In this document: positions 1 through 64,000 of the stretch, in pieces
How positions within the stretch are numbered: position 1 is the stretch's first letter
How the letters are laid out: each line of letters opens with the position of its first letter
From: Escherichia coli
Lineage (GTDB): Bacteria; Pseudomonadota; Gammaproteobacteria; Enterobacterales; Enterobacteriaceae
Length of the DNA stretch: 64,000 bases
Assembly: GCF_003991155.1 (NCBI RefSeq)
Contig: NZ_CP031293.1
Direction: 5' to 3' (one strand)
Made by a program: the position numbers and the translations under genes
Notes under the pieces: generated by a model
The model's input: the letters and a program-made list of their open reading frames with translations, nothing else
What the model was told of the DNA's origin: nothing
Databases searched by the model: none

Positions 1-323
1 ATGCTGCTGTTGCCTTGTTAAAAGCTTTACCACGCTTTAAGGGTATAAATTTTGTATTCCCTGCCACCCGAAAGGGACAACTCTCGGATACGGCTTTGCT
101 GGCAGTCCTAAAGCGAATGGGATACACCGATTTAACACAGCATGGGTTTAGATCGACATTCCGTGATTGGGCTGGTGAAACGACCAACTATCCGCGTGAG
201 GTAATTGAACATGCGTTAGCTCACCAGTTGGCAGATAAGGCAGAGGCTGCGTATCAACGTGGGACATTATGGCCTAAGCGGGTGGCGTTGATGGATGAAT
301 GGACGGGGTTTTGTGTTTCTTAG
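1..323 (+). CDS. Tyrosine recombinase (phage-type integrase), C-terminal fragment; 5' end lies upstream of the window
   Basis: ORF 15..323 is open to the window edge; translation carries catalytic-domain motifs (HGFRSTF, REVIEHALAH) typical of lambda/P4-type integrases. Confidence 0.7.
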   Translation, partial: AAVALLKALPRFKGINFVFPATRKGQLSDTALLAVLKRMGYTDLTQHGFRSTFRDWAGETTNYPREVIEHALAHQLADKAEAAYQRGTLWPKRVALMDEWTGFCVS

Positions 324-386
324 AAGTTCTAATTAGCTACAAATAGTCCCCGCCCTTTATGAACTGACACCATAAATTCTTAATGA

Positions 387-914
387 TTGTATAAGATTTA
401 TCAATTTAGAGTAATATACGACAGAAACGTTTCACATGAATATGCTGTTTTTAAGGAGAAAAATGAAACGAGTAAACTGGACTGGTTCAATAACGTAGAA
501 AATCGCCCACATCCTTGGGAAGGTATGGGGCTGACATGGTTGACAACAGCACTAAATGTCCCTGATGTAAAAGCAGCTATTAATTTTTACACTGAAGTAA
601 TGAAGATGGTGGTAATTTCTGAACTTGAGGGTGATGGTGGTGATGTATTATTTGCTCGTATCCGTTACCGTGGCACAAACTTCACCATAAATAAGGAAGG
701 ATGGGATTCCGACCTGAAAAGCCCAAATACTTCGGGAGCTATGCCTCCCTTTATTTTTTATATGTATGTAGATGATATGATCACTCTGGTAAATGAAATG
801 GTTGAAGCTGGCTCGACTGTTCTAAATGAACCTGCTGAAATGTTCTGGGGTGATTTAAAAGCCCGTGTGAAAGACCCATTTGGTTTTATCTGGGATATAG
901 CACAGAAACTGTAA
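387..914 (+). CDS. VOC/glyoxalase-like family protein (start uncertain: TTG at 387 or ATG at 525)
   Basis: C-terminal WGDLKARVKDPFGFIWDI resembles glyoxalase/bleomycin-resistance fold proteins; no good RBS at either start; a strong AGGAGA-ATG at 463 is out of frame. Confidence 0.4.
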   Translation: MYKIYQFRVIYDRNVSHEYAVFKEKNETSKLDWFNNVENRPHPWEGMGLTWLTTALNVPDVKAAINFYTEVMKMVVISELEGDGGDVLFARIRYRGTNFTINKEGWDSDLKSPNTSGAMPPFIFYMYVDDMITLVNEMVEAGSTVLNEPAEMFWGDLKARVKDPFGFIWDIAQKL

Positions 915-972
915 AGAAATCGTCAGATCATCGTTCAACTCCTCTTTTCGGTTAAAGTAGGCTGTTGAAATC

Positions 973-1016
973 AAAATGCACAACACATTTAATTCTTACT
1001 ATGTCGTGCATTTTTG
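973..1016 (+). terminator. Possible intrinsic terminator between convergent genes
   Basis: Imperfect hairpin aaaatgcacaac ... gtcgtgcatttt followed by T-run at 1011-1015; loop is long. Confidence 0.3.
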
Positions 1017-1056
1017 ATTCAAATAATTAATACAAAATCAATTCTGTATACTACTT

Positions 1057-2520
1057 TTATTTACATGCATATAACCTTCTGAAATTACTATAACAGTGCT
1101 CGTTCTTACTACCACTACAACGTTGTTCATCATATTCAGCGATTAAAGTTCCAGATATATAACCAAACTGAGGGCTATACGTTGACCCCGGACAGGCACA
1201 TGTCCCTGTATCACTATTCGGTATTACACACTTATATCCAGATACTTGATCGGTTATTGTTATAAAAATACCTTTCAGGCCATCACCACTTGCTGTCTGC
1301 CATTTACCACTGACACACGATAACACTCGGCCTGTACTGTCTCGCCCCACCAGACCATTAGGCGTACATTTCGCATTTAACGTTGCCTGACCATTTAAAT
1401 GGAGATATTCACCTGCTTTGATCCTGCCAGTTGATTCAATTGTTCCATTGGATTTTATCGTTCCGGCGGTAAGATTACCTGACGCATAAATATTACCCGC
1501 ATTGTTCATGTAAGCTTTAACTGTTTTACCGGTTCCTACACCAACAGTCCCTGACGCATACAAGTCATAGGTGCGAACACCGCCAGCCCAGCCAGCTGGC
1601 AGATCGTTTGGATTAAGTCCGTTCGTGGCAATACGACTACCAAATCTCGCCAGACCTGTTGTTGAAAGCGTATTCAGATAAGTATCGGATTTTACCTTCA
1701 GGTTGTTGTTGATATTTACAGGACCATTAAGGGTAGATGTTCCACCCACAGTCAGATCTGATGCAACAGACGCATTACCCGTGGTTTTCAGTGCTCCGGT
1801 TGTTGTTGTCCCTGATGCCGTCATATCTTTGATGTTTTTGATGCTCTTACCACCAAGATTCAGATCACCCGTCATCGGCAACGTTCCATCACGGCGCAGA
1901 TAAACAGAATACATTGAAGAGTTATACCCCACGCGGTAAGCCAGCAATCCACCACCCGTAATATTGCTGTAGCTGTTAGAGTTCTCACTCCACTGACCAC
2001 CATAGCCGGAAGCTATCTTGGTGTTTCTGCTCATCCCACCATCAACACCTGCCGCCTGAACCGCTTTACCTAACAGGTCATAACGAATACGACCACCTTC
2101 TTCCCACGGGCTGGCGGTTGTTATAAGGCCGTTAATGACATAATCAGGCGCTGTTCCTGAACGCTTTAACACAATCTTATAGGATGCTTTTTGCGCGTTA
2201 GTTCCTGTATAGCCTACAGGCAACAGACCTTCATTAATTAACGTCTGGTAAGTGATTTCACAACCAGCAGCCGAACATGTTCTTGGCCCCGGATCGCTAC
2301 TTTGATTGTTGGATGATGACAGTGTGGAAATCTTGTCATATCGAATACTGATATAGCGGTTAACCGCTTCACCAAGCTGTTTAATCTGTGTTCCAACATT
2401 ATCTGCTAATACCGCTTCCTGATTGTTTCGCATATCCTGAAACTTCATAAAAGCGATAAGCGTTCCAATACCTAAAACAATACTGACTTCCAGTAAGGTA
2501 AATCCTTTATTCTTTATCAT
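1057..2520 (-). CDS. pilV: Type IVb minor pilin / tip adhesin, PilV-like
   Basis: N-terminus [17 protein letters not shown] matches the type IV prepilin processing/hydrophobic motif (G|FTLLE); large Gly/Thr/Ser-rich body as in R64-type PilV; GGAGA RBS before ATG at 2520; directly downstream of pilS. Confidence 0.65.
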
Positions 2521-2572
2521 AATTATCTCCCTGTTTTGGCAATAAGAAAGAAAAGGGCTTACGCCCTCTTCA

Positions 2573-3130
2573 TTAAATAGACGTGAAAACTAATGTATTA
2601 CTTGTGGCATTCGTACATGCTGCTGCCGTAGCTGCCACATCGAGTGTTCCTCCTGCGGCTTTAACAACCTTGGTTCCAACCGTGGTAATGTAGAAATTAC
2701 CTGCTGCCGCTGTCGCAATCTTCACACATTCCGCTGCTGGCACATTATCGTATGTGATAGTGAAAGAAGAGCCAGCCGCTGATGATGGTCCTGTAGCTGT
2801 AGCAGCCAGCGTCACATTACCTTTAAAGGCATTAATGGGTTTAGCTGCCGTTCCTGACCCACTTAACATATTGTCAGGGAAGATTTTTGCCTGAACAGCC
2901 ACAGTATTTGTCAGGCCAGTAAAGCTTGATGCCGACGTGTATAATGCTTTAACACCTGCCTGTATGGTGGCAATGTTATTGGATTCTGCCTGCGCTCTTT
3001 GTGAAGCCTGAACCTTGGGATAAACGATAAAAGCCGCTACCACTAATGCAGCAATGATGCCCAAAACAAGTAATAGTTCGAGTAGTGAGAAACCTTTCTT
3101 GCTTTTTCTTTTGTTATTTAATAAAACCAT
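2573..3130 (-). CDS. pilS: Type IVb major prepilin, PilS-like
   Basis: Long basic leader [13 protein letters not shown] followed by [16 protein letters not shown], characteristic of type IVb prepilins; GGAGA RBS 6 nt before ATG. Confidence 0.65.
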
Positions 3131-3525
3131 TATTATCTCCTTTTTTGTTTTAATGATAACTCCTGTTATAACGCTTCTCTCATATCTGGCAATAGAAAGA
3201 GCAAGATATATTTAACTCTATCTGACAGACGGATGAATTAAAAAAGGCAAAGATTTCTCTTTGCCTTCCGGGAGATTTAAAAACAACATTTGTTATCACT
3301 ACTACTGTCATTACTACTTCCTCATGGGATATTTATCATATCTGATAAAAAAGTAATAATGACGTTCACTACATAAAGATAAAAATTAACAGATTACTGG
3401 TCAAACAGAACGCATGATTGAAAAGGAAAAAATATTAATAAAGGATGATCCTGTGTTCTGTTCTTTTATATAGATAACAGATAATAATTAGATATCAATA
3501 CCTGAAGCAAAATAAATTTAGTTTT

Positions 3526-3831
3526 TTATTTTTGTCTTCCATCCATTTGCGCCAGAAACTTCCTGCCTGCTTTTATATACGTTATTTTTTCAATATCATT
3601 CAGGTCAGGAACTGAAAGCAAAATCCCCATAACGAGTTCTTTATCCACCTGTTCGATATCGCAATGCATAGCTTTAGCTACTTCCGCGCCAAGTATAATC
3701 TTTAGCCTTGTTTCAATTTTCTTTCGTTCTGATTTCTCCAGAGACTTAAGACGATTAAGTTCAAGCTGAGCAAAAGCAACCTTTTGCTTTAATGTTTTTT
3801 CTGTTCTTGATCTTTTACTTTCATCACTCAT
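3526..3831 (-). CDS. Hypothetical small coiled-coil protein; weak resemblance to TraD-like relaxosome accessory proteins
   Basis: ORF; start overlaps the stop of the upstream gene by 4 nt (ATGA-type coupling); motif RKKIETRLKIILGAEVAKA recalled as similar to Ti-plasmid TraD, from memory only. Confidence 0.35.
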   Translation of the reverse strand: MSDESKRSRTEKTLKQKVAFAQLELNRLKSLEKSERKKIETRLKIILGAEVAKAMHCDIEQVDKELVMGILLSVPDLNDIEKITYIKAGRKFLAQMDGRQK

Positions 3832-4193
3832 ACAACATCATCCTTACCCAAAAAATAGGCAAATACTTCATCCACGCCTTTCATGGCGAGAACATCACTG
3901 AACAGCAAAATAGACGTCGCCAGATTTCCCGCTTCATCTGATGGTATAGACCTAAAGAACTCCATCACTTCATCTTCCTCATGGTATCGTGTCATCGCAT
4001 CAACTTTTATTTGCCATTCACCAATAGCAAAAAGCGCTGCTTCAAAGCAGGACTGAAATCGTTCTATATCAGGGCCAAAATGATACGTTATTCCGTCTTT
4101 ATATTTCGCAATGAAAATTTCAGTAATTTTTTCATTACTGCTCTGAAGAATATGAGTATCAATAGTAAAAACATAGGCCAGTTGTGCATTCAT
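3828..4193 (-). CDS. Hypothetical protein, first gene of a two-gene overlapping operon
   Basis: Clean 121-aa ORF with AT-rich upstream region; no recognisable motif. Confidence 0.4.
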   Translation of the reverse strand: MNAQLAYVFTIDTHILQSSNEKITEIFIAKYKDGITYHFGPDIERFQSCFEAALFAIGEWQIKVDAMTRYHEEDEVMEFFRSIPSDEAGNLATSILLFSDVLAMKGVDEVFAYFLGKDDVV

Positions 4194-4497
4194 TTTTTAT
4201 CTCCTTTGGTTATCGAATATTATATTTAACTATCACCAAAGAGAAATGACGTCAAATTAATAAAGTATTAGATATTACAATAGGATGTTAATCCTAAATC
4301 TACAACCGAAAATATCCCTTGTAATTATCCTTAATTTAAAATATTAAGTCATATGCACAATAATTAGTGATTCACCTAATCCAAAATCATCAGTAATTAA
4401 GTTATCAAATGATACACATTATTCTAAAACTTCTTTTATCTATATCCTCCAACGTTTACAATGCATGATAGGCAACGATTAATCATAAGAGGTAATT

Positions 4498-5376
4498 ATG
4501 AATATTTTTAGTCTCATCACTGATCCTGATAATGCAGTTTATTTGACTTTAGATAAATTTTATAAAAAAACGCATAGACATTATCCCTATATTCAAAAGG
4601 TTAATGGAGAAACTAAAGCATACGCTTTATGCCCAAGATGTCACAATCCGGTCCTTTTGGTTAATAGAATAAATAATCAGACGGAATCAAAAACTTTATA
4701 TGCTAAGCATGTTAAACATGATGTAATGGGTATCGCATCATATTCTCAACAAGGTTATGATGATTGCTCACTTGCAAACCCAACAAATCTTGATGCAAAA
4801 ATCAAAAGAGATATTAATAATAAATCAAATAATGAAATAAAAGATGCTGTTAAAAATTATTTCGATCTACTTATATACTCAATTGAATCACATATAGGCA
4901 TCAATTTTTCTGATTCCGTTTTAGCTCAAATGCTTGAGGATTTCAACGCTTGTGATGGACACCAGTATAGAGCGATTAACTTATATAATTTACCGTTATC
5001 ATTTGTCTACATCGCAAATGCTCAGGATCTTTACGGTTGTAGAGTAAACGGAAAAATCAAAGAAAATATAGATAAAAACTCAGAATCATTTATAACATCC
5101 GGTACAGAACTTTATGATAAGAGCCTGTATTATGTTAATAGAAAGAAAGGCAGTCCTTATAATAAAATCCTGTTTTATTTCTCTAATCATACCATTTCGA
5201 CAGAAAATGATGATGAATCGGTAATGTTATATATTGTAGAAAAAAAACAGGATCAGACTATAGATTCAGCAAAAATACTCTATAAAGAAAAAATATATTT
5301 TGATGGCACATATTTTTTTAATACTATGAAAAAAAGAGCACGGCTAAACGATTTAGCAAAATCAATTATTCAATAG
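4498..5376 (+). CDS. Hypothetical protein with Cys/His motif (CPRCHNPV ... HVKHD), possible zinc-ribbon or HNH-like
   Basis: 292-aa ORF, very AT-rich, Lys/Asn-rich; divergent from the 3526-4193 operon. Confidence 0.45.
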   Translation: MNIFSLITDPDNAVYLTLDKFYKKTHRHYPYIQKVNGETKAYALCPRCHNPVLLVNRINNQTESKTLYAKHVKHDVMGIASYSQQGYDDCSLANPTNLDAKIKRDINNKSNNEIKDAVKNYFDLLIYSIESHIGINFSDSVLAQMLEDFNACDGHQYRAINLYNLPLSFVYIANAQDLYGCRVNGKIKENIDKNSESFITSGTELYDKSLYYVNRKKGSPYNKILFYFSNHTISTENDDESVMLYIVEKKQDQTIDSAKILYKEKIYFDGTYFFNTMKKRARLNDLAKSIIQ

Positions 5377-5379
5377 TAT

Positions 5380-5688
5380 TTATTCTGGAATGCTAATTAT
5401 TTTTGATAACGGCTGGTTTAATACCAGCTTTATCAAGTCGATAGATATTGATGATGTATCAAATTGTTCCAACTCATACTCTGCAAAAGGTAAATCGCCG
5501 ACCACTTTTATATTCCCCATTATCTTTCCCAGAATATCACAAAATTCTTGATCTGTTTTTGGTTTTTCAATCAATCCTAAATCCAGTAACTTTTGATATT
5601 CAAATAATGCTCTAAGTGTTGCATTTTCCCAAAAAGTAAATTCCTGAAAATATGTTCCGTCTTCATATCTAGATTTTCTAAACTCCAT
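5380..5688 (-). CDS. Hypothetical protein
   Basis: 102-aa ORF convergent with 4498-5376; no recognisable motif. Confidence 0.35.
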   Translation of the reverse strand: MEFRKSRYEDGTYFQEFTFWENATLRALFEYQKLLDLGLIEKPKTDQEFCDILGKIMGNIKVVGDLPFAEYELEQFDTSSISIDLIKLVLNQPLSKIISIPE

Positions 5689-5989
5689 TATATCTCCTTA
5701 TGTTAATTATTATACATGGAGTAATACAATTATTCTCATCAGTCAAATCATAAAATTATAATAAATTCCATGAGTGGGTAAAGCTCAGTAGAAAAATAAA
5801 ATAGTGCAACGCATGTGATAGTATTTACTAACCAAAAACATCTGACACTCTCCGCGTTACTTATTTTTGCGCATTCGTGATTTTATTTTCACCTATCAAT
5901 TTTTAACTCTATTTTTCAATCTCAACCTGTGAATTGTGCAACACATAACACTCTCTGTTTTATTGGTTTTTTTCATCAAATTTAGCTAT

Positions 5990-6036
5990 CCCGCCTTACG
6001 GCGGGAATAATTAATACCTCTTTTGCCCTTACGGGC
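5990..6036 (+). other. Candidate oriT: two GC-stem hairpins sharing a TTAC loop
   Basis: cccgcc-ttac-ggcggg (5990-6005) and gccc-ttac-gggc (6025-6036), about 300 bp upstream of the relaxase gene; relaxase genes usually sit next to their oriT. Confidence 0.3.
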
Positions 6037-6337
6037 CTTTTCTTTACTCTTTTTGTCCTGTGGATGTGAAACCTACACCTTTAATCCAGTTTGCGCCGCT
6101 TATTCCGGCGTATTATTTTACAACAATACATATATTTCGTATTAATTGATAAGAGGGGCATTTTACATTGGCTTATTTTCTTAAAGACAATGCCCACCTA
6201 TACACTGCGTAGCAGTGTGTGGGGTCTACCGACGGTTGCCTGCCGCAGGCTAAAAGCAAAACCAAGGTCAACGTCAACCCCGAAGTTTTTCTGACGAAAA
6301 ACTAACAGCAGCATTTATATTTGAGGTTATATTTTTA

Positions 6338-7819
6338 ATGGCGATTTTTCATCTGGATTTTAAAATTGTGAAACGAAGCGAAGGCATGACTTCTGTTGCG
6401 AAAGCTGCCTACCATGCCCGTACACGTATTACGGATGATCGCATTGGAGAAACATTTGATTTCAGCCACAGAACAGATCTTCATGGTCATATTATATTGG
6501 CACCTGTTTCCGCACCCTCTCATATTGTTGAAAGCTCCTCAACACTCTGGAATGAAGTTGAAAGAGTGGAACGCCAGAACAATGGTCAAACAGCCCGTTA
6601 TTTTGATGTCGCTATCCCCGTAGAACTCAGTAATGATGACAAGAAAAAATTGGTTGCTGAATACTGCCAGAAGAACTTTGTTGATAAGGGAATGATTGCC
6701 GATATCGCATTTCATGATTTAGACGGTAAAAATCCCCATGCTCACGTTATGTTAACCCTGAAAACTGTTGGTCCCGAAGGCTTCGGTAAAAAAGACAGAA
6801 GCTGGAATGATAAGAAGATAATGATCCAATGGCGTGAGTCATGGGCCACGATGTCAAACAGCTACCTTGAAGCTATTGGAAGTGAAGAACGTATCGATCA
6901 CCGTTCTCTCAGGACGCAATGTGCTGATGCCCTTACCCAAGCAGAAGAAGCATTCAGCGCTGAAGAGAAAGCATTCTGGCTTGCCAAGGCAACAGAAACA
7001 AACCGCCCGGCAATGCAGCGTGTTCATCGTGCTAAATGGAATAACACCGAGTCTCAGGAACAGCGAGCTGCTGAACAAGCTCAACGCGATCATCAAATTG
7101 AGGAAGCAAAGAAGGTCTACACTACATTCAGTGAGCTACCACTGGAAATCGTGGTTGATGTTCGCTCTTACTCTGTTTACCAGCTTCCTGAACCGGAAGA
7201 GATCGTTCTCCCTGACTTCCCAGCTACAACTAAACAGCAACCTGTTTCAGCGACACCAGCCATAAGCAGAAGACCAGCAGCAAAATCTTACCGTGATCCC
7301 AGTAAGGTCAGTAAAGTAAATGTTTCAGGGAAGAAATCCCCTGTTCTGGTTGCGCCTGAACCAACTGCATCCACTAAATTGAAAACCCCATCTCTTCAAA
7401 AAACCAGAGCGATGAACCGCGCTCCTGTGAGGAGTAGGAAACAGACCAAGCCCCGCCAGAATGGTTTGTTTAAACGTTTCACGCTACTGATAGTAGGATA
7501 TATAAGAGAGAAATTTATCTGGGCCAAAAGGAAAGCAGATACCACTGATGCTGACCATGACAAGCGTATCGCAGAGAACTATATCTATGATGAAGTGCTG
7601 GGTGTCAATGTTCCACGTTCGGAGTTTGAAAAACGTACCAAATTTAACAATGGTGACTATAAATTAACACCTGATGAAATCAAGCGTTTCCCAAGCCGTC
7701 CTAATCAGGAACAGCCGGAAGTTAATAGAAGCATAGATCTCACACCTTCAATGCCACCAGAACACATGAGGCAAGGAAGCGCGCCAAAACTGAGTCCACC
7801 GAGCCATAAGAGACATTAA
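6338..7819 (+). CDS. mobA: MobA/MobL-family (MOBQ-type) conjugative relaxase
   Basis: N-terminus MAIFHLDFKIVKRSEG...AAYHARTRI parallels RSF1010 MobA (MAIYHL...), with the histidine triad region HAHVMLT and IDHRSLRTQ; C-terminal half is low-complexity. Confidence 0.8.
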   Translation: MAIFHLDFKIVKRSEGMTSVAKAAYHARTRITDDRIGETFDFSHRTDLHGHIILAPVSAPSHIVESSSTLWNEVERVERQNNGQTARYFDVAIPVELSNDDKKKLVAEYCQKNFVDKGMIADIAFHDLDGKNPHAHVMLTLKTVGPEGFGKKDRSWNDKKIMIQWRESWATMSNSYLEAIGSEERIDHRSLRTQCADALTQAEEAFSAEEKAFWLAKATETNRPAMQRVHRAKWNNTESQEQRAAEQAQRDHQIEEAKKVYTTFSELPLEIVVDVRSYSVYQLPEPEEIVLPDFPATTKQQPVSATPAISRRPAAKSYRDPSKVSKVNVSGKKSPVLVAPEPTASTKLKTPSLQKTRAMNRAPVRSRKQTKPRQNGLFKRFTLLIVGYIREKFIWAKRKADTTDADHDKRIAENYIYDEVLGVNVPRSEFEKRTKFNNGDYKLTPDEIKRFPSRPNQEQPEVNRSIDLTPSMPPEHMRQGSAPKLSPPSHKRH

Positions 7820-7897
7820 ATATAGAACATACTTTTTAATGATCTTAGTATCGTATATATTAAATACTCGGCGCATCATGTAGTTAGGGAGTTCATC

Positions 7898-8380
7898 TTG
7901 CCAACCATTAACGAAATAAAAGTAGAAGCAGTTAAATTTCGTAGATTAATTGAAAGTTGTGATAAAAAGAATACCAGCCTTGTTATAGACTGTTTTCCTG
8001 TTATGAGCTGTAAGCTTACCTCAATGCTTCTTTCTTACCATTTTCTGACACTATGGCCTGAATGTGAGCTAAAAGGAGTTAGCGCAGCTACCGGGAAAAA
8101 TAGTCAAATAACCCATTACTGGCTTGAGATAGATAATATTGTAGTTGATATAACAGGGGATCAATATAACATTATCAATGATAAGGAACTAAACAATAAA
8201 ATTATAAAAAACAGGCCATATCCTGCCATCCATGTCGTATATAAAGAAAGTAGTTATCTTTATAACTTATTCAAAATTCGAGATAAAGAACCTATTATAC
8301 ATGGATTTCCAACATTTAGTGAAGATTTTATTGAAGAAATGGAACTTGGATATAATCAACTATTCAACAGAAAAGAATGA
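7898..8380 (+). CDS. Hypothetical cytoplasmic protein (TTG start), first gene of a two-gene cassette
   Basis: 160-aa ORF; GGGAG RBS 6 nt before TTG; 59 bp before next gene. Confidence 0.4.
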   Translation: MPTINEIKVEAVKFRRLIESCDKKNTSLVIDCFPVMSCKLTSMLLSYHFLTLWPECELKGVSAATGKNSQITHYWLEIDNIVVDITGDQYNIINDKELNNKIIKNRPYPAIHVVYKESSYLYNLFKIRDKEPIIHGFPTFSEDFIEEMELGYNQLFNRKE

Positions 8381-8438
8381 AATAATAGTTAAAATATTAT
8401 ACCTTACTGGTATGAATCATTATACTTAGGAGTTAATC

Positions 8439-9011
8439 ATGACAATGGAAATACTTACAGCAATTCTTGTTATCATTACAGGAATTTATGCATTTTTGAC
8501 ATACAAGATGTCGAGAATAAGCGAACGAACAGCTCAGATAATGAATGAGCAAACCGAGGCAATGTCTCGTCCTTATATAATAATCCAGCCAATGGTAAGA
8601 CCTCACTCGCAATTCCTATACCTGAAAATTTATAATAGCGGTAAGACACCAGCCTTGAATGTAAAATTAGAATTAGATAAGGATTTTTATCAGTTCGATG
8701 AACCAACTAAAAACCTAAAAGAAACAAGTGTTTTTACATCAACTATTGATAGCTTAGCGCCCAATCAAGAGTTATTCTTCGCCCTTGGTCAAGGTTGGGT
8801 TATTTTTGGAGAATCCAAAAACCCTTTACCACAACAATTTACAATAACTGCAACGTATAGTTATATGAATAAAGAAGTTGTTGAAAAAAACAATATAGAC
8901 TTAAGCCCTTTCATGCAAAGTGAAGGTGAGAAAAATCCTATTGTTGAAGAGCTTGAAAGAATAAGAAAAACTCAAGAAAAATTGATGAAGGTATCTAACA
9001 AATCGATATAA
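8439..9011 (+). CDS. Hypothetical membrane-anchored protein (single N-terminal TM helix)
   Basis: N-terminus MTMEILTAILVIITGIYAFLTY is hydrophobic; GGAG RBS before ATG. Confidence 0.45.
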   Translation: MTMEILTAILVIITGIYAFLTYKMSRISERTAQIMNEQTEAMSRPYIIIQPMVRPHSQFLYLKIYNSGKTPALNVKLELDKDFYQFDEPTKNLKETSVFTSTIDSLAPNQELFFALGQGWVIFGESKNPLPQQFTITATYSYMNKEVVEKNNIDLSPFMQSEGEKNPIVEELERIRKTQEKLMKVSNKSI

Positions 9012-9048
9012 TAAAATATCATTCACCACATTAAATGAAATACAATTC

Positions 9049-9090
9049 ATGCCCCTTCTGTCACTTTCCACAGCGTAGCAGGGGCATTTT
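9049..9090 (+). terminator. Possible bidirectional terminator between convergent genes
   Basis: atgcccct ... aggggcat stem followed by tttt; loop is long (23 nt). Confidence 0.3.
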
Positions 9091-9104
9091 GATCCAGCAT
9101 CCTT

Positions 9105-9635
9105 TTAGTTAGCTTTCCAACCATTACTGGTCTTAACTAAATTCATGGCACTATCAGCAGGTTCATTCATCCCTTTAACGCTGGCGAAGGCTTTTTTGTC
9201 AATCCAGCCCGGAACGTCAACCAGCTTCCACGTATAAGTCACGCGAACTACTTTCTGATTACCGTTTCCCGGCTCAGTCCATTCCTTAATCTCGTCAACA
9301 GCACGACGACCAACACAGGCACCGTCTGTTGTGCTCCAGACTTTGGCTTTTTTGCCTTCCTCTGTTATCCCTAATACATTCGAATCATAACCCTGCTCAA
9401 AAACCATCAGGCCCTGCTCAATAAAACCATCGAGGATCACTGAATTCGTCCCTGTGCCAGTCGAATCAAGTCGTGGCTTGGCAAGACAGATGGGGAAGCT
9501 GGTGTTATTGTTATCCAGCGAGAAGCAGTATTTGTCTTGCCCAATCTTGGCATTAATCGCTTTCTCAAACTCACCTTTCTCACCACATCCCGCCAGTGTC
9601 AGAGTTGCGCCTACAACGAGTAAAATCTTCTTCAT
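9105..9635 (-). CDS. Hypothetical lipoprotein
   Basis: Signal peptide with lipobox MKKILLVVGATLTLAGC when started at ATG 9635. Confidence 0.5.
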   Translation of the reverse strand: MKKILLVVGATLTLAGCGEKGEFEKAINAKIGQDKYCFSLDNNNTSFPICLAKPRLDSTGTGTNSVILDGFIEQGLMVFEQGYDSNVLGITEEGKKAKVWSTTDGACVGRRAVDEIKEWTEPGNGNQKVVRVTYTWKLVDVPGWIDKKAFASVKGMNEPADSAMNLVKTSNGWKAN

Positions 9636-9780
9636 CTGCTTATCCATCCTGATAATCAAAATTGCGTATGTTTTTTGACCTAATCCGGTCAGGGCTAGAG
9701 TTGTTGCGGGATCCGGCTGATATCACATGGCAAAATCACCGCTTAACCAATTGATAGGATTCAATTCTTTTTGAGGCTCG

Positions 9781-9942
9781 TCATATCGTTTAAAACGATC
9801 AAAAACAACCATATGATAGTTTTTAACTATCATAAATTGATATTCGATCGATTATAACAATTAATAACCGATCGATATCGCGATTTCAATCGTTATAATC
9901 TATCAATAACTCATTATCGATCTTTTATATCGATCATTATTT
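9781..9942. repeat. Cluster of ATCGAT-containing motifs and a 9-bp-arm palindrome in a divergent intergenic region
   Basis: atgatagttTTTaactatcat (9822-9842) plus at least 5 ATCGAT/GATCGAT motifs within about 170 bp. Confidence 0.4.
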
Positions 9943-10054
9943 CAAGTTCTGATAGCCTTGCAACGCCGAGACCGACGCCATGAGTTTGGTGCAGTAGGAC
10001 GTATAAAACGAAGCAAAGCTCTGTGAGCGGGTTCAGTCTCTTTAACTCATTTAC

Positions 10055-10543
10055 ATGGAGGAAGTAAGAGTGGAAGCAACAAGTATCGTTTTTTTAGTGG
10101 TGCTCTTCGTCATTATCATGACCGCAGCAGTTATACAGAAGAAAAAGCACTACAACAGCTTTACGGAAGTTCTGGACGGCGACATTATTTCGTATGAATG
10201 CCAGCAGACAGGTATTGTAATTGATACTCAAAAACATACTGTCCGTATTTTCAATAAAGATAAAGACAGCACATATACTTTTGATGAAATCCGGGAAATA
10301 AATTATACGCTTTCAGAGGGTGGTAAGTTTTACGGCAATGGAACATTACGAGGTATGAATAATGCGGCTATTGCTAACTGGAGAGAACAACTTTCAGCGA
10401 ATAAACGGTCTGGCCTAAATATTTTAACCGATGATATTAAAAATCCCATGTGGAAAGTTAATGTTCCCCTGAAAAATAAAAGCACTTCAAATCACGAACT
10501 TTGTGAGCGATGGATGCTGGTATTTAAAAAGTATGTTTTCTGA
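10055..10543 (+). CDS. Hypothetical membrane-anchored protein (start may be GTG at 10070)
   Basis: N-terminal hydrophobic segment SIVFLVVLFVIIMTAAVI; GGAGG 8 nt before in-frame GTG. Confidence 0.4.
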   Translation: MEEVRVEATSIVFLVVLFVIIMTAAVIQKKKHYNSFTEVLDGDIISYECQQTGIVIDTQKHTVRIFNKDKDSTYTFDEIREINYTLSEGGKFYGNGTLRGMNNAAIANWREQLSANKRSGLNILTDDIKNPMWKVNVPLKNKSTSNHELCERWMLVFKKYVF

Positions 10544-10574
10544 GTCTCACCTTTCATCTATTTATGGAACAAAA

Positions 10575-10952
10575 ATGAAAAAATTATTACTTGCTATTTT
10601 TATCATATTACCACTTGGTGGCTGTACGGTTCATGGTAATAAATCCCTAACTGATGAAAATCATCAAACGGTTAAATTAAAAATCGTCAAGGGGAAAACT
10701 ACCCAACAAGAAATTCTTGCTGCCTTTGGAGAGCCTCAGACACGCGCTACGAATGATGGGCAGGAGATGTGGAACTACTCAAGTATGACGGGAGAAAGCC
10801 AACTATCTAACTACATACCGGGCCTTGCTCTATTGACCAATAGCAGCACGGCACACATTAAATCACTGGATATCTGGTTTAAGGGTGATGTTGTGGAACG
10901 TTATGATTTTCGTCAGACTGCAAGTAAGACATCTCGTGGCCTGCTTGATTAA
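10575..10952 (+). CDS. Lipoprotein, possibly BamE/SmpA-OmlA-like
   Basis: MKKLLLAIFIILPLGGC lipobox; mature part has a pattern reminiscent of small OM lipoproteins (VKLKIVKGKTTQQEILAAFGEP). Confidence 0.45.
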   Translation: MKKLLLAIFIILPLGGCTVHGNKSLTDENHQTVKLKIVKGKTTQQEILAAFGEPQTRATNDGQEMWNYSSMTGESQLSNYIPGLALLTNSSTAHIKSLDIWFKGDVVERYDFRQTASKTSRGLLD

Positions 10953-10966
10953 TATGTGTATATATA

Positions 10967-10992
10967 GGCCACAAATAGTTGTGGCCCTTTTC
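10967..10992 (+). terminator. Intrinsic terminator
   Basis: ggccacaa-atag-ttgtggcc perfect 8-bp stem followed by cttttcc. Confidence 0.5.
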
Positions 10993-11001
10993 CGTTATCA
11001 T

Positions 11002-11613
11002 CTATTTTTGTTTATATAAATCGTAGGAACTTAATTTTTTAGATTTCTCATAGGCATTTTCAATGTATAAAGATACATCTGCTAAAAATCGGTCTTCTTC
11101 TATCAATGAAATATAAGAACCAGTCAATTGATCATATGATTTGCACTCAGGGCAACAATATTTATCTTCTGAAGTTAAATTAAACCTATTATTATTAATA
11201 ATGTCATATAGTTCAGTTGTGTCAATAGTTCTTGATGAACATCCATCAGGCTTGATTGAAGAAGATACTAACCAGTCATAGCTATTATTAACCTTCATTA
11301 TCACACCAACAATGCCATTAGTTCGGGAAGTGGTTCCTCCTCTCTTGTATTCTTTCAATGCATATTCAATTTCCCAGTCAATCCATTTACTTTTAATCAT
11401 ATTCGGGGAAATAATAACGATTAAAACAGATGTCCCGAAAATCATATTTTTAAGATTGTTCTTTATATTATCTACTGTTGTATTACTTATATCAGGAGAC
11501 TCCGATGTTTCCCCTTTATAGTAAACAGCATCATCACCTAATGCCTTGACAATTTTGTCTCTTAAATCCTGTGCTTCACTATATTTATATGATATGAATG
11601 TTTCATGAGCCAT
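11002..11613 (-). CDS. thsB: Thoeris ThsB, TIR-domain protein
   Basis: N-terminal ETFISYKYSEAQ and WIDWEIEYAL are typical TIR-domain signatures; 16 bp downstream of thsA on the same strand. Confidence 0.8.
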   Translation of the reverse strand: MAHETFISYKYSEAQDLRDKIVKALGDDAVYYKGETSESPDISNTTVDNIKNNLKNMIFGTSVLIVIISPNMIKSKWIDWEIEYALKEYKRGGTTSRTNGIVGVIMKVNNSYDWLVSSSIKPDGCSSRTIDTTELYDIINNNRFNLTSEDKYCCPECKSYDQLTGSYISLIEEDRFLADVSLYIENAYEKSKKLSSYDLYKQK

Positions 11614-11629
11614 AACTTCACCTAATATA

Positions 11630-13066
11630 TTATTTATTCAGTTTGTTTATGATTTTTATTACAACTTCTATTGTTTTTTTTACCGAAAAATCTTTTTCAG
11701 TAAGCTCAGACAAATCATTATATATCCATTCATTACTTCCATAATATTTCTTAGGATCTTGTGATATTTGTTCAAATATATATTTAGACATATACCCGGT
11801 ATTGGGTAAAGGAATTGGTACAAGGCCATGTTGAACAGCAATCTCAAACTCTCTAAATACTCCCCTAGCATTTACTATATCATTATTTTCCTCTTGTTTA
11901 TTTCCAAAAATAAACAATGCAATACCACCAAGAGGAATCATTCTCTGTCTATACTCCTCCCAAAGTTCTTGAATATCTTTCCCCTTACTGACAGTTTGTG
12001 GAAATGGTCTAACAATGAGCTGTTCTTCTGATAATTTATCTGGCCTACTATAAATTGCATCCAACGCACCATTTATCACAGAACTTCCGACGCCCCATCC
12101 AAATCCATTCACTATCCTATAATTATTCTTTATAATCTCATATGCTAATGTGTGAATAAAATCTAATGCTTTAGGTCTTTCAAGATCCCCATATTTTTCT
12201 GCACTACCAGAAATAAATATCGTTTTCTTTTTAAATGATTGCTCTATCTTAGCTAGAATTTTAGGGATGTCAGAATATTCATCTATTAATAATACTTGTA
12301 TACCAAATCTCTTGAGATCATCGATTCGCAGTTTTTGTTTTCTGATCTTATAATTTACTGTTTCTTCATCATCTAGGGAATTATTAGCCTCATTCTTCAT
12401 AAAGCAATAGTGTGTCCTCTTGTCCCCAGAATGAGTATACAAACGACTCAAAATGTAATCCAGATTTGGGTCGGTAAAACTAAACCCTATGAATAGAAAG
12501 GTTTTTGATATTAAATCTCCGCTAAGTGCGGTGATAAATGAAGCGTGTGTTCTGTAGTATTTTTCATACTGCTCTTTATATAAAATAGCCTTGGATGGGG
12601 ACGAAATATCACCATGCATTTTATATACTATCGCGTCTCGCTTAGGTCGTGTTGTATTTAAATCATCTATGTTTCTTTTTACATCTGCAATTTTGTAAAC
12701 TTTCCGCAGACTATCTTCAATTAAAGTGTCATAGTTTGTTGTCCAAAATGTCTTAATCGGTAAACGAGCAATTATATTATGAACCTCTGATGGCTCGGCT
12801 TGCTCAGAAAACTCTTCGATTATCTTCCTTGTGAGTTTTGTAGCCCCTTTCTTTTCATTAACATGAAATTGAGCAAGCGATATTAGATCGTCTTCTTTAT
12901 TAATGTCTAAACTAAGCTCTTCTGCTATATCGCTAAGTAATTCTTTCCAATCAACATAACCTTGACTTTTAGACATTCCTGCGCCAGAAAAAATAGCAGC
13001 ACAATCATTTTCAAGATCTTTAACAAAATCTTTTATGAAAACTTCAATTTCATTACTAAACGTCAT
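11630..13066 (-). CDS. thsA: Thoeris ThsA, SIR2 (NAD-binding) plus SLOG domain protein
   Basis: From ATG at 13066 (GGAG RBS 9 nt upstream) the protein MTFSNEIEVFIKDF...AAIFSGAGMS...TTNYD...MHGD (SIR2) then IFISGSA...GFGWGVGSSVINGALD (SLOG) closely parallels Bacillus cereus ThsA as I recall it. Confidence 0.85.
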   Translation of the reverse strand: MTFSNEIEVFIKDFVKDLENDCAAIFSGAGMSKSQGYVDWKELLSDIAEELSLDINKEDDLISLAQFHVNEKKGATKLTRKIIEEFSEQAEPSEVHNIIARLPIKTFWTTNYDTLIEDSLRKVYKIADVKRNIDDLNTTRPKRDAIVYKMHGDISSPSKAILYKEQYEKYYRTHASFITALSGDLISKTFLFIGFSFTDPNLDYILSRLYTHSGDKRTHYCFMKNEANNSLDDEETVNYKIRKQKLRIDDLKRFGIQVLLIDEYSDIPKILAKIEQSFKKKTIFISGSAEKYGDLERPKALDFIHTLAYEIIKNNYRIVNGFGWGVGSSVINGALDAIYSRPDKLSEEQLIVRPFPQTVSKGKDIQELWEEYRQRMIPLGGIALFIFGNKQEENNDIVNARGVFREFEIAVQHGLVPIPLPNTGYMSKYIFEQISQDPKKYYGSNEWIYNDLSELTEKDFSVKKTIEVVIKIINKLNK

Positions 13067-13274
13067 TACACTTATCTCCATTTTAACTATTATTCCCAAA
13101 AGTAGAGAATAAACCTTTCAACCGGAGTTCATGAAACAGCATCTAAAAATATTCTGCCGGATACGAGTAAAATCATACTGGATATAAAAACAGTTGTCGA
13201 GAACTAAAACAATTGAAAACATGGCCAGATGGCATAGATAATATTACATACGAAAATTATTAACCAGATAATAT

Positions 13275-14237
13275 TCACGATGGTGATGTTTCATCGGACA
13301 TCCTTACATTATAAAGAAAAACCAGATGCATATTTACATCATTTCTTTTCTTAAAATAGCTATAACGCTGGAGGCTCAGCCATTTTGATGTTGCCAATAC
13401 GTATGGGCAGCCCTCCTTCCTGCTGGCACAACTTCTTAATGGATTGCCACTCCGCTTTTCAGACTCCATGTGAGAAGTGAGCGAATCAAAAGCACCGTCG
13501 GCTACGACGATGGTAGGTTCTTCATCTGTTTCATTGCCGATCGACTCCGTATTTGTGCTTTCAGCACGTTCTTCTTCCAGTTCAGCCAGACTCGCTTTCA
13601 GCTCATCAAGGCTGCTGGCTGCGTCTTTTGGTGCATAGAAGAACAGCCCGCTAATGAAGATGGCTTCCATAACCTCTCTAAAAGAAAACGAGGTATCGCC
13701 ATAAACAAAGCAACTGTGCTTGGAACTCTTCACACCCGATACGTTTTTCTTCAGCAAACCGTCTTTCGGTGAAGTCATTAATGTCTGTTTGCTATAGAGG
13801 ATTACAGGAAGATTTTTAATTTGTTGAACATCGCCGCTGATACTCCAGCGTTCTTTATCTCCTTTGATAAAGCCGGAAGCATCACAGCTACTTTCTATGT
13901 CAAACTCATCAGTCGGGAAGCGCTCGCGATTAAAATAGGTCGAAAAATCCTCCCCTTCTTCCATATCCTGACGCTTGTAAGCGCGATAAACCGAGCTTCG
14001 ACGGTCAATTCCGATCCATTCAATATCCCATGCCGTTGGCCCGGACGGTTTTCTTACCTCATCTATATAAGCACCAACATCTCTGTCCAGATAAGCTGCT
14101 AACAAAGCCTTCCATGGTTCTATTGCCAGAAAGATACTTGCCAGCGTTGTTCCTTCTTCAATCAGAACGGTATGGTGGAAGAACCGGAGAAGAAAGAACG
14201 GATCGGTATTGGCTATGACGTTCTGGATGGATAGCAA
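13275..14237 (-). CDS. Hypothetical protein with acidic central region
   Basis: 320-aa ORF immediately upstream of thsA; no recognisable domain. Confidence 0.35.
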   Translation of the reverse strand: MLSIQNVIANTDPFFLLRFFHHTVLIEEGTTLASIFLAIEPWKALLAAYLDRDVGAYIDEVRKPSGPTAWDIEWIGIDRRSSVYRAYKRQDMEEGEDFSTYFNRERFPTDEFDIESSCDASGFIKGDKERWSISGDVQQIKNLPVILYSKQTLMTSPKDGLLKKNVSGVKSSKHSCFVYGDTSFSFREVMEAIFISGLFFYAPKDAASSLDELKASLAELEEERAESTNTESIGNETDEEPTIVVADGAFDSLTSHMESEKRSGNPLRSCASRKEGCPYVLATSKWLSLQRYSYFKKRNDVNMHLVFLYNVRMSDETSPS

Positions 14238-14369
14238 TGGAACGGCAGCGGTTTCATCGTAATTGGATTGAAACCGTAGTATTGCATCGGAACAAAAATT
14301 AACTTACCTTCCATTGCTCATCCTTCTCCTGTAGTTATCAGACTAAATATTTTACCAGATCATAGGTTA

Positions 14370-14756
14370 TTATCGCATTTTGCTTTTTACTGATTCATAT
14401 TCGTTGGTGTGATCCTTAAAAGTGCTTATTGCTTTGGGCAATGACCTGTTAAATAAACCATTAATCTCCTGTGATGCTTTTCCGTTTCTGACAACCATAA
14501 TATATCCAAGAGTCAGATCTTGTCTTATCATTGGATTCAATGATTCTATACCTATGCTAATCCCCGTATTTTTGTATTTAGCAACCGGATACCCAACTGA
14601 ACTATGGATAACAATATTGCCGCTATCTGCAAGCCTTGATAACATTCTGTCGCTGTATATCGATTTTCTTAAATCCTCTAAAACAGGGATATAGTGTTTA
14701 TCCATTGTTCCTGTTAAAGTTGTAGGTATATAGATCTTTGTTTTTATTTTTAGCAT
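14370..14756 (-). CDS. Hypothetical protein
   Basis: 128-aa ORF, same strand as and upstream of 13275-14237. Confidence 0.35.
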   Translation of the reverse strand: MLKIKTKIYIPTTLTGTMDKHYIPVLEDLRKSIYSDRMLSRLADSGNIVIHSSVGYPVAKYKNTGISIGIESLNPMIRQDLTLGYIMVVRNGKASQEINGLFNRSLPKAISTFKDHTNEYESVKSKMR

Positions 14757-14883
14757 GATATTTTCCTGTTATTGTTTTTATTTAATACCATGCAACTGAT
14801 CGTAATATCAAAGATATTTATTATGTTCAATATAACTTTTAAAACATCTGCGATTTTATAGTTTCTTCACTCATCTGTGTGAG

Positions 14884-15108
14884 TTATGAAACCAAACGAA
14901 TATAAATATTTTTCAACCTGTCTTTATCACAACGACTTACAGACTCTGATAACAGATAATGACTATAATTATTGACACAAATATTGTTGCCGTTTTCAAG
15001 GGTTAATTTCAATCCAAGTTCTGTATCTTCAACTTTGTTTATAATACAGATCATAAATGGTGTTTTGTCATGTGGATGGAAGAGTGTGATCATTTTGATA
15101 TTGTTCAT
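14884..15108 (-). CDS. Hypothetical small protein (doubtful)
   Basis: 74-aa ORF in AT-rich DNA; no RBS assessment possible. Confidence 0.2.
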   Translation of the reverse strand: MNNIKMITLFHPHDKTPFMICIINKVEDTELGLKLTLENGNNICVNNYSHYLLSESVSRCDKDRLKNIYIRLVS

Positions 15109-15436
15109 TGTGTTTGTCCTTTTTTATTTATTACTGGTTAATACTCTATCGCAAGTGTAAAAATCAAATATATTTTCATTTATTAATGATTTTACTTCTT
15201 ATTATTAAACTTCTTTTTGAAAAGATTTTTATCTCTGTGCTTATGCACGGCTACGCCCTAAAACTGACATTTTGTATTTTATTTTACTACTATGAGGTAA
15301 TAAGTGAATGTATTCGATCATAGTCAGATCTATTTTCCTTTTAACTTTTAATTCGGTTCCTATGTTTGAACATAGCATTCCTCCTCTGACATATAGCATT
15401 TGCTCTTAAATGTATAGGAAAACTATATCTTTAGTA

Positions 15437-15474
15437 GCAGCACTTCGTGATTGTTGCCAACAATCACTTTGCTG
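15437..15474. repeat. 38-bp repeat containing a perfect palindrome gtgattgttg-c-caacaatcac (copy 1)
   Basis: Direct reading of the sequence; 10-bp arms. Confidence 0.6.
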
Positions 15475-15576
15475 AACAGGGCTTGTCCCTGTTAATTATG
15501 GATTTATCCAAAAAAAGATCGCGTCGAAGACGCATATAAAGTAAAAGGAAAATTAATTAAGCTCTCACAGTAAATG

Positions 15577-15614
15577 CAGCGGTTCGTGATTGTATGCAAC
15601 AATCACTTCGCTGT
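15577..15614. repeat. 38-bp repeat, copy 2 (gtgattgt-atgca-acaatcac), about 85 percent identical to copy 1
   Basis: Direct reading; 140 bp from copy 1 in an ORF-free stretch. Confidence 0.6.
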
Positions 15615-15835
15615 AATAACATAGTAAGGAAGATAAAGTTCAATAACGTTAGTAGGTGCCATTTATATAAGACACCAATCAACTAAAAAGAAGAACTGTT
15701 TTCTATATTTCATCCTTTTAAACGTCATCCAAAGCTTCGCTATTTGAATAATGAAGAAGAAAAATGCTCTCAAGCCAGTTATAGCTTAAAACAAAGTACG
15801 CACTCTCGGGAGTTAAAGTCCCGAATCCCGGTACT

Positions 15836-15854
15836 TAAGATGATAATCATTATC
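15836..15854. promoter_or_regulatory. Fur-box-like palindrome
   Basis: taagatgataatcattatc matches the 19-bp Fur consensus GATAATGATAATCATTATC at 16/19; core tgataatcattatca is a perfect 7-1-7 palindrome; about 170 bp upstream of gene 16023. Confidence 0.4.
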
Positions 15855-16022
15855 AATAATAAAAAATAATACAGCTCCTATTTTTACTTATTTCAGAACT
15901 TGAAGTTTTTAATAACCAAACTTCAAGTATTATTATTTTTATAAAAACTGCACTTAAAATATTGACTAACTAAAAATAGTACGTTATCTACTTTATATAA
16001 AAAGAATAAAGGGGAAAGTATT

Positions 16023-16568
16023 ATGTTAGATAATAAAATAAAAAAATCAAGAAGAGGTCTACCTCGCCATGTAAAAAACCCATTCCTTAATGATACAAAT
16101 ATACATACAAAAACAGGTATCAGACGTATCACAACAGGAAAAGATCGCTTAGCCGTAGTAAATGAAAATACAGGAGAACAGGTTGGGCATGGTGGTTTCT
16201 TTCAGTCAATGGAAGTAGACAAGACACAGTTCGTGAAGCTTTATGTGGATGGCGTATCAGCTATTGAGGGTTTATCCTCATCCGGTAAGAAAGTATTTAA
16301 GATACTGTATCTTGCTATTAGAGACAATAAAGATACAGATACGATATTAATGTCATTCGATATTGTTGATCAAGAGATTGTAAAAATATCAAGAACGACA
16401 TATTTCAAAGGGATGAAAGAACTTGCTGACAAGAAATTTATTGCTGAGACCATGATACAGAACTATTATTTTATTAATCCAGACTATATGTTTAATGGTG
16501 ATCGTTTAACTTTCATGAAAACTTATTACTTGAAGGGTAAAAAGAAAACAGCGAATAATAAAAATTAA
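16023..16568 (+). CDS. Hypothetical basic protein, possibly DNA-binding
   Basis: 181-aa ORF with AAAGGGGAAAG RBS-like region upstream; weak resemblance to small replication/DNA-binding proteins, not verified. Confidence 0.35.
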   Translation: MLDNKIKKSRRGLPRHVKNPFLNDTNIHTKTGIRRITTGKDRLAVVNENTGEQVGHGGFFQSMEVDKTQFVKLYVDGVSAIEGLSSSGKKVFKILYLAIRDNKDTDTILMSFDIVDQEIVKISRTTYFKGMKELADKKFIAETMIQNYYFINPDYMFNGDRLTFMKTYYLKGKKKTANNKN

Positions 16569-16722
16569 TTACCAACGGGAAAACAGGTTAAAAAATCGCC
16601 GTAATAAACTACGATTACATTAAAGGTATTTTCTTGCCAAGAGAGAAACATCACCAATTTGACACCTGAACCATATCTCGTAATATAAATATATCAACCA
16701 TTTTATTTACGAGGTATTTCTT

Positions 16723-17202
16723 ATGAGAAAAGTAAAAACAGACAACAGTGATTTAATCGAATACGTAAATACAGTTAAAGAACTAAAAAATCACATTCCA
16801 ATAGAAGAATACAGAAATGAATATCGTAAACTGCGTTCCGATGATATTCCATTGGTTAAAGCTCAGAAATTTAAATCTGCCCATACCGAACTTCGCAGAC
16901 TTGAAAAAAAGAGAGAGTCTCTTATTGAATACTTTATTGACGAGTTAAATCCCATCAGCAGTTCAAAAGCTAACACATCAGCGAGATCAACTAGTAATCT
17001 CGATTTATTTAACGAACGCGTGTTATACCGTAAGGCTATTTCAGAAAAGAGTGATGAAGAAATAGTAGCCTTGGTCATAAAACAACGCACAGAAGCCGCT
17101 GTTGAGTTCCAACGTTCAATTGAACATAGTCTTGAGCAACTATCTCGTATCTCGTCAGAGTTCGAACCAGCAAGCCAAAAGCGCAGGAAAATGTCTCTTT
17201 AA
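16723..17202 (+). CDS. Hypothetical protein
   Basis: 159-aa ORF, charged and coiled-coil-like. Confidence 0.35.
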   Translation: MRKVKTDNSDLIEYVNTVKELKNHIPIEEYRNEYRKLRSDDIPLVKAQKFKSAHTELRRLEKKRESLIEYFIDELNPISSSKANTSARSTSNLDLFNERVLYRKAISEKSDEEIVALVIKQRTEAAVEFQRSIEHSLEQLSRISSEFEPASQKRRKMSL

Positions 17203-17359
17203 AACGACTCTATGCTATTCGTGTGAAATGTGATGTATTAGATTGCTTATGCAATAATGTTTACTATATTATTTACTGACTGTTTTTTTTGATTTTTCCA
17301 ACAGCACCGTAAGCATTATTTTTATTAATCGCCTATTTTAAAACACCGGATGACATACT

Positions 17360-17764
17360 ATGAGTGAAGCTCTCAAGGCACTGAACAATATTCGTACACT
17401 TCGCGCACATGCTCGTGAAACAGATCTGACAACTCTGGAAGAGATGCTGGAAAAGCTCTCTGCTGTCGTTGAAGATCGCCGTGAGGAAGAAAATTCAGCC
17501 CGTAAAGAACAAGAAGAACGTCAGGCTAAACTGGAAGCCTTCCGCCAGAAATTGTTAGAAGACGGTATCGATCCTACAGAACTACTCGCTGCTGTTAGTT
17601 CATCCCAGCCTAAAGCCAAATCAACTCGTGCTCCTCGTCCTGCTAAATACAAATATACAGATGAAAACGGTAATGAGCAGACTTGGACGGGTCAGGGCCG
17701 TACTCCTAAAGCAATCGCCGCTGCTATCGAAGCTGGTAAGACACTGGAAGACTTTGCAATCTAA
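17360..17764 (+). CDS. H-NS family nucleoid-associated protein (island-encoded paralogue)
   Basis: [20 protein letters not shown]...[25 protein letters not shown] aligns closely with E. coli H-NS, including the DNA-binding TWTGQGRTP motif. Confidence 0.85.
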
Positions 17765-17827
17765 CCGCTACAGCATATCCGGGCTTCACTGTTCTCAAGA
17801 TAACAGGCCCGGAAAATATTCGATTTT

Positions 17828-18208
17828 TCATCCAAGGCTATCCCAGTCTGGCAGGTTGTTAACGACCTTTCGCCACCAATGATACGCAGCCATAAGAACA
17901 CCAAAACAAATACCTGCGACGACGCTTGAGACAAATGCAGTGCCCGGTTGTATCCCTGTATCCTTCCAAGTAAAAAACCACATACAGATCCCCCATGCCG
18001 GACCAAACCATCCACCCATCAACAAAGTGATTTGCCAGAATGAGGCAAAAGGTAGCGGTGGTATCTTGAGTCCAGCTTTCCATGCGAGGTGTAGCAAAGG
18101 AGGGGCATAATTACTTCGCCACATCTTCTTGCTTTCCATGATGGCAATAGCGTGTTTCTTTTTAGCTTCAAAGCCCATACGGTTCCCTCCAGCTCCACCT
18201 TTACTCAT
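17828..18208 (-). CDS. Hypothetical inner-membrane protein
   Basis: 126-aa ORF with two or more hydrophobic, Trp-rich segments. Confidence 0.4.
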   Translation of the reverse strand: MSKGGAGGNRMGFEAKKKHAIAIMESKKMWRSNYAPPLLHLAWKAGLKIPPLPFASFWQITLLMGGWFGPAWGICMWFFTWKDTGIQPGTAFVSSVVAGICFGVLMAAYHWWRKVVNNLPDWDSLG

Positions 18209-18282
18209 CTATCGATAAAAAGCCACAATAGACAATAATGATTATCAATTCCATGTATGTAAGTCAAAAATAACTCAAATAG

Positions 18283-18525
18283 TCATTCCTTTAGATCTTC
18301 TGGCGAAACCCGGTCACATGCCATTTTCTCAAGCATTCTTTGTAATCTTTTCATTTTCAACTTACGCGCTTTTTTCTCACCAATCTCCTGATAGTATTCT
18401 TCACGACGTTCGTTGACCACGCTCCTGAAATTTTTCAAAAGCTGTTCAAGTGTTTTGATGTCAGTAGTTGCGGCTTCCGCTTGGATTTTTTTATACATAT
18501 ACATCACATGAAATTCATCGATCAT
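18283..18525 (-). CDS. hnsT: Truncated H-NS-like protein (H-NST-like, oligomerisation domain only)
   Basis: 80-aa protein with TLEQLLKNFRSVVNERREE matching the H-NS N-terminal dimerisation region but no DNA-binding domain. Confidence 0.6.
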   Translation of the reverse strand: MIDEFHVMYMYKKIQAEAATTDIKTLEQLLKNFRSVVNERREEYYQEIGEKKARKLKMKRLQRMLEKMACDRVSPEDLKE

Positions 18526-18598
18526 TTTTTAGCTCCTTGAATAGACAAATAATATTTGTTATCAGCCCCAAGAAGGGGCCGATAGACACCAGAACATA

Positions 18599-18895
18599 TC
18601 AACATATTGATTCCGCCAGAACCGTATAATGCATTTTGGCTAATGCCTGCTTAACCCCCTTAAAATCCACCTCAGATAGTTTTTCAGCCGCGTTCTTTTT
18701 CCATGCTTTTTTCAGAAGATGTTTCTCCGCATTTCTCATCGCCAGATCGATTAGCCTACAGACAAACTCATGATCCATTACATGCGTTATAATCATATTA
18801 CTGGTCGTTTTATCCTTTGAGTTAAAAAGCTCCGCGTAGATATGCAAGGACACAACATAAAAGATTTCAGTATTTTTATTTTTAAATGTATTCAT
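18599..18895 (-). CDS. Hypothetical protein
   Basis: ORF 18599..18955; likely start MNTFKNK at 18895. Confidence 0.3.
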   Translation of the reverse strand: MNTFKNKNTEIFYVVSLHIYAELFNSKDKTTSNMIITHVMDHEFVCRLIDLAMRNAEKHLLKKAWKKNAAEKLSEVDFKGVKQALAKMHYTVLAESIC

Positions 18896-18939
18896 TGGCT
18901 TTTCCTTTTGGTTAATATTAAAAATGAAATGCTGTAGCA

Positions 18940-19242
18940 TTAGCGGTATACACACTTATAGACAATCCAAAGCTGACGAAGGTGTTGTTTTACCTTACTG
19001 TGGCTTACTTCTCCATAAATCCGATTCCTTTGGTCTTCTTCTGTGTCATCATAAAAATGATATCTCGTTTTTTTAATGATACTTTCCATAATGTCATTCA
19101 TATTGTATTTATTGTTGAGAAAATAATAAAAATCATCTGGTGCATTCCTCTGCAATTCGTCCATATAGTTCCTAAAATAACATTCGGCTTGTTCAATAAA
19201 CTGTTTTGTCGTAATAAGTTCTATCTTCATATTCTTCTCCAT
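18940..19242 (-). CDS. Hypothetical protein
   Basis: 100-aa ORF. Confidence 0.3.
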   Translation of the reverse strand: MEKNMKIELITTKQFIEQAECYFRNYMDELQRNAPDDFYYFLNNKYNMNDIMESIIKKTRYHFYDDTEEDQRNRIYGEVSHSKVKQHLRQLWIVYKCVYR

Positions 19243-19311
19243 TATTATTTAGGATAATAAAATGCCCTGTGCGAACAGTTATCTGTTCGACACGAGATCT
19301 TGTTTCTGTTT

Positions 19312-19530
19312 TTATGCAGCGTTCTGGCGTGAGTTTCGAATAGTCGTTTCAATCCATTCATCAATCTCACTTTCAACAAAAGCAACACACCTCGGACCTA
19401 TTTTTACTCTGTCAGGAAAGTTTCCTTCCTTAATACGCTCATATAAAGTCGTGCGACTGAATCCCACTCGATTTAAAACATCAGGAACGCGGATAAATCG
19501 TTTTACGCTGGTTTCAATATTTTCTTTCAT
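19312..19530 (-). CDS. alpA: AlpA-family phage regulatory protein (MerR-like HTH)
   Basis: IRVPDVLNRVGFSRTTLYERIKEGNFPDRVKIGPRCVAFVESEIDEWI matches the AlpA pattern; AGAGGA RBS 6 nt before ATG 19530. Confidence 0.7.
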   Translation of the reverse strand: MKENIETSVKRFIRVPDVLNRVGFSRTTLYERIKEGNFPDRVKIGPRCVAFVESEIDEWIETTIRNSRQNAA

Positions 19531-19745
19531 TGTCTGTCCTCTATTATTGTAAGTAATCTCTATGAGATTTCGCTTTTCTCTATGTTGTTTCGACGTGAAC
19601 AATGATAGCGATTTTGCTTATGGTAATTTAGGGACGTTCAAAGAAGTTTTTTTTGAAAAATTCGAAGGGGCACGGATGGAAAGATAACGGTTAACACTGG
19701 ATGAGATCACGTTCGCTCGGAGCGAACGTAACCCTTTTACTTGGC

Positions 19746-20639
19746 TTATTTTTTCTTATTCCTGTCGTCTTCTACATGCTTTTCAACAGGGGAGTCTTTC
19801 AAGTGGTTGTTTTCCATCATGTAATCTTCAAGCGATTTCAGATAGCTCGCATCCGTCAGAAAAGCCATTGCTAACGGGTAGTCCGTTGCCTTTAGCATTC
19901 CTTCATCACGATCGTTGTCGCTGTCCTCGTGAAGCAGCGAAGAAATCAGTGAAAGCGGGATTTTAATGCCGTTATCTTCTCCCCAGAAGATCAGGTCCAT
20001 CATCGGGATAAGACGATATTCAATGATTTTTCTGAATGTGCTTTTGCCGAAACGATACTCTCTTGGCGCTGGAGACTTCATCTTAAGCTGTCTCTTCCAT
20101 TGAGGGATCAGCACTTTCAGATGTTCAATGATTTCTTCAGTTGATGCCTCTTCCAGATGAATATCGACAGTAATGCGTGAAAGATTATTAAGGGATGTTT
20201 CTTTTAGATACTCGGACAGAAATTCGGATTCGCTTAACGCGGAAAGCTCAGGCGTGGCTTCGGTTAATGCCAGCGTTTTCGCATAAAATTGCGCGTGGCT
20301 TCGTGTCGTAGGATTTACCGCGTAGGTTCTGGCAAGCTCATGTCCAAGGGTAGCGGTATCACCACTGAAAAAGATTTCACCGCTGAGGATCTTGTTGCGG
20401 TAATCATCCAGCATTAATCGGTTAAAGGTAGGTATGGTGTTCCGGCTCAACAACATTCTGTAAGCCAAGATACGCCGCTCAACCTCAACATAAAACTGCT
20501 GTAAGGTGAGTTTCTCTATCGCCTCATATCGTTCCACATCAAACCATGCTTCCAGTGCTTTCCTGATTTCACTTCTTTTCATCCATCCTCCAACAATCCA
20601 TTTCCTTTGATATATCTTCACAGGATCCGTTTGGAACAA
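19746..20639 (-). CDS. Hypothetical protein occupying the position next to tRNA-Ser where an integrase would be expected
   Basis: 297-aa ORF, no tyrosine- or serine-recombinase motifs recognisable; same orientation as alpA. Confidence 0.4.
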   Translation of the reverse strand: MFQTDPVKIYQRKWIVGGWMKRSEIRKALEAWFDVERYEAIEKLTLQQFYVEVERRILAYRMLLSRNTIPTFNRLMLDDYRNKILSGEIFFSGDTATLGHELARTYAVNPTTRSHAQFYAKTLALTEATPELSALSESEFLSEYLKETSLNNLSRITVDIHLEEASTEEIIEHLKVLIPQWKRQLKMKSPAPREYRFGKSTFRKIIEYRLIPMMDLIFWGEDNGIKIPLSLISSLLHEDSDNDRDEGMLKATDYPLAMAFLTDASYLKSLEDYMMENNHLKDSPVEKHVEDDRNKKK

Positions 20640-20860
20640 TTGAAGTTCAACTGTTTTGTCATCAGAGACGGGGGAATGGCTAAGTTGTTGTTAAGAGTGT
20701 GAACTCGAGAGCATAAAAGTGGATGCCCGACGCGCGGCAAAATGGTAAAAAACAGCATCAGTAGTAAGAAAAATTGAGCGAGAGAAAGGAATTTTAATGC
20801 AGGGATTTATGCATGACAAAATCAAAAATACTTTGTAAGTGATTGATTTTGTTGAATGAT

Positions 20861-20950
20861 TGGCGGAGAGAGGGGGATTTGAACCCCCGGTAGAGTTGCC
20901 CCTACTCCGGTTTTCGAGACCGGTCCGTTCAGCCGCTCCGGCATCTCTCC
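20861..20950 (-). tRNA. serU: tRNA-Ser (anticodon CGA), serU
   Basis: Reverse complement reads GGAGAGATGCCGGAGCGGCTGAACGGACCGGTCTCGAAAACCGGAGTAGGGGCAACTCTACCGGGGGTTCAAATCCCCCTCTCTCCGCCA, matching the E. coli serU sequence as I recall it. Confidence 0.95.
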
Positions 20951-21043
20951 GTTCAGATGGTTGCCATGATGCCAGGAAATTTGGCATTTTAACAGTCCCT
21001 GTCCGTGCAATTTTGTTCAAGTGACGAGTTTGCGAGCAAAACG

Positions 21044-21841
21044 ATGATTAAGTGGCCCTGGAAAGTACAAGAATCAGCACATCAAACTGCCCTTCCCTGG
21101 CAGGAAGCACTATCGATCCCCCTTTTAACGTGTCTGACGGAACAGGAACAAAGCAAATTAGTCACTCTTGCCGAACGTTTTTTACAGCAAAAGCGGCTTG
21201 TTCCTTTACAGGGCTTTGAACTGGATTCATTAAGAAGCTGCCGGATAGCACTTCTATTTTGCCTACCCGTTCTGGAGTTAGGACTGGAATGGCTGGATGG
21301 TTTTCATGAAGTCTTAATTTATCCTGCGCCATTTGTGGTCGATGATGAATGGGAAGACGATATCGGTCTGGTGCATAACCAACGTATTGTTCAGTCAGGT
21401 CAGAGCTGGCAGCAAGGGCCTATCGTTTTGAACTGGTTGGATATACAAGATTCTTTTGATGCTTCTGGTTTTAACCTGATTATTCATGAAGTCGCTCATA
21501 AGCTGGACACCCGTAACGGCGATCGCGCCAGCGGAGTTCCCTTTATTCCGTTGCGTGAGGTTGCTGGCTGGGAACACGATCTTCATGCTGCAATGAACAA
21601 CATTCAGGAAGAAATCGAATTGGTTGGCGAGAATGCGGCGAGCATCGATGCTTATGCTGCCAGTGATCCTGCTGAATGTTTTGCCGTACTTTCTGAATAT
21701 TTCTTTAGCGCCCCAGAACTTTTTGCTCCTCGTTTCCCTTCATTGTGGCAACGTTTCTGCCAATTTTATCAACAAGATCCTTTGCAGAGACTGCATCACG
21801 CTAATGATACAGACTCGTTTTCGGCGACGAATGTTCATTAA
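21044..21841 (+). CDS. mtfA: MtfA (Mlc titration factor A, zinc-dependent peptidase)
   Basis: MIKWPWK... and HEVAHKLD zinc-binding motif; near-identical over most of its length to E. coli MtfA, with a divergent C-terminal tail. Confidence 0.9.
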
Positions 21842-21941
21842 TTAACAACTTTGCAGATTAATTAACCAATTGAAATGACTTATGAAATTTATTGTTGACA
21901 GACAAGGTACCGCTAAGTAATATGCGCCCCGTTCACACGAT

Positions 21942-22017
21942 TCCTCTGTAGTTCAGTCGGTAGAACGGCGGACTGTTAATCCGTATGTCACTGGTTCGAG
22001 TCCAGTCAGAGGAGCCA
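21942..22017 (+). tRNA. asnT: tRNA-Asn (anticodon GTT), asnT locus
   Basis: TCCTCTGTAGTTCAGTCGGTAGAACGGCGGACTGTTAATCCGTATGTCACTGGTTCGAGTCCAGTCAGAGGAGCCA, matching E. coli tRNA-Asn. Confidence 0.95.
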
Positions 22018-22183
22018 AATTTTAGTCTTGAGACATCTCTATAAGTCTCAGGATAGTTAAAAAACAAGAACTTATCTTTACCCGGTTGTCTCGCAAGAGG
22101 CTGCTGGGTTTCTTGACATCCATAGTTTTTAGGGGCCTAATCAGGGGCCTCACGGTTCGGTGAGCAAACGGAGCCCCCACGCT

Positions 22184-23446
22184 ATGGCATTAACAGACAC
22201 CGCTATTCGCAAGACTAAACCCTCTGACAAACCCTTCAAAATGACGGACAGTTCTGGACTGTACCTGTTGATCAAACCTAACGGCTCAAAACTCTGGTAT
22301 ATGAAGTACCGCATCGACGGCAAAGAGAAGAAACTGGCCTTTGGCCCCTACCCGGAGATCTCCCTGTTGCAGGCTCGCCGCCTGCGCGAAACAGCACGCA
22401 ATAACATTCATGCAGGCGTCGATCCGGCTGCGGTGAAGCAAACCGAGAAACAGAAGAGGAAAAACGGGCAGACGTTCAGCCAGATCGCCATCAACTGGCA
22501 TAGCGAGCATAAACGCTGGTCTGAGCATTACGCGAAAACGGTTATGCGCAGGCTGGAAATGTACGTTTTCCCGGATATCGGGGATCGCCTTATCGAGGAG
22601 ATCGAAACGGAGGATTTGTTATTCACGTTGCGCAAGGTAGAGAGTAAAGGCTTTCTGGAAATCACCGCGCGGCTGAAAAACTACGTCACCGATATCATGC
22701 ACTACGCGATGAAAAAGAAACTGCTCAAAGCGAACCCGGCGCTGTATCTGGACGGTGAGTTTGCCGCGCCAGAAACCAGTCACTACCCGGCCCTGTCGCT
22801 GGATAAGTTGCCTGAGCTTTTATCCCGGACAGAGAATTACTGCGGCAGGCTGCTGACGAAATACGCCCTCAAACTTTCGCTGCTGTTTTTCGTGCGCTCC
22901 AGCGAGCTACGTTTTGCCCGCTGGAGTGAAATCGACTGGCAGCAAAAACTGTGGGTGATCCCGGAAGAACGCGAGCAGATCGAAAACGTGCGCTTCTCTT
23001 ACCGGGGGGCGAAAATGAAAATCCAGCACATTGTGCCGCTGTCGGATCAGGCGATTGCGATACTGAAGCAGATCGAGGCCCTCTCCGGGCATCTGGCCTT
23101 TATTTTTCCCGGCGAATACGACCAGAACAAGTGCATGAGCGACAACACCGTCAACAAGGCGCTGCGCGTGATGGGTTACGACACCAAAAAGGATATCTGC
23201 GGGCATGGCTTCCGGGCAATGGCCTGTAGTGCGCTGAGCGAATCGGGATTATGGAGCAAAGAAGCCATTGAAAAGCAGATGAGCCACCAGGAAAGAAACA
23301 GCGTCCGTGCTGCCTATATTCACAAGGCTGAATATCTGGAGGAACGGATCGAGATGATGCAGTGGTGGTCAGATTATCTTGATGCAAACAGTGACGGGTA
23401 TGTCTCGGCTTACCAGTATGCCCGCCGCCTAAAACAGGCGTCGTAA
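22184..23446 (+). CDS. int: P4-type tyrosine integrase
   Basis: MALTDTAIRKTKPSDKP...LYLLIKPNGSKLW N-terminus and C-terminal HGFRAMA...RAAYIH catalytic motifs; immediately downstream of tRNA-Asn. Confidence 0.9.
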   Translation: MALTDTAIRKTKPSDKPFKMTDSSGLYLLIKPNGSKLWYMKYRIDGKEKKLAFGPYPEISLLQARRLRETARNNIHAGVDPAAVKQTEKQKRKNGQTFSQIAINWHSEHKRWSEHYAKTVMRRLEMYVFPDIGDRLIEEIETEDLLFTLRKVESKGFLEITARLKNYVTDIMHYAMKKKLLKANPALYLDGEFAAPETSHYPALSLDKLPELLSRTENYCGRLLTKYALKLSLLFFVRSSELRFARWSEIDWQQKLWVIPEEREQIENVRFSYRGAKMKIQHIVPLSDQAIAILKQIEALSGHLAFIFPGEYDQNKCMSDNTVNKALRVMGYDTKKDICGHGFRAMACSALSESGLWSKEAIEKQMSHQERNSVRAAYIHKAEYLEERIEMMQWWSDYLDANSDGYVSAYQYARRLKQAS

Positions 23447-23540
23447 GTTAACAAAGCATCAGAGGGGGAAAAGGTATATTCCCCCTTTGTGCGTTTCAAA
23501 TGTCGATGCTGACTGTAGCTTTTAAACTAAATTACTGGAT

Positions 23541-23569
23541 AAAAAGTAGCTTTTAAGCTACTATCTTTT
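23541..23569. promoter_or_regulatory. Palindrome agtagctt-tt-aagctact, with a related copy about 30 bp upstream; candidate operator
   Basis: Perfect 8-bp-arm inverted repeat immediately before the toxin-gene start. Confidence 0.3.
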
Positions 23570-23738
23570 ATGAAAACGATAAAGACCTACATAACTGCCG
23601 ACGGGCGAGATCTGTATGCAGAGTTTTTTAAAGGGTTACGCAACCCCATCGCGAAGGCAACGATCGCTTCCCGGATCAACCGGATGGCTTCGGACAATTT
23701 TGGCGACCATAAGCCCTGCCGGGAAGGTGTCTGGGAAC
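23570..23738 (+). pseudogene. 5' fragment of an addiction-module killer protein (RelE/ParE superfamily), truncated by IS insertion
   Basis: MKTIKTYITADGRDLYAEFFKGL...NFGDHKPCREGVWEL runs directly into the IS terminal repeat at 23739; no continuation on the other side. Confidence 0.45.
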
Positions 23739-23746
23739 TGTAGTGG

Positions 23747-25709
<1,963 letters not shown>

Positions 25710-25988
25710 ATCTCGTTCTCCTTCATAACATTCCAGATTCCAGAGGTACTTCGTGCTGCTATAACGTACCCGACAACCGGAACACCGGGACAGACAATGG
25801 ATGCGGTATTCGGTTATAAAACGGTATATATTTAAATAGTGAACACCATGAGCGTAATATATTTATTTGATGAATGTATTGATGAAAGGAAAATTGCTTT
25901 TTAGCTATTATCGGCGGGTGTATAATTTAGTCCGTTTTTTTCAAATAAATAATCGCAAATAGCATCTGATGCCACTGAGGACGCAGGT

Positions 25989-26780
25989 ATGAATTTCAGA
26001 CCAGCAGTATATTTATGTGCAGCAACATTTTTACTGGCTGGCTGTGCGCCACGCTCCCCCATTGATGCGAAGAAAACGGGCGCATCCGCCAAAGAGAGCA
26101 GCATCAGCAAAAACACAACGGCACAACTGACCGATAAAGATATTTTTGGCAATGAAACCACGCTGGCAGTTTCTGAGGAAGATATTCAGGCAGCACTGGA
26201 AGGCGAAGCGTTCCGCGTGCCGCTGAATTCACCCGTGATTCTGGTTCAATCCGGTAGCCGCGCACCGGAGGCCATGATGCAGCAGGAAATGAGTAAATAT
26301 TATACCGTTGCCACATTCTCCGGTATCCCGGACAGACAAAAACCTGTGACCTGTAACAAAGACAAAAACAAAGATAAAAGCGAGAACCAGGATGTTGCTG
26401 TTGTTGAGAATATGAACTGGATGCAGGCACTGCGTTTTGTGGCTGCAAAAGGACATCAGAAATCGATTATTGTTTACCAGGATACGTTGCAGACAGGAAA
26501 ATATGACTCTGCGCTGAAATCAACAGTGTGGTCAGATTATAAAAATCAAAAACTAACTGACACAATGTCATTACGTTTTTTGGTTCGCTTCACTCTGGTG
26601 GATGTGGCAACTGGCGAGTGGGCTACCTGGTCACCTGTAAATTATGAGTCCAGAGTTATCTTCCCTCAGACTGAAAAAAAGGGTGCAATCACTACCGATG
26701 TGACAGAGCAACAAATCACCCAGCTTAAGCAGAAAACATACGCAGCAATGACCAGGGATCTGGTGAACCGCTATCAGTAA
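25989..26780 (+). CDS. Hypothetical lipoprotein
   Basis: Signal peptide with lipobox [10 protein letters not shown]; GAGGA RBS. Confidence 0.5.
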
Positions 26781-26988
26781 GCAACATCCCCCTTACCTGC
26801 CGCTAATAAATAGTGGCGGCAGGCACTGGCACGAAAAACTCCCTGATGCTGACGATTATTAAACATCTTTCTGGTATTTTCTGTTGCAAACCATCCCATT
26901 CATAGCATATCAGTATCCATCATTTTAAATTTACAGTGATTGTATGCCTCAAAGCTAATCGCTTCCGATGATGGTGCCCGCAATAAAT

Positions 26989-27288
26989 TTAATCGGAATC
27001 GTCTTCTGTATCCTCCTCATATGAATCCCTGACGGTCCCCAGTTTTGTATTGCCATTGGCAGGCGTCCCATCTCCCATCAGAACGTCGATGTCATAGCCA
27101 GGATATTGTTTCTTTATATTGCGTTTGAACTCTGAGACCGTCGAATCATTTTTGGACATTTTCACCCGCTGATATTGTGGCATATCTTTTTTATCACCCC
27201 GGACGTCCTTACCATCGGGTGTTTTGAAGCGAACATCAAATCCCTGTACATCCCAGATTTTCTTTTCAACATTTTTTACTAATGGCAT
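26989..27288 (-). CDS. Hypothetical small protein with acidic C-terminal tail, downstream of hcp
   Basis: 99-aa ORF, no signal peptide; last gene of the T6SS operon direction. Confidence 0.35.
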   Translation of the reverse strand: MPLVKNVEKKIWDVQGFDVRFKTPDGKDVRGDKKDMPQYQRVKMSKNDSTVSEFKRNIKKQYPGYDIDVLMGDGTPANGNTKLGTVRDSYEEDTEDDSD

Positions 27289-27340
27289 TTTTATTCTCTC
27301 TTCAGAAAATTACACTAAATCAAAAAAAGTATCGCTATTC

Positions 27341-27820
27341 TTAATAGAGTCTCTCTTCCCATAAGCTATATGCACTGGTTCCTGCAACACAGTGCTCCTG
27401 AGTAATACTTTCATAGGTGAATGATATGGCCTCTTCTGGTTGTCCCTGGCTATTGTTGACAGTGTGCGGCACAATATGCTTTATGCTGGCAATGCGGGCG
27501 TTAATCAGCTTCACTTTGAAATACAGCTCGTTAATACCAAAACGGTTGGTGCGGTAATACTCAAAATCACAGGTCAGACACTCATTTTCGCTGATAGCCT
27601 TACTCAACAAAGGGGAAGATTTATCCACGGGTTTCTGAATAATGAGCGCTTGATGATTCACGTTTTGTGCACGGGTTAATCCGTGGCTGAGTCCCAGCAC
27701 CATGATCTGATCCATATGCGCAATCTGCGCTTTGTTCCCAATAGATGCCAGTGATGAACAGCCTGCGGAGATCAGCCCCTGGAGATCGCCGTTCAGTGTC
27801 AGGTAAACAGGATTTGCCAT
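27341..27820 (-). CDS. hcp: Hcp-family T6SS tube protein (second copy)
   Basis: MANPVYLTLNGDLQG... with KPVDKSSPLL and ELYFKVKL pattern typical of Hcp; AAGGAG RBS. Confidence 0.7.
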   Translation of the reverse strand: MANPVYLTLNGDLQGLISAGCSSLASIGNKAQIAHMDQIMVLGLSHGLTRAQNVNHQALIIQKPVDKSSPLLSKAISENECLTCDFEYYRTNRFGINELYFKVKLINARIASIKHIVPHTVNNSQGQPEEAISFTYESITQEHCVAGTSAYSLWEERLY

Positions 27821-27841
27821 ATTAAGCTCCTTGGTCCGGGG

Positions 27842-29197
27842 TTATTTCCCGACCCCTTTATCAATAATTGCCGTTTCCGGTAGAGAGTGATTTTTCAGCA
27901 ACAACCAGCGACTTAACACGCCGTCCAGCCGCTCGTTAATCTGTTTTTCCAGTACGTCGGTATTCTGCCCCTGCGCACGGGCGTCCTGGTACTGCGTCAG
28001 CAGCGACTCAACGGGTGTTTCCTGCCCCAGCCCCCGCTCCGCCTGCCAGATAACATTTTTGATGTAGGAAAGGGTTACCCCCTCTTTCTCACGTTTCATC
28101 ACGAGGTCTGCAAAGGCATGTAAGTCCTGGCGGGCCTGTAACCAGCCGCGTAACTGTGGACTACTCTGCGCACGAGTTTTCAGCGTCTCATTCCACTGTG
28201 CGGTGGCCTGCTGCTGTTGCAGACTCTCCGGCCAGCGGCTGTCGGCGGTACGCGCCATCTGTAAGCCCGTATTCAGCGGCTGAACAGGTGAAGCATCAAG
28301 GAGTTGCTGTAGCCTGCGCTCATAGTTTTCCAGCTCAGGCGACACAAGCCAGACTGTCGCAGCGCCCTGCGCGGTATCGCTGACCTGGGTGAGTTGTTGC
28401 TGCATGGGAGAGACCAGCCACCACCAGAGAGCGGCGGCAACAGCCCCGGAGCAGAGAACACCCGCGATAAAACCTTTCACCGCACTGCCCTGCTTTGCCA
28501 CACTGGTCGGTGGCGTACTGTCAGCCAGGCTGCGCACCTCCACCTTCATCTCCGGCAGTTCAGGCAGCGGCGGCATCACCGTTTCGGTTGCTGGCGTAAT
28601 ACCGTTTTCCGGGGCATAAATCAGCGTTCTGACCGTGGTCTGTGCGGTGTGTTCAACGCTGCTTTTCGGCTGCGGCTCAAGTCGTTTACGCGTGTTCTGA
28701 ACAAAATAAAGCAGGTTTTCCACGCGCGGCTGGCGCTTCAGTTCCACCTGCTGGAGCTTGTCACAGATAAGCTGTAGTGCCCGTTCCGTGCGATATAACA
28801 GAGGCAGGTCAGCCTCCACAAAGGATATCTGCTGGCGCAGGATATTCCCGGTGCGGGTGTTGAACCAGTCCAGCATCTCGGTCCGCGCCGGGCCGCCCTG
28901 CGGCCAGAAGTTATCCCACTCGTGAGTGACCATCGCCGCCAGCAATTCCGCCCCTTCGCAGAATCCCGCCAGCCCCTGTGTCCGGGTCCGGGCCAGCGTG
29001 TAGTAGGTGGCGGTATGCAAATCCACCCCGTTGGCCTTAAATATCGCCAGCGCCAGCGACTCCACCAGTTTCCAGTTCAGCTCCGGCTGCGACGGGTGGC
29101 TGGCCTTGTTGATTTCCTCGCGGATGGCGCTGAACTCTGGCAGGCCACGCGGGTCACTGCCGGTAACGATAGTTTGTGTCAGTACGTTATTGCTCAT
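27842..29197 (-). CDS. vasL: T6SS-associated protein VasL-like (ImpA N-terminal domain, TM segment)
   Basis: From ATG 29197: MSNNVLTQTIVTGSDPRGLPEFSAIREEINKASHPSQPELNW is the ImpA_N signature; internal hydrophobic segment; last core-cluster position as in the Vibrio cholerae vas cluster. Confidence 0.6.
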   Translation of the reverse strand: MSNNVLTQTIVTGSDPRGLPEFSAIREEINKASHPSQPELNWKLVESLALAIFKANGVDLHTATYYTLARTRTQGLAGFCEGAELLAAMVTHEWDNFWPQGGPARTEMLDWFNTRTGNILRQQISFVEADLPLLYRTERALQLICDKLQQVELKRQPRVENLLYFVQNTRKRLEPQPKSSVEHTAQTTVRTLIYAPENGITPATETVMPPLPELPEMKVEVRSLADSTPPTSVAKQGSAVKGFIAGVLCSGAVAAALWWWLVSPMQQQLTQVSDTAQGAATVWLVSPELENYERRLQQLLDASPVQPLNTGLQMARTADSRWPESLQQQQATAQWNETLKTRAQSSPQLRGWLQARQDLHAFADLVMKREKEGVTLSYIKNVIWQAERGLGQETPVESLLTQYQDARAQGQNTDVLEKQINERLDGVLSRWLLLKNHSLPETAIIDKGVGK

Positions 29198-29207
29198 CCC
29201 TGTCTCC

Positions 29208-32200
29208 TCAGTACAGCGTGTCCGACAGCCTGAACTGGCTGAAAAGCCCGCCACTGAATGGATTGTCCTCGGTGTCAGCGTGTATCCTGTAGACCATCGC
29301 GCCACCGTCCACGTTAAACCGCACGCTGAATGTCCCTGCCTCAACGCTGGTTAACTGCCCTGCCCCGAACAGGCGGAACTGCGCCCACGGCCCGGTGAAA
29401 CGGATGCTGCGCGGCGCTCCGCCGCTGACACCTATCAGCGTCAGTTTGCTTTCATTGCCTTCCCGCATATTGTTCGGCCACACCAGGTGGGCGGTATAGT
29501 TGCGGCCCTGGCTGTAATCGACTAACTGACCGTCGAGGTTCAGTACACTGCGCCGTTTGTTGCCGGAGAGCGATACCGTTTCCACCGCAAACTGCGTTCC
29601 CAGACCGTTTTGTTTACTGAAGAAGATGTCGCGAATCTTCTGCGCAGTATCCAGTTGCCGGATGATGTCCTCACGGATAATCACCCCGTCATCGCCATCA
29701 CGGCTCAGGTCATTTTCAATAAACAGTTTCAGGTTCTGCTGCCAGAATGTGTCCAGTACGCCATCCGGTTTAAAGAAACGCTCAAACGCATCCAGTGAGG
29801 CATCCTGCGCCGAGCGCGGATTAAACGGATAGTTACCGGCAAGCTGTTCATTGAACGGTTTCACCACGTTGTCACGCCAGTCAATTTCCATATAGTGAAC
29901 GGCCTCCACCATCACCACATGCCAGGCCTGGTCGGCCAGCTTGCCCACCCAGCGGTTAAGTGGCGCGGGCAGGGTTTTCGCCATCTGGCGGGTGGCGAAT
30001 ATCGGGTCGCTACTGTTCTGGTCCAGACGTAGCTGGACGGCTTTCAGCGCCGATTTCCCCGGCACCGGCGCGTTCTGGATCGCCAGCAGATAGCGGTGCA
30101 GTTCCGTTAACTGCTGGTACACCGCCTGCATGGTACTTTCTTTGTCCTTCTGCACCGCGAGCGTACTGTTTTCCGGGGCGAATTCATGCCCGAGGCGCGT
30201 CAGCAGGCGGTAGTCCGGCTCCGCCAGCGCGTCCTCCCGTTCTTTATCAGAGAGTTTTTCAGAGAGTACCGCAGGCTGCGTGTTATCACGCAGGGCAGTC
30301 AGCGCCCGCTGAAGTGGCTGGTCACCACTGATAATCTGCTCCAGCGCACCGGTCAGTTGCGCAATGGATTCATAATCCCGGACGTTCAGGTTATCCATCC
30401 CGGCCCGCCAGGTGGCGGTGTAGTCGCTGAGATACTGTTCAGTCAGCTGGCGCTGGATCTCTGTCTGGTCAGCGTCGCTGTATTTCACGCTGCGGGTGAG
30501 GTTGAGTACCCAGGAATCCATCGCCGTCAGTTCAACCAGTTCATCGCGCTGCTTCACAAAGTAGCTTTGCAGGCCGTAACGGGTGAGAAACTGCGGAACA
30601 ACCAGTTTGTTGTCATCGGCAGACGTGAACACCTGCTCAAAGGTCGGCCCCACCTGGTCACGCAGGTTAAGGTCAGCAGGCAGTACGCCCAGTGCCCGCG
30701 TTTTCAGGCTCTGGTAAACCCGCTGGTAGACAGGCAGTTTGCTCAGTTCTTTCTGTGCTGACACAACGGGCTTGTCATACGGCATCCAGCGGCTGATGGC
30801 GTCACCGTCACCCGCCTGACGCTCTGCGTGCCAGTCCGTGTGCGCCAGCGCGTAGTCAAGATGAGACATCAGTTGCGCCTGGATATCGCGCTGGCCGTGG
30901 AACTTTTCGCTCCAGCGTTTTGCCATATACTGCTTTACGACCTCATTATTACGTCCGCTTTTATCCTCCAGCATTCGCATCACGCGCAGCACAGCGAGTT
31001 TTTCCTCGCTCTCCGGCGGCGCGGCGTTCATCTCTTTGACCAGCCCGTTAAACAGGGCAGGCAAATAACGCTGCTCCAGCAGTTGCAGGTAGGTCTGCTC
31101 CACATACGGCCCGACACGCCGCCCCTGGTATAACCCCATATCCGCCAGGCGGCTGCGGTCGCCCCAGTCGCCATAAGCAAGAGTGGCATCACGTACCGGG
31201 TTCAGCAGCGGCAGTTGCAGGTTGCCATAGTCATCCATCCCCTGCGGGGGCGTGATATCCATAAACGCTTTCGCCTGCTTCAGCACCAGGACGCCGGAGG
31301 CATAGTTGTCATTGTAATAATGGTGCCAGCCGGTGATTAACAGCAGCGCCGCCACGCCGCCCGTTGCGGAAAAGGCGGTCAGGCGGCGGCGACTGCTGGT
31401 CAGCCAGGTCCGGCTCTCCGTTGCCAGGTTAGGCTCTGCCAGTAATGCCTGCGGGAACAGGTTGCGGGTGAAATACGGCGTGGTATCCACCAGCGGCCAG
31501 GCCGTCAGCGGACTGCTGCCCAGCCGGTACTGGCGGGCGGCGGACTGGGTAAAGATGTCATCCATCTGGCCGCGTTGCAGTGACGAGGTGAGATAGACGC
31601 CGCGCAGCATGACGTCCATGTTTTCGCCATCCAGCAATCCATCCAGCAGCGCCACCAGGGATTCCCGGCTTCCCTGCATCTGGCGGGCAAAGCTGAACAG
31701 GGAGCCACGCATATGGCTCTGCGCCAGCATCAGATCCGGCAGCGCCTGGTTCATTCGGTCACACCACGACTGCCAGAAGGCATTAAGTTCGCTTCGCCAG
31801 TCCTCGTTTTCATGGGCACGACGGGTGAACGTGACGCCCAGAATGGTGTCACGATCTTTTTTATCCAGTGACTGAAACAGCGTGGCAAAACCATGCAGCA
31901 GATCCAGCCGGGTCAGCACCACATAGACCGGCAACTGGCAGTGAAGCTGCTGGCGTACATCCTGGAGGCGGCTGCGCAGCGTCTGTAGCAGATACTCACG
32001 GCGGCGCTTGTCGGCGGTCAGCAGGTCAGGTAAATCGAGGGTCAGAATGAGCCCGTTCAGCGGCTGACGGGCGCGCTTCTCTACCAGCCAGCCCAGGGCA
32101 TGTTCCCATAACCGGCGGTGCAAAACATTTGCATCCGGCTGTTCACAGAGCGAGCCATCAATATCGAATATCACCGCCTGTTGCCCGACATGCGGGATGA

Positions 32201-32729
32201 GATACAGGCGCGGCTCCGCCCCACGCACCGCTTCGGGGATATAAATTATGTCAGACGGAAAACCCTCGCGCAGCAGTGTCGTTTTGCCACTGCCCGCCGG
32301 ACCGATAACCATATACCAGGGCAACTGCCACAGGTAGCGGCGGTTGTCGAGATGGCGTTGCAGGCGCAGTAACCAGCGGTCGAGGTAACGCTGCTGGGCG
32401 TTCAGCTCCACGCTGAGCGGATCAACGGCCTCTTCGCGCTGCTGTTTTTGCTGTTTTTCAAGCTGTTGCAGGCGCTTCATTACCCGGACAGTAAGCCACA
32501 CCAGGGCAATAATCCCCCATGCTGCCGTTGCCAGCCAGCGGTTAGCCAGTGGTTTGAGCCACTGTTCTTCATACAGCGTCCACGTCGGGCCTTTCCACCA
32601 GATCCACACCAGCAGGAAAATCCACGCCAGTATCAGCAGCCAGAATGCAGAAACCTTAAACCGGGGCATCGCCGGGCGCAGGGCTGATTTGAGTCCGCTG
32701 AATAGTCGGGGTGTTGGTAATCTGAACAC
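29208..32729 (-). CDS. tssM: T6SS membrane complex protein TssM (IcmF)
   Basis: 1173 aa; N-terminal TM helices, Walker A GPAGSGKTT; GTG start with AGGAG RBS. Confidence 0.9.
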   Translation of the reverse strand: MFRLPTPRLFSGLKSALRPAMPRFKVSAFWLLILAWIFLLVWIWWKGPTWTLYEEQWLKPLANRWLATAAWGIIALVWLTVRVMKRLQQLEKQQKQQREEAVDPLSVELNAQQRYLDRWLLRLQRHLDNRRYLWQLPWYMVIGPAGSGKTTLLREGFPSDIIYIPEAVRGAEPRLYLIPHVGQQAVIFDIDGSLCEQPDANVLHRRLWEHALGWLVEKRARQPLNGLILTLDLPDLLTADKRRREYLLQTLRSRLQDVRQQLHCQLPVYVVLTRLDLLHGFATLFQSLDKKDRDTILGVTFTRRAHENEDWRSELNAFWQSWCDRMNQALPDLMLAQSHMRGSLFSFARQMQGSRESLVALLDGLLDGENMDVMLRGVYLTSSLQRGQMDDIFTQSAARQYRLGSSPLTAWPLVDTTPYFTRNLFPQALLAEPNLATESRTWLTSSRRRLTAFSATGGVAALLLITGWHHYYNDNYASGVLVLKQAKAFMDITPPQGMDDYGNLQLPLLNPVRDATLAYGDWGDRSRLADMGLYQGRRVGPYVEQTYLQLLEQRYLPALFNGLVKEMNAAPPESEEKLAVLRVMRMLEDKSGRNNEVVKQYMAKRWSEKFHGQRDIQAQLMSHLDYALAHTDWHAERQAGDGDAISRWMPYDKPVVSAQKELSKLPVYQRVYQSLKTRALGVLPADLNLRDQVGPTFEQVFTSADDNKLVVPQFLTRYGLQSYFVKQRDELVELTAMDSWVLNLTRSVKYSDADQTEIQRQLTEQYLSDYTATWRAGMDNLNVRDYESIAQLTGALEQIISGDQPLQRALTALRDNTQPAVLSEKLSDKEREDALAEPDYRLLTRLGHEFAPENSTLAVQKDKESTMQAVYQQLTELHRYLLAIQNAPVPGKSALKAVQLRLDQNSSDPIFATRQMAKTLPAPLNRWVGKLADQAWHVVMVEAVHYMEIDWRDNVVKPFNEQLAGNYPFNPRSAQDASLDAFERFFKPDGVLDTFWQQNLKLFIENDLSRDGDDGVIIREDIIRQLDTAQKIRDIFFSKQNGLGTQFAVETVSLSGNKRRSVLNLDGQLVDYSQGRNYTAHLVWPNNMREGNESKLTLIGVSGGAPRSIRFTGPWAQFRLFGAGQLTSVEAGTFSVRFNVDGGAMVYRIHADTEDNPFSGGLFSQFRLSDTLY

Positions 32730-32747
32730 AAAAACTCCTGTTCTCTT

Positions 32748-34175
32748 TTATTGTTCTGCCGTGAATTTTTGTTCAAGCTGTTCAAGTAACGATGGCTCCC
32801 AGTCGGCCACCATCATTTGCAACCCCATCCTGAACAACATCCGGTACTGCTGCTGCGCAAGCTGTACCAGCCCCGCCTCTTCCGTCAACTGGGCGGCAAG
32901 GTACTGGCGGTGAAACTGATCGCGGGGATCGCCTTCGGGTAGCATGTCCAGATACCGCAGCGCCGCCTCCAGCCCCTGCTCAGCAAAACAGGCCCTGGCC
33001 GCCTGCGATTCCTCACCGGCCTGCGCAACCGGTGCCACTTTGCAGTCGGGCGAAGCGGACAGCCATTGTTTCGTCTGCTCACTGATAAACGGTGTGCGGT
33101 CATTAAACAGCAGCCCGGTAAGCTGGGGCAGGCGCTCAAGGAAGCGGGTGACCTCATCGCGGATGGCGTCTGCCACCTGTTTGTAACCCAGGCGCAGTGC
33201 CGTCTGTGCAGAAAGGCAGTGACCGTCCAGCCAGTAAGGAGCCAGCAGTACGCTTTTCTCCACCTGCTGCCACAGCGCCATATCCGCGCTGGCAAGCCGG
33301 GACTGGTAATCCGCCACCATATCGGCAGAAACCGCAGCCAGCGGGGTGCGTCCATCGCTTTCCACCTGGGGTGTACTGGTGATGTTCTGCCACAGCGCAT
33401 GGCGGCGCAGACGGTAGCCCTGCGGTGAGTCCGGCTGGCGTTCACATAAAATGGCCGCCACTTTTAACAGCGTGTCACGCCAGGCTTTGTCGTCGTGACT
33501 GTCAACCGTAACCTGGGGGGCCGGGACGGCAGGCGCCGTACTGGCGTTTTGCGAAGCAGCGGATACGGGAGCAGCAACGGTTTGCGCCAGTGTGCCGGTA
33601 TTTGCCGGAGAGGCCGGTGACACGGGCGCAGTACCATTAAACGCGCGCTGGTACAGGGCAAAAAGATCATCCGTCGCCTGTGCCAGTTCCGGGACGTTAT
33701 GCGACTGCCAGCACTGCGCCAGCTTTGCCAGTTCCCCCAGCAGCGCATCGCGCTGTGCCGTGGCTGCACTTTCCGCAAAAGACGTGACGCCCGCCTCAAA
33801 ACGTTTTATCACCTGACTGGCAAAGCGTTTTTTATGCGCCATATTCTGCGGCGCGGCCACCGCCCAGTAATGCTCCACATACAGCGCCAGCAGGCGCAAG
33901 GCCAGGAGCGGATCACCGGCATGTTGCAGGGTTCTCAGCAGATGCGCCAGCAGGCGAAAATCCTTACTCTCCGAAGCCAGAAGGACCAGCCCCCGGTGCT
34001 GGAGTTCAGGGATATCCAGCTGGCTGTGCGCCAGCGATCCCAGCTTGACAATCCCACCGTCGATATACTCCCAGTCCGGGTTATCGTCCTTCAGCGCTGA
34101 TGCCAGTTTCTCTTCCGGCAGGTTTTCCAGCAGGTGCGATACCCAGACATTCGGATCGCGTAAGTCCATTGCCAT
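32748..34175 (-). CDS. tssA: TssA-family protein (VasJ-like)
   Basis: Position between vasI-like gene and tssM; Ala/Pro-rich linker; GGGAGA RBS before ATG 34175. Confidence 0.6.
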   Translation of the reverse strand: MAMDLRDPNVWVSHLLENLPEEKLASALKDDNPDWEYIDGGIVKLGSLAHSQLDIPELQHRGLVLLASESKDFRLLAHLLRTLQHAGDPLLALRLLALYVEHYWAVAAPQNMAHKKRFASQVIKRFEAGVTSFAESAATAQRDALLGELAKLAQCWQSHNVPELAQATDDLFALYQRAFNGTAPVSPASPANTGTLAQTVAAPVSAASQNASTAPAVPAPQVTVDSHDDKAWRDTLLKVAAILCERQPDSPQGYRLRRHALWQNITSTPQVESDGRTPLAAVSADMVADYQSRLASADMALWQQVEKSVLLAPYWLDGHCLSAQTALRLGYKQVADAIRDEVTRFLERLPQLTGLLFNDRTPFISEQTKQWLSASPDCKVAPVAQAGEESQAARACFAEQGLEAALRYLDMLPEGDPRDQFHRQYLAAQLTEEAGLVQLAQQQYRMLFRMGLQMMVADWEPSLLEQLEQKFTAEQ

Positions 34176-34179
34176 ATTT

Positions 34180-34923
34180 TTATTCTCCCGCCCAGTGGCA
34201 GGCATCGCGCAGGGGTGCAATCGCCCCTGCCAGCCCGTCAATGTTAAAGGTCAGCTTTCCGGCGGCGTTGTCTGCGCCGGTATCCACCGTCAGCGTTTTT
34301 GCGCCAAATAACTGTTTAATTTCATCAATACCGGATAACCCCCGGCTGGACTCCAGCAGGGTGCCGTTCTCGCGTACAAACCAGTGGCTGCGTAATGCCC
34401 GGCTGTCAGCATTCAGGGTAACGGCGATATCATGGACATCCAGAGGGTGCATCAGCGCCACCTGCATCCGGGTAATATTGTCCACGCAACTGAACATCAG
34501 CACCGGGCGCGGCGGAACATGGCCGATAGCCGGGGTGGTTATCACCACCGTCGGGCGTTCCCCCGGCACCTGCGTCACCAGCAGCTCCGTGGTGTTGCCC
34601 TGGCGGCGTTTTTCCTGCTCTGTGGCGCGGGTCCAGGCTTCGCCCACAAAACCAGCTTTGACCAGCGCCCCGTCAAACCCTGACGGGGACAGCGGTTCCA
34701 GCAGGCGGTCATAGCAGTCAAGCCGCTCCAGCGCCGCAGACTCCCGCCGACAGGACTGCATGGCCTGTAACGTGGCTGTCGCATCCGGCGGTGTCGCTGT
34801 GGCGACAGCTACTGCCACACCGGCCATTGACGATGTTTCTGCGGGCGCGGCACTGGCGGGTAAGCCCGCCATCAGGCCCGCGATAAACCATCCTGTCTGC
34901 CGGAAAACGCGCAACCTGCTCAT
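34180..34923 (-). CDS. T6SS-associated secreted protein (VasI-like by position)
   Basis: Signal peptide FIAGLMAGLPASAAPA; start overlaps clpV stop (ATGA). Confidence 0.45.
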   Translation of the reverse strand: MSRLRVFRQTGWFIAGLMAGLPASAAPAETSSMAGVAVAVATATPPDATATLQAMQSCRRESAALERLDCYDRLLEPLSPSGFDGALVKAGFVGEAWTRATEQEKRRQGNTTELLVTQVPGERPTVVITTPAIGHVPPRPVLMFSCVDNITRMQVALMHPLDVHDIAVTLNADSRALRSHWFVRENGTLLESSRGLSGIDEIKQLFGAKTLTVDTGADNAAGKLTFNIDGLAGAIAPLRDACHWAGE

Positions 34924-37658
34924 AAAACCGTTTCATCCTCTGTGACGGACTCGTCGTCCAGAGCATCTTCCACATCTGCTGTGAACGCGCCGTCTGCCGC
35001 CGACAGCCGAATCCGGGCAATCGCCGTGTTGGCTGCCATCTTCTGCAACAGCAGCAGGGAGAGCGGCGGCAGCATGTCGCCGTCAATGACCGATTCGAGC
35101 ATCCTCGCGCCGTTTTCCGCTCGGGTGACGCGGCTCATGATTTCGTCCGTCACTTCCGGTTCAATAATCACTTCTGCGCTAAAGCGGCTGCGCAGCACGT
35201 TATCCAGGCGGGTGAGTTTCCCGGCAATGATGGTGGCGAGTGTCTCTTTCGACAGCGGCAGGTACGGCACCACTTCCATACGCGCCAGCAGGGCAGGTTT
35301 AAAGAAGTCCGCCAGCACCGGATACAGGGCTTCCTGCATGGTTTCCGGGTCATCGGCATGTTCGACAATCACCTGGTAGCCGAGGTTGGAGGTGAGGAAG
35401 AAGACGATATTTTTGCAGTCAATCAGGCGGCCCTCACCGTCGGCCATCTCACCCTTGTCAAATGCCTGGTAGAACAGGTTGAGCACATCCGGGTGCGCTT
35501 TTTCCACTTCGTCGAGAAGTACCACCGAGTACGGTTTCTGGCGGATCGCTTCGGTCAGCACGCCGCCTTCGCCATAGCCGACATAGCCCGGAGGAGAACC
35601 AATCAGCCGCGAAACGGTGTGTTTTTCCTGAAACTCGGACATATTGATGGTGGTGAGGTACTGGCGACCGCCGTAGAGCAGCTCCGCCAGTTGCAGGACG
35701 GTTTCGGTTTTACCCACGCCGCTGGGGCCAGCCAGCAGGAACGCGCCAAGCGGACGTCCCGGACGGCGCAGGTCGGCGCGCGCGGTCAGCAGGTGTTTAT
35801 GCAGGCTGGCAATCGCCAGGTCCTGGCCTTTGATGGTGTCGCCCAGCCATACCGGCAGGTCGGTGATGACTGACATCTCATTCTGCGACAGGCGGTTAAG
35901 CGGCACACCGGTCCATTCGGCAATCACCGCCGCAATCTGTTTTTTATCGACATGCGGGGAAACCAGCAACCGGTCGTTATGCAGGGCGTCCAGTTCGGCA
36001 GTGAGCTGTGCCAGCCGCTGCACCGGGGAAACTGTTTCAGCGGTCTCTTCCGGCTGTACACTGCCAGCTTCATCAGCCGGTGTGGCACCGGTATTATCCT
36101 GCTCTGAATCTGGCGGCGTATCCACTACGACATCTGTGTCCTCTGCCACGCCCAGTAACTTCTGACGCAGCGCGATAATCTCCTGTACCAGCGTCTGTTG
36201 CTGATGCCAGGCGGCCTCCAGTTCATCCAGCGCCGTCAGCGTTTCATCATACTGCACCAGCACTTCGGTCATCCGTGTGGTGTCGGTACGCAGCCCGATG
36301 CGAAGCTCGCGCTCAAGCTGGCGAATTTCCGCCTCCTGCTGGTGGCTCAGGGTGGTCAGCGCCGAGATTTGCTTCGGTGGCGATGACAGGTTGATTGCCA
36401 CACGGGCGCAGGCGGTATCCAGCACATCAATGGCTTTGTCCGGCAACTGACGCCCGGAGAGATAACGCTCACTTAATGTCGCAGCGGCCTGCAAGGCGTC
36501 ATCATCAATCAGCACGCCGTGAGACTGTTCATAGACCGAAGAGAGGCCGCGCAGAATAATGGTGGCTTCGGCGGCACTGGGTTCGCTGACCTTCACCAAC
36601 TGGAAGCGGCGCGACAGGGCGGCATCTTTCTCAAAGTATTTTTTGTATTCGCTCCAGGTTGTGGCGGCGATGGTTTTCAGTTCGCCACGCGCCAGCGCCG
36701 GTTTGAGCAGGTTGGATATATCCAGCCCGCCCTGCTGGTTGCCCGCGCCAATCAGGGTGTGCGCTTCGTCAATAAACAGAATGACCGGCTCCGGGGACGA
36801 TATGACTTCCGCCATCAGCCCCTTGAAGCGTTTTTCAAACTCACCTTTCACCGACGCACCAGCCTGCAATGCGCCCAGGTCAAGGGTCATAATATCGGTG
36901 TTTTTCAGCTTGTCCGGCACCTGGCCTGTCACAATACGCAGCGCCAGCCCTTCAATCAGCGCGCTTTTTCCCACGCCTGCTTCGCCCACCACAACCGGGT
37001 TGTTTTTACGGCGGCGGCAGAGAATGTCGATCATCAGGTCAATTTCATGATCGCGGCACAGCACCGGGTCGAGCCTGCCGTTACGGGCATCTTCGGTCAT
37101 GTTTTTGGCGTAGCGGGCAAGCAGGGTGTCCCCTGTATCCACCACAACACTGACGGCCTTTTCGTCGACCCCCTGCATCGCGGTTTCTGCCGACTCGCGC
37201 GTCCACTGCGCAAAGTCCTGTTGCAGACGATCGCGGTTAATGCCGGTCAGCAGACGTGCGGCCACGCCGGGGACATAACGCAGTGGTGAATGCAGCAGGG
37301 CCAGCAGCAGTACACCGCCACGCAGTTCGCTGTGCTGCATCTCTGCGGAGGCCAGCAGCCCCCCCTCTTTCAGCCACTCGACCAGCATCGGGGAAAATGC
37401 CGGGTAATTGTCTGCTGTGCGCGACGTGGCGTAGTTCTCCACCGTCAGCGCCCGGCGAAGCTCATTCAGGTCGATGTCGGCCCGCTCAGAGATCACCCTT
37501 AAGTCGCTGCGCACTGATGCCAACATCTGCAACAGAACATGCGCCACCGTAATTTCCGATGCCTGCTGACTCATGCACTCCGCTGCCGCCGCTTCCAGCG
37601 CCTGGCGGGAAAACGGATTAAGATGTTTAACCAGTGAGGCCAGATTAATCTGGATCAT
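34920..37658 (-). CDS. clpV: T6SS AAA+ ATPase ClpV (TssH)
   Basis: 912 aa with two AAA+ modules (GEAGVGKS, GPSGVGKTE) and ClpV-type N-domain. Confidence 0.9.
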   Translation of the reverse strand: MIQINLASLVKHLNPFSRQALEAAAAECMSQQASEITVAHVLLQMLASVRSDLRVISERADIDLNELRRALTVENYATSRTADNYPAFSPMLVEWLKEGGLLASAEMQHSELRGGVLLLALLHSPLRYVPGVAARLLTGINRDRLQQDFAQWTRESAETAMQGVDEKAVSVVVDTGDTLLARYAKNMTEDARNGRLDPVLCRDHEIDLMIDILCRRRKNNPVVVGEAGVGKSALIEGLALRIVTGQVPDKLKNTDIMTLDLGALQAGASVKGEFEKRFKGLMAEVISSPEPVILFIDEAHTLIGAGNQQGGLDISNLLKPALARGELKTIAATTWSEYKKYFEKDAALSRRFQLVKVSEPSAAEATIILRGLSSVYEQSHGVLIDDDALQAAATLSERYLSGRQLPDKAIDVLDTACARVAINLSSPPKQISALTTLSHQQEAEIRQLERELRIGLRTDTTRMTEVLVQYDETLTALDELEAAWHQQQTLVQEIIALRQKLLGVAEDTDVVVDTPPDSEQDNTGATPADEAGSVQPEETAETVSPVQRLAQLTAELDALHNDRLLVSPHVDKKQIAAVIAEWTGVPLNRLSQNEMSVITDLPVWLGDTIKGQDLAIASLHKHLLTARADLRRPGRPLGAFLLAGPSGVGKTETVLQLAELLYGGRQYLTTINMSEFQEKHTVSRLIGSPPGYVGYGEGGVLTEAIRQKPYSVVLLDEVEKAHPDVLNLFYQAFDKGEMADGEGRLIDCKNIVFFLTSNLGYQVIVEHADDPETMQEALYPVLADFFKPALLARMEVVPYLPLSKETLATIIAGKLTRLDNVLRSRFSAEVIIEPEVTDEIMSRVTRAENGARMLESVIDGDMLPPLSLLLLQKMAANTAIARIRLSAADGAFTADVEDALDDESVTEDETVL

Positions 37659-37669
37659 ATATTGTGTCC

Positions 37670-38488
37670 TTACCTGGCGAGCAGCCGGTTCAGTTGATGC
37701 AGAATATCCTGCGTCTGACTGTCCAGACGCAGCATGTAGAACAGATAAAACAATGCCAGTACCACCACGCCCCCCATCAGAACATGCTTTATGGTCAGGC
37801 GTTTCATTAACTGATAGCGCCCGCCCTGGGTCTTTTTGTCCTGGTGCAGTAATGGGAAGGGGGCATCGCCACGCAACGTATGCAGGACGTGGTGCAGACG
37901 GCGGTAGATCCGCTCAAACTCCCCCTGATCCTGGACGGCCACTTTGTAGCGCCCGCGAAATCCCAGCGAAAAACAGATAAAGATAAACTCCAGCAGATCC
38001 TGGTAGCGTTTTGGCTCACGGATCAGGCGCTCCAGCAGGATGAAGACCTTCTCCCCCCCCCAGGCTTCATTGTGGAAATGGACCAGCAGCGACTGTTTGA
38101 TCCACTCATTCTTGTTCGACCAGCCGTTACCCAGCGCAGCCTCATCGATAAAAGTGCACAGAACATAGCGAAAAGAGACGATCACGCCAGGCTCATAGCC
38201 CTGCTCCTGGAGTAACTGCTCCACTGCCTGAACGTCGGTCACAACCTGTGCAAAAAGATGTTCCGGCATGGTCTGACTGTTCATCCCGTCCAGGCGCATC
38301 ACCATCCCCAGTAACGGCGTGGCGGCATCGATCATCGGGTTCAGACTGTTACCGCGCAGGGGCAACCGGTACTGGCGGCTGGAAATATCGCCATCGCTGT
38401 CCGGCACCACGGTACTCTGCCTCTCCGGTATATTCCCCATAGCCAGATATTCATTTTCACCGGCTGGCAGGATGAACGGATCGTTCAT
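37670..38488 (-). CDS. tssL: T6SS TssL (DotU family)
   Basis: DotU-like cytoplasmic domain and C-terminal TM helix (VVVLALFYLFYML). Confidence 0.8.
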   Translation of the reverse strand: MNDPFILPAGENEYLAMGNIPERQSTVVPDSDGDISSRQYRLPLRGNSLNPMIDAATPLLGMVMRLDGMNSQTMPEHLFAQVVTDVQAVEQLLQEQGYEPGVIVSFRYVLCTFIDEAALGNGWSNKNEWIKQSLLVHFHNEAWGGEKVFILLERLIREPKRYQDLLEFIFICFSLGFRGRYKVAVQDQGEFERIYRRLHHVLHTLRGDAPFPLLHQDKKTQGGRYQLMKRLTIKHVLMGGVVVLALFYLFYMLRLDSQTQDILHQLNRLLAR

Positions 38489-38492
38489 GGCC

Positions 38493-39836
38493 TTAACCTC
38501 TTATTGCCCACAGTTGTACCCCCAGATCCGGGAAAGTGCCGGAAATATGCAGCGCCAGTGCCCCGGCTTTCATCACGTCCTGCCAGGCAGCTACGCCCTT
38601 GTCGAGTTCGAAGTAAACATAACCGTCGTGATAGGGTAACTGGCGCGGCGCGGCGGTCCGTGGCGTCAGCGGCACGCCCGGCACCTGGACGCTGACCATA
38701 TCGCGGATTTTGTTGGTGGCGGCAATTTTTGACTGCTGGGTAAACTGGTGGATAAGCTGGCTGTGAGGCATTCGCGCACGCACCGCCAGAATAAAGGTGC
38801 CGGACTGCAACAGTGTAGGATCGTTAACGGTGGCGACATAAAACCCATCCGAGAAGACCAGCGGCAGGTTCTGCGCACGCGGCATCAGTACAGTATTGAG
38901 CGCCCGGCGCAGTTCCGGGATCACGGTACTGAATGAGTGGGTCAGATCGCGGTGACTGTACACCTCCACCGGACAGGGAAGACGGCTGTCCTCCGTGAAG
39001 GTCATCAGTTCACCCAGCAGGCGAACAAGATCCAGATAAAAGGTTTCCGGATGCAGGGTATGCAGGTGCGTGCGGTGAGTGAAGTGCATCTGGCTGCGGT
39101 TAAGCATCTGCAACATCATAAACTCGGCCACATCGGCAATGCCACTTTGCTCTGGCGAGCCAATACGCTTTGCCAGTTCGCTGGCGCGGTTGCTGATAAG
39201 CCCCTGCACATCACCGGCAAACCCGCTGAGTACCGGACTGACCCGGATGGCCTGACAGGTGGGAATAAAACTGTCGTCCAGCACCAGCGCGCCATTAGCC
39301 AGCTTGTCACGGATACGGCACAGCGGCAGCGTCACCATTGCGCTGAGATCATCCGCACCGCTGACAATTTTGGGTGCAAGTTGCCCGAGGACAATTTGCT
39401 GAACATCGCCATCATCAGAGTGCAAATCACGGACATCAGCACGGGCCAGGCGGTAACGCTCCGTCCCCTGCCCTGCGCTCTGACGTCCCTCAATTTCACA
39501 GGTAATATCGCTGATGACAGGCAGCGCCAGATAAATGTCATGGCTTCCGGGTTTTGAGAGATCAAGCGGCTGATACGGGACAGGAAGCTGATCCTGCTCC
39601 GGAATGCTGAACACCGTACCATCCGGCATACAGCCTGCTGCGTTGTCGAGCATGAGTTTTCCCTGGGCCAGCAGCTCGGTGTTAATCGACAATGACGTGA
39701 AGCCCCAGGCAAAATCATCCTGTGCGCTGATACGCTGGTTCAGCAAATACTCCTGGTTCCGCTGCTGTTGCTGAAAATGCTGCGGCAGGGCAAACAACCC
39801 TTCCTGCCAGATCACCCTGTTTTTCATGGTCGCCAT
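38493..39836 (-). CDS. tssK: T6SS baseplate protein TssK
   Basis: N-terminus MATMKNRVIWQEGLFALPQHFQ typical of TssK; GAGGAAAA RBS. Confidence 0.8.
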   Translation of the reverse strand: MATMKNRVIWQEGLFALPQHFQQQQRNQEYLLNQRISAQDDFAWGFTSLSINTELLAQGKLMLDNAAGCMPDGTVFSIPEQDQLPVPYQPLDLSKPGSHDIYLALPVISDITCEIEGRQSAGQGTERYRLARADVRDLHSDDGDVQQIVLGQLAPKIVSGADDLSAMVTLPLCRIRDKLANGALVLDDSFIPTCQAIRVSPVLSGFAGDVQGLISNRASELAKRIGSPEQSGIADVAEFMMLQMLNRSQMHFTHRTHLHTLHPETFYLDLVRLLGELMTFTEDSRLPCPVEVYSHRDLTHSFSTVIPELRRALNTVLMPRAQNLPLVFSDGFYVATVNDPTLLQSGTFILAVRARMPHSQLIHQFTQQSKIAATNKIRDMVSVQVPGVPLTPRTAAPRQLPYHDGYVYFELDKGVAAWQDVMKAGALALHISGTFPDLGVQLWAIRG

Positions 39837-39838
39837 TG

Positions 39839-40372
39839 TCAGTTTTCCTCTTTTTTCATTTCGATACTGCTTTGCCTTACATGCACCAGCAAACGGTAGT
39901 GATGGCCTGTACCTTCCACCGCTTCGATTTGTTTCCATTCGGTCGCCTGGTCATCGGAGAAGTAGGCCACGACACCGATAAACTGCGTTTTCTCATCCAG
40001 CTTTACCGGCGGCAGGGTTTTAATGGTGTCCGGCAGCAGGTTAAAGTCCTGGTGGTCGATATAGTTTTTACCCAGCACATCCGGCAGCGGCGTACTGGCG
40101 ATCTGGTCATAGTCGGCTGCCTGCAACTTAGAGTCGTCGCTCATATAAATCAGTTGCACATCAACTGCCGCCGCCTCACCTTCTGCATTAATATTTGTGT
40201 CCGGCTCGGTCAGCAACGTGACCGTCACCTCTGAGGCCTGATCCGCCAGTTTCCCGACCTGAATATCCGGATTCTTGATCACCTGGCCGAGCTTTTTCAC
40301 TGTTTCGCAGCCTGTCAGGGTGAGGCTGAACAGCACCACCATCGTGCAGACGCGAAAGAAGCGCGCGGTCAT
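39839..40372 (-). CDS. tssJ: T6SS outer-membrane lipoprotein TssJ
   Basis: Lipobox LTLTGCE; start overlaps tagH stop. Confidence 0.75.
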   Translation of the reverse strand: MTARFFRVCTMVVLFSLTLTGCETVKKLGQVIKNPDIQVGKLADQASEVTVTLLTEPDTNINAEGEAAAVDVQLIYMSDDSKLQAADYDQIASTPLPDVLGKNYIDHQDFNLLPDTIKTLPPVKLDEKTQFIGVVAYFSDDQATEWKQIEAVEGTGHHYRLLVHVRQSSIEMKKEEN

Positions 40373-41667
40373 GCTTCCGGCTCCCGCTGTTTCTCACGCA
40401 GTACCCGGTCATAGACCTGGGCATAGACTTCGTTAAACAGCATTTCAAATCCCTGCTGGCGATCGGACGCCAGTTCTTCGTAATAATGGCTGTACATCTG
40501 CCAGGCTCCGGCGGCGTCCAGCGGCTGGCGAAGTTCATGGCTGCGGCGGTACTGCACAAAACGGCGCATCAGGCTCTGTGGTGAAAACGCATCCAGCAGC
40601 ACGCGGAGCGACTCCACAATCGCCGCCCGGTTGGCCTCTTCGTGATGGCGGATATTGCGCAGGCTTTCGCTGACGGCGGCAGGGGCCGCCAGATGTACCG
40701 GGCTTTTGCCCTCTGCAAACATCACATCAAGCGCGGTGGCGTAATCCATGTTCAGCCGCAGCGGGTTATCTTCCAGCGGGCGCAAATGTTTATCCGACAG
40801 GCTGTTACGGTGCTGTTGTAGATCGAGTAACCCTTTTATTGCCGCCTGTAGGGTTCGTCCGGCCTCTTCGAGAAAACCATCCGCATCCTGCGAGTTGCGT
40901 ACAGCCAGGGTACTACCCAGCCCACGCAGTAGCGGGGTAACAGCAAGATGGAGTTGGGCGATGTCAGTCGGATTAACGGAATCATCATGCTTCTCCTGCG
41001 GATCGGGATACACCGGAGGCAGATCCATAAACGGTTTGTCGATCACACCATCCCTGACGGGAGCCGAAGAGCGGGTTGGGACGATCCCGGAGAGAGGATC
41101 ACCCGCCACCGTCAAACTTTCTGCCTGAAGCGCCTGCAACGGATCGGCTGAAAAACTGTTGGCCACGGTATCTGCAAGCTGGTGTCGCTGGGGCATACCT
41201 GGATATGCAGGCTGGCCGTCCGTTGTCAGCAATGAGTCCGCCAGACGATCACGGTTAGTGACGATAGTTTCAGGTGCTGCCATCTGTTCGCTGTAAGTGA
41301 TCAGTTTTCCTGTGTGGATAAACACCTTCAGCGCCAGTGCCCCCAGCACGATCTCGTCCCCCTGTCGCAGACGTACCAGCCCGGCATCCAGGGCAACCGG
41401 AGCCAGGTTAATCATCAGTCCTGTACCCAGACTCTTCAGACAAAATGCGCCGTCATGCACCACCACCTGGCAGGCACGACCGGCAACGGAACCGGCCCTG
41501 TCCTGTACCGGCCAGTGGCACTCAGGCAGGTTACCGATATCCCCGCCATCAGCAGTAAAGAGGCATTTTGCGGCACGTCCGCTCTCCAGTTCATTACCGT
41601 TCATCACCTGTAATGTCATTGAGAGCCGGGAGGACTGCGTTTTTTCTTCAGCCATATGCGATTCCAT
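40369..41667 (-). CDS. tagH: T6SS FHA-domain protein TagH
   Basis: N-terminal FHA-like region then Pro-rich linker; start taken at ATG 41667 with AGGGA RBS. Confidence 0.65.
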   Translation of the reverse strand: MESHMAEEKTQSSRLSMTLQVMNGNELESGRAAKCLFTADGGDIGNLPECHWPVQDRAGSVAGRACQVVVHDGAFCLKSLGTGLMINLAPVALDAGLVRLRQGDEIVLGALALKVFIHTGKLITYSEQMAAPETIVTNRDRLADSLLTTDGQPAYPGMPQRHQLADTVANSFSADPLQALQAESLTVAGDPLSGIVPTRSSAPVRDGVIDKPFMDLPPVYPDPQEKHDDSVNPTDIAQLHLAVTPLLRGLGSTLAVRNSQDADGFLEEAGRTLQAAIKGLLDLQQHRNSLSDKHLRPLEDNPLRLNMDYATALDVMFAEGKSPVHLAAPAAVSESLRNIRHHEEANRAAIVESLRVLLDAFSPQSLMRRFVQYRRSHELRQPLDAAGAWQMYSHYYEELASDRQQGFEMLFNEVYAQVYDRVLREKQREPEA

Positions 41668-41671
41668 AAAA

Positions 41672-42715
41672 TTAATCCCTGATGTGAAGGGTGACGGAGG
41701 GCGGCGTTTTGGGCTGACCAATAAACGCCGTGCGTCCGATGCAGGAGCGGGAACGATCACCCAGCAGCATTCCTTTTGCCTGTTCCGGAGCCAGATCCAG
41801 CCGGAGATCCCAGGCAAACTGATCGCGCAACAGAAAGGCAATAAACATGGTCAGCGCCTGGTGGTTTTCGCCTTCCGGTAAAAACGAGAGATAGCACGCC
41901 ATGGAAAGATTACTTAACCGCAGCAGAAATTTTCCGCTGCGATCAGGTACTCTGGCACCCAGCGTAAAATTAACGCCAATGACGGAGCGCCCTGGTACGT
42001 ATCCGGCGGTTTTCTTTTTAGCATTACGCACGCCCAGCCGGTTCTGCTGGTCAGGCGCAATGACCACCTTTCGTAACTGCCAGCTTTCAATACTGACATC
42101 CGGCAGATCAAAGCAGTGGCTGACCAGGTTGCACACCACATCCGGCGAGCGCCCCGGCGTTGCCAGAATTCCGGCATACGCGAGCATTTTGCTGTGGTTG
42201 ATGGCAAGCCTGTCACGCACACTCTGGTTGCCCAGCCCAACCAGCGCATACATTCGCTGTGAAAAGACATCCGTCCCACCGTTGCGAAAACAGATGTAAT
42301 AGCGGTACTTACGCCAGGCATGGTAGGCAAATTGCGTCCAGCGGTGGCTGAACAGATCAAGAAATGCTTTCAGCCCTTCTTCATTCTGTGCGGATTCCCG
42401 CGCCATCCGATCCAGGTAATAACCGGGTAGCGGAGACTGGCCGCCGGAGAAACCGAGAAATTTTGTGGTCAGGGTAAACTGCCCGGAATCCCTGCGCTCA
42501 AGCGTGCTCAGGTCGCTACAGGGAAAGGCAATACTGGCGTCAGATTTAAACAGCGCCACTTCCTTTTCTGGCTCGGTGCGCAGGGACGGATCCTGATTCG
42601 GTGCACCATATCGGCGGTACAGTGATTCCATCAGCACATAAAAATTTATCCCGCGCACATCCGGGAGTATTCCCGTTCCCTCTATATCAGGGCGTGCTGG
42701 CCCGTATGTTGCCAT
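41672..42715 (-). CDS. tssG: T6SS baseplate protein TssG
   Basis: Size and position between tssF and tagH. Confidence 0.7.
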   Translation of the reverse strand: MATYGPARPDIEGTGILPDVRGINFYVLMESLYRRYGAPNQDPSLRTEPEKEVALFKSDASIAFPCSDLSTLERRDSGQFTLTTKFLGFSGGQSPLPGYYLDRMARESAQNEEGLKAFLDLFSHRWTQFAYHAWRKYRYYICFRNGGTDVFSQRMYALVGLGNQSVRDRLAINHSKMLAYAGILATPGRSPDVVCNLVSHCFDLPDVSIESWQLRKVVIAPDQQNRLGVRNAKKKTAGYVPGRSVIGVNFTLGARVPDRSGKFLLRLSNLSMACYLSFLPEGENHQALTMFIAFLLRDQFAWDLRLDLAPEQAKGMLLGDRSRSCIGRTAFIGQPKTPPSVTLHIRD

Positions 42716-44505
42716 TCCCAGGACTCCTGACTTTCCGTGTTAATAATTTTGAGGCAGTGAAATGAGTTGATGCTGGCATAAAGGGCAAAGAAGTATGAGA
42801 GCACCGTCCCCAGGAAATAGATCTCCCCCTCACAGACAAAGGGTGCGGGGTTAATCCACAGCGTGGTGGAGAGACCGCGGACCGGTATGCCTTTAAACAG
42901 GCGATCGACGGGACGGGATTCCATTTTTTCGATGGCATCCAGCTTCTGGGAGGAAAGCCGGGCCTGCTGCGGGTGATGAATGCCTGGTAAATCAAAAGTA
43001 CGCAGTACCTGAACCAGTGCTTCCCTGTCCAGCAGCGAGAGGTAGTTCAGGTTCATGCTTGAAATCAGCGACCAGTGCATATCACCATCCGTCACCGGGT
43101 ATAACGGGCGGGTTGGCCGGGTGACATTGCTGAAGGAAGCCACTGCCGGGTTTTTATTCACGGCTTCACAGATATCACCCACATGCAGTGACGCGGGCAA
43201 CATCCGGTTGGTGCATACCAGCGAGGCCGTGAACACTTCTCCGTCCAGTAGGGCCTGCTCCGGCAGGCTGCCATCAGCATGGACAAAGGCAATGGAATGA
43301 TCCAGTCCCCGGTGAAACAGTGACGTTTTTGTGCGGTGATGCCAGTAAACGACTTCACGCTGACGGCTGTACTCGATCTGGTGCTGAAAACCCTCAAATT
43401 CAGGCCAAAGGCGATACTTTTCCCCTTTGCTGACCGTTGGAAGTTTGCTGGAAACAGATTTTATCTGAAAAATATCATAGAACTCTGGATACTGTTGGCT
43501 GGCCGTTAATGGGTACTGTGGCGCACTGTCATCGGGCCTCACGGGTTCAGAATGATGGACAAACAGGTTCACTGCTGGTGTGCAATATGGACGAAGTGAA
43601 GCCTTACGCAGCTTAACATCCACCGGAAGAGGCAGATTAAAGTGCAGTCGTAGTGTAAAAGCATGGAGCGGGAAGCCTTTCGGCAACGGTGCAGCCTCCC
43701 GCAGATGAAAGAAGAAAAAGCTCTCCGGATAACAGAAATACTCCTGAAGTACACGGTAGCCATTATGTACGTTTTTCGGCCACGGCAGCAGCGCATCCTC
43801 CCGCTCAAATCCCGCAGCCTCAAGCCACAGATCCGGCAGCGCCACACGGTGATCTCCGGCTACCAGTTCCGCATCCATCAGACGCTCACTAAACCACAGA
43901 TAGAGTTGATGGCGGGTATAATCATCCTCATTTCCCAGCCAGAAGGAGAGCTTATTCAGATCCAGTTCACCGGGAGAAACGTTTCCCTCAGTGAAAAAAT
44001 CTATCTCAATGACACCTTCTTTGAGGGTACTGGTATTCCGTACATCCCTTACCATCAGGGGTTGTAGCCAGATATCACGCGCCAGTGTGAAATAGCAGTT
44101 CGGCAGTGCGGCTTTGTTATCATCATCGGTTAACGCCCCCCGAGCATAAGTTCGCATACTGCTGCCTGTCTGCGTTTTTATCAGCTCGTCGCGGTGTACC
44201 TGGACGGATGATTTCAGTTCCTTACGGGGTTGGTATTCAATCACTGCCATTGCCGGAACCGGGCGTAAATAGTTAGGCCACAACATATTAATCAGGCTAT
44301 GCGTAAATTCCGGGAATTCATCCTCCAGCTTTTGTCGCAAACCGCCCGAGAGAAACGCAAACGCCTCCATCAGGCGTTCCACATCAGGATCACCTTCCTT
44401 TTCAGCCAGAAAGCGGGCCAGATAAGGTTTCTCCTGTGACAGCAGCTTGCCAAGCTGACGTAGATAATCAAGCTCTTCTCGATAGTAACGTTCTTCGAAG
44501 GCCAT
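42682..44505 (-). CDS. tssF: T6SS baseplate protein TssF
   Basis: MAFEERYYREELDYLRQLG N-terminus typical of TssF; GGAG RBS. Confidence 0.8.
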   Translation of the reverse strand: MAFEERYYREELDYLRQLGKLLSQEKPYLARFLAEKEGDPDVERLMEAFAFLSGGLRQKLEDEFPEFTHSLINMLWPNYLRPVPAMAVIEYQPRKELKSSVQVHRDELIKTQTGSSMRTYARGALTDDDNKAALPNCYFTLARDIWLQPLMVRDVRNTSTLKEGVIEIDFFTEGNVSPGELDLNKLSFWLGNEDDYTRHQLYLWFSERLMDAELVAGDHRVALPDLWLEAAGFEREDALLPWPKNVHNGYRVLQEYFCYPESFFFFHLREAAPLPKGFPLHAFTLRLHFNLPLPVDVKLRKASLRPYCTPAVNLFVHHSEPVRPDDSAPQYPLTASQQYPEFYDIFQIKSVSSKLPTVSKGEKYRLWPEFEGFQHQIEYSRQREVVYWHHRTKTSLFHRGLDHSIAFVHADGSLPEQALLDGEVFTASLVCTNRMLPASLHVGDICEAVNKNPAVASFSNVTRPTRPLYPVTDGDMHWSLISSMNLNYLSLLDREALVQVLRTFDLPGIHHPQQARLSSQKLDAIEKMESRPVDRLFKGIPVRGLSTTLWINPAPFVCEGEIYFLGTVLSYFFALYASINSFHCLKIINTESQESWEWQHTGQHALI

Positions 44506-44509
44506 CAGA

Positions 44510-44932
44510 TTACTCCACACACCAATGCTGGTGGTTATCCAGCAAAATATCAAATTCCAGAACATCCTGTCGGTCACTGAAATCTATGTACGCTACAATA
44601 TGAAAACCTAGCTCCAGTGGCGCGTGCATTTCCTCTTCGGCAGCACTAACCACCACATCAGAAATGCGGGGTTCGTAACGCAGAATGCTATTTTTAATAG
44701 CCAGAATCATCCAGTCCCGGATGTTCATGGAGTCAGGGGAGCCATCATTAAAATCTACAATCCCAAGCTCCGGAGAACCGTGGCAACTACCAGAACGGGT
44801 GTTGAGTATATTGCGCAGGTTATTGCGAACAGAATGCAACAACGCCACCTTTGGACGTTGACGCGAAGAGGGATTTACCGCCTCACCAATACGCTCAAAC
44901 AAACTTCCTCCCGACTCCCGTTCCGTTACCAT
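44510..44932 (-). CDS. tssE: T6SS baseplate protein TssE (gp25-like)
   Basis: SLFERI motif near N-terminus; about 140 aa. Confidence 0.75.
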   Translation of the reverse strand: MVTERESGGSLFERIGEAVNPSSRQRPKVALLHSVRNNLRNILNTRSGSCHGSPELGIVDFNDGSPDSMNIRDWMILAIKNSILRYEPRISDVVVSAAEEEMHAPLELGFHIVAYIDFSDRQDVLEFDILLDNHQHWCVE

Positions 44933-44934
44933 GC

Positions 44935-46419
44935 TCACTCCTTGTCCAGACGTCCGACCAGGGATAATTCAAATGAAGCCCCCATGTATTTGAAGTGCGG
45001 ACGTACTGCGATATTGACCTGATACCAGCCCGGTTCACCTTCAACATCAGCAACTTCAATTTTTGCCTGGCGTAATGGCTTGCGGCTGCGAACTTCTGAA
45101 GGCGGGTTTTCCTGGTCAGCCACATACTGACGAATCCAGGTGTTTAACTCGCGTTCAAGATCTCCACGCTCTTTCCATGAACCCAACTGTTCACGCTGAA
45201 GCACTTTAATGTAATGCGCCAGCCTGTTGATAATGAACAGATAAGGAAGCTGAGTGCCCAGTTTGTAGTTAGTCTCGGCTTCTTTTCCTTCCGGCGTATT
45301 GGGGAATACTTTCGGCTTCTGTACTGAATTGGCGGAGAAAAATGCTGCATTGTCAGAGCCTTTACGCATAGTCAGAGTGATGAAACCCTGCTCTGCCAGC
45401 TCATACTCCCGTCTGTCGGTAATGAGAATTTCCGTCGGGACTTTAGCCTGAAGCTGGCCCATAGCCTCATATAAATGCACGGGCAAATCTTTTACAGCAC
45501 CACCACTTTGTGGACCGACAATATTCGGGCACCAGCGCGTTGACATGAAACTCTCAGCCATGTTTGCTGCCAGCAGAAACGCGGTGTTACCCCACAAATA
45601 GTGTTCGTGGTTTTTGCTGACATTTTCATGATAATTAAAGCTTTTCACCGGATTCTCATCAGGCGCATAAGGGTGACGCAACAGGAAACGCGGTGCTGTC
45701 AGACCGAGATTTCGGGAGTCTTCTGACTCACGCAGTGAACGCCATTTGGTGTAAGCCGGGCCTTCGAAAATGGCGGCAACATCCTTGATACCAGGAAGTT
45801 CGGTAAACGAATCCAGGCCAAAGAAATCAGGGGAAACGGAAGACAGGAACGGGCAGTGAGCCATCGCGCTGACTGCGCTGATATATTTCAGCAGCTTCAT
45901 ATCGGCGGCGGTATTATCGAAAGCGTAATTACCAATAACAGCGGCAACTGGCTCCCCACCAAACTGGCCGAAACCACTGGAATAAACATGCCGGTAGTAT
46001 CCTGACTGGGTAATTTCCGGAGCAAATTCAAAATCATCCAGCAGTTCTTCTTTGGTAGCATGCATCAGATGAATTTTGATGTTTTCGCGCGGATCGGCAT
46101 GGTCAACCAGCAGTTTCAGTGAACGCAGGAACGATTCCAGCTCCTGAAACTCCGGGGCATGGAGAATCAAATCCATTTGACGCCCCATGCGCTCATCGAT
46201 GTCAGCAATCATGCCATTGACGGCAAGAATATCGACGGACTCCGCCTCTTCATCACTTTGTAACAGCGCAGTGATAAAAGCAGTCACGCCCTGACGGGCA
46301 ATATCGTAGCTTTCTGATTCCGGTTTAAAACGAGTCTGCGCCATGATTTCATCCAGCAGGGTGGGCGCGGAGACCGGTGCAGCGGAAGCAGATACTTCCG
46401 GTAAGGTAGTTTCTGACAT
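44935..46419 (-). CDS. tssC: T6SS sheath large subunit TssC
   Basis: About 495 aa, conserved sheath protein pattern; start at ATG 46419. Confidence 0.9.
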   Translation of the reverse strand: MSETTLPEVSASAAPVSAPTLLDEIMAQTRFKPESESYDIARQGVTAFITALLQSDEEAESVDILAVNGMIADIDERMGRQMDLILHAPEFQELESFLRSLKLLVDHADPRENIKIHLMHATKEELLDDFEFAPEITQSGYYRHVYSSGFGQFGGEPVAAVIGNYAFDNTAADMKLLKYISAVSAMAHCPFLSSVSPDFFGLDSFTELPGIKDVAAIFEGPAYTKWRSLRESEDSRNLGLTAPRFLLRHPYAPDENPVKSFNYHENVSKNHEHYLWGNTAFLLAANMAESFMSTRWCPNIVGPQSGGAVKDLPVHLYEAMGQLQAKVPTEILITDRREYELAEQGFITLTMRKGSDNAAFFSANSVQKPKVFPNTPEGKEAETNYKLGTQLPYLFIINRLAHYIKVLQREQLGSWKERGDLERELNTWIRQYVADQENPPSEVRSRKPLRQAKIEVADVEGEPGWYQVNIAVRPHFKYMGASFELSLVGRLDKE

Positions 46420-46438
46420 ACTGAAGTCCTTGTACAAG

Positions 46439-46945
46439 TTATTTCCGGCCTGCGAGGCCCAGCTCTGCAATCAGTTGCTCACGGCTCTTTTCGTCATCAA
46501 GCAATGCCTGAAGTTGTGCACGGAACGCAGGGATATTGCCCATTGGCCCCCGAAGCGCCACCAATGCTTCGCGTAGTTCCAGCATTTTGCGCATCTCCGG
46601 CACCTGGGAGGCAATGTTGTCCGGAGAAAGATCGGCCAGCGAGCTGATTTTCAGATTTACGCTCATGCGCGTATCAGGCGTTTCGCTGAGAGCAGACGGA
46701 ACGGTGAAATCACGACCAATCCCTGCCTGATCCAGCACTGCGTTAAAGTTGTTGCGGTTGATGGCAACGGGCTGGCGCTCATCCAGTGGCGTGTTATCTG
46801 CATCACCTGTCAAATTGCCAGTAACCAACAGATTTAGCGGTAATTCCACTTCTGCTGTCTGATTCCCCGTTTTTGGCTTAAATTTAATATTTACTCTTTC
46901 TTTTGGGGCAATACTGCCACCACCGTCATTTCTTCTGCTGCTCAT
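46439..46945 (-). CDS. tssB: T6SS sheath small subunit TssB
   Basis: MSSRRNDGGGSIAPKERVNIKFK... typical TssB; start ATG 46945. Confidence 0.85.
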   Translation of the reverse strand: MSSRRNDGGGSIAPKERVNIKFKPKTGNQTAEVELPLNLLVTGNLTGDADNTPLDERQPVAINRNNFNAVLDQAGIGRDFTVPSALSETPDTRMSVNLKISSLADLSPDNIASQVPEMRKMLELREALVALRGPMGNIPAFRAQLQALLDDEKSREQLIAELGLAGRK

Positions 46946-47230
46946 AAGAATAATCCATAAGGTTATCATCCAGGCCATGAGCGCAGCATGTTCTGCATTT
47001 AAAAAATACAGCAAATACCAGCCCAATGGCAGTAAAAAAATAAAATTCTACACATTCATAGCGTCACATTCTACGCGCAGAAAAGCATTTGAAAAGAAAA
47101 TTTTCAAGGGGTATCCTTCCACGAAACAATAGGAACAACAAAAGACAAAGAAGCCTGAAACCATGCATGCCAAGCACGCAATGCCCAATAGTGAATTATG
47201 TAACTCATTGATTTTAGATCTTTGATCAAG

Positions 47231-47312
47231 AAACATAAGGATTTCTTATGACTTACAGAATATATATAAATTCCGTGATTATAATTTGAAATAAAATAAG
47301 GATATCCTTATT
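47231..47312. promoter_or_regulatory. Two related palindromes in the tssB-hcp divergent promoter region
   Basis: cataaggatttcttatg (about 47234-47250) and perfect 18-bp palindrome aataaggatatccttatt (47295-47312). Confidence 0.35.
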
Positions 47313-47627
47313 TTTATCAAAGTGACAATTAAGAACAACAGAATATAATATATATTCATGATAAAGCCATGCCTTTTATAGATGGTGATTGAAAAACATT
47401 TACCAACCACTAGCGATCATCCACTCGTTGATTAAAGTTTAACTAAACAGAAAGTTTAAAATTTGTAAAAACAATTATTACGACAAGCGTTAATTCGCAT
47501 TGTCTGTAAATCAAGCACAGAGAAATGGTGTGGTTCTAGGCATGGACCGTATCGTTATCTGCCTGCCAGGGATTAATGGCAGGTCATCAGCAAGTTGTTG
47601 TTAAGAACATTCACAAGGAGTTTACAA

Positions 47628-48146
47628 ATGCCAACACCGTGTTATATCTCAATTACTGGTCAGACCCAGGGAAACATCACCGCAGGTGCATTTACTGCTG
47701 ATTCCGTCGGCAATATCTACGTGCAGGGCCATGAAGATGAAATGCTGGTGCAGGAATTCCTGCATAACGTCACCGTCCCGACGGACCCACAATCTGGCCA
47801 GCCAGCCGGACAGCGCGCTCACAAGCCATTTATCTTCACTGTGGCGCTGAACAAAGCAGTCCCCCTGCTGTACAACGCGCTGGCCTCCGGTGAAATGCTG
47901 CCTACCACTGAACTGCACTGGTGGCGTACCTCTGTGGAAGGCAAACAGGAACATTACTTCACTACCCGCCTGACAGACTCGACAATTGTTGATATGAAGT
48001 TGCATATGCCGCACTGCCAGGACCCGGCAAAACGCGAGTTCACCCAGTTACTCGAAGTTTCGCTGGCCTACCGCAAAATCGAGTGGGAACACGTTAAGTC
48101 AGGCACTTCTGGCGCTGACGACTGGCGTGCACCGCTGGAAGCATAA
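47628..48146 (+). CDS. hcp: Hcp T6SS tube protein
   Basis: MPTPCYISITGQTQGNITAGAF... typical Hcp1; AAGGAG RBS 7 nt before ATG. Confidence 0.9.
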   Translation: MPTPCYISITGQTQGNITAGAFTADSVGNIYVQGHEDEMLVQEFLHNVTVPTDPQSGQPAGQRAHKPFIFTVALNKAVPLLYNALASGEMLPTTELHWWRTSVEGKQEHYFTTRLTDSTIVDMKLHMPHCQDPAKREFTQLLEVSLAYRKIEWEHVKSGTSGADDWRAPLEA

Positions 48147-48156
48147 GTTAAGACAA

Positions 48157-48190
48157 CAGCATCCGACCGTCTGGCCGGGTGCTGTTTTTG
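48157..48190 (+). terminator. Intrinsic terminator after hcp
   Basis: 9-bp stem cagcatccg / cgggtgctg (one G-U wobble), 10-nt loop, then ttttt. Confidence 0.5.
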
Positions 48191-48359
48191 TATTACACCG
48201 CAGGAAAAAAGGTTGTCAGTAAGGGGTTACGTTTTTACGGGAGATGGCGGATGCCGGATACTTCGGCGGTAGCGTGCCTGAAATCCAGCGTAACACTGTA
48301 CTGTCACAGCAACTGAACTGTGGAGTGTGTGTTTTCCTGTAAGCATCAGGGAGGTCTAA

Positions 48360-50348
48360 ATGTCATTAAAAGGATTGCGTTTTACGCTGAAAGTGGACGG
48401 CCAAAATGCGGACACCTTCGCCGTGGTAAATTTCTGGCTGATGCAGAATTTCTCGTTTCCATTTGTTATGGATGTAGATGTCGCCAGCAAGGAGTTTGGT
48501 ATTCAAGCAAATAGCTTGCTGGAAAAAAAAGCCACGCTGATCATCTGGCAGGGCCCCAAGGCGCTGCGTTATGTATCGGGTGTAATTGCCAGTTTCGGAA
48601 TGAAAGAAAACAATAACTGGCAGATGCAGTACCGCCTTCGTATCCAGCCACCTCTGTGGCGTAGCGGCCTACGCCAGAATTTCCGTATTTTTCAACAGCA
48701 AGATATTGCAACTATTTCAGCCACCTTACTGGATGAGAATGGTGTAACAGACTGGGAGCCATCCTTAAACAGTGAGCACCCTACTCGCGAGTTCTGCGTA
48801 CAGTATGGCGAAACGGACCTGGCATTTCTGTCACGGCTATGGGCAGAAGAAGGCATTTATTTTTATGATAAGTTAGCCCCGAACGGCCCGGATCAGAAAC
48901 TGACATTATGTGATGATGCAGCAGGTTTGTCGCCAATAGGAACCATTACCTTCAACCCAAATACCCGAACTGAAGCCGACAAGGAGTGCATCAATGCGTT
49001 TCATTACGAAGCTAATGTTCGTCCTTCATCAATACTGAGCAAAGACTACACCTTTAAAACCCCCGGCTGGGAAGGCAAATATATCCGACAGGGCGAGAAT
49101 CTGAACAACCAGTTTGAACAGTATGAAATCTATGACTACCCAGGACGTTTCAAGGATGAACAGCACGGGCAGGATTTTACCCGTTATCAGATGGATGGGT
49201 TGCGTAATGATGCGGAATTAGGCAGCGGTAGCAGCAATTCGCCGAGGCTATGGCCAGGAACCCGTTTCAAACTGGAGAACCATCCACAGAAAACCCTGAA
49301 CCGGGAATGGCAAGTGATCGGTAGCACACTAACGGGCGAACAGCCGCAGGCATTACATGGTAGCCAGGGTTACGGAACCTCGATGCATAACCAGTTTACT
49401 GTTATCCCGGCAGACCGTACCTGGCGTCCACAGCCAATGATGAAGCCAAAGGTAGATGGTCCACAAAGTGCCATTGTCACCGGTCCGGCTGGCGAGGAAA
49501 TTTTCTGCGATGAACATGGCCGGGTACGGGTGAAGTTTCACTGGGACAGAACCAAAACCAAAGATGAGAATAACTCCTGTTGGGTACGAGTGTCACAAGC
49601 CTGGGCTGGAGCCGGATTCGGCAACCTTGCCATTCCGCGTATAGACCAGGAAGTGATTGTCGATTTTCTTAACGGCGATCCCGACCAGCCCATCATCATG
49701 GGACGTACTTATCACCAGGATAACCGCTCTCCCGGTGGTCTGCCTGGCACCAAAACGCAGATGACTATCCGTTCAAAAACCTACAAAGGTGAGGGTTTTA
49801 ACGAACTACGTTTTGAGGATGCGACCAGTAACGAACAGCTTTATATGCACGCCCAGAAGGACATGGTGACAGAGGTACTGCATGACCGGACGACAACAGT
49901 GGATCACGACCATACCGAAACAGTGAAGAATAACCAGACGGTCACAGTAGTTGTTGGTCAGACGGTCAATGTGGGCAGTAAAAAAGAAGGCGGACACGAC
50001 CAGAAAGTGACGGTTGCCCACGACCAGACAGTCACGGTTCAGAACAACCAGACGCTGAATGTCACAGAAAAGCGTGAAAAAAATGTGGGTGGAGACCAGA
50101 AGGTCACTATCACTGGCGGCGATGATGAAACTGTCATGAAGTCGCAAAAGGTAACAGTAAAAGAAAACTATACGCTTGATGTCACCAAAGAAACGAAGAT
50201 TATTTCCGGCGAGTCGATTGAGCTTATCTGTGGCTCCTGCTCCCTGAAAATGGAAAAAGGTGGCAAGGTAACAATCTCCGGCTCAGAGTTTGATTTTACT
50301 GCTGGTGGCCTTGTGCATATCAACGGTAAAGACGTATTTATCAACTGA
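48360..50348 (+). CDS. vgrG: T6SS spike protein VgrG (TssI)
   Basis: 662 aa; gp27/gp5-like pattern and C-terminal beta-helix repeats (VTV..NQTV); AGGGAGG RBS. Confidence 0.9.
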   Translation: MSLKGLRFTLKVDGQNADTFAVVNFWLMQNFSFPFVMDVDVASKEFGIQANSLLEKKATLIIWQGPKALRYVSGVIASFGMKENNNWQMQYRLRIQPPLWRSGLRQNFRIFQQQDIATISATLLDENGVTDWEPSLNSEHPTREFCVQYGETDLAFLSRLWAEEGIYFYDKLAPNGPDQKLTLCDDAAGLSPIGTITFNPNTRTEADKECINAFHYEANVRPSSILSKDYTFKTPGWEGKYIRQGENLNNQFEQYEIYDYPGRFKDEQHGQDFTRYQMDGLRNDAELGSGSSNSPRLWPGTRFKLENHPQKTLNREWQVIGSTLTGEQPQALHGSQGYGTSMHNQFTVIPADRTWRPQPMMKPKVDGPQSAIVTGPAGEEIFCDEHGRVRVKFHWDRTKTKDENNSCWVRVSQAWAGAGFGNLAIPRIDQEVIVDFLNGDPDQPIIMGRTYHQDNRSPGGLPGTKTQMTIRSKTYKGEGFNELRFEDATSNEQLYMHAQKDMVTEVLHDRTTTVDHDHTETVKNNQTVTVVVGQTVNVGSKKEGGHDQKVTVAHDQTVTVQNNQTLNVTEKREKNVGGDQKVTITGGDDETVMKSQKVTVKENYTLDVTKETKIISGESIELICGSCSLKMEKGGKVTISGSEFDFTAGGLVHINGKDVFIN

Positions 50349-50358
50349 GGCGTGAAAA

Positions 50359-51540
50359 ATGGAATTTCGTAATCTTACGCCGTTTTCAGTAATGCAATAT
50401 GCAATGGACGACAAACACAACGAGCGTCATTGTGTGGTCGCCATGAAAACCGGCTTCCGGCTGAAGCAGGACGAGAATGGTCAGTGGCAGGCACAACTGA
50501 TGGAAAACCCGCCATTGCCGCTCTGTGTGGAGGATGAGTATGCCGGGGAGATGAACACCTCTCCGGTACTGCGTGAAAGTGACCTTGCTCCTCTGAAACC
50601 CGCCTGTGACATCATCATCAACGGAACAGCTTATACGCCGGGAGGCGCTGCCGTGCCAGAAATGACGGCAGGCGTTCTTATGCTCTCATCGACAGGTGAG
50701 GTGCTGACAGACAAAAAACTGCGGATAACAGGCCAGCGTTTCTACAGGTACCAGCCGTTAATCCGCCAGTGGTATGAAACTGAACCGGAACCCTTCACCT
50801 CCCTGCCGCTTGACTACCGTTACGCTTTCGGCGGCGAATGCCGCGTGGAGGCAGGCAGCGAATATGCCAGCCGCGTCCCCGAAGAATATCGCCTGACCGA
50901 AGACCAGCGTCGGGAACACCCAAACCAGGAGAATCCACCACTGGCGCATATGGCCTGTCCGGTCAATCCACTCGGATTAGGCTATATGCAGCAGTGGTAT
51001 CTGCGGGCCTGTCAGGTTCAGCAGGTTGAAGCGCCCCGCATCATCGCCGTGGACAGCCCATTCACACTCAAACAGTTCACAGACTGTCTCGAAGGGAAAG
51101 CAGACTGGTTTGCCCCCGAATTTCAGCCAGCCGGTTTTGGCTGTATCGGGCGCGCCTGGCTGCCACGGTTATCTCTTGCTGGCACCTATGACCAGGAGTG
51201 GCTGGAAACACAACACCCCGACCTGCCGGATGATTTTGATTTTAACTACTGGAACTGCGCCCCGGATGACCAGCGCATCCCTTTTCCTCTGCCAGGACTG
51301 GGATTTGTACTGACGGGTTTTCGCCCGGAGGGCGATATCCGGTTCACCCTGCCCGCACATGAAGGACGCCTTCTGTTGCGCGCCATGAGCGGGCATCGAA
51401 TGCCATTACCCATGTTGCTGGATACGGTGGAAATCAATACTGACACCCTGACCGTGGCGCTGACCTGGCGCTTTCTGCTGCCCAACAGCACACCACCGGT
51501 GCGGGTACTGGAAGCCCGCTACAGAACAAGGAGCGCCTAA
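50359..51540 (+). CDS. DUF2169-family T6SS adaptor protein
   Basis: Position between vgrG and PAAR-Rhs; size and sequence pattern as in DUF2169 adaptors. Confidence 0.7.
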   Translation: MEFRNLTPFSVMQYAMDDKHNERHCVVAMKTGFRLKQDENGQWQAQLMENPPLPLCVEDEYAGEMNTSPVLRESDLAPLKPACDIIINGTAYTPGGAAVPEMTAGVLMLSSTGEVLTDKKLRITGQRFYRYQPLIRQWYETEPEPFTSLPLDYRYAFGGECRVEAGSEYASRVPEEYRLTEDQRREHPNQENPPLAHMACPVNPLGLGYMQQWYLRACQVQQVEAPRIIAVDSPFTLKQFTDCLEGKADWFAPEFQPAGFGCIGRAWLPRLSLAGTYDQEWLETQHPDLPDDFDFNYWNCAPDDQRIPFPLPGLGFVLTGFRPEGDIRFTLPAHEGRLLLRAMSGHRMPLPMLLDTVEINTDTLTVALTWRFLLPNSTPPVRVLEARYRTRSA

Positions 51541-51542
51541 GG

Positions 51543-54500
51543 ATGGCCGACAACTTTACAGCCCGTAAGCACGGACAATGGAAAGTCATCAGCACCAAAC
51601 CGGATGTCTGTAAAACACCACGCGGAGATTCCACACCGCCTGTCCCCTACCCTGTCACAGCCAATATGGCTGAAGCAGTGATGGTGGTGCAGTCGGTGAA
51701 GCTGAACGGCTGCCCGGCAGTGGTCCTAAACCAGAGCACCATCCCTCAGACAAAGGGCGATGCCGCAGGTGCGGCAAAAGGTGTCAGCAGCGGTACAGTG
51801 GGTGATGTCTGCGAGCCGCTGGACCACAGCGAGACAGTATTTTTTGGCGGCAAGCCGATACTGCGTCACCACGATGAGTTCTGGATGAACAGCCGTAACA
51901 CCATCGGCCTAATCGTGGGCCAGCCGCCACCGGCAGGCGTGCCTGCGGAAGAAGCGGACCCGCCGGATGAACCGGAGACGGAAGAAGAGGAAGAAAAGAG
52001 CAGCTGGCTGGACTGGGTGCAGACAGGACTGGATATTGCCGGGTTTGCACCGGGCTTTGGTTTTTTTGCCGATATGCTGAATGCGGGTATCAGCCTGGCG
52101 CGTGGTAATTATGCTGACGCGTTTATGTCTGTGGCGGCCTCACTTCCGGGGATAGGTGATGCGGCAGCGGCTGGCAGGATGGCAGTTAAAGGACGAAAAG
52201 CAGCAAAGGCGGCTAAAGAAGCCGCCGAACGAGCCGCAAAGAAAAAGCTGGAGAAGGAGGCGGCAATGCGCTCCCGTGCGCTGAGAAAAGCCCAGAAGAA
52301 AGCGGCAGCTAAAAAGAAAGGGGGTATCGTTAAGGGGAAAGCGAAAAATAACAAAGGCAAAGGTAAGGGTGCGGAAAGCAGTGATTGTACCAAACCCGGC
52401 GAACCCGTGGACGCCGGAACCGGCGACTTTCTCCAGCACTTCAGCGTTCTTTCCCTTCCCGGCTCACTTCCTCTCACGCTTTCCCGGTTTTACCGTTCTC
52501 AGGCACAACATGGCGGCATCTTTGGTCCCAAATGGACCGATGAATGGTCCGTATCCCTGAAGGTACACACTGACGGCAACCTGCACTTCACTGACGGTGA
52601 AGGGGTGGAACTGTACTACCCCATTCCGCAGGACGGCATTTTTGAGGGTGCAGCGAACTCCCGCCAGGCACACTACCGGCTGACGGGCGACATGAGCGGA
52701 GAACTGTCGTTGTCCGACCGCCGCACACAGCAGACACAGATTTTTTCTCAGGCAGGCACAGGTACTTATTTGCTGTCTGCCCTTCATGACAATTACGGCA
52801 ACCGGATTGATTTTATCCGCACGGACGGCCTGCTGACAGAAATCCGCCACAGCGACGGCTACACGCTCGCGCTTGCCTGGCTACAGCAGCAACTAATGAG
52901 CATTGACCTGGCAACACCGCGGCGTCAGCGCCTTGTCACCTGTCAGTACGATGATAATGGTTATCTGGCAGAGTGCGATACTTTCCAGTTTTCTCATCTG
53001 TGGCATGAATACACGACTGAAGGGTTTATGACCCGCTGGCGGGATACGGATAAAACCTGCGTGGATATCCGTTACGACCCGCAGGGGCGCGCCATCAGCA
53101 CCCTGTCAACCGAAGGCTATTACGACGACCGTTTTATCTATAACGATGAAGAGCACTGTACCACCTACGTGGATGCAGAAGGCGGCGAAACCCGTTACTG
53201 GTATAACGAAGACGGCCTGGTCACCCACAGCACCGACCCGCTGGGCCGTGAAGAGATTACAGTATGGGAAAACACGCAACTTCAGTCGCGCACCGACGCG
53301 CTGGGGCGTAAAACAGCGTATGAATATAACGATGAGGGCGATATCTGGCATGTTGCCCTGCCGGGCGGCTACAGCCTCTATTACGACTACAACGACGCCG
53401 GGCAGTTAACCCGCCTGACCCTGCCGGGCGACCAGGTATGGCTGTGGGACTACGACGATAAGGGCAGCATGGTCTGCCTGACCGACCCGCAGGGCCGGAA
53501 ACAGCAGTTCAGCTACAGCCAACAGGGTGATTTACTGGCGCGGATTATGCCGGGCGGAGCCACCTGGCGCTGGAGCCATGACGCCCTGCACCAGGTGCGC
53601 GAGACCACTGCGCCGGACGGCGGCGTCACGCAGACTGAACAGGATATGCTGGGCCGCCTGCTGAGTGTGAAAGACCCGCTGGGCTTCACCACGCAGTTCC
53701 GCCACAGCAAAACCCACGCTGGGCCGCTGGGCAGCGTGGAAGAAATTAACCGCCCGGATGGCGTGCGGGAACTGATGCGCCAGAACAGTGAAAAGCTGCC
53801 GGAGAGCTTCACCGATGGCGAAGGCAAAACCACCCGCTACGAATATGGTGCATTTGACCTGTTAACGGCAGTTATCCGCCCGGATGGTGAACGGCTGGAG
53901 TGCCGCTACGACAAGCTGACCCGCCTGACCGAAATCACCAACGCGGAAGGTGAGCACTACCGTCTGGAATATGATAAAGCCGGGCAGCTTATCGCGGAAA
54001 CCGACTTCACCGGGCGCACACTGACCTACAGCTACGATGCGGCAGGCCGCTGTACCCGCACCACCTTCCCGGACGGCACTCACCTGAACCGCCGCTACAA
54101 CGTGACCGACCAGGTAACGGACGAGGAAGTCACCCAGGGCGACAGCAACCGTACCCTGAGCGCCACCACCTTCCTCTATGACACGCTGTGCCGCCTGGTG
54201 GAGGCGAAAAACGATGATGCCATCGTTACGTATGAATATGACAGTGCCAGCAGGGTTGTGGCCGAGACAATCAACGGCAGGCGTACAGAATACAGTTACG
54301 ACAATAATCTCGACACAGTTTCACAGCGCACCACCGCAGGCATCACAGAGCACTTCACCCGCAACCTGATGGGCTATCTGACCACCTGGCAGATAGCCGA
54401 CCATGCCCCGCTGACATTTGAACATGACCTGCGCGGCATGGAAACGTCCCGACGCAGCGAGGCCGGGTTTTACCAGACGCTGGCTTACACCCGCACAGGA

Positions 54501-55961
54501 ATGCCAACGAAGCAGAATGCCGGGGACCACCGGGCCGGCTCGGATGAGCGGAATAAAAGCCTGAAGCGCCAGTGGCTGTATGACAAAGCGTATAATCTGA
54601 CCGCAATCGCCGACTCGCTGCGCGGCTCCATGTTCAACACCATCACGGCGAACGACCAGATAAGCCACGCCACCTGGACGGGTGATTCCAGTCAGTTTCC
54701 GCTGTGTGAGGAACTGTTCACTTACGACAAAAACCTGAACATCACCCGCCGCCAGACCCGGGTGAATGACATACTGGAAAGCGAAACGCACCAGCAGAAC
54801 CGGCATGGACGGGTGATATCAAGTGAGCATGAAGGCTGGCGGCACTCAACGCACCGCATCAATCCGCAGACAGGAAAACCGGAAGAAGGGAAATTTGTCC
54901 GGGTGGTGAACGCCCATAACGTCACCTGGAAATACGATGTTAACGGCAGGCTGATACAGAAGCTGGTCGATAAAGGCGGTTACCGACCGCTGGAATGGCG
55001 CTACAGATGGGACGCGCGCAGCCAGCTAACCGGGCTGGAAACCCCGGATGGTGAACGCTGGGAATACAAATACGACCCCTTCGGCAGGCGCATCAGCAAG
55101 CGCTGCACCAACCGCGACAAACCCGGTATGGATTTTCACTGGAATGGCGACCAGTTGACGGAGGAAATTCCGGTCGGCGCTGACAGTAGTCCTGATACTG
55201 AAAACAGCATCCGCTGGATATATGAGCCGGGAAGTTTTACACCGATTGCGCGTTATGAGAAGGGGCAACTGCATTATGCAGTGACGAACACGGTTGGCCG
55301 CGTACAGGAACTGCTGACAGAAAACGGCCTGATAGTCTGGAAAGGCAAGCAGCAGCTATGGGGCCGTGAGGAAGGCAGAAATAAGAAAGATGCGCCCACA
55401 TGCCGGTTACGTTTTCCGGGGCAGTACGAGGATGTGGAATCAGGGTTGTACTATAACCGGTTCCGGTACTATGATTGCGAGACAGGACAATATCTGTGTG
55501 CTGATCCGTCAGGATTGGACGGAGGGATTAATCCATATGGGTATGTGCATAATCCATTAGGGTGGGCAGACCCTTTTGGGCTAGCCAAAAAGAACGCTCA
55601 GAATACAGTTTTCAGATATCTGAGTGCAGACGATCGTATTCGATATGAGAATGGTCAAAGTTTATTACCTAAAGGTGAGTTTGGTTCAATAGTTGAACAT
55701 GTTGATGGAAAAAATACAGGACATATTTCTGCATCGCTTACCAAGTGTGCAGCTAAAATATTTGATTCGGGCAATGGGTATATAGAAATTGATGTTCAAA
55801 AAATTATCGACAGTGGTATATCATTTATTGATCACAAGAATGTTATGCAAGCGGTTCGTCGTAGCGGCTCTTTAACTAACAGGAGAGATGCCGAAAGAGC
55901 ACTAGAAGTTCTCTTCAAAGGTGAAATTCCCTTTGATGCAATTATTCGTCATGTTATATAA
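51543..55961 (+). CDS. rhs: PAAR-like (DUF4150) Rhs-repeat polymorphic toxin with variable C-terminal toxin domain
   Basis: N-terminal PAAR-like region; many YD/Rhs repeats; demarcating motif PYGYVHNPLGWADPFGL at about 55540-55583 followed by an unrelated AT-rich 125-aa C-terminus. Confidence 0.9.
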   Translation: MADNFTARKHGQWKVISTKPDVCKTPRGDSTPPVPYPVTANMAEAVMVVQSVKLNGCPAVVLNQSTIPQTKGDAAGAAKGVSSGTVGDVCEPLDHSETVFFGGKPILRHHDEFWMNSRNTIGLIVGQPPPAGVPAEEADPPDEPETEEEEEKSSWLDWVQTGLDIAGFAPGFGFFADMLNAGISLARGNYADAFMSVAASLPGIGDAAAAGRMAVKGRKAAKAAKEAAERAAKKKLEKEAAMRSRALRKAQKKAAAKKKGGIVKGKAKNNKGKGKGAESSDCTKPGEPVDAGTGDFLQHFSVLSLPGSLPLTLSRFYRSQAQHGGIFGPKWTDEWSVSLKVHTDGNLHFTDGEGVELYYPIPQDGIFEGAANSRQAHYRLTGDMSGELSLSDRRTQQTQIFSQAGTGTYLLSALHDNYGNRIDFIRTDGLLTEIRHSDGYTLALAWLQQQLMSIDLATPRRQRLVTCQYDDNGYLAECDTFQFSHLWHEYTTEGFMTRWRDTDKTCVDIRYDPQGRAISTLSTEGYYDDRFIYNDEEHCTTYVDAEGGETRYWYNEDGLVTHSTDPLGREEITVWENTQLQSRTDALGRKTAYEYNDEGDIWHVALPGGYSLYYDYNDAGQLTRLTLPGDQVWLWDYDDKGSMVCLTDPQGRKQQFSYSQQGDLLARIMPGGATWRWSHDALHQVRETTAPDGGVTQTEQDMLGRLLSVKDPLGFTTQFRHSKTHAGPLGSVEEINRPDGVRELMRQNSEKLPESFTDGEGKTTRYEYGAFDLLTAVIRPDGERLECRYDKLTRLTEITNAEGEHYRLEYDKAGQLIAETDFTGRTLTYSYDAAGRCTRTTFPDGTHLNRRYNVTDQVTDEEVTQGDSNRTLSATTFLYDTLCRLVEAKNDDAIVTYEYDSASRVVAETINGRRTEYSYDNNLDTVSQRTTAGITEHFTRNLMGYLTTWQIADHAPLTFEHDLRGMETSRRSEAGFYQTLAYTRTGMPTKQNAGDHRAGSDERNKSLKRQWLYDKAYNLTAIADSLRGSMFNTITANDQISHATWTGDSSQFPLCEELFTYDKNLNITRRQTRVNDILESETHQQNRHGRVISSEHEGWRHSTHRINPQTGKPEEGKFVRVVNAHNVTWKYDVNGRLIQKLVDKGGYRPLEWRYRWDARSQLTGLETPDGERWEYKYDPFGRRISKRCTNRDKPGMDFHWNGDQLTEEIPVGADSSPDTENSIRWIYEPGSFTPIARYEKGQLHYAVTNTVGRVQELLTENGLIVWKGKQQLWGREEGRNKKDAPTCRLRFPGQYEDVESGLYYNRFRYYDCETGQYLCADPSGLDGGINPYGYVHNPLGWADPFGLAKKNAQNTVFRYLSADDRIRYENGQSLLPKGEFGSIVEHVDGKNTGHISASLTKCAAKIFDSGNGYIEIDVQKIIDSGISFIDHKNVMQAVRRSGSLTNRRDAERALEVLFKGEIPFDAIIRHVI

Positions 55962-55980
55962 AATAGGAAGGAGTGGAATA

Positions 55981-56274
55981 ATGCCTGCACTATCTGAGTA
56001 CTCGAATGTACACAACACTGTTTTTAATATTTTGATTTGTAAAGGATATCGATTGTGGCATGAAAAAAAACAAGAAAGATATTATGCCGAAAAAGATGGT
56101 TGGGATTTTGTAGCCAATAGCCCGTGTGCTCTCTTGGGGCTCATTGCTATTTATGAATATAAAAAACCCGATCATTATTATGAGTACTGGTGGAAAGATG
56201 AAGGATTACATTTAGAAAAAAACATTAGTGAAATCGCTCCTGAATATAACTCAATCATTTTAAAAAATAATTAG
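55981..56274 (+). CDS. Putative Rhs immunity protein
   Basis: Small AT-rich ORF immediately after the toxin domain, GGAAGGAG RBS before ATG 55981. Confidence 0.5.
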   Translation: MPALSEYSNVHNTVFNILICKGYRLWHEKKQERYYAEKDGWDFVANSPCALLGLIAIYEYKKPDHYYEYWWKDEGLHLEKNISEIAPEYNSIILKNN

Positions 56275-56299
56275 TTGTATACTACTATGATGATGACTC

Positions 56300-56810
56300 G
56301 GTAATAATAACAAACGAAACCCTCAACGGCAGACGGACGGAATATGGCCACGACGCAGAACAGGATTATGTCACCCGGCGCACCACCGCAGGCATTACGG
56401 AACGTTTCACCCGCGGGTTGATGGGTGAGCTGACATCGTGGCAGATAGCCGACCATGCGCCGCTGGCATTTGAATATGACCTGCGCGGCCAGGAAACATC
56501 CAGACAAAGCGAGGCCGGATTTTACCAGACGCAGGGCTACACGCAGACAGGAATGCTGACAACGCAGCGTTCGGGAAGCCAGGCAGAGCCGGAGGCGAAG
56601 AATAAAGACCTGCAACGCCAGTGGCTGTACGACCATGCGTATAACCTGACGATGATATCGGACACGCTGCGCGGGACGATGGTCAACAGCGTGACAGCGA
56701 ACGACCAGATAAGCCATGCCACCTGGACGGGCAGCAGTAATATGCCGATGAGTGAGGAACGCTTCCTCTACGACAAAAACCTGAATATCACCGCCGCCAG
56801 ACCTGGGTGA
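56300..56810 (+). pseudogene. Orphan Rhs core fragment, frameshifted relative to the downstream CT ORF
   Basis: Near-duplicate of main rhs about 54270-54770; a 1-nt difference near 56795 (ccc to cc) breaks the frame. Confidence 0.6.
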
Positions 56811-58030
56811 ACGAGGTACTGGAGAGCGAGACACATCAGCAGCAACAGCATGGCCGGGTGGCGTCGCGTGGACACAAAGAATGGCGACACTCAACGCACC
56901 GGATTAACCCGGACACTGGCAAGCCGGAGGAAGGGAAATTTGTCCGGGTGGTCAACGCGCACGGTATCACCTGGAAGTACGATATTAACGGTCGTCTGGT
57001 GGAGAAGCTGGTCGATAAAGGTGGCTATCGCCCTCTCCAGTGGCGTTACAAATGGGATTCACGCAGCCAGTTGACCGGGCTGGAAACACCGGATGGTGAA
57101 CGCTGGGAGTATAAATACGACCCGTTCGGCAGGCGCATCAGCAAACGCTGTACCAGCCACGATAAACCCGGTATGGATTTTCACTGGAACGGCGACCAGT
57201 TGACGGAGGAAATTCCGGTTGGTGTGGATGGCAAACCGGAAGACGAAAACGCCATCCGCTGGATATACGAGCCGGGAGATTTCACGCCGTTTGCGCGTTA
57301 TGAGAAGGGGCAACTGAATTATGCGGTGACGGACACGGTTGGACGAGTACAGGAACTGCTGACCGAAGACGGCCTGATTGTCTGGAAAGGCAAGCAGCAG
57401 CTATGGGGACGTGAGGAAGGCATCAATAAGGGCGATGCACCCACCTGTCGGTTACGTTTTCCGGGGCAGTATGAGGACACAGAATCGGGACTGTACTATA
57501 ACCGGTTCCGGTACTATGATTGCGGGACGGGGCAGTATATCTCTTCAGATCCGATTGGGCTGAGAGGGGGAATAAAACCATATGGCTATGTTCATAGTCC
57601 ATTAAATTATATTGACCCATTAGGTTTAGCTAACGCTAAAGTTATAGATAATGTTTTGCATATTGTGGATAAATTTGGAGTAAATGGGGCTGCTCCTGAT
57701 ACTGCAGCATCCAGAGAATTGGCTGAGTTTGTAAAAAGATGGAACGAGCAGATAGTGGCGAATGGTGGTTCAATGGCCAGACGTTCTGTTTGTAAAGAAG
57801 TCAGAAAAGCAGCAAGTGAAGCCGCCGCTGCTGAGAGAAAACTTAACCCAAGTTTATATGCTAATGGTGAAGTGGCGGGGCATATTCCAGATGTTGGATG
57901 GGGTGGAAAAATTGATGGTCCGTTTATGCCGTTAAGTCCAAAAGTAAATTCTTATATTGGTGGGTTAACTCAAGCAGTGCCTGTTGGTACAACTTATACA
58001 TCGGTAAGAATAGTGGACATTATACTATGA
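56807..58030 (+). CDS. Orphan Rhs C-terminal region with alternative toxin domain
   Basis: Rhs core ending in PYGYVHSPLNYIDPLGL followed by a distinct 139-aa C-terminus; GTG start, no own promoter evident. Confidence 0.6.
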   Translation: MNEVLESETHQQQQHGRVASRGHKEWRHSTHRINPDTGKPEEGKFVRVVNAHGITWKYDINGRLVEKLVDKGGYRPLQWRYKWDSRSQLTGLETPDGERWEYKYDPFGRRISKRCTSHDKPGMDFHWNGDQLTEEIPVGVDGKPEDENAIRWIYEPGDFTPFARYEKGQLNYAVTDTVGRVQELLTEDGLIVWKGKQQLWGREEGINKGDAPTCRLRFPGQYEDTESGLYYNRFRYYDCGTGQYISSDPIGLRGGIKPYGYVHSPLNYIDPLGLANAKVIDNVLHIVDKFGVNGAAPDTAASRELAEFVKRWNEQIVANGGSMARRSVCKEVRKAASEAAAAERKLNPSLYANGEVAGHIPDVGWGGKIDGPFMPLSPKVNSYIGGLTQAVPVGTTYTSVRIVDIIL

Positions 58031-58554
58031 AAAAATTAAAAGAATTGATTAACGATATTTTGGTTGATTTAAAAATAAATATAACGGAATTACCTGTCAC
58101 TTTACACAGCCATGATAAAGTACCCACGCTAAAAAAAGATTACTATAGAAATCTTAGCCCTATGCTAAAGGTTAGATTTGGTATGTTCTCTAGTTGGAAG
58201 AATGCAACACATGGGGATTGGCTTTCAATAGAAGAGATGATGGAAATTTGGCGTGATGATTTGGTAATAAATGACCGATTGTGGCGAATTAAGGAGAATC
58301 AGATAGCTGCTCGTAATAATTGGGACAATGATGCTTCTTCGCTTTTCAAAAATAATAGATTATCACTTTTTGCTGGAAGTGAGTCTACCTATGAACGAAT
58401 ATATCTGCTTTGGTTAGATAGTGAAATTGAACCTGAGATATGGGTATATGACTGCAATGGTGAATCGAGATATAAAAATCTAGAGTCTTATTTAAATGCA
58501 TATATAAATGACGATGTTAGTGCTAGTAATGAGTCATGGAGAGCCAAATACTGA
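58027..58554 (+). CDS. Putative immunity protein for orphan toxin 1
   Basis: AT-rich ORF overlapping the toxin stop (ATGA). Confidence 0.5.
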   Translation: MKKLKELINDILVDLKINITELPVTLHSHDKVPTLKKDYYRNLSPMLKVRFGMFSSWKNATHGDWLSIEEMMEIWRDDLVINDRLWRIKENQIAARNNWDNDASSLFKNNRLSLFAGSESTYERIYLLWLDSEIEPEIWVYDCNGESRYKNLESYLNAYINDDVSASNESWRAKY

Positions 58555-58777
58555 CGCAGCGACAGTCACCCAGTTAGAGTGAGAGCATGAAAAATATGTT
58601 TTTATACAATATTTTATCGCTATATTTTTGTCATCTGTTTTTGCGCGAAAATCACTCGACAATTTGCATGATATAACCAATTACTCATTAAATTTACCTG
58701 CAGCCTAGTAGGGCTGTCTGACCACCTGGCAGATAGCGGACCATGCCCCGCTGACATTTGAGCATGACCTGCGCGGC

Positions 58778-60310
58778 ATGGAAACCTCCCGACGCAGCGG
58801 GGCCGGATTTTACCAGACGCTGGCTTACACGCGCACAGGGATGCCAGCGAAGCAGAATGCCGGGGACCACCAGGCCGGGCCGCATGAGCGAAATAAAAGC
58901 CTGGAGCGGGAATGGCTTTACGACAAAGCGTATAACCTGACCGCAATCGCCGACTCGCTGCGCGGCTCCATGTTCAACACCATCACGGCAAACGACCAGA
59001 TAAGCCACGCCACCTGGACGGGTGATTCCAGCCAGTTTCCGCTGTGCGAGGAGCTGTTCACTTACGATAAAAACCTGAACATCACCCGCCGCCAGACCCG
59101 TGTGAATAACGTCCTGGAAAGCGAAACGCACCAGCAACAGCAGCATGGCCGGGTGATATCCAGTGAGCATGAAGGCTGGCGGCACTCAACGCACCGCATC
59201 AATCCGCAGACAGGAAAACCGGAAGAAGGGAAATTTGTCCGGGTGGTGAATGCCCATAACATCACCTGGAAATACGATGTTAACGGCAGGCTGGTACAGA
59301 AGCTGGTCGATAAAGGTGGCTACCGCCCTCTCGAATGGCGCTACAGATGGGATGCAAGAAGCCAGCTAACCGGACTGGAAACCCCGGATGGCGAACGCTG
59401 GGAATATAAATACGACCCGTTTGGCAGGCGCATCAGCAAACGCTGCACCAACCGCGACAAACCCGGCATGGATTTTCACTGGAACGGCGACCAGCTAACG
59501 GAGGAAATTCCGGTTGGCGTTAACGGTAAACCGGAAGACGAAAACGCCATCCGCTGGATATACGAGCCGGGAGATTTCACGCCGTTTGCGCGTTATGAGA
59601 AGGGGCAACTGAATTATGCGGTGACGGACACGGTTGGACGAGTACAGGAACTGCTGACCGAAGACGGCCTGATTGTCTGGAAAGGCAAGCAGCAGCTATG
59701 GGGACGTGAGGAAGGCATCAATAAGGGCGATGCACCCACCTGTCGGTTACGTTTTCCGGGGCAGTATGAGGACACAGAATCGGGACTGTACTATAACCGG
59801 TTCCGGTACTATGATTGCGAGACGGGGCAGTATATCTCTTCAGATCCCATAGGATTACTTGGGGGGATAAATCCTTATGGATATGTTCGTAACTCGCTGG
59901 AATTGATTGACCCTTGGGGGCTAGACAGTAAACGCGCTCGACTCCTCAAACAAAAAGGATTCCAAGAACATCATATTATCAGCGATAAAAACAGCTTAAC
60001 CAAAAACCATCCATTGTTGAAGGCCGCGGCATACGACCTACAGAAAATGAAAAACAAGATTTTCTTACCTACAAAATGTGAACTTCATGCAACTCGATCC
60101 ATTCATAAAGGGAGGCATCAAAAAAAGGTAAGTGAAAACCTGGCAAATGAAATGGACAAAGTGTTAGAACACGGGAGAAAACATGGGTGGACGCAAAAAC
60201 AATACAGTGACGCACTTGACGAAATAGTTGCTAAAGAAAGAGCCCTCTTGAAATCTGGCCATAGAGCTTTAAATAAAAACAGACGTGCATGGTCTGTTTT
60301 ACTAACTTAA
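58778..60310 (+). CDS. Orphan Rhs C-terminal region 2 with HNH-superfamily-like nuclease toxin domain
   Basis: Homology to main rhs begins about 58712; ends in PYGYVRNSLELIDPWGL then a C-terminus containing FQEHHIISDK ... HATRSIHKGRH. Confidence 0.6.
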   Translation: METSRRSGAGFYQTLAYTRTGMPAKQNAGDHQAGPHERNKSLEREWLYDKAYNLTAIADSLRGSMFNTITANDQISHATWTGDSSQFPLCEELFTYDKNLNITRRQTRVNNVLESETHQQQQHGRVISSEHEGWRHSTHRINPQTGKPEEGKFVRVVNAHNITWKYDVNGRLVQKLVDKGGYRPLEWRYRWDARSQLTGLETPDGERWEYKYDPFGRRISKRCTNRDKPGMDFHWNGDQLTEEIPVGVNGKPEDENAIRWIYEPGDFTPFARYEKGQLNYAVTDTVGRVQELLTEDGLIVWKGKQQLWGREEGINKGDAPTCRLRFPGQYEDTESGLYYNRFRYYDCETGQYISSDPIGLLGGINPYGYVRNSLELIDPWGLDSKRARLLKQKGFQEHHIISDKNSLTKNHPLLKAAAYDLQKMKNKIFLPTKCELHATRSIHKGRHQKKVSENLANEMDKVLEHGRKHGWTQKQYSDALDEIVAKERALLKSGHRALNKNRRAWSVLLT

Positions 60311-60322
60311 CAGAGAAAATAT

Positions 60323-60880
60323 ATGTATAGATGGACAATCCCAGAACAATATGCCAATAAGTATATTGGAGAATATCAATATGAATCTTTTGATTACTTA
60401 CTTTTTTCTCATAGCACACCAATTGAAAGAGTTGAGAATATCAATCCAGTCATTATCTACGCGATGCCCGATGAAATGATAAATAAATATGATTGCTTGC
60501 CAAATAGTTCATTGATCCCCGTAGTTAATGAACGACTAAAGGACTTCCTGGAAACACATGCCAAAGGTAATGTTGAGTTTCATAAAATAGACCTTCACAC
60601 GAACAATGGACTCAAAGATGGTTTTTATCTTTTGAATACACTCACAAAACTACCGTTAATTGATATGCAGCACTCTCATTGCCAGTATATTCCCGGAACA
60701 ACAGCGATCATGGGGTTTGAACAGGTTTTTTTTATTGAAGAGCCTCCGGAAGATTTTTGCATTGCACGATGCGCAGAATATTCATCTTATCTTATGTTAT
60801 CTGATTCATTAGTAAAAAAAATGAAAAAAGAAAAATTTAAAGGAATTTCATATTCGAAAGTTCCTGTTCACCGAGGTTAA
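60323..60880 (+). CDS. Putative immunity protein for orphan toxin 2
   Basis: 185-aa AT-rich ORF 13 bp after the toxin stop. Confidence 0.5.
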   Translation: MYRWTIPEQYANKYIGEYQYESFDYLLFSHSTPIERVENINPVIIYAMPDEMINKYDCLPNSSLIPVVNERLKDFLETHAKGNVEFHKIDLHTNNGLKDGFYLLNTLTKLPLIDMQHSHCQYIPGTTAIMGFEQVFFIEEPPEDFCIARCAEYSSYLMLSDSLVKKMKKEKFKGISYSKVPVHRG

Positions 60881-60964
60881 AATAATTGGACATATAACAA
60901 ATATATTAAATCGGTAGCATCTCCAGGGAAGGATCATCGTATTCGTATGCCGTAGGCACGCCGT

Positions 60965-61357
60965 AATCTGGTATAACGAAGACGGCCTGCTCACCCGCAG
61001 CACCGACCCGCTCGGTCGGGAAGAGATTACGGTATGGGAGAACACGCAACTCCAGTCACGCACCGATGCACTGGGGCGTAAAACAGCGTATGAATACAAC
61101 GATGAGGGCGATATCTGGCACGTCGCCCTGCCGGGTGGTTACAGTCTGTACTATGACTACAACGACGCCGGACAGTTAACCCGCCTGACCCTGCCGGGCG
61201 ACCAGGTATGGCAGTGGGATTACGACGATAAGGGCAGCATGGTCTGCCTGACCGACCCGCAGGGCCGGAAACAGCAGTTCAGCTACTGCGCACAGGGGGA
61301 TTTACTGGCGCGGATTATGCCGGGCGGAGCCACCTGGCGCTGGAGCCATGACGCCCC
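60965..61357 (+). repeat. Rhs core remnant (duplicate of main rhs about 53196-53590)
   Basis: About 390 bp nearly identical to the internal rhs segment, no start codon. Confidence 0.7.
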
Positions 61358-61507
61358 AGGGAACAGGGAAAGATCACGTAACGCTGCTTTTTTGTACTAA
61401 ATAATTCGCATTTTATGTTTAAAAATTGAGATATTCCTCATTACCTAAAGCTTTTTTTTATTGCTTATACATGATCAAATACTCCTTACATAATTAAGGA
61501 GAACAAA

Positions 61508-62644
61508 ATGGAACTTAAAAAATTGATGGAACATATTTCTATTATCCCCGATTACAGACAAGCCTGGAAAGTGGAACATAAATTATCGGATATTCTACTG
61601 TTGACTATTTGTGCCGTTATTTCGGGTGCAGAAGGCTGGGAAGATATAGAGGATTTTGGGGAAACACATCTCGATTTTTTGAAGCAATATGGTGATTTTG
61701 ATAATGGTATTCCTGTTCACGATACCATTGCCAGAGTTGTATCCTGTATCAGTCCTGCAAAATTTCACGAGTGCTTTATTAACTGGATGCGTGACTGCCA
61801 TTCTTCAGATGATAAAGACGTCATTGCAATTGATGGAAAAACACTCCGGCATTCTTATGACAAGAGTCGCCGCAAGGGTGCGATTCATGTCATTAGTGCG
61901 TTCTCAACAATGCACAGTCTGGTCATCGGACAGATCAGGACGGATGAGAAATCCAATGAAATTACAGCTATCCCTGAACTTCTTAACATGCTGGATATTA
62001 AAGGAAAAATCATCACAACTGATGCGATGGGTTGCCAGAAAGATATTGCAGAGAAGATACAAAAACAGGGCGGTGATTATTTATTCGCTGTAAAAGGAAA
62101 TCAGGGGCTGCTTAATAAAGCCTTTGAGGAAAAATTTCCACTGAAAGAATTAAATAATCCAGAGCATGACAGTTACGCCATTAGTGAAAAGAGTCACGGC
62201 AGAGAAGAAATCCGTCTTCATATTGTTTGCGATGTCCCTGATGAACTTATTGATTTCACGTTTGAATGGAAAGGACTGAAGAAATTATGCGTGGCAGTCT
62301 CCTTTCGGTCAATAATAGCAGAACAAAAGAAAGAGCCAGAAATGACGGTCAGATATTATATCAGTTCTGCTGATTTAACCGCAGAGAAGTTCGCCACAGC
62401 AATCCGAAACCACTGGCACGTGGAGAATAAGCTGCACTGGCGTCTGGACGTGGTAATGAATGAAGACGACTGCAAAATAAGAAGAGGAAACGCAGCAGAA
62501 TTATTTTCAGGGATACGGCACATTGCTATTAATATTTTGACGAATGATAAGGTATTCAAGGCAGGGTTAAGACGTAAGATGCGAAAAGCAGCCATGGACA
62601 GAAACTATCTCGCGTCAGTCCTTGCGGGGAGCGGGCTTTCGTAA
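61508..62644 (+). CDS. ISAs1-family transposase (H-repeat-associated protein)
   Basis: [18 protein letters not shown]...[20 protein letters not shown] matches H-rpt/ISAs1 transposases found beside rhs loci. Confidence 0.85.
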
Positions 62645-62645
62645 T

Positions 62646-62762
62646 CTTGCCCTGGGGTTTTGGGCTAACGAAATGGAAAATTTAACATAAATTTAATTCA
62701 TGCTCTTGCCCTGATTTCGGGCTGACATAATAGTGAAGATTTTAACACAAATTTAATTCATG
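62646..62762. repeat. Two imperfect tandem direct repeats of about 57 bp
   Basis: cttgccctg...ttaaca(t/c)aaatttaattcatg occurs twice back to back after the transposase stop. Confidence 0.5.
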
Positions 62763-62813
62763 TCCTCATCCCAGTATAGACTTTAATTTTATTTTTTTGA
62801 TAAGGTACTACAT

Positions 62814-63647
62814 ATGGCTTTCGTTTCTGCGTTAGTTAATTTGCGTTATGATTTAAACAAATATATTGTAGAGTTACGACGCATTTCAAATCTTGCCGCG
62901 ACATTTCTTATGGAAGATGATTTTATTAAGAATTTCTATCTTAATGAAGTTGAAATAAGCATAAATAATTATAATTTTAGATTCAATAACGAGCGAAACC
63001 CATTCAAGCAAAGGGAAATAGTTTTTGAACTTAAAGAAGAAGTTGAGTTGGAAAAAAAAGAATATGATATATTAAGAATGAAAGATCATGTTACTTATAT
63101 GGTAACTGATATGTTTGAAGAACAAGGCGTGTTAAAATATGTAAAAATATTTGGAGGGGTTGCTACAGGAGGAATAGAACTTTTCACTGCCTATGGGTAT
63201 TATCAATTGGGTAAAACATTACACCTTAGAAGATTACGTGGGATAGCAATTGTTTTTGCTTCTTATGGCGTTGATAATATATGGGAGTCAGTCTCTCCTT
63301 TGATTTTTGAAGAAGCGAATGCAGGGCCTCTTAGACGTGTTATTCGGGGAATTGCTGGTGAGTTTGGAATAAGTGAAGATGATTCTGATTTAGGGTATAG
63401 TTTTGTTGAATTTTCATTGTCCTTATATAATACTTTTAATGCAAGAAAATTGTTTCCGAATGAAAATAGGTTAGTTATAGGTGTGGGAAGAAAAAGGCCA
63501 GGGACTGGTAGGCTTTTTAATAATGTAAGCTGGGATTATGCATCTAAATGGTCAAAAATGAATACAAATATGAAGATTTGGAATTTAGGGTATAGCGCTT
63601 ATAAAGCCAAACTGGAATTTTATGATGAGAAATATAAATTTAAATAA
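62814..63647 (+). CDS. Hypothetical protein
   Basis: 277-aa AT-rich ORF. Confidence 0.35.
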   Translation: MAFVSALVNLRYDLNKYIVELRRISNLAATFLMEDDFIKNFYLNEVEISINNYNFRFNNERNPFKQREIVFELKEEVELEKKEYDILRMKDHVTYMVTDMFEEQGVLKYVKIFGGVATGGIELFTAYGYYQLGKTLHLRRLRGIAIVFASYGVDNIWESVSPLIFEEANAGPLRRVIRGIAGEFGISEDDSDLGYSFVEFSLSLYNTFNARKLFPNENRLVIGVGRKRPGTGRLFNNVSWDYASKWSKMNTNMKIWNLGYSAYKAKLEFYDEKYKFK

Positions 63648-63723
63648 TATTTCACATTACGTACTTTTAAAAAAGTATAATTATTAGCCGGTTAATTCAA
63701 TTATATAACACAGCCTCATTGCG

Positions 63724-63966
63724 CTAAAATAAAATTCGTATACCAAGTTTTATCAGCTTTAACTGAGTGATGATCTTTACATTATTGTTTTTTGCATCTG
63801 AGCATAAAATCATGACACTAAATATTGAAAACACAGCAGACATAAAGAAAAAAGCGGCCCCTCTTTCCAAGAGGATTCCGAGAATGAAAGCAAAAAATGC
63901 CACTGCCGGAAACCATAGCGACAAAGCGTCTTTTGCAGAGTCATATATCACATCTATTAGTGTCAA
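63724..63966 (-). CDS. Hypothetical small membrane protein (doubtful)
   Basis: 80-aa ORF with two hydrophobic segments. Confidence 0.2.
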   Translation of the reverse strand: MTLIDVIYDSAKDALSLWFPAVAFFAFILGILLERGAAFFFMSAVFSIFSVMILCSDAKNNNVKIITQLKLIKLGIRILF

Positions 63967-64000
63967 ATCTTTAGTTAAATTTGGATGAAGAGTTTTTTAA

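What the first reader, a model, noticed from the sequence alone, without database searches (positions are those of the whole stretch)
1..64000. Strong compositional mosaicism marks at least four acquisition units
Very AT-rich blocks (about 3.2-19.3 kb; the rhs toxin/immunity tips at 55.6-56.3, 57.6-58.6 and 59.9-60.9 kb; 62.7-64 kb) alternate with GC-rich blocks (T6SS core 27.8-55.5 kb) and near-core composition at serU-mtfA-asnT. This is consistent with serial insertion at the tRNA hotspot and with H-NS-type silencing of the AT-rich cargo.
Basis: seen in the sequence. Interest (0 to 1): 0.3.

Follow-up and report, generated by a model that had tools for sequence, protein, structure and literature searches.

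The report
Two tRNA islands explain GC mosaic
The strong GC/AT patchwork is real, but it comes from two ordinary mobile islands inserted next to two neighbouring tRNA genes of E. coli, and the GC blocks only partly match the pieces that were actually acquired separately.

Summary
The syntenic 28 kb of K-12 is one homogeneous segment (0.469).

The window is an E. coli chromosome with 1.16 kb of core (serU-mtfA-asnT) between two att-bounded islands, both cut by the window edges.

- **serU island:** this is the known ~22-kb island (integrase, pilV/pilS, MobQ, RepL, Hfp plus H-NST). Here it carries a Thoeris system in a cargo slot.
- **asnT island:** this 45.6-kb island holds a P4-type integrase, IS3, a complete T6SS-1-type cluster, a PAAR-Rhs gene with two displaced tip/immunity cassettes, and ISAs1 copies.

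GC blocks are not acquisition units.

- **T6SS composition:** its GC-richness and internal GC decline are shared by all relatives.
- **T6SS ancestry:** the real junction (~37.1 kb, E. coli-like versus Citrobacter/Lelliottia-like) is invisible to GC.
- **serU cargo slots:** these are barely visible in GC.
- **Rhs tips:** only these map one-to-one onto separately acquired cassettes.

H-NS silencing is plausible but untested, and the island encodes its own H-NS antagonist.

This is an ordinary, well-understood phenomenon with some moderately interesting specifics.

The parts
1..20860 (.). serU genomic island. The window holds most of it; the full element runs from about -1061 to 20860 (21.9 kb, GC 0.379).
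   Evidence: A 14-nt direct repeat of the serU 3' end lies at -1075..-1062 and at 20861-20874. The island is absent from K-12. It is syntenic with the ~22.5-kb islands of ATCC 25922 and ECO21. The family occurs in 835 of 5426 genomes.
1..323 (+). 3' end of the serU-island tyrosine integrase. The gene starts 898 bp left of the window, next to zinT.
   Evidence: Annotation. NCBIfam integrase domain, 4.5e-41. It is 98.3% identical to the ATCC 25922 serU-island integrase and 28.6% to the asnT integrase.
1057..3130 (-). Remnant type IV pilus genes: pilV (with the Shufflon_N domain) and a PilS/bundlin-like pilin.
   Evidence: Pfam Shufflon_N 3.9e-14 and PilS 6.1e-28. No shufflon-type repeat set was found nearby.
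6338..7819 (+). MobQ/MobA-MobL relaxase, the mobilisation module. It forms a local GC bump of 0.447.
   Evidence: Pfam MobA_MobL 8.1e-54; partition segment.
10955..13363 (-). Cargo slot carrying Thoeris type I: ThsB (TIR) at 11002-11613 and ThsA (SIR2-SLOG) at 11630-13066. GC is 0.320.
   Evidence: PADLOC ThsB 3.3e-84 and ThsA 8.3e-203, full length. The segment is absent from both related islands, which carry other genes at this position.
16023..16568 (+). RepL-like replication/maintenance protein.
   Evidence: Pfam RepL 1.9e-5.
17360..17764 (+). Full-length H-NS paralogue (Hfp/H-NSB type).
   Evidence: Pfam Histone_HNS_N 1.7e-24 plus Histone_HNS 2.8e-17. It is 94% identical to the ATCC 25922 homologue and 61% to K-12 H-NS. 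Literature: PMC7074111.
18283..18525 (-). Truncated H-NS with the N-terminal oligomerisation domain only (H-NST type, an anti-H-NS protein).
   Evidence: Pfam Histone_HNS_N only, 3.3e-11. It is 96% identical to the ATCC 25922 homologue. Function of the family per PMC7074111.
20861..22017 (.). The only core chromosome in the window: serU (20861-20950, -), mtfA (21044-21841, +) and asnT (21942-22017, +). GC is 0.467.
   Evidence: ARAGORN. 99.6% identity to K-12 over 1161 bp. GC.
22018..64000 (.). asnT genomic island. The window holds most of it; the full element runs 22018 to ~67661 (45.6 kb, GC 0.502).
   Evidence: A 15-nt direct repeat of the asnT 3' end lies at 22002-22016 and 67662-67676, followed by the K-12 asnU downstream flank and cbl. 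The whole right half is present in only 28 of 5426 genomes.
22184..23446 (+). P4-type tyrosine integrase of the asnT island.
   Evidence: Pfam Arm-DNA-bind_3, Phage_int_M and Phage_integrase. It is 98.3% identical to the integrase at the next Asn-tRNA.
23739..24996 (-). IS3-family element that truncates a relE/parE toxin gene (23570-23738).
   Evidence: Homology to the second Asn island ends exactly at 23739. A 99.76% inverted twin lies at 77995-79252. In strain 980-2 the same IS3 abuts position 57343, marking a 32.3-kb adjacent deletion. The Rfam isrC hit at 24806-24928 lies inside it.
25989..26780 (+). yafT-like gene, the left marginal gene of canonical aspV T6SS-1 loci.
   Evidence: 76% aa identity to both yafT alleles and 80-81% nt identity.
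27341..37100 (-). T6SS-1-type cluster, E. coli-like portion (hcp, vasL, tssM, tssA, vasI, most of tssH).
   Evidence: vasL-tssH are 83-97% aa identical to the aspV A/B1-type allele, against 63-88% for tssA, vasI and tssH in Citrobacter and Lelliottia. hcp-a is the exception, at only 55%/77% aa to the two aspV alleles. Nucleotide identity to E. coli aspV alleles is mostly 0.88-0.96 from 32.9 to 37.0 kb, with one 300-nt dip to 0.75.
37101..51540 (.). T6SS-1-type cluster, non-E. coli-like portion: 5' end of tssH, dotU, tssK, tssJ, tagH, tssG, tssF, tssE, tssC and tssB (-), then hcp, vgrG and DUF2169 (+).
   Evidence: aa identity to the best Citrobacter/Lelliottia-type locus versus the E. coli aspV A/B1 allele: tssK 93 vs 61, tssG 91 vs 56, tssF 87 vs 59, tssC 95 vs 77, tssB 90 vs 60, vgrG 81 vs 53. 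No other E. coli genome exceeds 90% nt identity. The nt identity switch is at ~37.0-37.2 kb.
46946..47627 (.). AT-rich (0.339) divergent intergenic region between tssB and hcp; the likely promoter and regulatory region.
   Evidence: GC. Five of the 12 promoter-like sites in the 20-kb T6SS block lie at 47.07-47.33 kb.
51543..55961 (+). Full-length PAAR-like Rhs effector. The core is GC-rich (0.569). The core/tip junction motif PLGWADPFGL lies at 55554-55583, followed by a 125-aa AT-rich tip.
   Evidence: Pfam Tox-PAAR-like 1.3e-32. Motif and GC shift. The partition break falls at 55600.
55584..56274 (+). Tip 1 plus a putative immunity gene (55981-56274). GC is 0.349.
   Evidence: No Pfam hit.
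56378..58554 (+). Displaced ('orphan') rhs cassette 1: a core 3' fragment, junction motif PLNYIDPLGL at 57599-57628, a tip, and an immunity gene at 58027-58554.
   Evidence: The core fragment is 81% identical to 54326-55559. GC is 0.551 before the junction and 0.369 after.
58711..60880 (+). Displaced rhs cassette 2: a core 3' fragment, an AHH-nuclease tip, and an Imm11 immunity gene at 60323-60880.
   Evidence: The core fragment is 89.8% identical to 54371-55546. AHH 7.7e-17 and Imm11 6.2e-11. GC is 0.558 before the junction and 0.366 after.
60961..61356 (+). Isolated rhs mid-core fragment. It accounts for the 450-bp GC-rich (0.591) blip and is truncated next to ISEc1.
   Evidence: 92.7% identical to 53192-53586; partition segment.
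61389..62655 (+). ISEc1 (ISAs1 family, the 'H-repeat' of Rhs elements).
   Evidence: Annotation. A 97% direct copy lies at 64176-65441, so the pair brackets the DUF4225 gene.
62814..63647 (+). AT-rich DUF4225 gene (GC 0.318) between the two ISAs1 copies.
   Evidence: Pfam DUF4225 9.7e-33; GC3 0.234.

Best explanation
The window is an E. coli chromosome segment. Only 1.16 kb of it (serU-mtfA-asnT) is core. That core is flanked by two independent, att-bounded genomic islands, each inserted by its own tyrosine integrase into the 3' end of a different tRNA gene.

**Left island.** This is a member of the known ~22-kb serU island family, a ROD21/EARL-related integrative mobilisable element. It has an AT-rich backbone: integrase, pilV/pilS remnant, TraD, MobQ, RepL, Hfp and H-NST. 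Several cargo slots are exchanged between relatives, and here one slot holds Thoeris.

**Right island.** This 45.6-kb asnT island consists of:
- a P4-type integrase/relE module
- an IS3
- a complete T6SS-1-type cluster with its yafT-like marginal gene
- a PAAR-Rhs effector followed by two displaced tip/immunity cassettes and a core fragment
- two ISAs1 copies around an AT-rich gene

**Sources of the GC mosaic.** There are four superimposed causes:
1. The AT-rich mobile-element backbone and cargo.
2. The intrinsically GC-rich composition of the T6SS-1 family, including its internal decline toward tssE/tssB.
3. The classical Rhs dichotomy of a GC-rich conserved core against AT-rich, laterally exchanged tip plus immunity.
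4. IS elements.

**How the units were assembled.**
- Shown: site-specific integration, from the att repeats and the empty K-12 site.
- Shown by phylogenetic incongruence and comparative alignment: homologous recombination at conserved flanks. This covers the rhs core 3' ends, the island backbone and the T6SS genes.
- Shown: IS-mediated insertion and deletion, from strain 980-2.

**Inferred only.** AT-rich parts are bound by H-NS-family proteins, and the island's own Hfp/H-NST modulate this.
For: **Integration.**
- K-12 has the empty arrangement.
- There is one distal att copy per island, with none internal.
- A GC change-point falls within 10 nt of the serU 3' end.

**serU island.**
- Backbone synteny with ATCC 25922 and ECO21, with four window-specific slots.
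- Domain hits for MobQ, RepL, PilV/PilS, TraD and both H-NS forms.
- Thoeris HMM hits.
- Published description of the serU island with H-NST and Hfp (PMC7074111).

**T6SS.**
- Gene order is identical to aspV T6SS-1.
- GC and the GC3 gradient are shared by both E. coli alleles; the high-to-low GC pattern is shared by ten clusters of other species.
- Per-gene and sliding-window identity show a switch at ~37.1 kb.
- The right half is unique to 28 genomes.
- The canonical aspV site is cleanly empty in this clone.

**Rhs.**
- Junction motifs coincide with the GC breaks.
- The 1.2-kb core repeats are 81-90% identical.
- AHH/Imm11 pair.
- The C-terminal displacement model (PMC2935791).

**IS activity.**
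- The IS3 edge equals the end of homology, and a twin copy exists.
- IS3-adjacent 32.3-kb deletion in strain 980-2.
Against: - No donor with near-identical sequence was found for either T6SS half. The best is 0.75-0.89 nt for the right half and 0.91-0.96 for the left. The direction and timing of the recombination are therefore unknown.
- All 28 genomes carrying the asnT island are one clone. Presence/absence within E. coli cannot separate its sub-modules.
- The five clone-related genomes lacking the T6SS: the one examined (980-2) is a deletion derivative, not an independent state; the other four were not examined.
- The att repeats are short (14-15 nt), and excision was not demonstrated.
- The serU-island integrase sits at the end distal to the tRNA, which differs from the usual P4-type layout.
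- H-NS binding is not measured here.
Confidence: 0.85

Rival explanations
1. Each compositional block is a separate acquisition unit from a donor of matching GC, with at least four units inserted serially at one tRNA hotspot. The AT-rich ones are kept silent by H-NS.
For: - Large GC contrasts with sharp edges.
- tRNA genes and integrases are present.
- The rhs tips really are independently exchanged cassettes (PMC2935791).
- AT-rich blocks carry six times more promoter-like sites.
- H-NS/StpA filaments cover AT-rich islands in CFT073 (PMC9765446).
Against: - T6SS GC-richness and its inner sub-block recur in all relatives, including the widespread aspV clusters.
- The true ancestry junction at ~37.1 kb has no GC signal.
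- The serU-island swap slots are only weakly resolved by GC.
- Two different tRNAs and unrelated integrases are involved, with no internal att remnants.
- The island encodes an H-NS antagonist.
Confidence: 0.25
2. The GC differences mainly reflect different ages of acquisition (amelioration). On this view the T6SS is an old resident drifting toward host GC, while the AT-rich parts are recent.
For: - The tssE-tssB and vgrG portion is near host GC (0.48-0.50).
- T6SS cluster GC differs widely between the genera sampled, from 0.51 in Buttiauxella to 0.62 in E. asburiae.
Against: - The same high-to-low gradient is present in every host examined. The left, more E. coli-like half is the more GC-rich one, the opposite of what amelioration predicts.
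- The serU-island family keeps 0.376-0.379 GC in divergent (92-96% identical) lineages.
Confidence: 0.12
3. The mosaic is ordinary gene-to-gene compositional noise of an E. coli chromosome and carries no information.
For: - The flanking core is itself heterogeneous (segments 0.30-0.53).
- It has a similar number of change-points per 10 kb, 2.15 against 2.34.
Against: - Amplitude is nearly double (sd 0.092 against 0.052).
- K-12's syntenic 28 kb is a single segment.
- GC3 tests give p = 4e-8 to 1e-3.
- delta* is 70-102 against 23-33 for controls.
Confidence: 0.02

Closest known systems
serU island of uropathogenic E. coli CFT073/536 (Williamson & Free 2005; reviewed in PMC7074111), related to ROD21/EARL islands
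   Same: - Same insertion site (serU 3' end) and same size (~22 kb).
- Same backbone order: int, pilV, pilS, TraD, MobQ, RepL, DUF4756, Hfp, DUF6404, H-NST, AlpA-like HTH, DUF6387.
- Hfp and H-NST are 94% and 96% identical to the ATCC 25922 (tcpC-type) copies.
   Different: - The cargo differs. There is no tcpC/TIR/macro module after mobQ, and the slot after DUF4755-lipoprotein holds Thoeris type I.
- A VOC-family gene follows the integrase.
- I compared with ATCC 25922 and ECO21, not with CFT073 itself.
E. coli T6SS-1 cluster at aspV-yafT...yafV
   Same: - Identical gene order from the yafT-like gene through hcp, vasL, tssM...tssB, then hcp, vgrG and Rhs/PAAR, with ISAs1 at the margin.
- Same overall GC (0.56) and the same GC3 gradient.
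   Different: - It sits on an Asn-tRNA integrase island, while the aspV site in this clone is empty.
- It is a chimera. vasL-tssH resemble the E. coli A/B1-type allele. tssK-tssB, vgrG and DUF2169 resemble Citrobacter sedlakii, Lelliottia and an unnamed gut Enterobacteriaceae.
- It is found in only 28 of 5426 genomes.
P4-type integrase islands at Asn-tRNA genes (for example the High Pathogenicity Island at asnT; PMC10562709)
   Same: - Integration into the 3' end of an Asn-tRNA, with the integrase directly downstream of the tRNA and a short direct repeat at the far end.
- Several Asn-tRNA genes in the same region are occupied.
   Different: - The integrase is only 53% identical to the one occupying asnT in ATCC 25922 and ECO21.
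- The cargo is a T6SS/Rhs module, not yersiniabactin genes.
Rhs elements with C-terminal displacement arrays and H-repeat (Jackson et al. 2009, PMC2935791)
   Same: - GC-rich core, with a junction motif of the type I know as PxxxxDPxGL, and an AT-rich tip plus immunity gene.
- Downstream dissociated tips each retain a core fragment (a GC peak).
- An ISAs1/H-repeat lies at the end.
   Different: Nothing essential. Tips 1 and 2 have no Pfam family.
Defence-system-carrying integrative mobilisable elements at tRNA hotspots in E. coli (Hochhauser et al. 2023, PMC10121019)
   Same: - A relaxase-only element at a tRNA carries a defence system in a variable slot.
- Relatives carry Drt5, SMODS, restriction enzymes and NACHT proteins.
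   Different: It additionally encodes an H-NS paralogue and an H-NS antagonist. I did not check whether this hotspot is in that paper's tables.

Membership tests
tRNA-integrated genomic island | Insertion at the 3' end of a tRNA gene, with a direct repeat of that end at the distal boundary | tested here: met
   serU: 14 nt at 20861-20874 and at -1075..-1062. asnT: 15 nt at 22002-22016 and 67662-67676. Chance expectation is 0.01-0.04.
tRNA-integrated genomic island | Encodes a tyrosine integrase | tested here: met
   Pfam/NCBIfam integrase domains in both. The serU-island integrase lies at the end distal to the tRNA.
tRNA-integrated genomic island | Absent from a reference genome with an intact site | tested here: met
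   K-12 MG1655 has zinT-yodB-serU-mtfA-asnT-yeeJ.
tRNA-integrated genomic island | Excision to a circular form / regeneration of attB | not testable with these tools
   Needs PCR across attP/attB or read-level evidence.
serU island (H-NST/Hfp island) | Located at serU and ~22 kb long | tested here: met
   21.9 kb between the att copies. Relatives are 22.5 kb.
serU island (H-NST/Hfp island) | Encodes a full-length H-NS paralogue (Hfp/H-NSB) and a truncated N-domain-only H-NS (H-NST) | tested here: met
   Pfam domain architecture. 94% and 96% identity to the tcpC-type island copies.
serU island (H-NST/Hfp island) | H-NST antagonises H-NS, and Hfp forms heteromers with H-NS | not testable with these tools
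   Known for CFT073/536/EPEC proteins (PMC7074111). Not measured for these alleles.
Integrative mobilisable element | Relaxase present, with no complete conjugative apparatus | tested here: met
   MobA_MobL 8.1e-54. Only pilV, pilS and TraD remnants are annotated.
Integrative mobilisable element | Functional oriT and mobilisation by a helper plasmid | not tested
   No oriT search was made, and transfer needs an experiment.
Thoeris type I | Adjacent ThsA (SIR2-SLOG) and ThsB (TIR) genes | tested here: met
   PADLOC ThsA 8.3e-203 over the full profile and ThsB 3.3e-84. The genes are 16 bp apart.
Thoeris type I | Protects against phage | not testable with these tools
   Needs phage challenge.
E. 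coli T6SS-1 | All 13 core genes (tssA-M) in the T6SS-1 order | tested here: met
   Annotation. Collinear with two aspV clusters.
E. coli T6SS-1 | Chromosomal location between aspV and yafV | tested here: not met
   The cluster lies on the asnT island. aspV directly abuts yafV in the source genome.
E. coli T6SS-1 | Uniform ancestry with E. coli alleles | tested here: not met
   tssK-tssB, vgrG and DUF2169 are closer to Citrobacter/Lelliottia-type alleles.
Rhs C-terminal displacement array | A junction motif separates a conserved GC-rich core from a variable tip followed by an immunity gene | tested here: met
   PLGWADPFGL, PLNYIDPLGL and ...LIDPWGL. GC is 0.55-0.57 before the junction and 0.35-0.37 after. 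AHH/Imm11 pair.
Rhs C-terminal displacement array | Downstream dissociated tips retain a fragment of core homologous to the main gene | tested here: met
   Core 3' fragments of 1.18-1.24 kb at 81-90% identity.
H-NS xenogeneic silencing target | AT-rich relative to the host, with a high density of promoter-like sequences | tested here: met
   GC 0.30-0.38. 73 against 12 promoter-like sites per 20 kb, both at shuffle expectation.
H-NS xenogeneic silencing target | Occupied by H-NS and derepressed in an hns mutant | not testable with these tools
   Needs ChIP-seq and RNA-seq in this strain.

The most novel reading that the evidence does not exclude
The asnT island is an integrase-borne vehicle for a complete T6SS-1. 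In this clone it substitutes for the canonical aspV cluster, which is cleanly absent. The cluster is an inter-species chimera: a ~9-kb E. coli-like vasL-tssH patch sits inside a Citrobacter/Lelliottia-like cluster.

This would mean that whole T6SS-1 machines, and not only their effector modules, move between Enterobacteriaceae species and between tRNA loci as island cargo. They would then be repaired or remodelled by recombination with resident copies.
Probability: 0.35. Interest if true: 0.45.

Novelty: new member of a known kind. Interest (0 to 1): 0.3.

Why it matters
This is a useful caution for sequence-only scanning. Sliding-window GC found the foreign DNA and the rhs tips correctly. It would, however, have mis-drawn the acquisition units in three ways:
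- It split one T6SS operon along a family-wide gradient.
- It missed the real recombination junction in tssH.
- It missed the cargo swaps in the serU island.

Biologically the locus shows three things:
- The serU 'pathogenicity' island family acts as a carrier of exchangeable anti-phage cargo, and also brings its own H-NS paralogue and antagonist.
- A T6SS-1 can reside on an Asn-tRNA integrase island while its canonical site is empty.
- IS3 can delete the entire 32-kb weapon in one step.

None of this changes current understanding. It adds well-resolved examples.

Tried and rejected
1. **Greedy binary GC segmentation**. It missed bump-shaped blocks and was replaced by optimal partitioning. High penalties (30-45) merged the rhs tips.
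2. **IS3 inversion hypothesis.** I asked whether the two inverted IS3 copies (23739-24996 and 77995-79252) mark an inversion that would restore relE or the K-12 gene order. Reversing it reasoned from the coordinates restores neither, so I rejected it.
3. **The five clone genomes with the serU island but no T6SS.** I tried them as evidence that the islands were acquired independently. The one examined, strain 980-2, is an IS3-adjacent deletion derivative; the other four were not examined. Independence of the two islands therefore rests on about 15 other-lineage genomes and on the 835-genome family.
4. **aspV-derived att remnants.** I looked for them travelling with the T6SS module, or bounding the aspV island. 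None were found.
5. **Shufflon repeats near pilV.** None.
6. **tRNA genes next to the closest non-E. coli T6SS loci.** None within ±10 kb of tssF. The loci are too short to see their ends.
7. **Literature search for a T6SS at asnT.** Four papers, none relevant.
8. **Promoter-like site enrichment beyond composition.** None. Counts equal the shuffle expectation, so this supports the H-NS idea only through composition.
9. **Rfam.** Only the two tRNAs and an isrC-family hit inside IS3.

Full report
**1. Identity of the window**

The window matches complete E. coli chromosomes. It differs from NZ_CP041996.1 (2887820-2951819) at three bases. I used that record's RefSeq annotation. I also read 25 kb to the left and 35 kb to the right, because both large blocks run off the window.

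Yes. GC in 1-kb windows spans 0.297-0.616 with sd 0.092. The adjoining 23 kb of core (fliK to zinT) spans 0.372-0.565 with sd 0.052.

Optimal partitioning at a BIC-like penalty yields 15 segments.
- 3101 and 19651
- 27951 and 55600
- 55601-56300, 57601-58700 and 59951-60950
- 61401 onward

A single best split of the whole window falls at 20860/20861 on a 10-nt grid, the 3' end of serU. The syntenic 28 kb of K-12 remains one segment at 0.469. The 1.16-kb serU-mtfA-asnT core is 0.467.

At codon level:

| Gene set | Mean GC3 | p against 29 flanking core genes (mean 0.511) |
|---|---|---|
| serU-island genes | 0.336 | 3.7e-8 |
| T6SS genes | 0.611 | 1.3e-3 |
| Immunity/DUF4225 genes | 0.273 | 4.9e-5 |

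Karlin's delta* against core is 102 for the left block and 70-79 for the right blocks. Core controls score 23-33.

Two caveats apply.
- The flanking core has about as many change-points per 10 kb as the window (2.15 against 2.34). The amplitude is what is unusual.
There is a mobQ bump at 0.447, a 43.3-50.45 kb sub-block at 0.482, and a 450-bp GC-rich blip at 60951-61400.

**3. What is there: two att-bounded islands**

K-12 has zinT-yodB-serU-mtfA-asnT-yeeJ. Homology to K-12 is interrupted exactly at the tRNA 3' ends.

- The 14-mer TGGCGGAGAGAGGG (serU 3' end) occurs at 20861-20874 and once more at -1075..-1062, just before an integrase gene that starts 898 bp left of the window.
- The 15-mer CCAGTCAGAGGAGCC (asnT 3' end) occurs at 22002-22016 and again at 67662-67676. 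There it is followed by K-12's asnU downstream flank and cbl.
- Allowing one mismatch, no further copies exist inside either island. Chance expectation is 0.01-0.04.

The window therefore holds two single integrations. One is a 21.9-kb serU island (GC 0.379). The other is a 45.6-kb asnT island (GC 0.502). Their integrases are 28.6% identical.

**4. The serU island**

Its genes are:
- integrase and a VOC-family protein
- pilV (Shufflon_N domain) and a PilS/bundlin-type pilin
- TraD and a MobA/MobL relaxase
- several hypotheticals
- a TIR and a SIR2 protein
- RepL and DUF4756
- a full-length H-NS paralogue, DUF6404, and an N-domain-only H-NS
- an AlpA-type HTH protein and DUF6387

This is the published ~22.5-kb serU island of CFT073/536. 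That island encodes Hfp/H-NSB and the H-NS antagonist H-NST, and it is related to the ROD21/EARL islands (PMC7074111). The two proteins here are 94% and 96% identical to those of the tcpC-type island of ATCC 25922.

The family occurs in 835 of 5426 complete genomes, always chromosomal. I aligned the island to ATCC 25922 (tcpC, TIR and macro after mobQ) and to ECO21 (Drt5 after mobQ, DUF4238 and DUF6602 elsewhere). The backbone is conserved (GC 0.405). Four segments are specific to the window:

| Segment | Content | GC |
|---|---|---|
| 325-1053 | VOC | .368 |
| 4259-5795 | hypotheticals | .289 |
| 7652-9104 | hypotheticals | .340 |
| 10955-13363 | Thoeris | .320 |

The last is Thoeris type I (ThsA 8e-203, ThsB 3e-84). 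All three islands are ~22 kb at 0.376-0.379 GC. The real module boundaries are thus only faintly reflected in GC.

Defence systems on integrative mobilisable elements at tRNA hotspots are a known pattern in E. coli (PMC10121019).

**5. The asnT island**

*(a) Integration module.* A P4-type integrase is followed by a relE/parE gene truncated at 23739 by an IS3. The stretch from asnT through the integrase to relE' is 98.2% identical to the next Asn-tRNA island, and the identity ends at the IS3 edge. The IS3 has a 99.76% inverted twin 53 kb away.

*(b) T6SS.* A yafT-like gene is followed by a complete T6SS whose gene order is identical to the canonical aspV-yafT...yafV T6SS-1.

*(c) Composition of the T6SS.* The cluster's GC is 0.563. 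The two aspV alleles are at 0.557 and 0.564. GC3 declines from ~0.7 (tssM, tssH, dotU) to ~0.5 (tssE, tssB) in all three. The same high-to-low pattern (tssH-tagH against tssE-tssB) appears in ten clusters of other species: Citrobacter, Lelliottia, Buttiauxella, Enterobacter, E. whittamii and an unnamed gut Enterobacteriaceae. GC-richness and the inner 'sub-block' are therefore family traits. They are not marks of separate acquisition.

*(d) Ancestry of the T6SS.* Ancestry is nevertheless mosaic.
- vasL-tssH are 83-97% aa identical to the aspV A/B1-type allele. tssA, vasI and tssH are 63-88% identical to Citrobacter and Lelliottia (vasL and tssM lie outside the fetched foreign loci).
- For the right half, the figures below compare the best foreign allele with the same E. 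coli allele.

| Gene | Best Citrobacter/Lelliottia-type (% aa) | E. coli aspV A/B1 allele (% aa) |
|---|---|---|
| tssK | 93 | 61 |
| tssG | 91 | 56 |
| tssF | 87 | 59 |
| tssC | 95 | 77 |
| tssB | 86-90 | 60 |
| vgrG | 81 | 53 |

DUF2169 is 86% identical to the MGYG-HGUT-00110 copy. A 300-nt sliding comparison puts the switch at ~37.0-37.2 kb, inside the 5' part of tssH. The GC partition breaks at 41.5-43.3 kb instead. No other E. coli genome has more than 90% identity to 37.2-51.5 kb. Only 28 genomes, one clone, carry it.

*(e) The canonical site.* In this clone the aspV site is cleanly empty: dnaQ, tRNA-Asp, ~100 bp, then yafV. No aspV-derived att remnant travels with the module.

*(f) Rhs array.*
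- The PAAR-like Rhs gene (51543-55961) has a core at GC 0.569. Its junction motif PLGWADPFGL lies at 55554-55583, followed by a 125-aa tip and a small ORF at GC 0.349.
- Two downstream cassettes each carry a 1.2-kb core 3' fragment (81% and 90% identical to the main gene), a junction motif, a tip and an immunity gene. GC is 0.551 then 0.369 in the first, and 0.558 then 0.366 in the second.
- The last tip is an AHH nuclease with Imm11.
- The 450-bp GC-rich blip is a 92.7% copy of mid-core 53192-53586.

This is the textbook C-terminal displacement array. Laterally acquired tips displace older ones, and each dissociated tip is marked by a GC peak (PMC2935791).

*(g) Right margin.* ISEc1 and a 97% direct copy bracket the AT-rich DUF4225 gene.

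**6. Hotspot behaviour**

Beyond the window, the other Asn-tRNA genes carry a near-identical integrase plus an intact relE/antidote pair. They also carry an inverted Rhs with a DUF2169 fragment next to the IS3 twin, P4-like genes, and a pseudogenised integrase.

Relative to K-12, yodB and yeeJ-yeeN are missing, and cbl-nac now follows the asnT island. The region is a genuine multi-occupancy hotspot with secondary rearrangements. Inside the window, however, each tRNA has one insertion.

Strain 980-2, of the same clone, shows the decay route. Its IS3 abuts window position 57343, so 24997-57342 (the T6SS core plus the main rhs gene) has been deleted.

Distribution of the two islands:
- All 28 T6SS-positive genomes have the serU island at ≥99.9%.
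- Five more genomes have that island but not the T6SS. The one I examined (980-2) is a deletion derivative; the other four were not examined.
- About 15 genomes of other lineages have a 96-98% identical Thoeris-type serU island; those that also appear in the list (M-17, PG20180057, A33, MS20659, E1) carry a T6SS cluster only 74.7% identical to the right half.

The two islands are thus separable units.

**7. H-NS**

H-NS binding was not testable here.
- Consistent with the idea: the AT-rich blocks are at 0.30-0.38 GC. The serU island has 73 promoter-like sites per 20 kb against 12 in the T6SS block. Both counts equal their own shuffle expectation, so the effect is purely compositional. Five of the 12 lie in the AT-rich tssB/hcp intergenic region.
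- In CFT073, H-NS/StpA filaments cover 18% of genes. They are reported proximal to T6SS loci, and Hfp is a minor paralogue (PMC9765446).
- Complicating the idea: the island itself encodes Hfp and the antagonist H-NST. The cargo is therefore not simply a passive silenced target.

**8. Verdict**

'Serial insertion' does not describe the window itself, and H-NS silencing is plausible but untested.

In kind, everything here is known: the serU island, IMEs carrying defence systems, T6SS-1, Rhs displacement arrays and Asn-tRNA islands. Three specifics appear to be undescribed members or variants:
- Thoeris in the serU island.
- A chimeric T6SS-1 on an asnT integrase island, with an empty aspV site.
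- A one-step IS3 deletion of that T6SS.

They are of modest interest.

Noticed in passing
window 10955-13363: A complete Thoeris type I system (ThsB 11002-11613, ThsA 11630-13066) sits in a cargo slot of the serU 'pathogenicity' island. Relatives carry an HhH protein or DUF4238 at this position.
   Followed up: yes
L008 9854-12391 (ATCC 25922) vs L009 9523-11007 (ECO21) vs window 7652-9104: The slot just after mobQ holds tcpC plus a second TIR protein plus a macro-domain protein in ATCC 25922. In ECO21 it holds the antiviral reverse transcriptase Drt5. In the window it holds two hypotheticals. The 'virulence factor' TcpC thus occupies a slot that elsewhere holds anti-phage cargo.
   Followed up: partly
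window ~37000-37200 (5' part of tssH): Ancestry switch inside the T6SS operon. To the left it is mostly 0.88-0.96 nt identical to E. coli aspV alleles. To the right the best matches are Citrobacter/Lelliottia-type clusters (0.75-0.89). There is no GC signature.
   Followed up: yes
NZ_CP041996.1 3857801-3857976 (L092 42802-42977): The canonical T6SS-1 site is cleanly empty in this clone. tRNA-Asp (aspV) lies ~100 bp from yafV, with no yafT and no T6SS remnant.
   Followed up: yes
L089 38421-39677 (strain 980-2) vs window 24997-57342: A sister strain has lost 32.3 kb (the whole T6SS core and the main rhs gene) by a deletion starting exactly at the IS3 end. It keeps the distal orphan rhs cassettes.
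   Followed up: yes
L004 and window 64001-99000 (extended coordinates): Relative to K-12, yodB and yeeJ-yeeN are absent. cbl-nac now lies between the asnT island and another Asn-tRNA island. The Asn-tRNA after yeeO is an asnU/asnV hybrid context. The pathway (recombination between Asn-tRNA genes or between islands) was not resolved.
   Followed up: partly
window 61389-62655 and 64176-65441 (extended): Two 97%-identical ISAs1/ISEc1 copies in direct orientation bracket the AT-rich DUF4225 gene. This is a composite-transposon-like arrangement.
   Followed up: no
window 24806-24928 (-): A strong Rfam isrC hit (145 bits) lies inside the 5' end of the IS3 element. The 'sRNA' family here corresponds to an IS leader region.
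   Followed up: no
window 1-20000: Terminator-like hairpins are enriched in the serU island: 27 found against 11.6±3.1 in shuffles. In the T6SS block the count is 21 against 19.5±4.4. This suggests many short, separately terminated transcription units.
   Followed up: no
window 9488, 10131, 11214: The only three differences between the window and NZ_CP041996.1 cluster within 1.7 kb, around the lipoprotein, DUF4755 and ThsB genes.
   Followed up: no
window 13275-14314 (-): A ~320-aa ORF is annotated as frameshifted. It is conserved at 86.5% nt in the ATCC 25922 island and has no PADLOC family hit.
   Followed up: no
window 55584-55961 and 57629-58030: Two Rhs C-terminal tips (125 and 133 aa) and their downstream ORFs have no Pfam family. 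They are candidate uncharacterised toxin/immunity pairs.
   Followed up: partly
L090 2739-2951 (NZ_CP041996.1 922738-922950): The pheV-associated island of the same genome encodes an extra Hha paralogue (an H-NS co-regulator). This is another island-borne modulator of H-NS in this strain.
   Followed up: no
NZ_CP041996.1: Gene order shows most of the record runs opposite to K-12, while the serU region runs in the K-12 direction. This implies a large inversion around the terminus relative to K-12.
   Followed up: no

What the first reader, a model, noticed from the sequence alone, without database searches (positions are those of the whole stretch)
1057..3130. Orphan type IVb pilin genes (pilS, pilV) without assembly machinery or shufflon
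Prepilin motifs are clear, but no prepilin peptidase, secretin, ATPase or Rci recombinase is present in the window, and pilV is followed directly by a convergent gene. Either an ICE pil operon remnant or pilins assembled by machinery encoded elsewhere.
Basis: partly seen in the sequence, partly recalled or inferred. Interest (0 to 1): 0.35.

Follow-up and report, generated by a model that had tools for sequence, protein, structure and literature searches.

The report
Orphan pilin pair of serU island
The two pilin genes are real and intact, but they are the already-described "pilus filament only" module of a common mobilizable E. coli genomic island (the serU island, a sibling of ROD21-like islands), and what machine assembles them is still unknown.

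Summary
Window 2573-3130(-) encodes a PilS-family type IVb major prepilin and 1057-2520(-) a PilV-like tip pilin. No pilus machinery, Rci or sfx site lies in the window or in the 20 kb upstream, which are core genes.

The pair is not a decaying remnant. It is a backbone module of a ~22-kb integrative mobilizable island at tRNA-Ser (serU). The backbone also has a P4-type integrase, AlpA RDF, DUF6387, MobQ relaxase, TraD-like protein, RepL-like protein and H-NS/H-NST, with a Thoeris cargo. It matches the CFT073 tcpC/serU island and published ROD21-like (EARL) islands, where this pilin pair is a listed hallmark.

Both genes are under strong purifying selection (dN/dS 0.00-0.11). PilV tails after an invariant LSCxxGxW motif form at least 10 unrelated cassettes, at the junction where IncI shufflons recombine.

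About 10-14% of complete E. coli genomes carry the pair, almost always chromosomally. At most 14% of carriers also hold an IncI-type pilus machine, with no positive association.

My best mechanism is inferred, not shown: a filament-only cassette assembled in trans for cell-cell contact during mobilization. The feature is already known; its function is open.

The parts
15..323 (+). 3' end of the island's P4-type tyrosine integrase. The gene starts upstream of the window; the full gene is L001 19103-20323.
   Evidence: NCBIfam PRK09692 integrase domain. Annotated as a 406-aa integrase in the identical genome. Only 27% identical to the integrase of an E. coli Asn-tRNA ROD21-like island.
387..914 (+). 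VOC/glyoxalase-family cargo gene, convergent with pilV
   Evidence: Pfam Glyoxalase 5e-13. This slot holds a different gene in CFT073.
965..1022 (.). Inverted repeat (21-nt arms, 81% complementary) between the convergent pilV and VOC genes; terminator-like
   Evidence: the repeat finder I4; function inferred
1057..2520 (-). pilV-like minor/tip prepilin. It has a leader of 6 aa, a pilin-like N-domain, a conserved stalk ending in LSCVSGKW (W407), and an 80-aa Cys-rich variable tail.
   Evidence: Shufflon_N and N_methyl. 24-29% identical to IncI PilV, sharing the GEYLxLN...C.PNGL.GRD..G..LSC..G.W motif. Tail cassettes vary between islands. dN/dS is 0.06-0.11. AF2 gives a pilin-like N-domain.
2550..2571 (-). 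GC-rich hairpin plus T-run directly after the pilS stop; a possible attenuator that would set the major:minor pilin ratio
   Evidence: scan_promoters_terminators; function inferred
2573..3130 (-). pilS-like type IVb major prepilin (13-aa leader, G|FSLLE, 172-aa mature protein, C135-C172)
   Evidence: Pfam PilS 6e-28 and Bundlin. PDB sequence relatives are BfpA 8e-4, TcpA 0.05 and Typhi PilS 0.2. 79-99% identical across serU and Asn-tRNA islands. dN/dS is 0.00-0.10.
3526..3831 (-). TraD-like relaxosome accessory protein, on the same strand as pilS and pilV and upstream of them
   Evidence: Pfam TraD PF06412 9e-11
3828..4193 (-). 121-aa protein of unknown function overlapping the traD-like start; present in the L009 serU allele, not annotated in the CFT073 (L003) or L010 alleles
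   Evidence: ORF list; no Pfam or NCBIfam hit; same gene present in L009
5689..6337 (.). 650-bp non-coding region upstream of mobQ with several hairpins; candidate oriT/promoter region, not demonstrated
   Evidence: Sequence and hairpins at 6092-6112 and 6262-6283; inference only
6338..7819 (+). MobQ-family relaxase
   Evidence: NCBIfam MobQ 5e-74, above its cut-off. Pfam MobA_MobL 8e-54. 65% identical to the relaxase of an E. coli Asn-tRNA ROD21-like island.
11002..13099 (-). Island cargo: Thoeris-like pair, ThsB (TIR) at 11002-11613 and ThsA (SIR2 plus SLOG/STALD) at 11630-13099
   Evidence: Pfam ThsB_TIR 6e-12; SIR2_2 1e-29 and STALD 6e-72
16023..16568 (+). RepL-like (SEN1990-type) backbone gene
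   Evidence: Pfam RepL 2e-5; annotation; PMC10655114
17360..18525 (.). H-NS paralogue (17360-17764 +), an intervening DUF6404 gene (17828-18178 -) and truncated H-NST-like protein (18283-18525 -)
   Evidence: Pfam Histone_HNS_N and Histone_HNS
19312..20582 (-). AlpA-family excisionase/RDF (19312-19530) and DUF6387 gene (19746-20582), the RDF-side end of the island
   Evidence: Pfam Phage_AlpA 1e-18 and DUF6387 1e-53. This matches the 'RDF plus 843-bp gene' pair described for EARL islands (PMC6035254).
20861..20950 (-). tRNA-Ser(CGA) serU, the integration site. Its 3' 14 nt (TGGCGGAGAGAGGG on the + strand, 20861-20874) are repeated about 165 bp upstream of the integrase gene, about 1.07 kb before the window start.
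   Evidence: ARAGORN; direct repeat D5 and alignment

Best explanation
pilS and pilV are the conserved 'filament module' of a ~22-kb integrative mobilizable island inserted at serU. This is the E. coli serU island, a sibling of the ROD21-like/EARL islands.

Together they encode the full subunit set of an IncI-type type IVb thin pilus: one major pilin and one tip adhesin. They encode none of the machine (peptidase, ATPase, platform, secretin).

Shown here:
- Both genes are intact and translatable.
- Both are under purifying selection.
- They are linked to the island's TraD-like/MobQ transfer genes.
- The PilV tip is an exchangeable cassette.

Inferred: the prepilins are processed and polymerised in trans by a type IV pilus machine that the island does not carry. 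The most likely source is a conjugative helper element with a type IVb thin pilus. The resulting filament, tipped by the island's own PilV, would then hold donor and recipient cells together while the island is mobilised. The island would thereby choose its own recipients.

I put the identity part at about 0.9 and the trans-assembly-for-mating mechanism at about 0.35-0.4.
For: **Identity**
- Pfam and NCBIfam hits.
- Island limits set by the 14-bp serU direct repeat.
- 100% DNA match to E. coli chromosomes, with core genes upstream.
- Same backbone in CFT073 and in Asn-tRNA ROD21-like islands.
- The literature lists the type IV pilin, the pilus-related protein, TraD and MobQ as EARL hallmarks (PMC6035254, PMC10763509, PMC10655114).

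**Functional constraint**
- dN/dS is 0.00-0.10 for pilS and 0.06-0.11 for pilV.
- PilS is 75-99% identical across E. coli, Salmonella, Klebsiella, Citrobacter, Pectobacterium and Yersinia.

**Filament-only logic**
- IncI operons contain exactly two prepilins, pilS and pilV, in the same order.

**Adhesin logic**
- PilV is conserved up to the invariant LSCxxGxW motif. After it the tails fall into at least 10 unrelated cassettes of 54-166 aa.
- That junction is where the IncI sfx site, which encodes CQSGTW, recombines.
- Some tails carry the phage tail-collar domain PF07484.
- R64 PilV tails bind recipient LPS (reviewed in PMC12282955).

**Link to mobilization**
- traD-like, pilS and pilV lie on one strand.
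- A 5.8-kb MobC plasmid carries a lone PilV-like prepilin whose tail cassette is shared with island PilVs.
- 30-45-kb plasmids carry three orphan pilins, with an N-terminus nearly identical to island PilS ([14 protein letters not shown] shared by two of the three), plus a DotA/TraY protein and no pilus machine.
- Type IVb machines are common on E. coli plasmids: 736 and 297 of 5426 genomes.
Against: - No helper is identified.
- Island PilS is only 26-28% identical to IncI-gamma/K and IncI2 PilS. Its mature N-terminus (Phe+1) differs from theirs (Trp+1, Ala+1).
- The closest relatives of PilS whose context could be read are all orphans too.
- Carriers are not enriched for IncI machines. 56 carry IncI1-complex against 76.8 expected (OR 0.67, p 0.006), and 25 carry IncI2 against 31 expected. 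At least 86% of carriers have neither. Phylogroup structure confounds this comparison.
- The island is intact in CFT073, Nissle 1917 and ATCC 25922. From my own knowledge, these strains have no large conjugative plasmid.
- Published ROD21 transfer was about 1e-8, depended on the F-like pSLT (which has no type IV pilus), and was unaffected by deleting the MobA-like gene (PMC3976249).
- pilV is a pseudogene in ROD21 itself (PMC6968874).
- The authors of the EARL papers favour a host-benefit role (PMC10763509).
Confidence: 0.4

Rival explanations
1. The pilins are assembled by machinery that every enterobacterial host already has: the chromosomal type IVa Hof/Ppd system or the Gsp type II secretion system, with the GspO/PppA peptidases. 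On this reading they serve the host as a surface adhesin for colonisation, aggregation or biofilm, not for the island's transfer.
For: - Both prepilins have Phe+1 and Glu+5, and PilV has a 6-aa leader. These are type IVa/T2SS-like traits, unlike the Trp+1 or Ala+1 of IncI PilS.
- At least 86% of carrier genomes lack an IncI-type machine.
- The pair is intact in strains that, from my own knowledge, have no large conjugative plasmid.
- Purifying selection is maintained.
- Transposon mutants in ROD21 SEN1976 were reported as attenuated in mice, and the EARL authors favour a host-benefit role (PMC6968874, PMC10763509).
- From general knowledge, E. coli T2SS can assemble the heterologous pilin PpdD.
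Against: - The globular domains are of the type IVb family: PilS, Bundlin and TcpA-like.
- PilV is homologous to the IncI conjugative tip adhesin.
- I know of no precedent for a type IVb major pilin polymerised by a type IVa or T2SS machine.
- Tail cassettes include phage tail-collar domains, which point to bacterial surface receptors.
- Orphan homologues also ride on small Mob plasmids.
Confidence: 0.25
2. The pilins are not meant to build a pilus. On this reading they act as interfering subunits that poison or cap the type IVb pili of incoming IncI-type plasmids, or that block pilus-dependent phages. That would fit an island whose cargo is defence systems.
For: - Island variants carry Thoeris, type III RM, GmrSD, SIR2 and radical-SAM cargo.
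- Carriers show a mild negative association with IncI1-complex machines (OR 0.67, p 0.006).
- The divergent N-terminus could make a dominant-negative subunit.
Against: - There is no direct evidence.
- The negative association is easily explained by phylogroup structure.
- A poison subunit would not need a large, cassette-diversified adhesin tip kept under purifying selection.
- The genes are linked to traD/mobQ rather than to the defence cargo.
Confidence: 0.1
3. The pair is a non-functional leftover of a pil operon from an ICE or plasmid, carried along passively.
For: - The order pilS then pilV equals the distal end of IncI pil operons with pilT and pilU missing.
- Some lineages do show decay: an IS3 insertion (H140), truncation in O111:H8 and a pilV pseudogene in ROD21 (PMC6968874).
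Against: - dN/dS is 0.00-0.11, with dS up to saturation.
- ORFs are intact in most of the 566-736 carrier genomes.
- PilS is 75-99% conserved across genera.
- Both genes have strong Shine-Dalgarno sites.
- The pair is present in 52 of 56 EARL islands (PMC6035254).
Confidence: 0.05

Closest known systems
E. coli serU island (CFT073/536 tcpC-hfp island)
   Same: - Same insertion site: between zinT and tRNA-Ser serU.
- Same integrase type and same backbone order: int, cargo, pilV, pilS, traD, mobQ, ..., repL, hns, alpA, DUF6387.
- pilS-pilV DNA is 95.5% identical, and both PilV proteins are 487 aa.
   Different: - The cargo differs. The window has a VOC gene and a Thoeris ThsA/ThsB pair where CFT073 has a 606-aa hypothetical protein, tcpC, a TIR protein and a macro-domain protein.
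- One paper states that the serU island has no mobilization genes (PMC5521745). The MobQ and TraD hits contradict this.
[quoted passage not shown] ROD21 and ICEKp258.2
   Same: - Shared conserved groups: type IV pilin plus PilV-like protein, TraD plus MobQ relaxase, P4-like integrase plus AlpA RDF with an adjacent ~840-bp DUF6387 gene, RepL-like SEN1990, H-NS/H-NST, and lipoproteins.
- Identity to an E. coli Asn-tRNA island: PilS 84%, PilV 54%, MobQ 65% (PMC6035254, PMC10763509, PMC10655114).
   Different: - EARL islands are defined by integration at Asn-tRNA genes with a shared 24-37-bp repeat, and the integrase lies next to the tRNA.
- Here the site is tRNA-Ser with a 14-bp repeat, the integrase is at the far end, and it is only 27% identical.
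IncI1/IncI2 (R64, TP114) thin-pilus PilS/PilV with shufflon
   Same: - Same two-prepilin set and order.
- PilS Pfam family and PilV Shufflon_N domain, with the conserved motif ending in ...SC.SG.W.
- The variable C-terminal tail starts at the same junction.
   Different: - No pilI-pilR, pilT or pilU machine genes, no rci and no sfx sites.
- Identity is only 24-29%.
- Tail variation is fixed per island (cassette exchange between lineages) rather than switched within a cell.
- The pair is chromosomal rather than plasmid-borne.
SGI1-type hijacking of a helper's mating apparatus (SGI1 TraN/TraH/TraG substitutes for IncC; recalled from my own knowledge)
   Same: Conceptually the same idea: a mobilizable island encodes substitute surface components of a helper's conjugation machinery.
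   Different: This is only an analogy. No helper, no incorporation and no transfer benefit has been shown for pilS/pilV. SGI1 replaces T4SS subunits, not type IV pilus subunits.

Membership tests
Type IVb major pilin, PilS/bundlin family | Prepilin leader ending in Gly, Glu at +5, hydrophobic alpha-1 helix | tested here: met
   [13 protein letters not shown]|[22 protein letters not shown]_methyl 3e-6 and TIGR02532.
Type IVb major pilin, PilS/bundlin family | PilS/Bundlin globular domain above the curated threshold, with a C-terminal disulfide pair | tested here: met
   PF08805 98 bits (cut-off 22); PF05307 34.8 bits (cut-off 22.3). C135 and C172 are invariant. BfpA is the best PDB sequence hit.
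Type IVb major pilin, PilS/bundlin family | Encoded within a type IVb biogenesis operon (secretin, ATPase, platform, peptidase) | tested here: not met
   None in the 64-kb window or in the 20 kb upstream.
IncI shufflon PilV adhesin | Shufflon_N constant region with prepilin N-terminus | tested here: met
   PF04917 53.6 bits (cut-off 27.5). Conserved GEYL...LSC..G.W motif aligned with IncI-gamma/K and IncI2 PilV.
IncI shufflon PilV adhesin | sfx recombination sites, invertible alternative C-terminal segments and the Rci recombinase downstream | tested here: not met
   0 sfx matches with up to 3 mismatches in the window, against 7 exact matches in the control L007. Only 142 bp separate pilV from the convergent VOC gene. 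No rci is annotated in the matching RefSeq genome across the window.
EARL (ROD21-like) genomic islands | [quoted passage not shown] | tested here: not met
   The island is bounded by a 14-bp repeat of the tRNA-Ser(CGA) 3' end. The integrase lies distal to the tRNA and is 27% identical to an E. coli Asn-tRNA island integrase.
EARL (ROD21-like) genomic islands | Conserved gene groups: type IV pilin plus pilus-related protein; MobA/MobL relaxase plus TraD; RDF with adjacent ~843-bp gene | tested here: met
   Identity to an E. coli Asn-tRNA island: PilS 84%, PilV 54%, MobQ 65%.
E. coli serU island | Insertion between zinT and serU, with the int...alpA-DUF6387 backbone shared with CFT073 | tested here: met
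   The annotated regions L001 and L003 show the same flanks and gene order.
E. coli serU island | tcpC virulence cargo | tested here: not met
   The window carries Thoeris-like ThsA/ThsB and other genes instead of tcpC.
Integrative mobilizable element (IME) | Own integrase and RDF plus a relaxase, and no type IV secretion system | tested here: met
   Integrase, AlpA and MobQ are present. No T4SS genes lie between the repeats.
Integrative mobilizable element (IME) | Functional oriT, and mobilisation by a helper | not testable with these tools
   Only a candidate non-coding region (5689-6337) with hairpins was seen. Published ROD21 transfer data are weak (PMC3976249).

The most novel reading that the evidence does not exclude
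Mobilizable elements of Enterobacterales carry a complete, machine-less type IVb filament kit: a major pilin plus a tip adhesin with an exchangeable receptor-binding cassette. The carriers would include serU/EARL islands, a 5.8-kb Mob plasmid and a family of 30-45-kb plasmids. On this reading they load the kit onto someone else's pilus machine, either a helper plasmid's thin pilus or the host's cryptic type IV pilus. This would re-tip the pilus and let the hitcher choose its own recipients. It would be a pilus-level counterpart of SGI1's remodelling of the IncC mating apparatus and of tail-fibre swapping by phage satellites.
Probability: 0.27. Interest if true: 0.65.

Novelty: already known. 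Interest (0 to 1): 0.3.

Why it matters
- The pair is very common. It occurs in about 10% of complete E. coli genomes in its serU form and 13.6% including Asn-tRNA forms. Carriers include CFT073, Nissle 1917 and ATCC 25922. It also sits on ICEKp258.2 of K. pneumoniae ST258.
- No function or assembly machine has been shown for it.
- If these pilins are assembled in trans to drive island transfer, they would be a new layer of helper-hitcher interaction. They could also help determine which strains receive defence and virulence cargo such as Thoeris, TcpC and RM systems.
- If they use the chromosomal machine, they would give that cryptic system a natural substrate.
- As it stands, the finding is an ordinary, already catalogued feature with an open functional question.

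Tried and rejected
1. **Pil operon just outside the window.** Rejected. Upstream lie zinT, msrPQ and hiuH; downstream lie serU, mtfA, asnT and a T6SS island.
2. **Hidden shufflon.** Rejected. No sfx sites were found, and the positive control worked. The only relevant inverted repeat is a terminator-like hairpin.
3. **A machine-linked close relative of PilS that would name a helper.** Not found.
   - All of the top 120 database homologues are at least 75% identical, and one checked relative (P0122) sits in an island of this type.
   - Representatives at 40-65% identity whose contigs could be read were all orphans or sat on contigs too short to judge.
   - The best plasmid hits are orphan pilins on 30-45-kb plasmids. 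Pilins on larger plasmids reach at most about 33% identity.
4. **DotA/TraY of those plasmids as a pointer to IncI1 helpers.** Only 22-27% identical to TraY of assorted MPF-I plasmids. Not decisive.
5. **PilV structure.** The AF2 model is of moderate quality and the tail is unmodelled. Foldseek against PDB gave nothing significant; the top hits are weak phage tail-fibre matches at E about 0.1. PDB sequence search found nothing.
6. **Promoter scan.** Hits are at chance level.
7. **Co-occurrence with IncI machines.** No positive association. This does not control for phylogeny and does not cover ICE-borne or other type IVb machines.
8. **Literature.** Searches for any report of hitcher-encoded PilS/PilV using a helper pilus found none in the held library.
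Full report
**1.

Two minus-strand ORFs sit exactly at the stated coordinates.

- Window 2573-3130 encodes a 185-aa protein. It matches Pfam PilS (98 bits, cut-off 22), Bundlin and the N-methylation motif. Its leader is [13 protein letters not shown]|FSLLE, and two cysteines (C135, C172) are invariant among relatives.
- Window 1057-2520 encodes a 487-aa protein. It has a short prepilin leader (MIKNKG|FTLLE) and the Shufflon_N constant region of IncI PilV adhesins (53.6 bits, cut-off 27.5).
- Both genes have AGGAG-type ribosome-binding sites 5 nt before the ATG, read from the sequence printed.
- A GC-rich hairpin with a T-run follows pilS directly (2571-2550).
- A second hairpin (965-1022) separates pilV from a convergent VOC-family gene (387-914).

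**2. There is no machinery and no shufflon.**

The window is 100% identical to several E. coli chromosomes.

- In one of them, the 20 kb upstream of the window are core genes: zinT, msrPQ, hiuH, hprRS and hchA.
- The rest of the window holds the island, tRNA-Ser, mtfA, tRNA-Asn and a T6SS/Rhs island.
- The 19-bp sfx site of IncI shufflons has no match with up to 3 mismatches in the window.
- The same pattern finds seven exact copies in an IncI-gamma/K shufflon used as a positive control. The first copy lies exactly at the codons for CQSGTW at the end of the PilV constant region.

**3. What the locus is.**

The pilin pair lies inside a ~22-kb island bounded by a 14-bp direct repeat of the 3' end of tRNA-Ser(CGA), serU. 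The island contains:

- a P4-type integrase, whose 3' end is window 15-323;
- a TraD-like protein (3526-3831);
- a MobQ relaxase (6338-7819; NCBIfam MobQ above its cut-off);
- a Thoeris-like ThsB/ThsA pair (11002-13099);
- a RepL-like gene;
- a full-length and a truncated H-NS paralogue;
- an AlpA-family excisionase and a DUF6387 gene next to the tRNA.

It has no type IV secretion system, so it has the anatomy of an integrative mobilizable element.

CFT073 carries the same backbone at the same site, with tcpC cargo. That is the 'serU island' of ExPEC.

E. coli islands at Asn-tRNA genes carry the same backbone with a different integrase. The integrase is 27% identical, while MobQ is 65%, PilS 84% and PilV 54% identical. 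These are the published ROD21-like (EARL) islands. [quoted passage not shown] The same description applies to ICEKp258.2 (PMC10763509) and to ROD21 SEN1976-SEN1980 (PMC10655114).

The feature is therefore already catalogued. RefSeq annotates the two genes as pilV and (misleadingly) bfpA.

**4. It is not a decaying remnant.**

- Among four serU alleles, dN/dS is 0.00-0.09 for pilS and 0.06-0.11 for pilV, at dS of 0.07-0.46.
- Against Asn-tRNA islands, synonymous sites are saturated, while dN is 0.10-0.17 for pilS.
- PilS is 75-99% identical across E. coli, Salmonella, Klebsiella, Citrobacter, Pectobacterium, Yersinia and Morganella.
- Some lineages do show damage: an IS3 insertion, a truncation in O111:H8 and a pilV pseudogene in ROD21 (PMC6968874). 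The family as a whole is nevertheless constrained.

**5. Anatomy that bears on function.**

IncI1-complex and IncI2 pil operons contain exactly two prepilins, pilS and pilV, in that order, separated by pilT and pilU. The island therefore carries the whole filament subunit set and none of the machine.

Island PilS is only 26-28% identical to IncI PilS. Its mature N-terminus starts with Phe rather than Trp or Ala.

PilV is well conserved (majority-residue fraction 0.6-0.9) up to an invariant LSCxxGxW motif ending at W407. After that point the tails of 30 island PilVs fall into at least ten unrelated cassettes of 54-166 aa. Some carry a phage tail-collar domain (PF07484). This is the junction at which the shufflon swaps tails in IncI plasmids. 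Here the variation is fixed per island and must arise by exchange between lineages.

An AlphaFold model (mean pLDDT 70) shows a pilin-like N-domain and leaves the tail unmodelled. Fold search found nothing significant; the top hits are weak phage tail-fibre matches.

**6. Orphan relatives on other mobile elements.**

- A 5.8-kb Klebsiella aerogenes plasmid with MobC carries a lone, full-length PilV-like prepilin. Its tail cassette matches that of some island PilVs.
- A family of 30-45-kb plasmids, typed 'non-mobilizable', occurs in Klebsiella, Citrobacter, Enterobacter, Salmonella and Serratia. They carry three orphan PilS-like pilins; two have an N-terminus ([14 protein letters not shown]) identical to island PilS and the third differs at one residue. 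They also carry a DotA/TraY-family protein, H-NS and RM systems, and no pilus machine.
- Their DotA/TraY is only 22-27% identical to TraY of conjugative MPF-I plasmids.
- PilS relatives at 45-65% identity whose contigs could be read are orphans as well.

Machine-less pilin genes on non-conjugative mobile elements thus look like a recurring pattern.

**7. Where could the machine be?**

I estimated co-occurrence from megablast counts over 5426 complete E. coli genomes. Concatenating two queries gives the size of their union.

| Query | Genomes with a match |
|---|---|
| serU-type pilS-pilV (all chromosomal) | 566 |
| IncI1/gamma/K pilM-pilS operon | 736 |
| IncI2 pilN-pilU operon | 297 |
| Union of serU-type pair and IncI1-complex operon | 1246 |
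| Union of serU-type pair and IncI2 operon | 838 |

- The IncI machine operons are almost entirely plasmid-borne.
- From the unions, 56 carriers also have an IncI1-complex machine, against 76.8 expected (odds ratio 0.67, p 0.006).
- 25 carriers also have an IncI2 machine, against 31 expected (not significant).
- At most 14% of carriers have either machine, and there is no positive association.
- This comparison is not corrected for phylogeny and ignores ICE-borne or other type IVb machines.
- It shows that a co-resident IncI plasmid is not the usual state. It also shows that candidate machines circulate in up to a fifth of E. coli genomes.

**8. Mechanism.**

The explanation I think most likely, at about 0.35-0.4, is trans-assembly. 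The island supplies a filament kit that is processed and polymerised by a type IV pilus machine it does not encode, most plausibly that of a conjugative helper with a thin pilus. The kit would give the donor a pilus tipped with the island's own adhesin during mobilisation.

In favour:
- linkage to the transfer genes;
- homology to an adhesin known to bind recipient LPS (PMC12282955);
- the cassette-like tip, with phage-type receptor-binding domains in some variants;
- orphan homologues on Mob plasmids.

Against:
- no helper is identified;
- similarity to IncI pilins is low;
- there is no co-occurrence signal;
- published ROD21 transfer was about 1e-8, depended on the F-like pSLT, and was independent of the MobA-like gene (PMC3976249).

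Rivals:
- Assembly by the chromosomal Hof/Ppd or Gsp systems as a host-benefit adhesin, about 0.25. It is favoured by Phe+1, by the short PilV leader and by carriage in plasmid-free strains.
- An interference or defence role, about 0.1.
- A dead remnant, about 0.05.

None of these can be settled with sequence tools alone.

**9. Verdict.**

The feature is already described in the literature as a hallmark of ROD21-like and serU islands.

What I add here:
- the selection analysis;
- the cassette junction that matches the shufflon site;
- the filament-only logic;
- the orphan homologues on plasmids;
- the lack of association with IncI machines.

Interest is modest (0.3). The open question of what assembles these very common pilins is real and experimentally tractable.

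Noticed in passing
window 11002-13099 (-): Thoeris-like defence pair as island cargo: ThsB (TIR) and ThsA (SIR2 plus SLOG/STALD). Other alleles of the island carry tcpC/TIR/macro, type III RM, GmrSD, radical-SAM or SLATT genes in the cargo slots. The backbone therefore behaves as a defence and virulence cargo shuttle.
   Followed up: partly
L002 (NZ_CP030069.1, pDA11912.4, 42 kb) and about 70 similar plasmids: A family of 30-45-kb plasmids, typed 'non-mobilizable', in Klebsiella, Citrobacter, Enterobacter, Salmonella and Serratia. They carry three orphan PilS-like pilins (45-47% identical to island PilS; N-terminus identical in two of the three, one substitution in the third), a DotA/TraY-family protein, LPD7, DUF927, H-NS, type III RM and many methylases, and no pilus or T4SS machine.
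   Followed up: partly
L011 (NZ_CP103670.1, 5.8-kb plasmid) 3657-4829 (-): A small MobC-carrying plasmid encodes a lone full-length PilV-like prepilin (MKKIKCNG|FTLIE). Its C-terminal tail is the same cassette as in some island PilVs (P0284, P0312).
   Followed up: partly
window 6338-7819 and 3526-3831: PMC5521745 states that the serU island carries neither mobilization nor transfer genes. The island clearly encodes a MobQ relaxase (above the NCBIfam cut-off) and a TraD-like protein.
   Followed up: yes
window 2573-3130: RefSeq/PGAP names this gene 'bfpA, type IV pilus major subunit protein BfpA' in many genomes. It is a PilS-family pilin only distantly related to bundlin (PDB BfpA E 8e-4), so the name is misleading.
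   Followed up: yes
window 1057-2520, residues 1-280: PHROGs family phrog_523 ('tail collar fiber protein') matches the N-terminal 280 residues of PilV at E 2.5e-43. This suggests that PilV-like proteins, or shared fibre modules, are filed among phage tail fibres.
   Followed up: no
window 21942-64000: A second island starts at tRNA-Asn. It has a P4-type integrase, an IS3 element, a complete T6SS cluster (58-60% GC), VgrG/PAAR and Rhs effector-immunity genes, and ISEc1.
   Followed up: no
L005 13373-14683 (-): In E. coli TW10828 the annotated PilV starts at MVSFMKF and lacks the prepilin leader. This is either an N-terminal truncation or frameshift, or a mis-called start.
   Followed up: no
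L006 13877-16293: In E. coli MB51 the order of the pair is inverted (pilV upstream of pilS), and an H-NS gene lies between pilV and traD. The two genes therefore stay together, but their internal order is not fixed.
   Followed up: no

Follow-up and report, generated by a model that had tools for sequence, protein, structure and literature searches.

The window (the whole 64,000-nucleotide stretch analysed) comes from an Escherichia coli chromosome. In the RefSeq annotation of an identical locus, a tRNA-Ser gene stands beside int, pilV, a pilin gene and genes for TraD, MobQ and H-NS paralogues. This gene content agrees with the description of EARL (PMC6035254), whose core includes TraD and a MobA/MobL relaxase. 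A P4-like integrase, a type IV pilin and pilus protein, TraD together with a MobA/MobL relaxase, one or more H-NS paralogues and an adjoining tRNA gene are all present and, judged by them, the island is an EARL (ROD21-like) integrative mobilizable island. On the same comparison the serU/tcpC island of CFT073 is a sibling, with approximately 90-95% identity in the parts common to both. One sibling island carries a retron-type reverse transcriptase. The relaxase gene of the MobQ (MobA/MobL) family, mobQ, occupies positions 6338-7819 on the plus strand; its assignment draws on the RefSeq annotation, on PF03389 in the homologous gene of a related locus (L009) and on the published EARL core (PMC6035254). 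Upstream of mobQ lies a candidate origin of transfer, an oriT-like segment (6182-6271) with an inverted repeat (6197-6208/6212-6223), which on its own matches Yersinia and Klebsiella plasmids as well as many further E. coli chromosomal sites. A scan of positions 3100-6400 against Rfam returned no RNA family.

Four open reading frames lie ahead of this segment, and on the strength of homologues of the 292-, 102- and 121-aa products across wide identity ranges they are real genes, not chance reading frames. The traD-like gene (3526-3831, minus strand) encodes a basic protein of 101 residues (pI 9.6), named 'conjugal transfer protein TraD' in RefSeq. The TraD-like motif noticed in the preliminary description reflects a genuine family match: residues 35-94 align with positions 2-61 of the 62 in Pfam model PF06412 (TraD, E=1.4e-10), and the protein matches phrog_24342, labelled function unknown in PHROGs, at E=2e-50. 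The gene neighbors oriT and the MOBQ-type relaxase gene; in sibling islands approximately 645 bp separate traD from mobQ, and in the window an accessory cassette comes between the two. By these matches the 101-aa protein is a true member of the TraD family and traD an EARL core gene, with SEN1979/SEN1980 as its counterparts in ROD21. The product is presumed to be a relaxosome accessory protein; such a role is more reasonable than defence because the protein is TraD-like and its gene is placed among the transfer genes of a mobilizable island. This part of the locus is ordinary and confirms a known type of mobilizable island.

Upstream of traD, the gene at 3828-4193 (minus strand) encodes an acidic protein of 121 residues (pI 4.4). 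The 4-nt overlap already reported between the two genes is present: plus-strand tcat at 3828-3831 reads ATGA on the minus strand, combining the stop codon of the 121-aa gene with the start codon of traD, and from this arrangement the 121-aa gene is translationally coupled to traD. Its homologues, in 12 clusters whose source names are E. coli and Salmonella only, range from 95% to 50% identity; the gene is optional and lineage-restricted, being observed in Enterobacteriaceae alone. O111:H8 carries a 116-aa version, 50% identical, upstream of traD; CFT073 and ROD21 lack the gene and keep traD. The proposal of a relaxosome-accessory pair thus holds for the TraD half, but the 121-aa gene is no fixed companion of it. 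Searches of Pfam (even at E≤10), NCBIfam and PHROG assigned the 121-aa protein to no family, whether TraC, MobC or another, and its match to AbiJ in PADLOC is weak and at chance level (E=0.042).

A divergent intergenic region of 26% GC (4194-4497) separates the 121-traD operon from the gene for the 292-aa protein. Within it, at about 4259, falls the left junction of the accessory cassette (approximately 4259-5792, 1.53 kb, 29% GC), which contains the 292-aa and 102-aa genes and is inserted between the traD operon and oriT-mobQ. The breakpoints were placed by blastn against CFT073, O111:H8 and 21KM1392, the left one also by alignment. The site is empty (approximately 40 bp) in O111:H8 8B and CFT073, and in 21KM1392 it is filled by another cassette, which encodes a hydrophobic protein of 200 residues. 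Taking at least 80% query coverage as presence, the cassette occurs in 114 of the 786 E. coli genomes that carry the region. From this comparison of occupied and empty sites, the interval between the traD operon and oriT-mobQ is a cargo hotspot of the tcpC/ROD21 island family. Next to the 44-45% GC of pilV, pilS and mobQ, the cluster is as AT-rich as first described, and the suspected foreign origin holds both for the island and for the cassette, which is optional within it. A promoter and terminator scan gave promoter-like matches only, at a frequency not above shuffled expectation.

Could all four genes be core relaxosome accessory factors needed for mobilization of the island? They are placed between TraD and oriT-mobQ, and genes of the 292-aa family often stand beside relaxase and T4CP genes elsewhere. 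However, most sibling islands, including those of CFT073 and Nissle 1917 and ROD21 itself, retain traD-oriT-mobQ without the 121-, 292- and 102-aa genes, and ROD21 is reported to transfer (PMC3976249), which leaves a shared core role very improbable.

The 292-aa gene (4498-5376, plus strand) encodes a basic protein (pI 8.5) in which Asn and Lys each make up 9.6% of residues, in line with the enrichment noted before. The recorded motifs are there as well, with CPRCHNPV at 45-52 and HVKHD at 71-75, and the invariant residues of its family are C45-x2-C48...H71...C90 followed by N164-L-P166. Among 146 representatives, C45 is conserved in 99% and C48, H71 and C90 in 100%; the sole positions conserved at 99-100% are C45, P46, C48, H71, C90, N164 and P166. 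H49, H74 and D75 vary among relatives, so that the Cys/His residues named in the preliminary description are kept in homologues only in part, and no conserved acidic catalytic residue occurs in the 146 representatives. The four conserved ligands form a Cys2-His-Cys site that probably binds structural zinc. The suggestion of a zinc ribbon therefore survives as a probable metal site, but not as the canonical two-knuckle fold: there is one CxxC knuckle only, H71 and C90 are 19 residues apart, and the matches of the family to zinc-ribbon DUF models are weak and non-significant.

The same residues, a CxxC motif followed by histidines with four Cys/His positions invariant, could point to a nuclease of the HNH-like or zinc-ribbon type. 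An HNH nuclease is largely refuted by the variability of H49, H74 and D75, by Pfam, which detects neither HNH nor any other family in the 292-aa protein and 100 relatives, and by structure: the AF2 model is confident (pLDDT 86.8, pTM 0.79) and matches no fold among PDB structures. As a whole, the nuclease reading is considered extremely improbable.

The family proves to be large. It comprises at least 556 clusters (50% identity clusters, E≤1e-3), with homologues from 88% down to approximately 22% identity in Proteobacteria and Firmicutes, from enterobacteria to Enterococcus and Lactobacillus, and its members are basic (median pI 8.9). Pfam, NCBIfam, PADLOC and PHROG hold no model of it. A family profile run against PDB sequences returned only eIF5, at a noise level of E=0.38. 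Scans of all four proteins against PADLOC, NCBIfam and PHROG gave nothing beyond phrog_24342 for TraD and chance-level matches, in PADLOC-DB to pAgo_II (E=0.018) and the AbiJ model already mentioned. An NCBIfam scan of ten distant relatives and partners produced two chance-level matches, far below the cut-off, in one partner. The C-terminal extension of a 580-aa fusion protein (P0065) matched nothing in PDB or PADLOC, and a literature search by protein accession found no publication.

Genomic context was compared across 25 loci; a search for related loci with one alignment of the family (A1) returned five. In the window, the large gene converges with the gene for the 102-aa protein (5380-5688, minus strand), the two stop codons lying 3 nt apart. 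The range covered by the preliminary description took in this gene, but its conserved partnership with the 292-aa gene went unnoticed there. The 102-aa product is acidic (pI 4.6) and predicted to be mostly alpha-helical; its homologues extend from 86% to approximately 20% identity and, in databases, track those of the 292-aa protein. A small acidic partner (pI 4.2-5.5) adjoins the large gene in 19 of the 25 loci. Type A partners are convergent and abut or overlap the large gene in six lineages (E. coli, L009, Pectobacterium, Lonsdalea, Pseudomonas plasmids and Providencia), and type B partners, in 13 lineages, are usually upstream of the large gene and overlap it. Since hhalign shows no relation between the two types, a common origin is not claimed; the type B alignment also matches nothing in Pfam. 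Across lineages the identities of large protein and partner fall together (88/86, 73/62, 70/65, 49/39, 38/24 and 44/22%), so that the small and large genes appear as a neighboring, co-inherited pair. No partner is detectable in the remaining six loci, which counts against the explanation favored below. Small upstream ORFs in two loci (L007 and L014) were considered as partners and rejected as unrelated. An AF2 prediction of both proteins as one chain (292 aa, a 30-residue GS linker and 102 aa, with nine paired rows) gave helices for the 102-aa protein at pTM 0.57 and pLDDT 69 and, judged without PAE, no sign of docking.

Members of the family lie within or beside conjugation genes (relaxase, T4CP, T4SS, TopoIII, SSB, ArdC) in 17 of the 25 loci, and 33 of 44 plasmid matches fall on plasmids that are conjugative or mobilizable; the 50,697 phage records yielded one match, a partial one. 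In Gram-negative as in Gram-positive bacteria, the family is specialised to elements that are conjugative or mobilizable. In the window, in L009 and in the Pseudomonas, Providencia and IncK2/Z loci, the transfer genes form a block that runs in one direction, and the large gene alone is antisense within it. Several elements harbor, antisense inside a tra operon, a gene whose product has a fold without a solved relative. The copies in Lonsdalea and Pectobacterium show no such antisense placement relative to neighboring genes, a further point against the favored explanation. The Lonsdalea copy adjoins a methyltransferase/ATPase gene set. Within each plasmid backbone the distribution of the large gene is sporadic, which suits selfish cargo of a generic kind no less than a role in transfer.

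Such surroundings invite the view that the cassette acts on DNA during conjugation, in establishment, anti-defence or competition between plasmids (for example fertility inhibition). The family recurs beside genes for TopoIII, SSB, ArdC, ProQ/FinO, H-NS and LPD7 relaxases, typical of establishment modules, the cassette adjoins oriT in the island, and the sporadic occurrence resembles that of anti-restriction and fertility-inhibition genes. Strand orientation argues otherwise. The tra genes of F-type and IncK2/Z plasmids are on one strand and the large gene is on the other; if textbook F polarity applies, its sense strand would be the transferred strand and early transcription from incoming single-stranded DNA would be impossible. 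Leading-region expression of that kind is accordingly judged unlikely. Furthermore, in L028 the large gene is downstream of the relaxase gene and not with those for ArdC and TopoIII, and similarity to known anti-defence proteins is absent. This view is regarded as unlikely.

A somewhat better case can be made for a type II toxin-antitoxin or abortive-infection-type defence module, with the 292-aa protein as effector and the small acidic protein as antitoxin, both travelling on mobile elements as cargo of a selfish or defensive kind. The likeness to type II modules lies in a compact two-gene unit, borne by mobile elements, that encodes a small acidic and a larger basic protein, in the small gene upstream of and overlapping or abutting the large one in 13 lineages, as in classical toxin-antitoxin operons, and in partner families that are exchanged while the large protein is kept. 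The cassette is also optional and sits at a hotspot, its island carries Thoeris and a sibling island a retron-type RT, and the gene set next to the Lonsdalea copy would suit defence. In contrast to such modules, the pair is convergent in the clade of the window, being operon-like only in the type B clades, and the six loci with no detectable partner are hard to square with an unchecked toxin. Neither a known toxin fold nor a catalytic motif or conserved catalytic residues were found in the 292-aa family, PADLOC gave no match, the family is nearly missing from phages and prophage-type records, and its strong bias is to transfer-gene neighborhoods rather than generic defence islands. A toxin-antitoxin or defence function is thus possible, at perhaps one chance in four.

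The explanation we favor, with moderate confidence, is that two unrelated things adjoin in this transfer module: a core traD, with its optional 121-aa gene, and an optional 1.53-kb conjugation-linked cassette that encodes a binder held in check by its partner. The 292-aa protein would lack enzymatic activity and act in connection with transfer, by binding DNA or else a protein involved in transfer or establishment; the acidic 102-aa partner, presumably by binding the larger protein, would restrain its activity. Because the 3' ends of the two convergent genes touch or overlap in this clade, transcription that comes from the side of oriT and passes through the partner gene into 121-traD-pilS-pilV would run antisense over the 292-aa gene. 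The 292-aa protein might then be produced as long as the transfer genes are off, and antagonised once they are expressed. More tentatively, and with the chances clearly against it, the CCHC protein and its acidic partner may represent an unrecognised class of conjugation-coupled two-gene switch shared by Gram-negative and Gram-positive mobile elements, in which the partner is expressed with the transfer genes and the large protein acts when transfer is off. In such a switch the large protein could inhibit competing elements, guard the resident element or act as a transfer-linked addiction factor.

The cassette exposes a large family (at least 556 clusters) missed by Pfam, NCBIfam, PADLOC and PHROGs, together with a confidently predicted structure that has no solved relative. 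Widespread and closely linked to conjugation, the family is a concrete and cheap target. Its candidate roles concern transfer control, competition between elements and the establishment or stability of the mobile DNA, plasmids and islands alike, by which genes for virulence and resistance spread. For the tcpC/ROD21 island family, the comparison additionally defines the traD-oriT interval as a hotspot for cargo.

How does the locus compare with known systems? CoiA has an N-terminal CxxC...H...C stretch that looks similar to the motif of the 292-aa protein, and two of the relatives in AFDB are labelled CoiA-like or 'Competence protein'. However, the Pfam models of CoiA match neither the 292-aa protein nor any of 100 family members and the conserved nuclease residues were not found in the family, so that homology to CoiA is not established.

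The traD gene resembles that of Agrobacterium Ti-type plasmids. The family model (PF06412) is matched almost end to end, and the window gene is likewise small, encodes a basic protein and diverges from a MOBQ-type relaxase gene with the presumed oriT between them. Differently to Ti TraD, the window protein is longer at its N-terminus (101 residues against a 62-position model), the gene upstream is not a detectable traC as in the traCDG operon, and no coupling-protein gene (traG in Ti) comes after traD, because the island is mobilizable and not self-transmissible.

The island also resembles the EARL elements PAI-CFT073-serU (the tcpC island) and Salmonella ROD21, with which it shares the P4-type integrase, type IV pilin, PilV, TraD, MobA/MobL relaxase, H-NS paralogues and adjoining tRNA gene. 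It differs from these siblings in that its traD-oriT interval contains the 121-aa gene and the 292/102 cassette, and from the tcpC island in having Thoeris, in place of TcpC, downstream of mobQ.

The four genes, encoding the TraD-like protein (101 aa; 3526-3831, minus strand), a 121-aa protein (3828-4193, minus), a 292-aa protein (4498-5376, plus) and a 102-aa protein (5380-5688, minus), are borne out by the ORF list and the sequence, as is the ATGA overlap joining the first two. All four are real genes, since homologues were found at graded identities. The latter two are carried by a segment with a GC content of 29%, compared with 44-45% in the neighbouring pilV, pilS and mobQ, and blastn against sibling islands places its breakpoints at about 4259 and 5792. 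The same site is empty (about 40 bp) in E. coli O111:H8 and CFT073, while in E. coli 21KM1392 this hotspot, located between the traD operon and oriT, is occupied by a different cassette of 0.97 kb, which encodes a 200-aa hydrophobic protein (3166-3768 of locus L025) with no family match. At least 80% of the region is covered in 114 of the 786 E. coli genomes having it, most of the others showing the CFT073-type traD-oriT-mobQ arrangement. The 292-aa and 102-aa genes make up a separate, optional cassette in a cargo hotspot, one that the core transfer module of the island does not need.

The 292-aa protein has no match in Pfam, NCBIfam, PADLOC or PHROG and no known fold was found for it. A word-indexed search retrieved 12 clusters, and a profile search of 1.84 billion representatives retrieved 556 at E ≤ 1e-3 (397 of them at E ≤ 1e-10). 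A Pfam scan of 100 diverse members revealed no relevant family, the single match at E ≤ 0.001 being that of one member to DUF3741. Foldseek against AFDB50 gave 118 relatives, nearly all “uncharacterized”; the labels CoiA-like, restriction endonuclease or transposase borne by a few of them find no support in the Pfam scan. The family is basic (median pI 8.9), and one member, P0065 (580 aa), has about 290 extra residues fused at its C-terminus, a helical extension with no PDB or PADLOC match.

The CPRCHNPV and HVKHD motifs of the preliminary description are present in this Asn/Lys-rich protein (the two residues make up 19%). When 146 full-length representatives were aligned to the family profile, the conserved ligand-type positions were C45 (99%), C48, H71 and C90 (100% each), accompanied by N164 (100%), P166 and P46 (99% each), P51 (97%), N50 and A43 (95% each), T25 (93%), P30 (91%) and H231 (88%). 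This conservation pattern supports well a structural Cys2-His-Cys metal site at C45/C48/H71/C90, so the metal site proposed earlier is probable, with other residues than those first picked out: H49, H74 and D75, to which the motif owed its HNH-like look, vary among relatives. No acidic residue is strongly conserved among the 146 representatives either; conservation supports no nuclease active site, of HNH or other type, and the suggested HNH-like nuclease is rejected.

The 102-aa gene is convergent with the 292-aa gene, the stop codons lying 3 nt apart. Five further lineages have the same convergent pair (type A), its 3′ ends overlapping there by 6 to 99 nt: a Klebsiella/Enterobacter-type EARL island (L009), Pectobacterium (L012), Lonsdalea (L002), Pseudomonas syringae-group plasmids (L005, L006, L015) and a Providencia F-type plasmid (L016). 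Partner identity falls from 86% to about 22% in parallel with that of the large protein, so the two are inherited as a unit. In distant clades the partner is replaced by a different small acidic protein (type B) with the motif EFSLxLSxVLxCLxIAExEGYVPxLxxxWW, duplicated in some, whose gene usually lies just upstream of the large gene, overlapping or abutting it. The 13 lineages with type B include Enterococcus, Lactiplantibacillus, Brochothrix, Vibrio, Shewanella, Plesiomonas, Brucella, Tritonibacter, gut metagenome contigs and an E. coli IncK2/Z plasmid, where it is convergent. At locus L030 (641-2906), two paralogous large genes flank one convergent small gene with two copies of the type B motif. 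Both types are acidic, type A being predicted to be mostly helical, and profile-profile comparison detected no relation between them; six loci have no detectable partner gene. AF2 modelling of the 292-aa and 102-aa proteins as a fused chain gave no docking signal (pTM 0.57, pLDDT 69). A toxin-antitoxin or abortive-infection module ranks second among the readings of such a pair, and we consider it unlikely.

The family is biased to conjugation loci. By tblastn it occurs on 44 plasmids, 33 of them conjugative or mobilizable, and among 50,697 phage records only one has a match, which is partial and shares its record with recombinases and a T4SS-like gene. Conjugation genes surround or adjoin the family gene at 17 of the 25 independent loci with usable flanks. 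It lies inside an F-type tra operon, in the pilI-pilL interval of an IncK2/Z plasmid, between TrbM-T4CP and TopoIII-SSB on Pseudomonas plasmids, inside Gram-positive T4SS operons, and beside MOBQ-, MOBP- and MOBF-type relaxases; topoisomerase III adjoins it in eight lineages. A T4CP-TrbM-TopoIII-SSB backbone is shared by two P. syringae-group plasmids whose versions of the module differ, as do the positions: in one (L005 10001-11182) a type A convergent pair lies between TrbM and TopoIII, and in the other (L033 4682-6085) a type B set comes after SSB, flanked on either side by partner-like genes. The gene is sporadic within each backbone (it was found on only two IncK2/Z plasmids, for instance) and is therefore accessory, yet transfer or establishment modules are its recurrent location. 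A role in establishment, anti-defence or fertility inhibition ranks third and is improbable, more so than a toxin-antitoxin or abortive-infection module. In Lonsdalea britannica, what resembles a defence or restriction-type system stands directly upstream of the cassette (L002, 6274-9977); its four genes encode an HTH protein, an N6/N4 DNA methyltransferase, an AAA_23/AAA_21 ATPase and a 204-aa protein.

The reading ranked first, a transfer-linked binding protein controlled by its partner, has about an even chance of being right as a whole. C45, C48, H71 and C90 would bind zinc, and the protein would act by binding and not by catalysis, since invariance is limited to these ligands and one Asn-x-Pro motif; the acidic partner would antagonise or modulate it. 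In the window, in L009 and on the Pseudomonas, Providencia and IncK2/Z plasmids, the large gene is the only antisense gene in a long co-directional transfer block, with which the partner gene is co-directional. Within the convergent clade, a transcript running through the partner gene into the transfer genes could oppose expression of the large gene, a detail to which we give far lower odds than to the reading as a whole. The cassette, an uncharacterised module of two genes drawn from a large dark family, merits modest experimental follow-up.

A 3.1-kb region of the locus is 100% identical to E. coli chromosomes. In strain 2016C-3878 the locus is flanked by zinT and tRNA-Ser, and the gene order is integrase, VOC protein, PilV, type IV pilin, TraD, three hypotheticals and MobQ relaxase, followed by TIR and SIR2 proteins, RepL, H-NS paralogues and an AlpA-like HTH protein. 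This is the architecture of an EARL island. Such Enterobacteriaceae-associated ROD21-like islands are excisable and mobilizable, and their conserved core comprises a type IV pilin and pilus protein, a MobA/MobL relaxase and TraD homologue, and a P4-like integrase with an RDF (PMC6035254). The pilus genes (1057-3130, minus) are limited to a PilS/BfpA-like type IV pilin and a PilV tip adhesin, with no pilus-assembly genes in the annotation of the identical locus; the two products may refit the thin pilus of an IncI-type helper plasmid, influencing recipient choice. An oriT-like segment (6182-6335) contains an inverted repeat (6197-6208/6212-6223). It is found alone, at 82-96% identity, elsewhere on E. 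coli chromosomes and on plasmids of Yersinia and Klebsiella, and may be an origin of transfer common to several elements. After the island comes a block with a GC content of 54-61% (about 28000-44000), probably another, unrelated island; in L001, whose locus is identical, a tRNA-Asn and a second integrase lie about 18 kb downstream of the cassette. The EARL island also carries a complete type I Thoeris system (11002-13099, minus), with ThsB (TIR; 11002-11613, minus; PADLOC E = 2.6e-85) and ThsA (SIR2-STALD; 11630-13099, minus; E = 8.9e-203).

The TraD operon represents biology already known. The 101-aa protein aligns to 60 of the 62 positions of the Pfam TraD model (PF06412; E = 1.4e-10), so the motif described as TraD-like was correctly recognised, and the protein also matches end to end a PHROG of unassigned function; family membership and position make it reasonable to regard it as a putative relaxosome accessory. 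The 121-aa protein is strongly acidic (pI 4.4) and has no Pfam, NCBIfam or PHROG match, PADLOC returning one chance-level AbiJ match; its homologues form only 12 clusters, with E. coli and Salmonella as named sources. CFT073, Nissle and ROD21 lack the gene, and the O111:H8 strain has a 116-aa version (50% identity) upstream of traD, separated from it by 5 nt with no overlap. The gene is therefore an optional upstream member of the operon. It stands where Ti plasmids have TraC, with no detectable homology to that protein. The island as a whole is a sibling of the tcpC-bearing serU island of CFT073, in which tcpC stands downstream of mobQ, where the window's island carries Thoeris.
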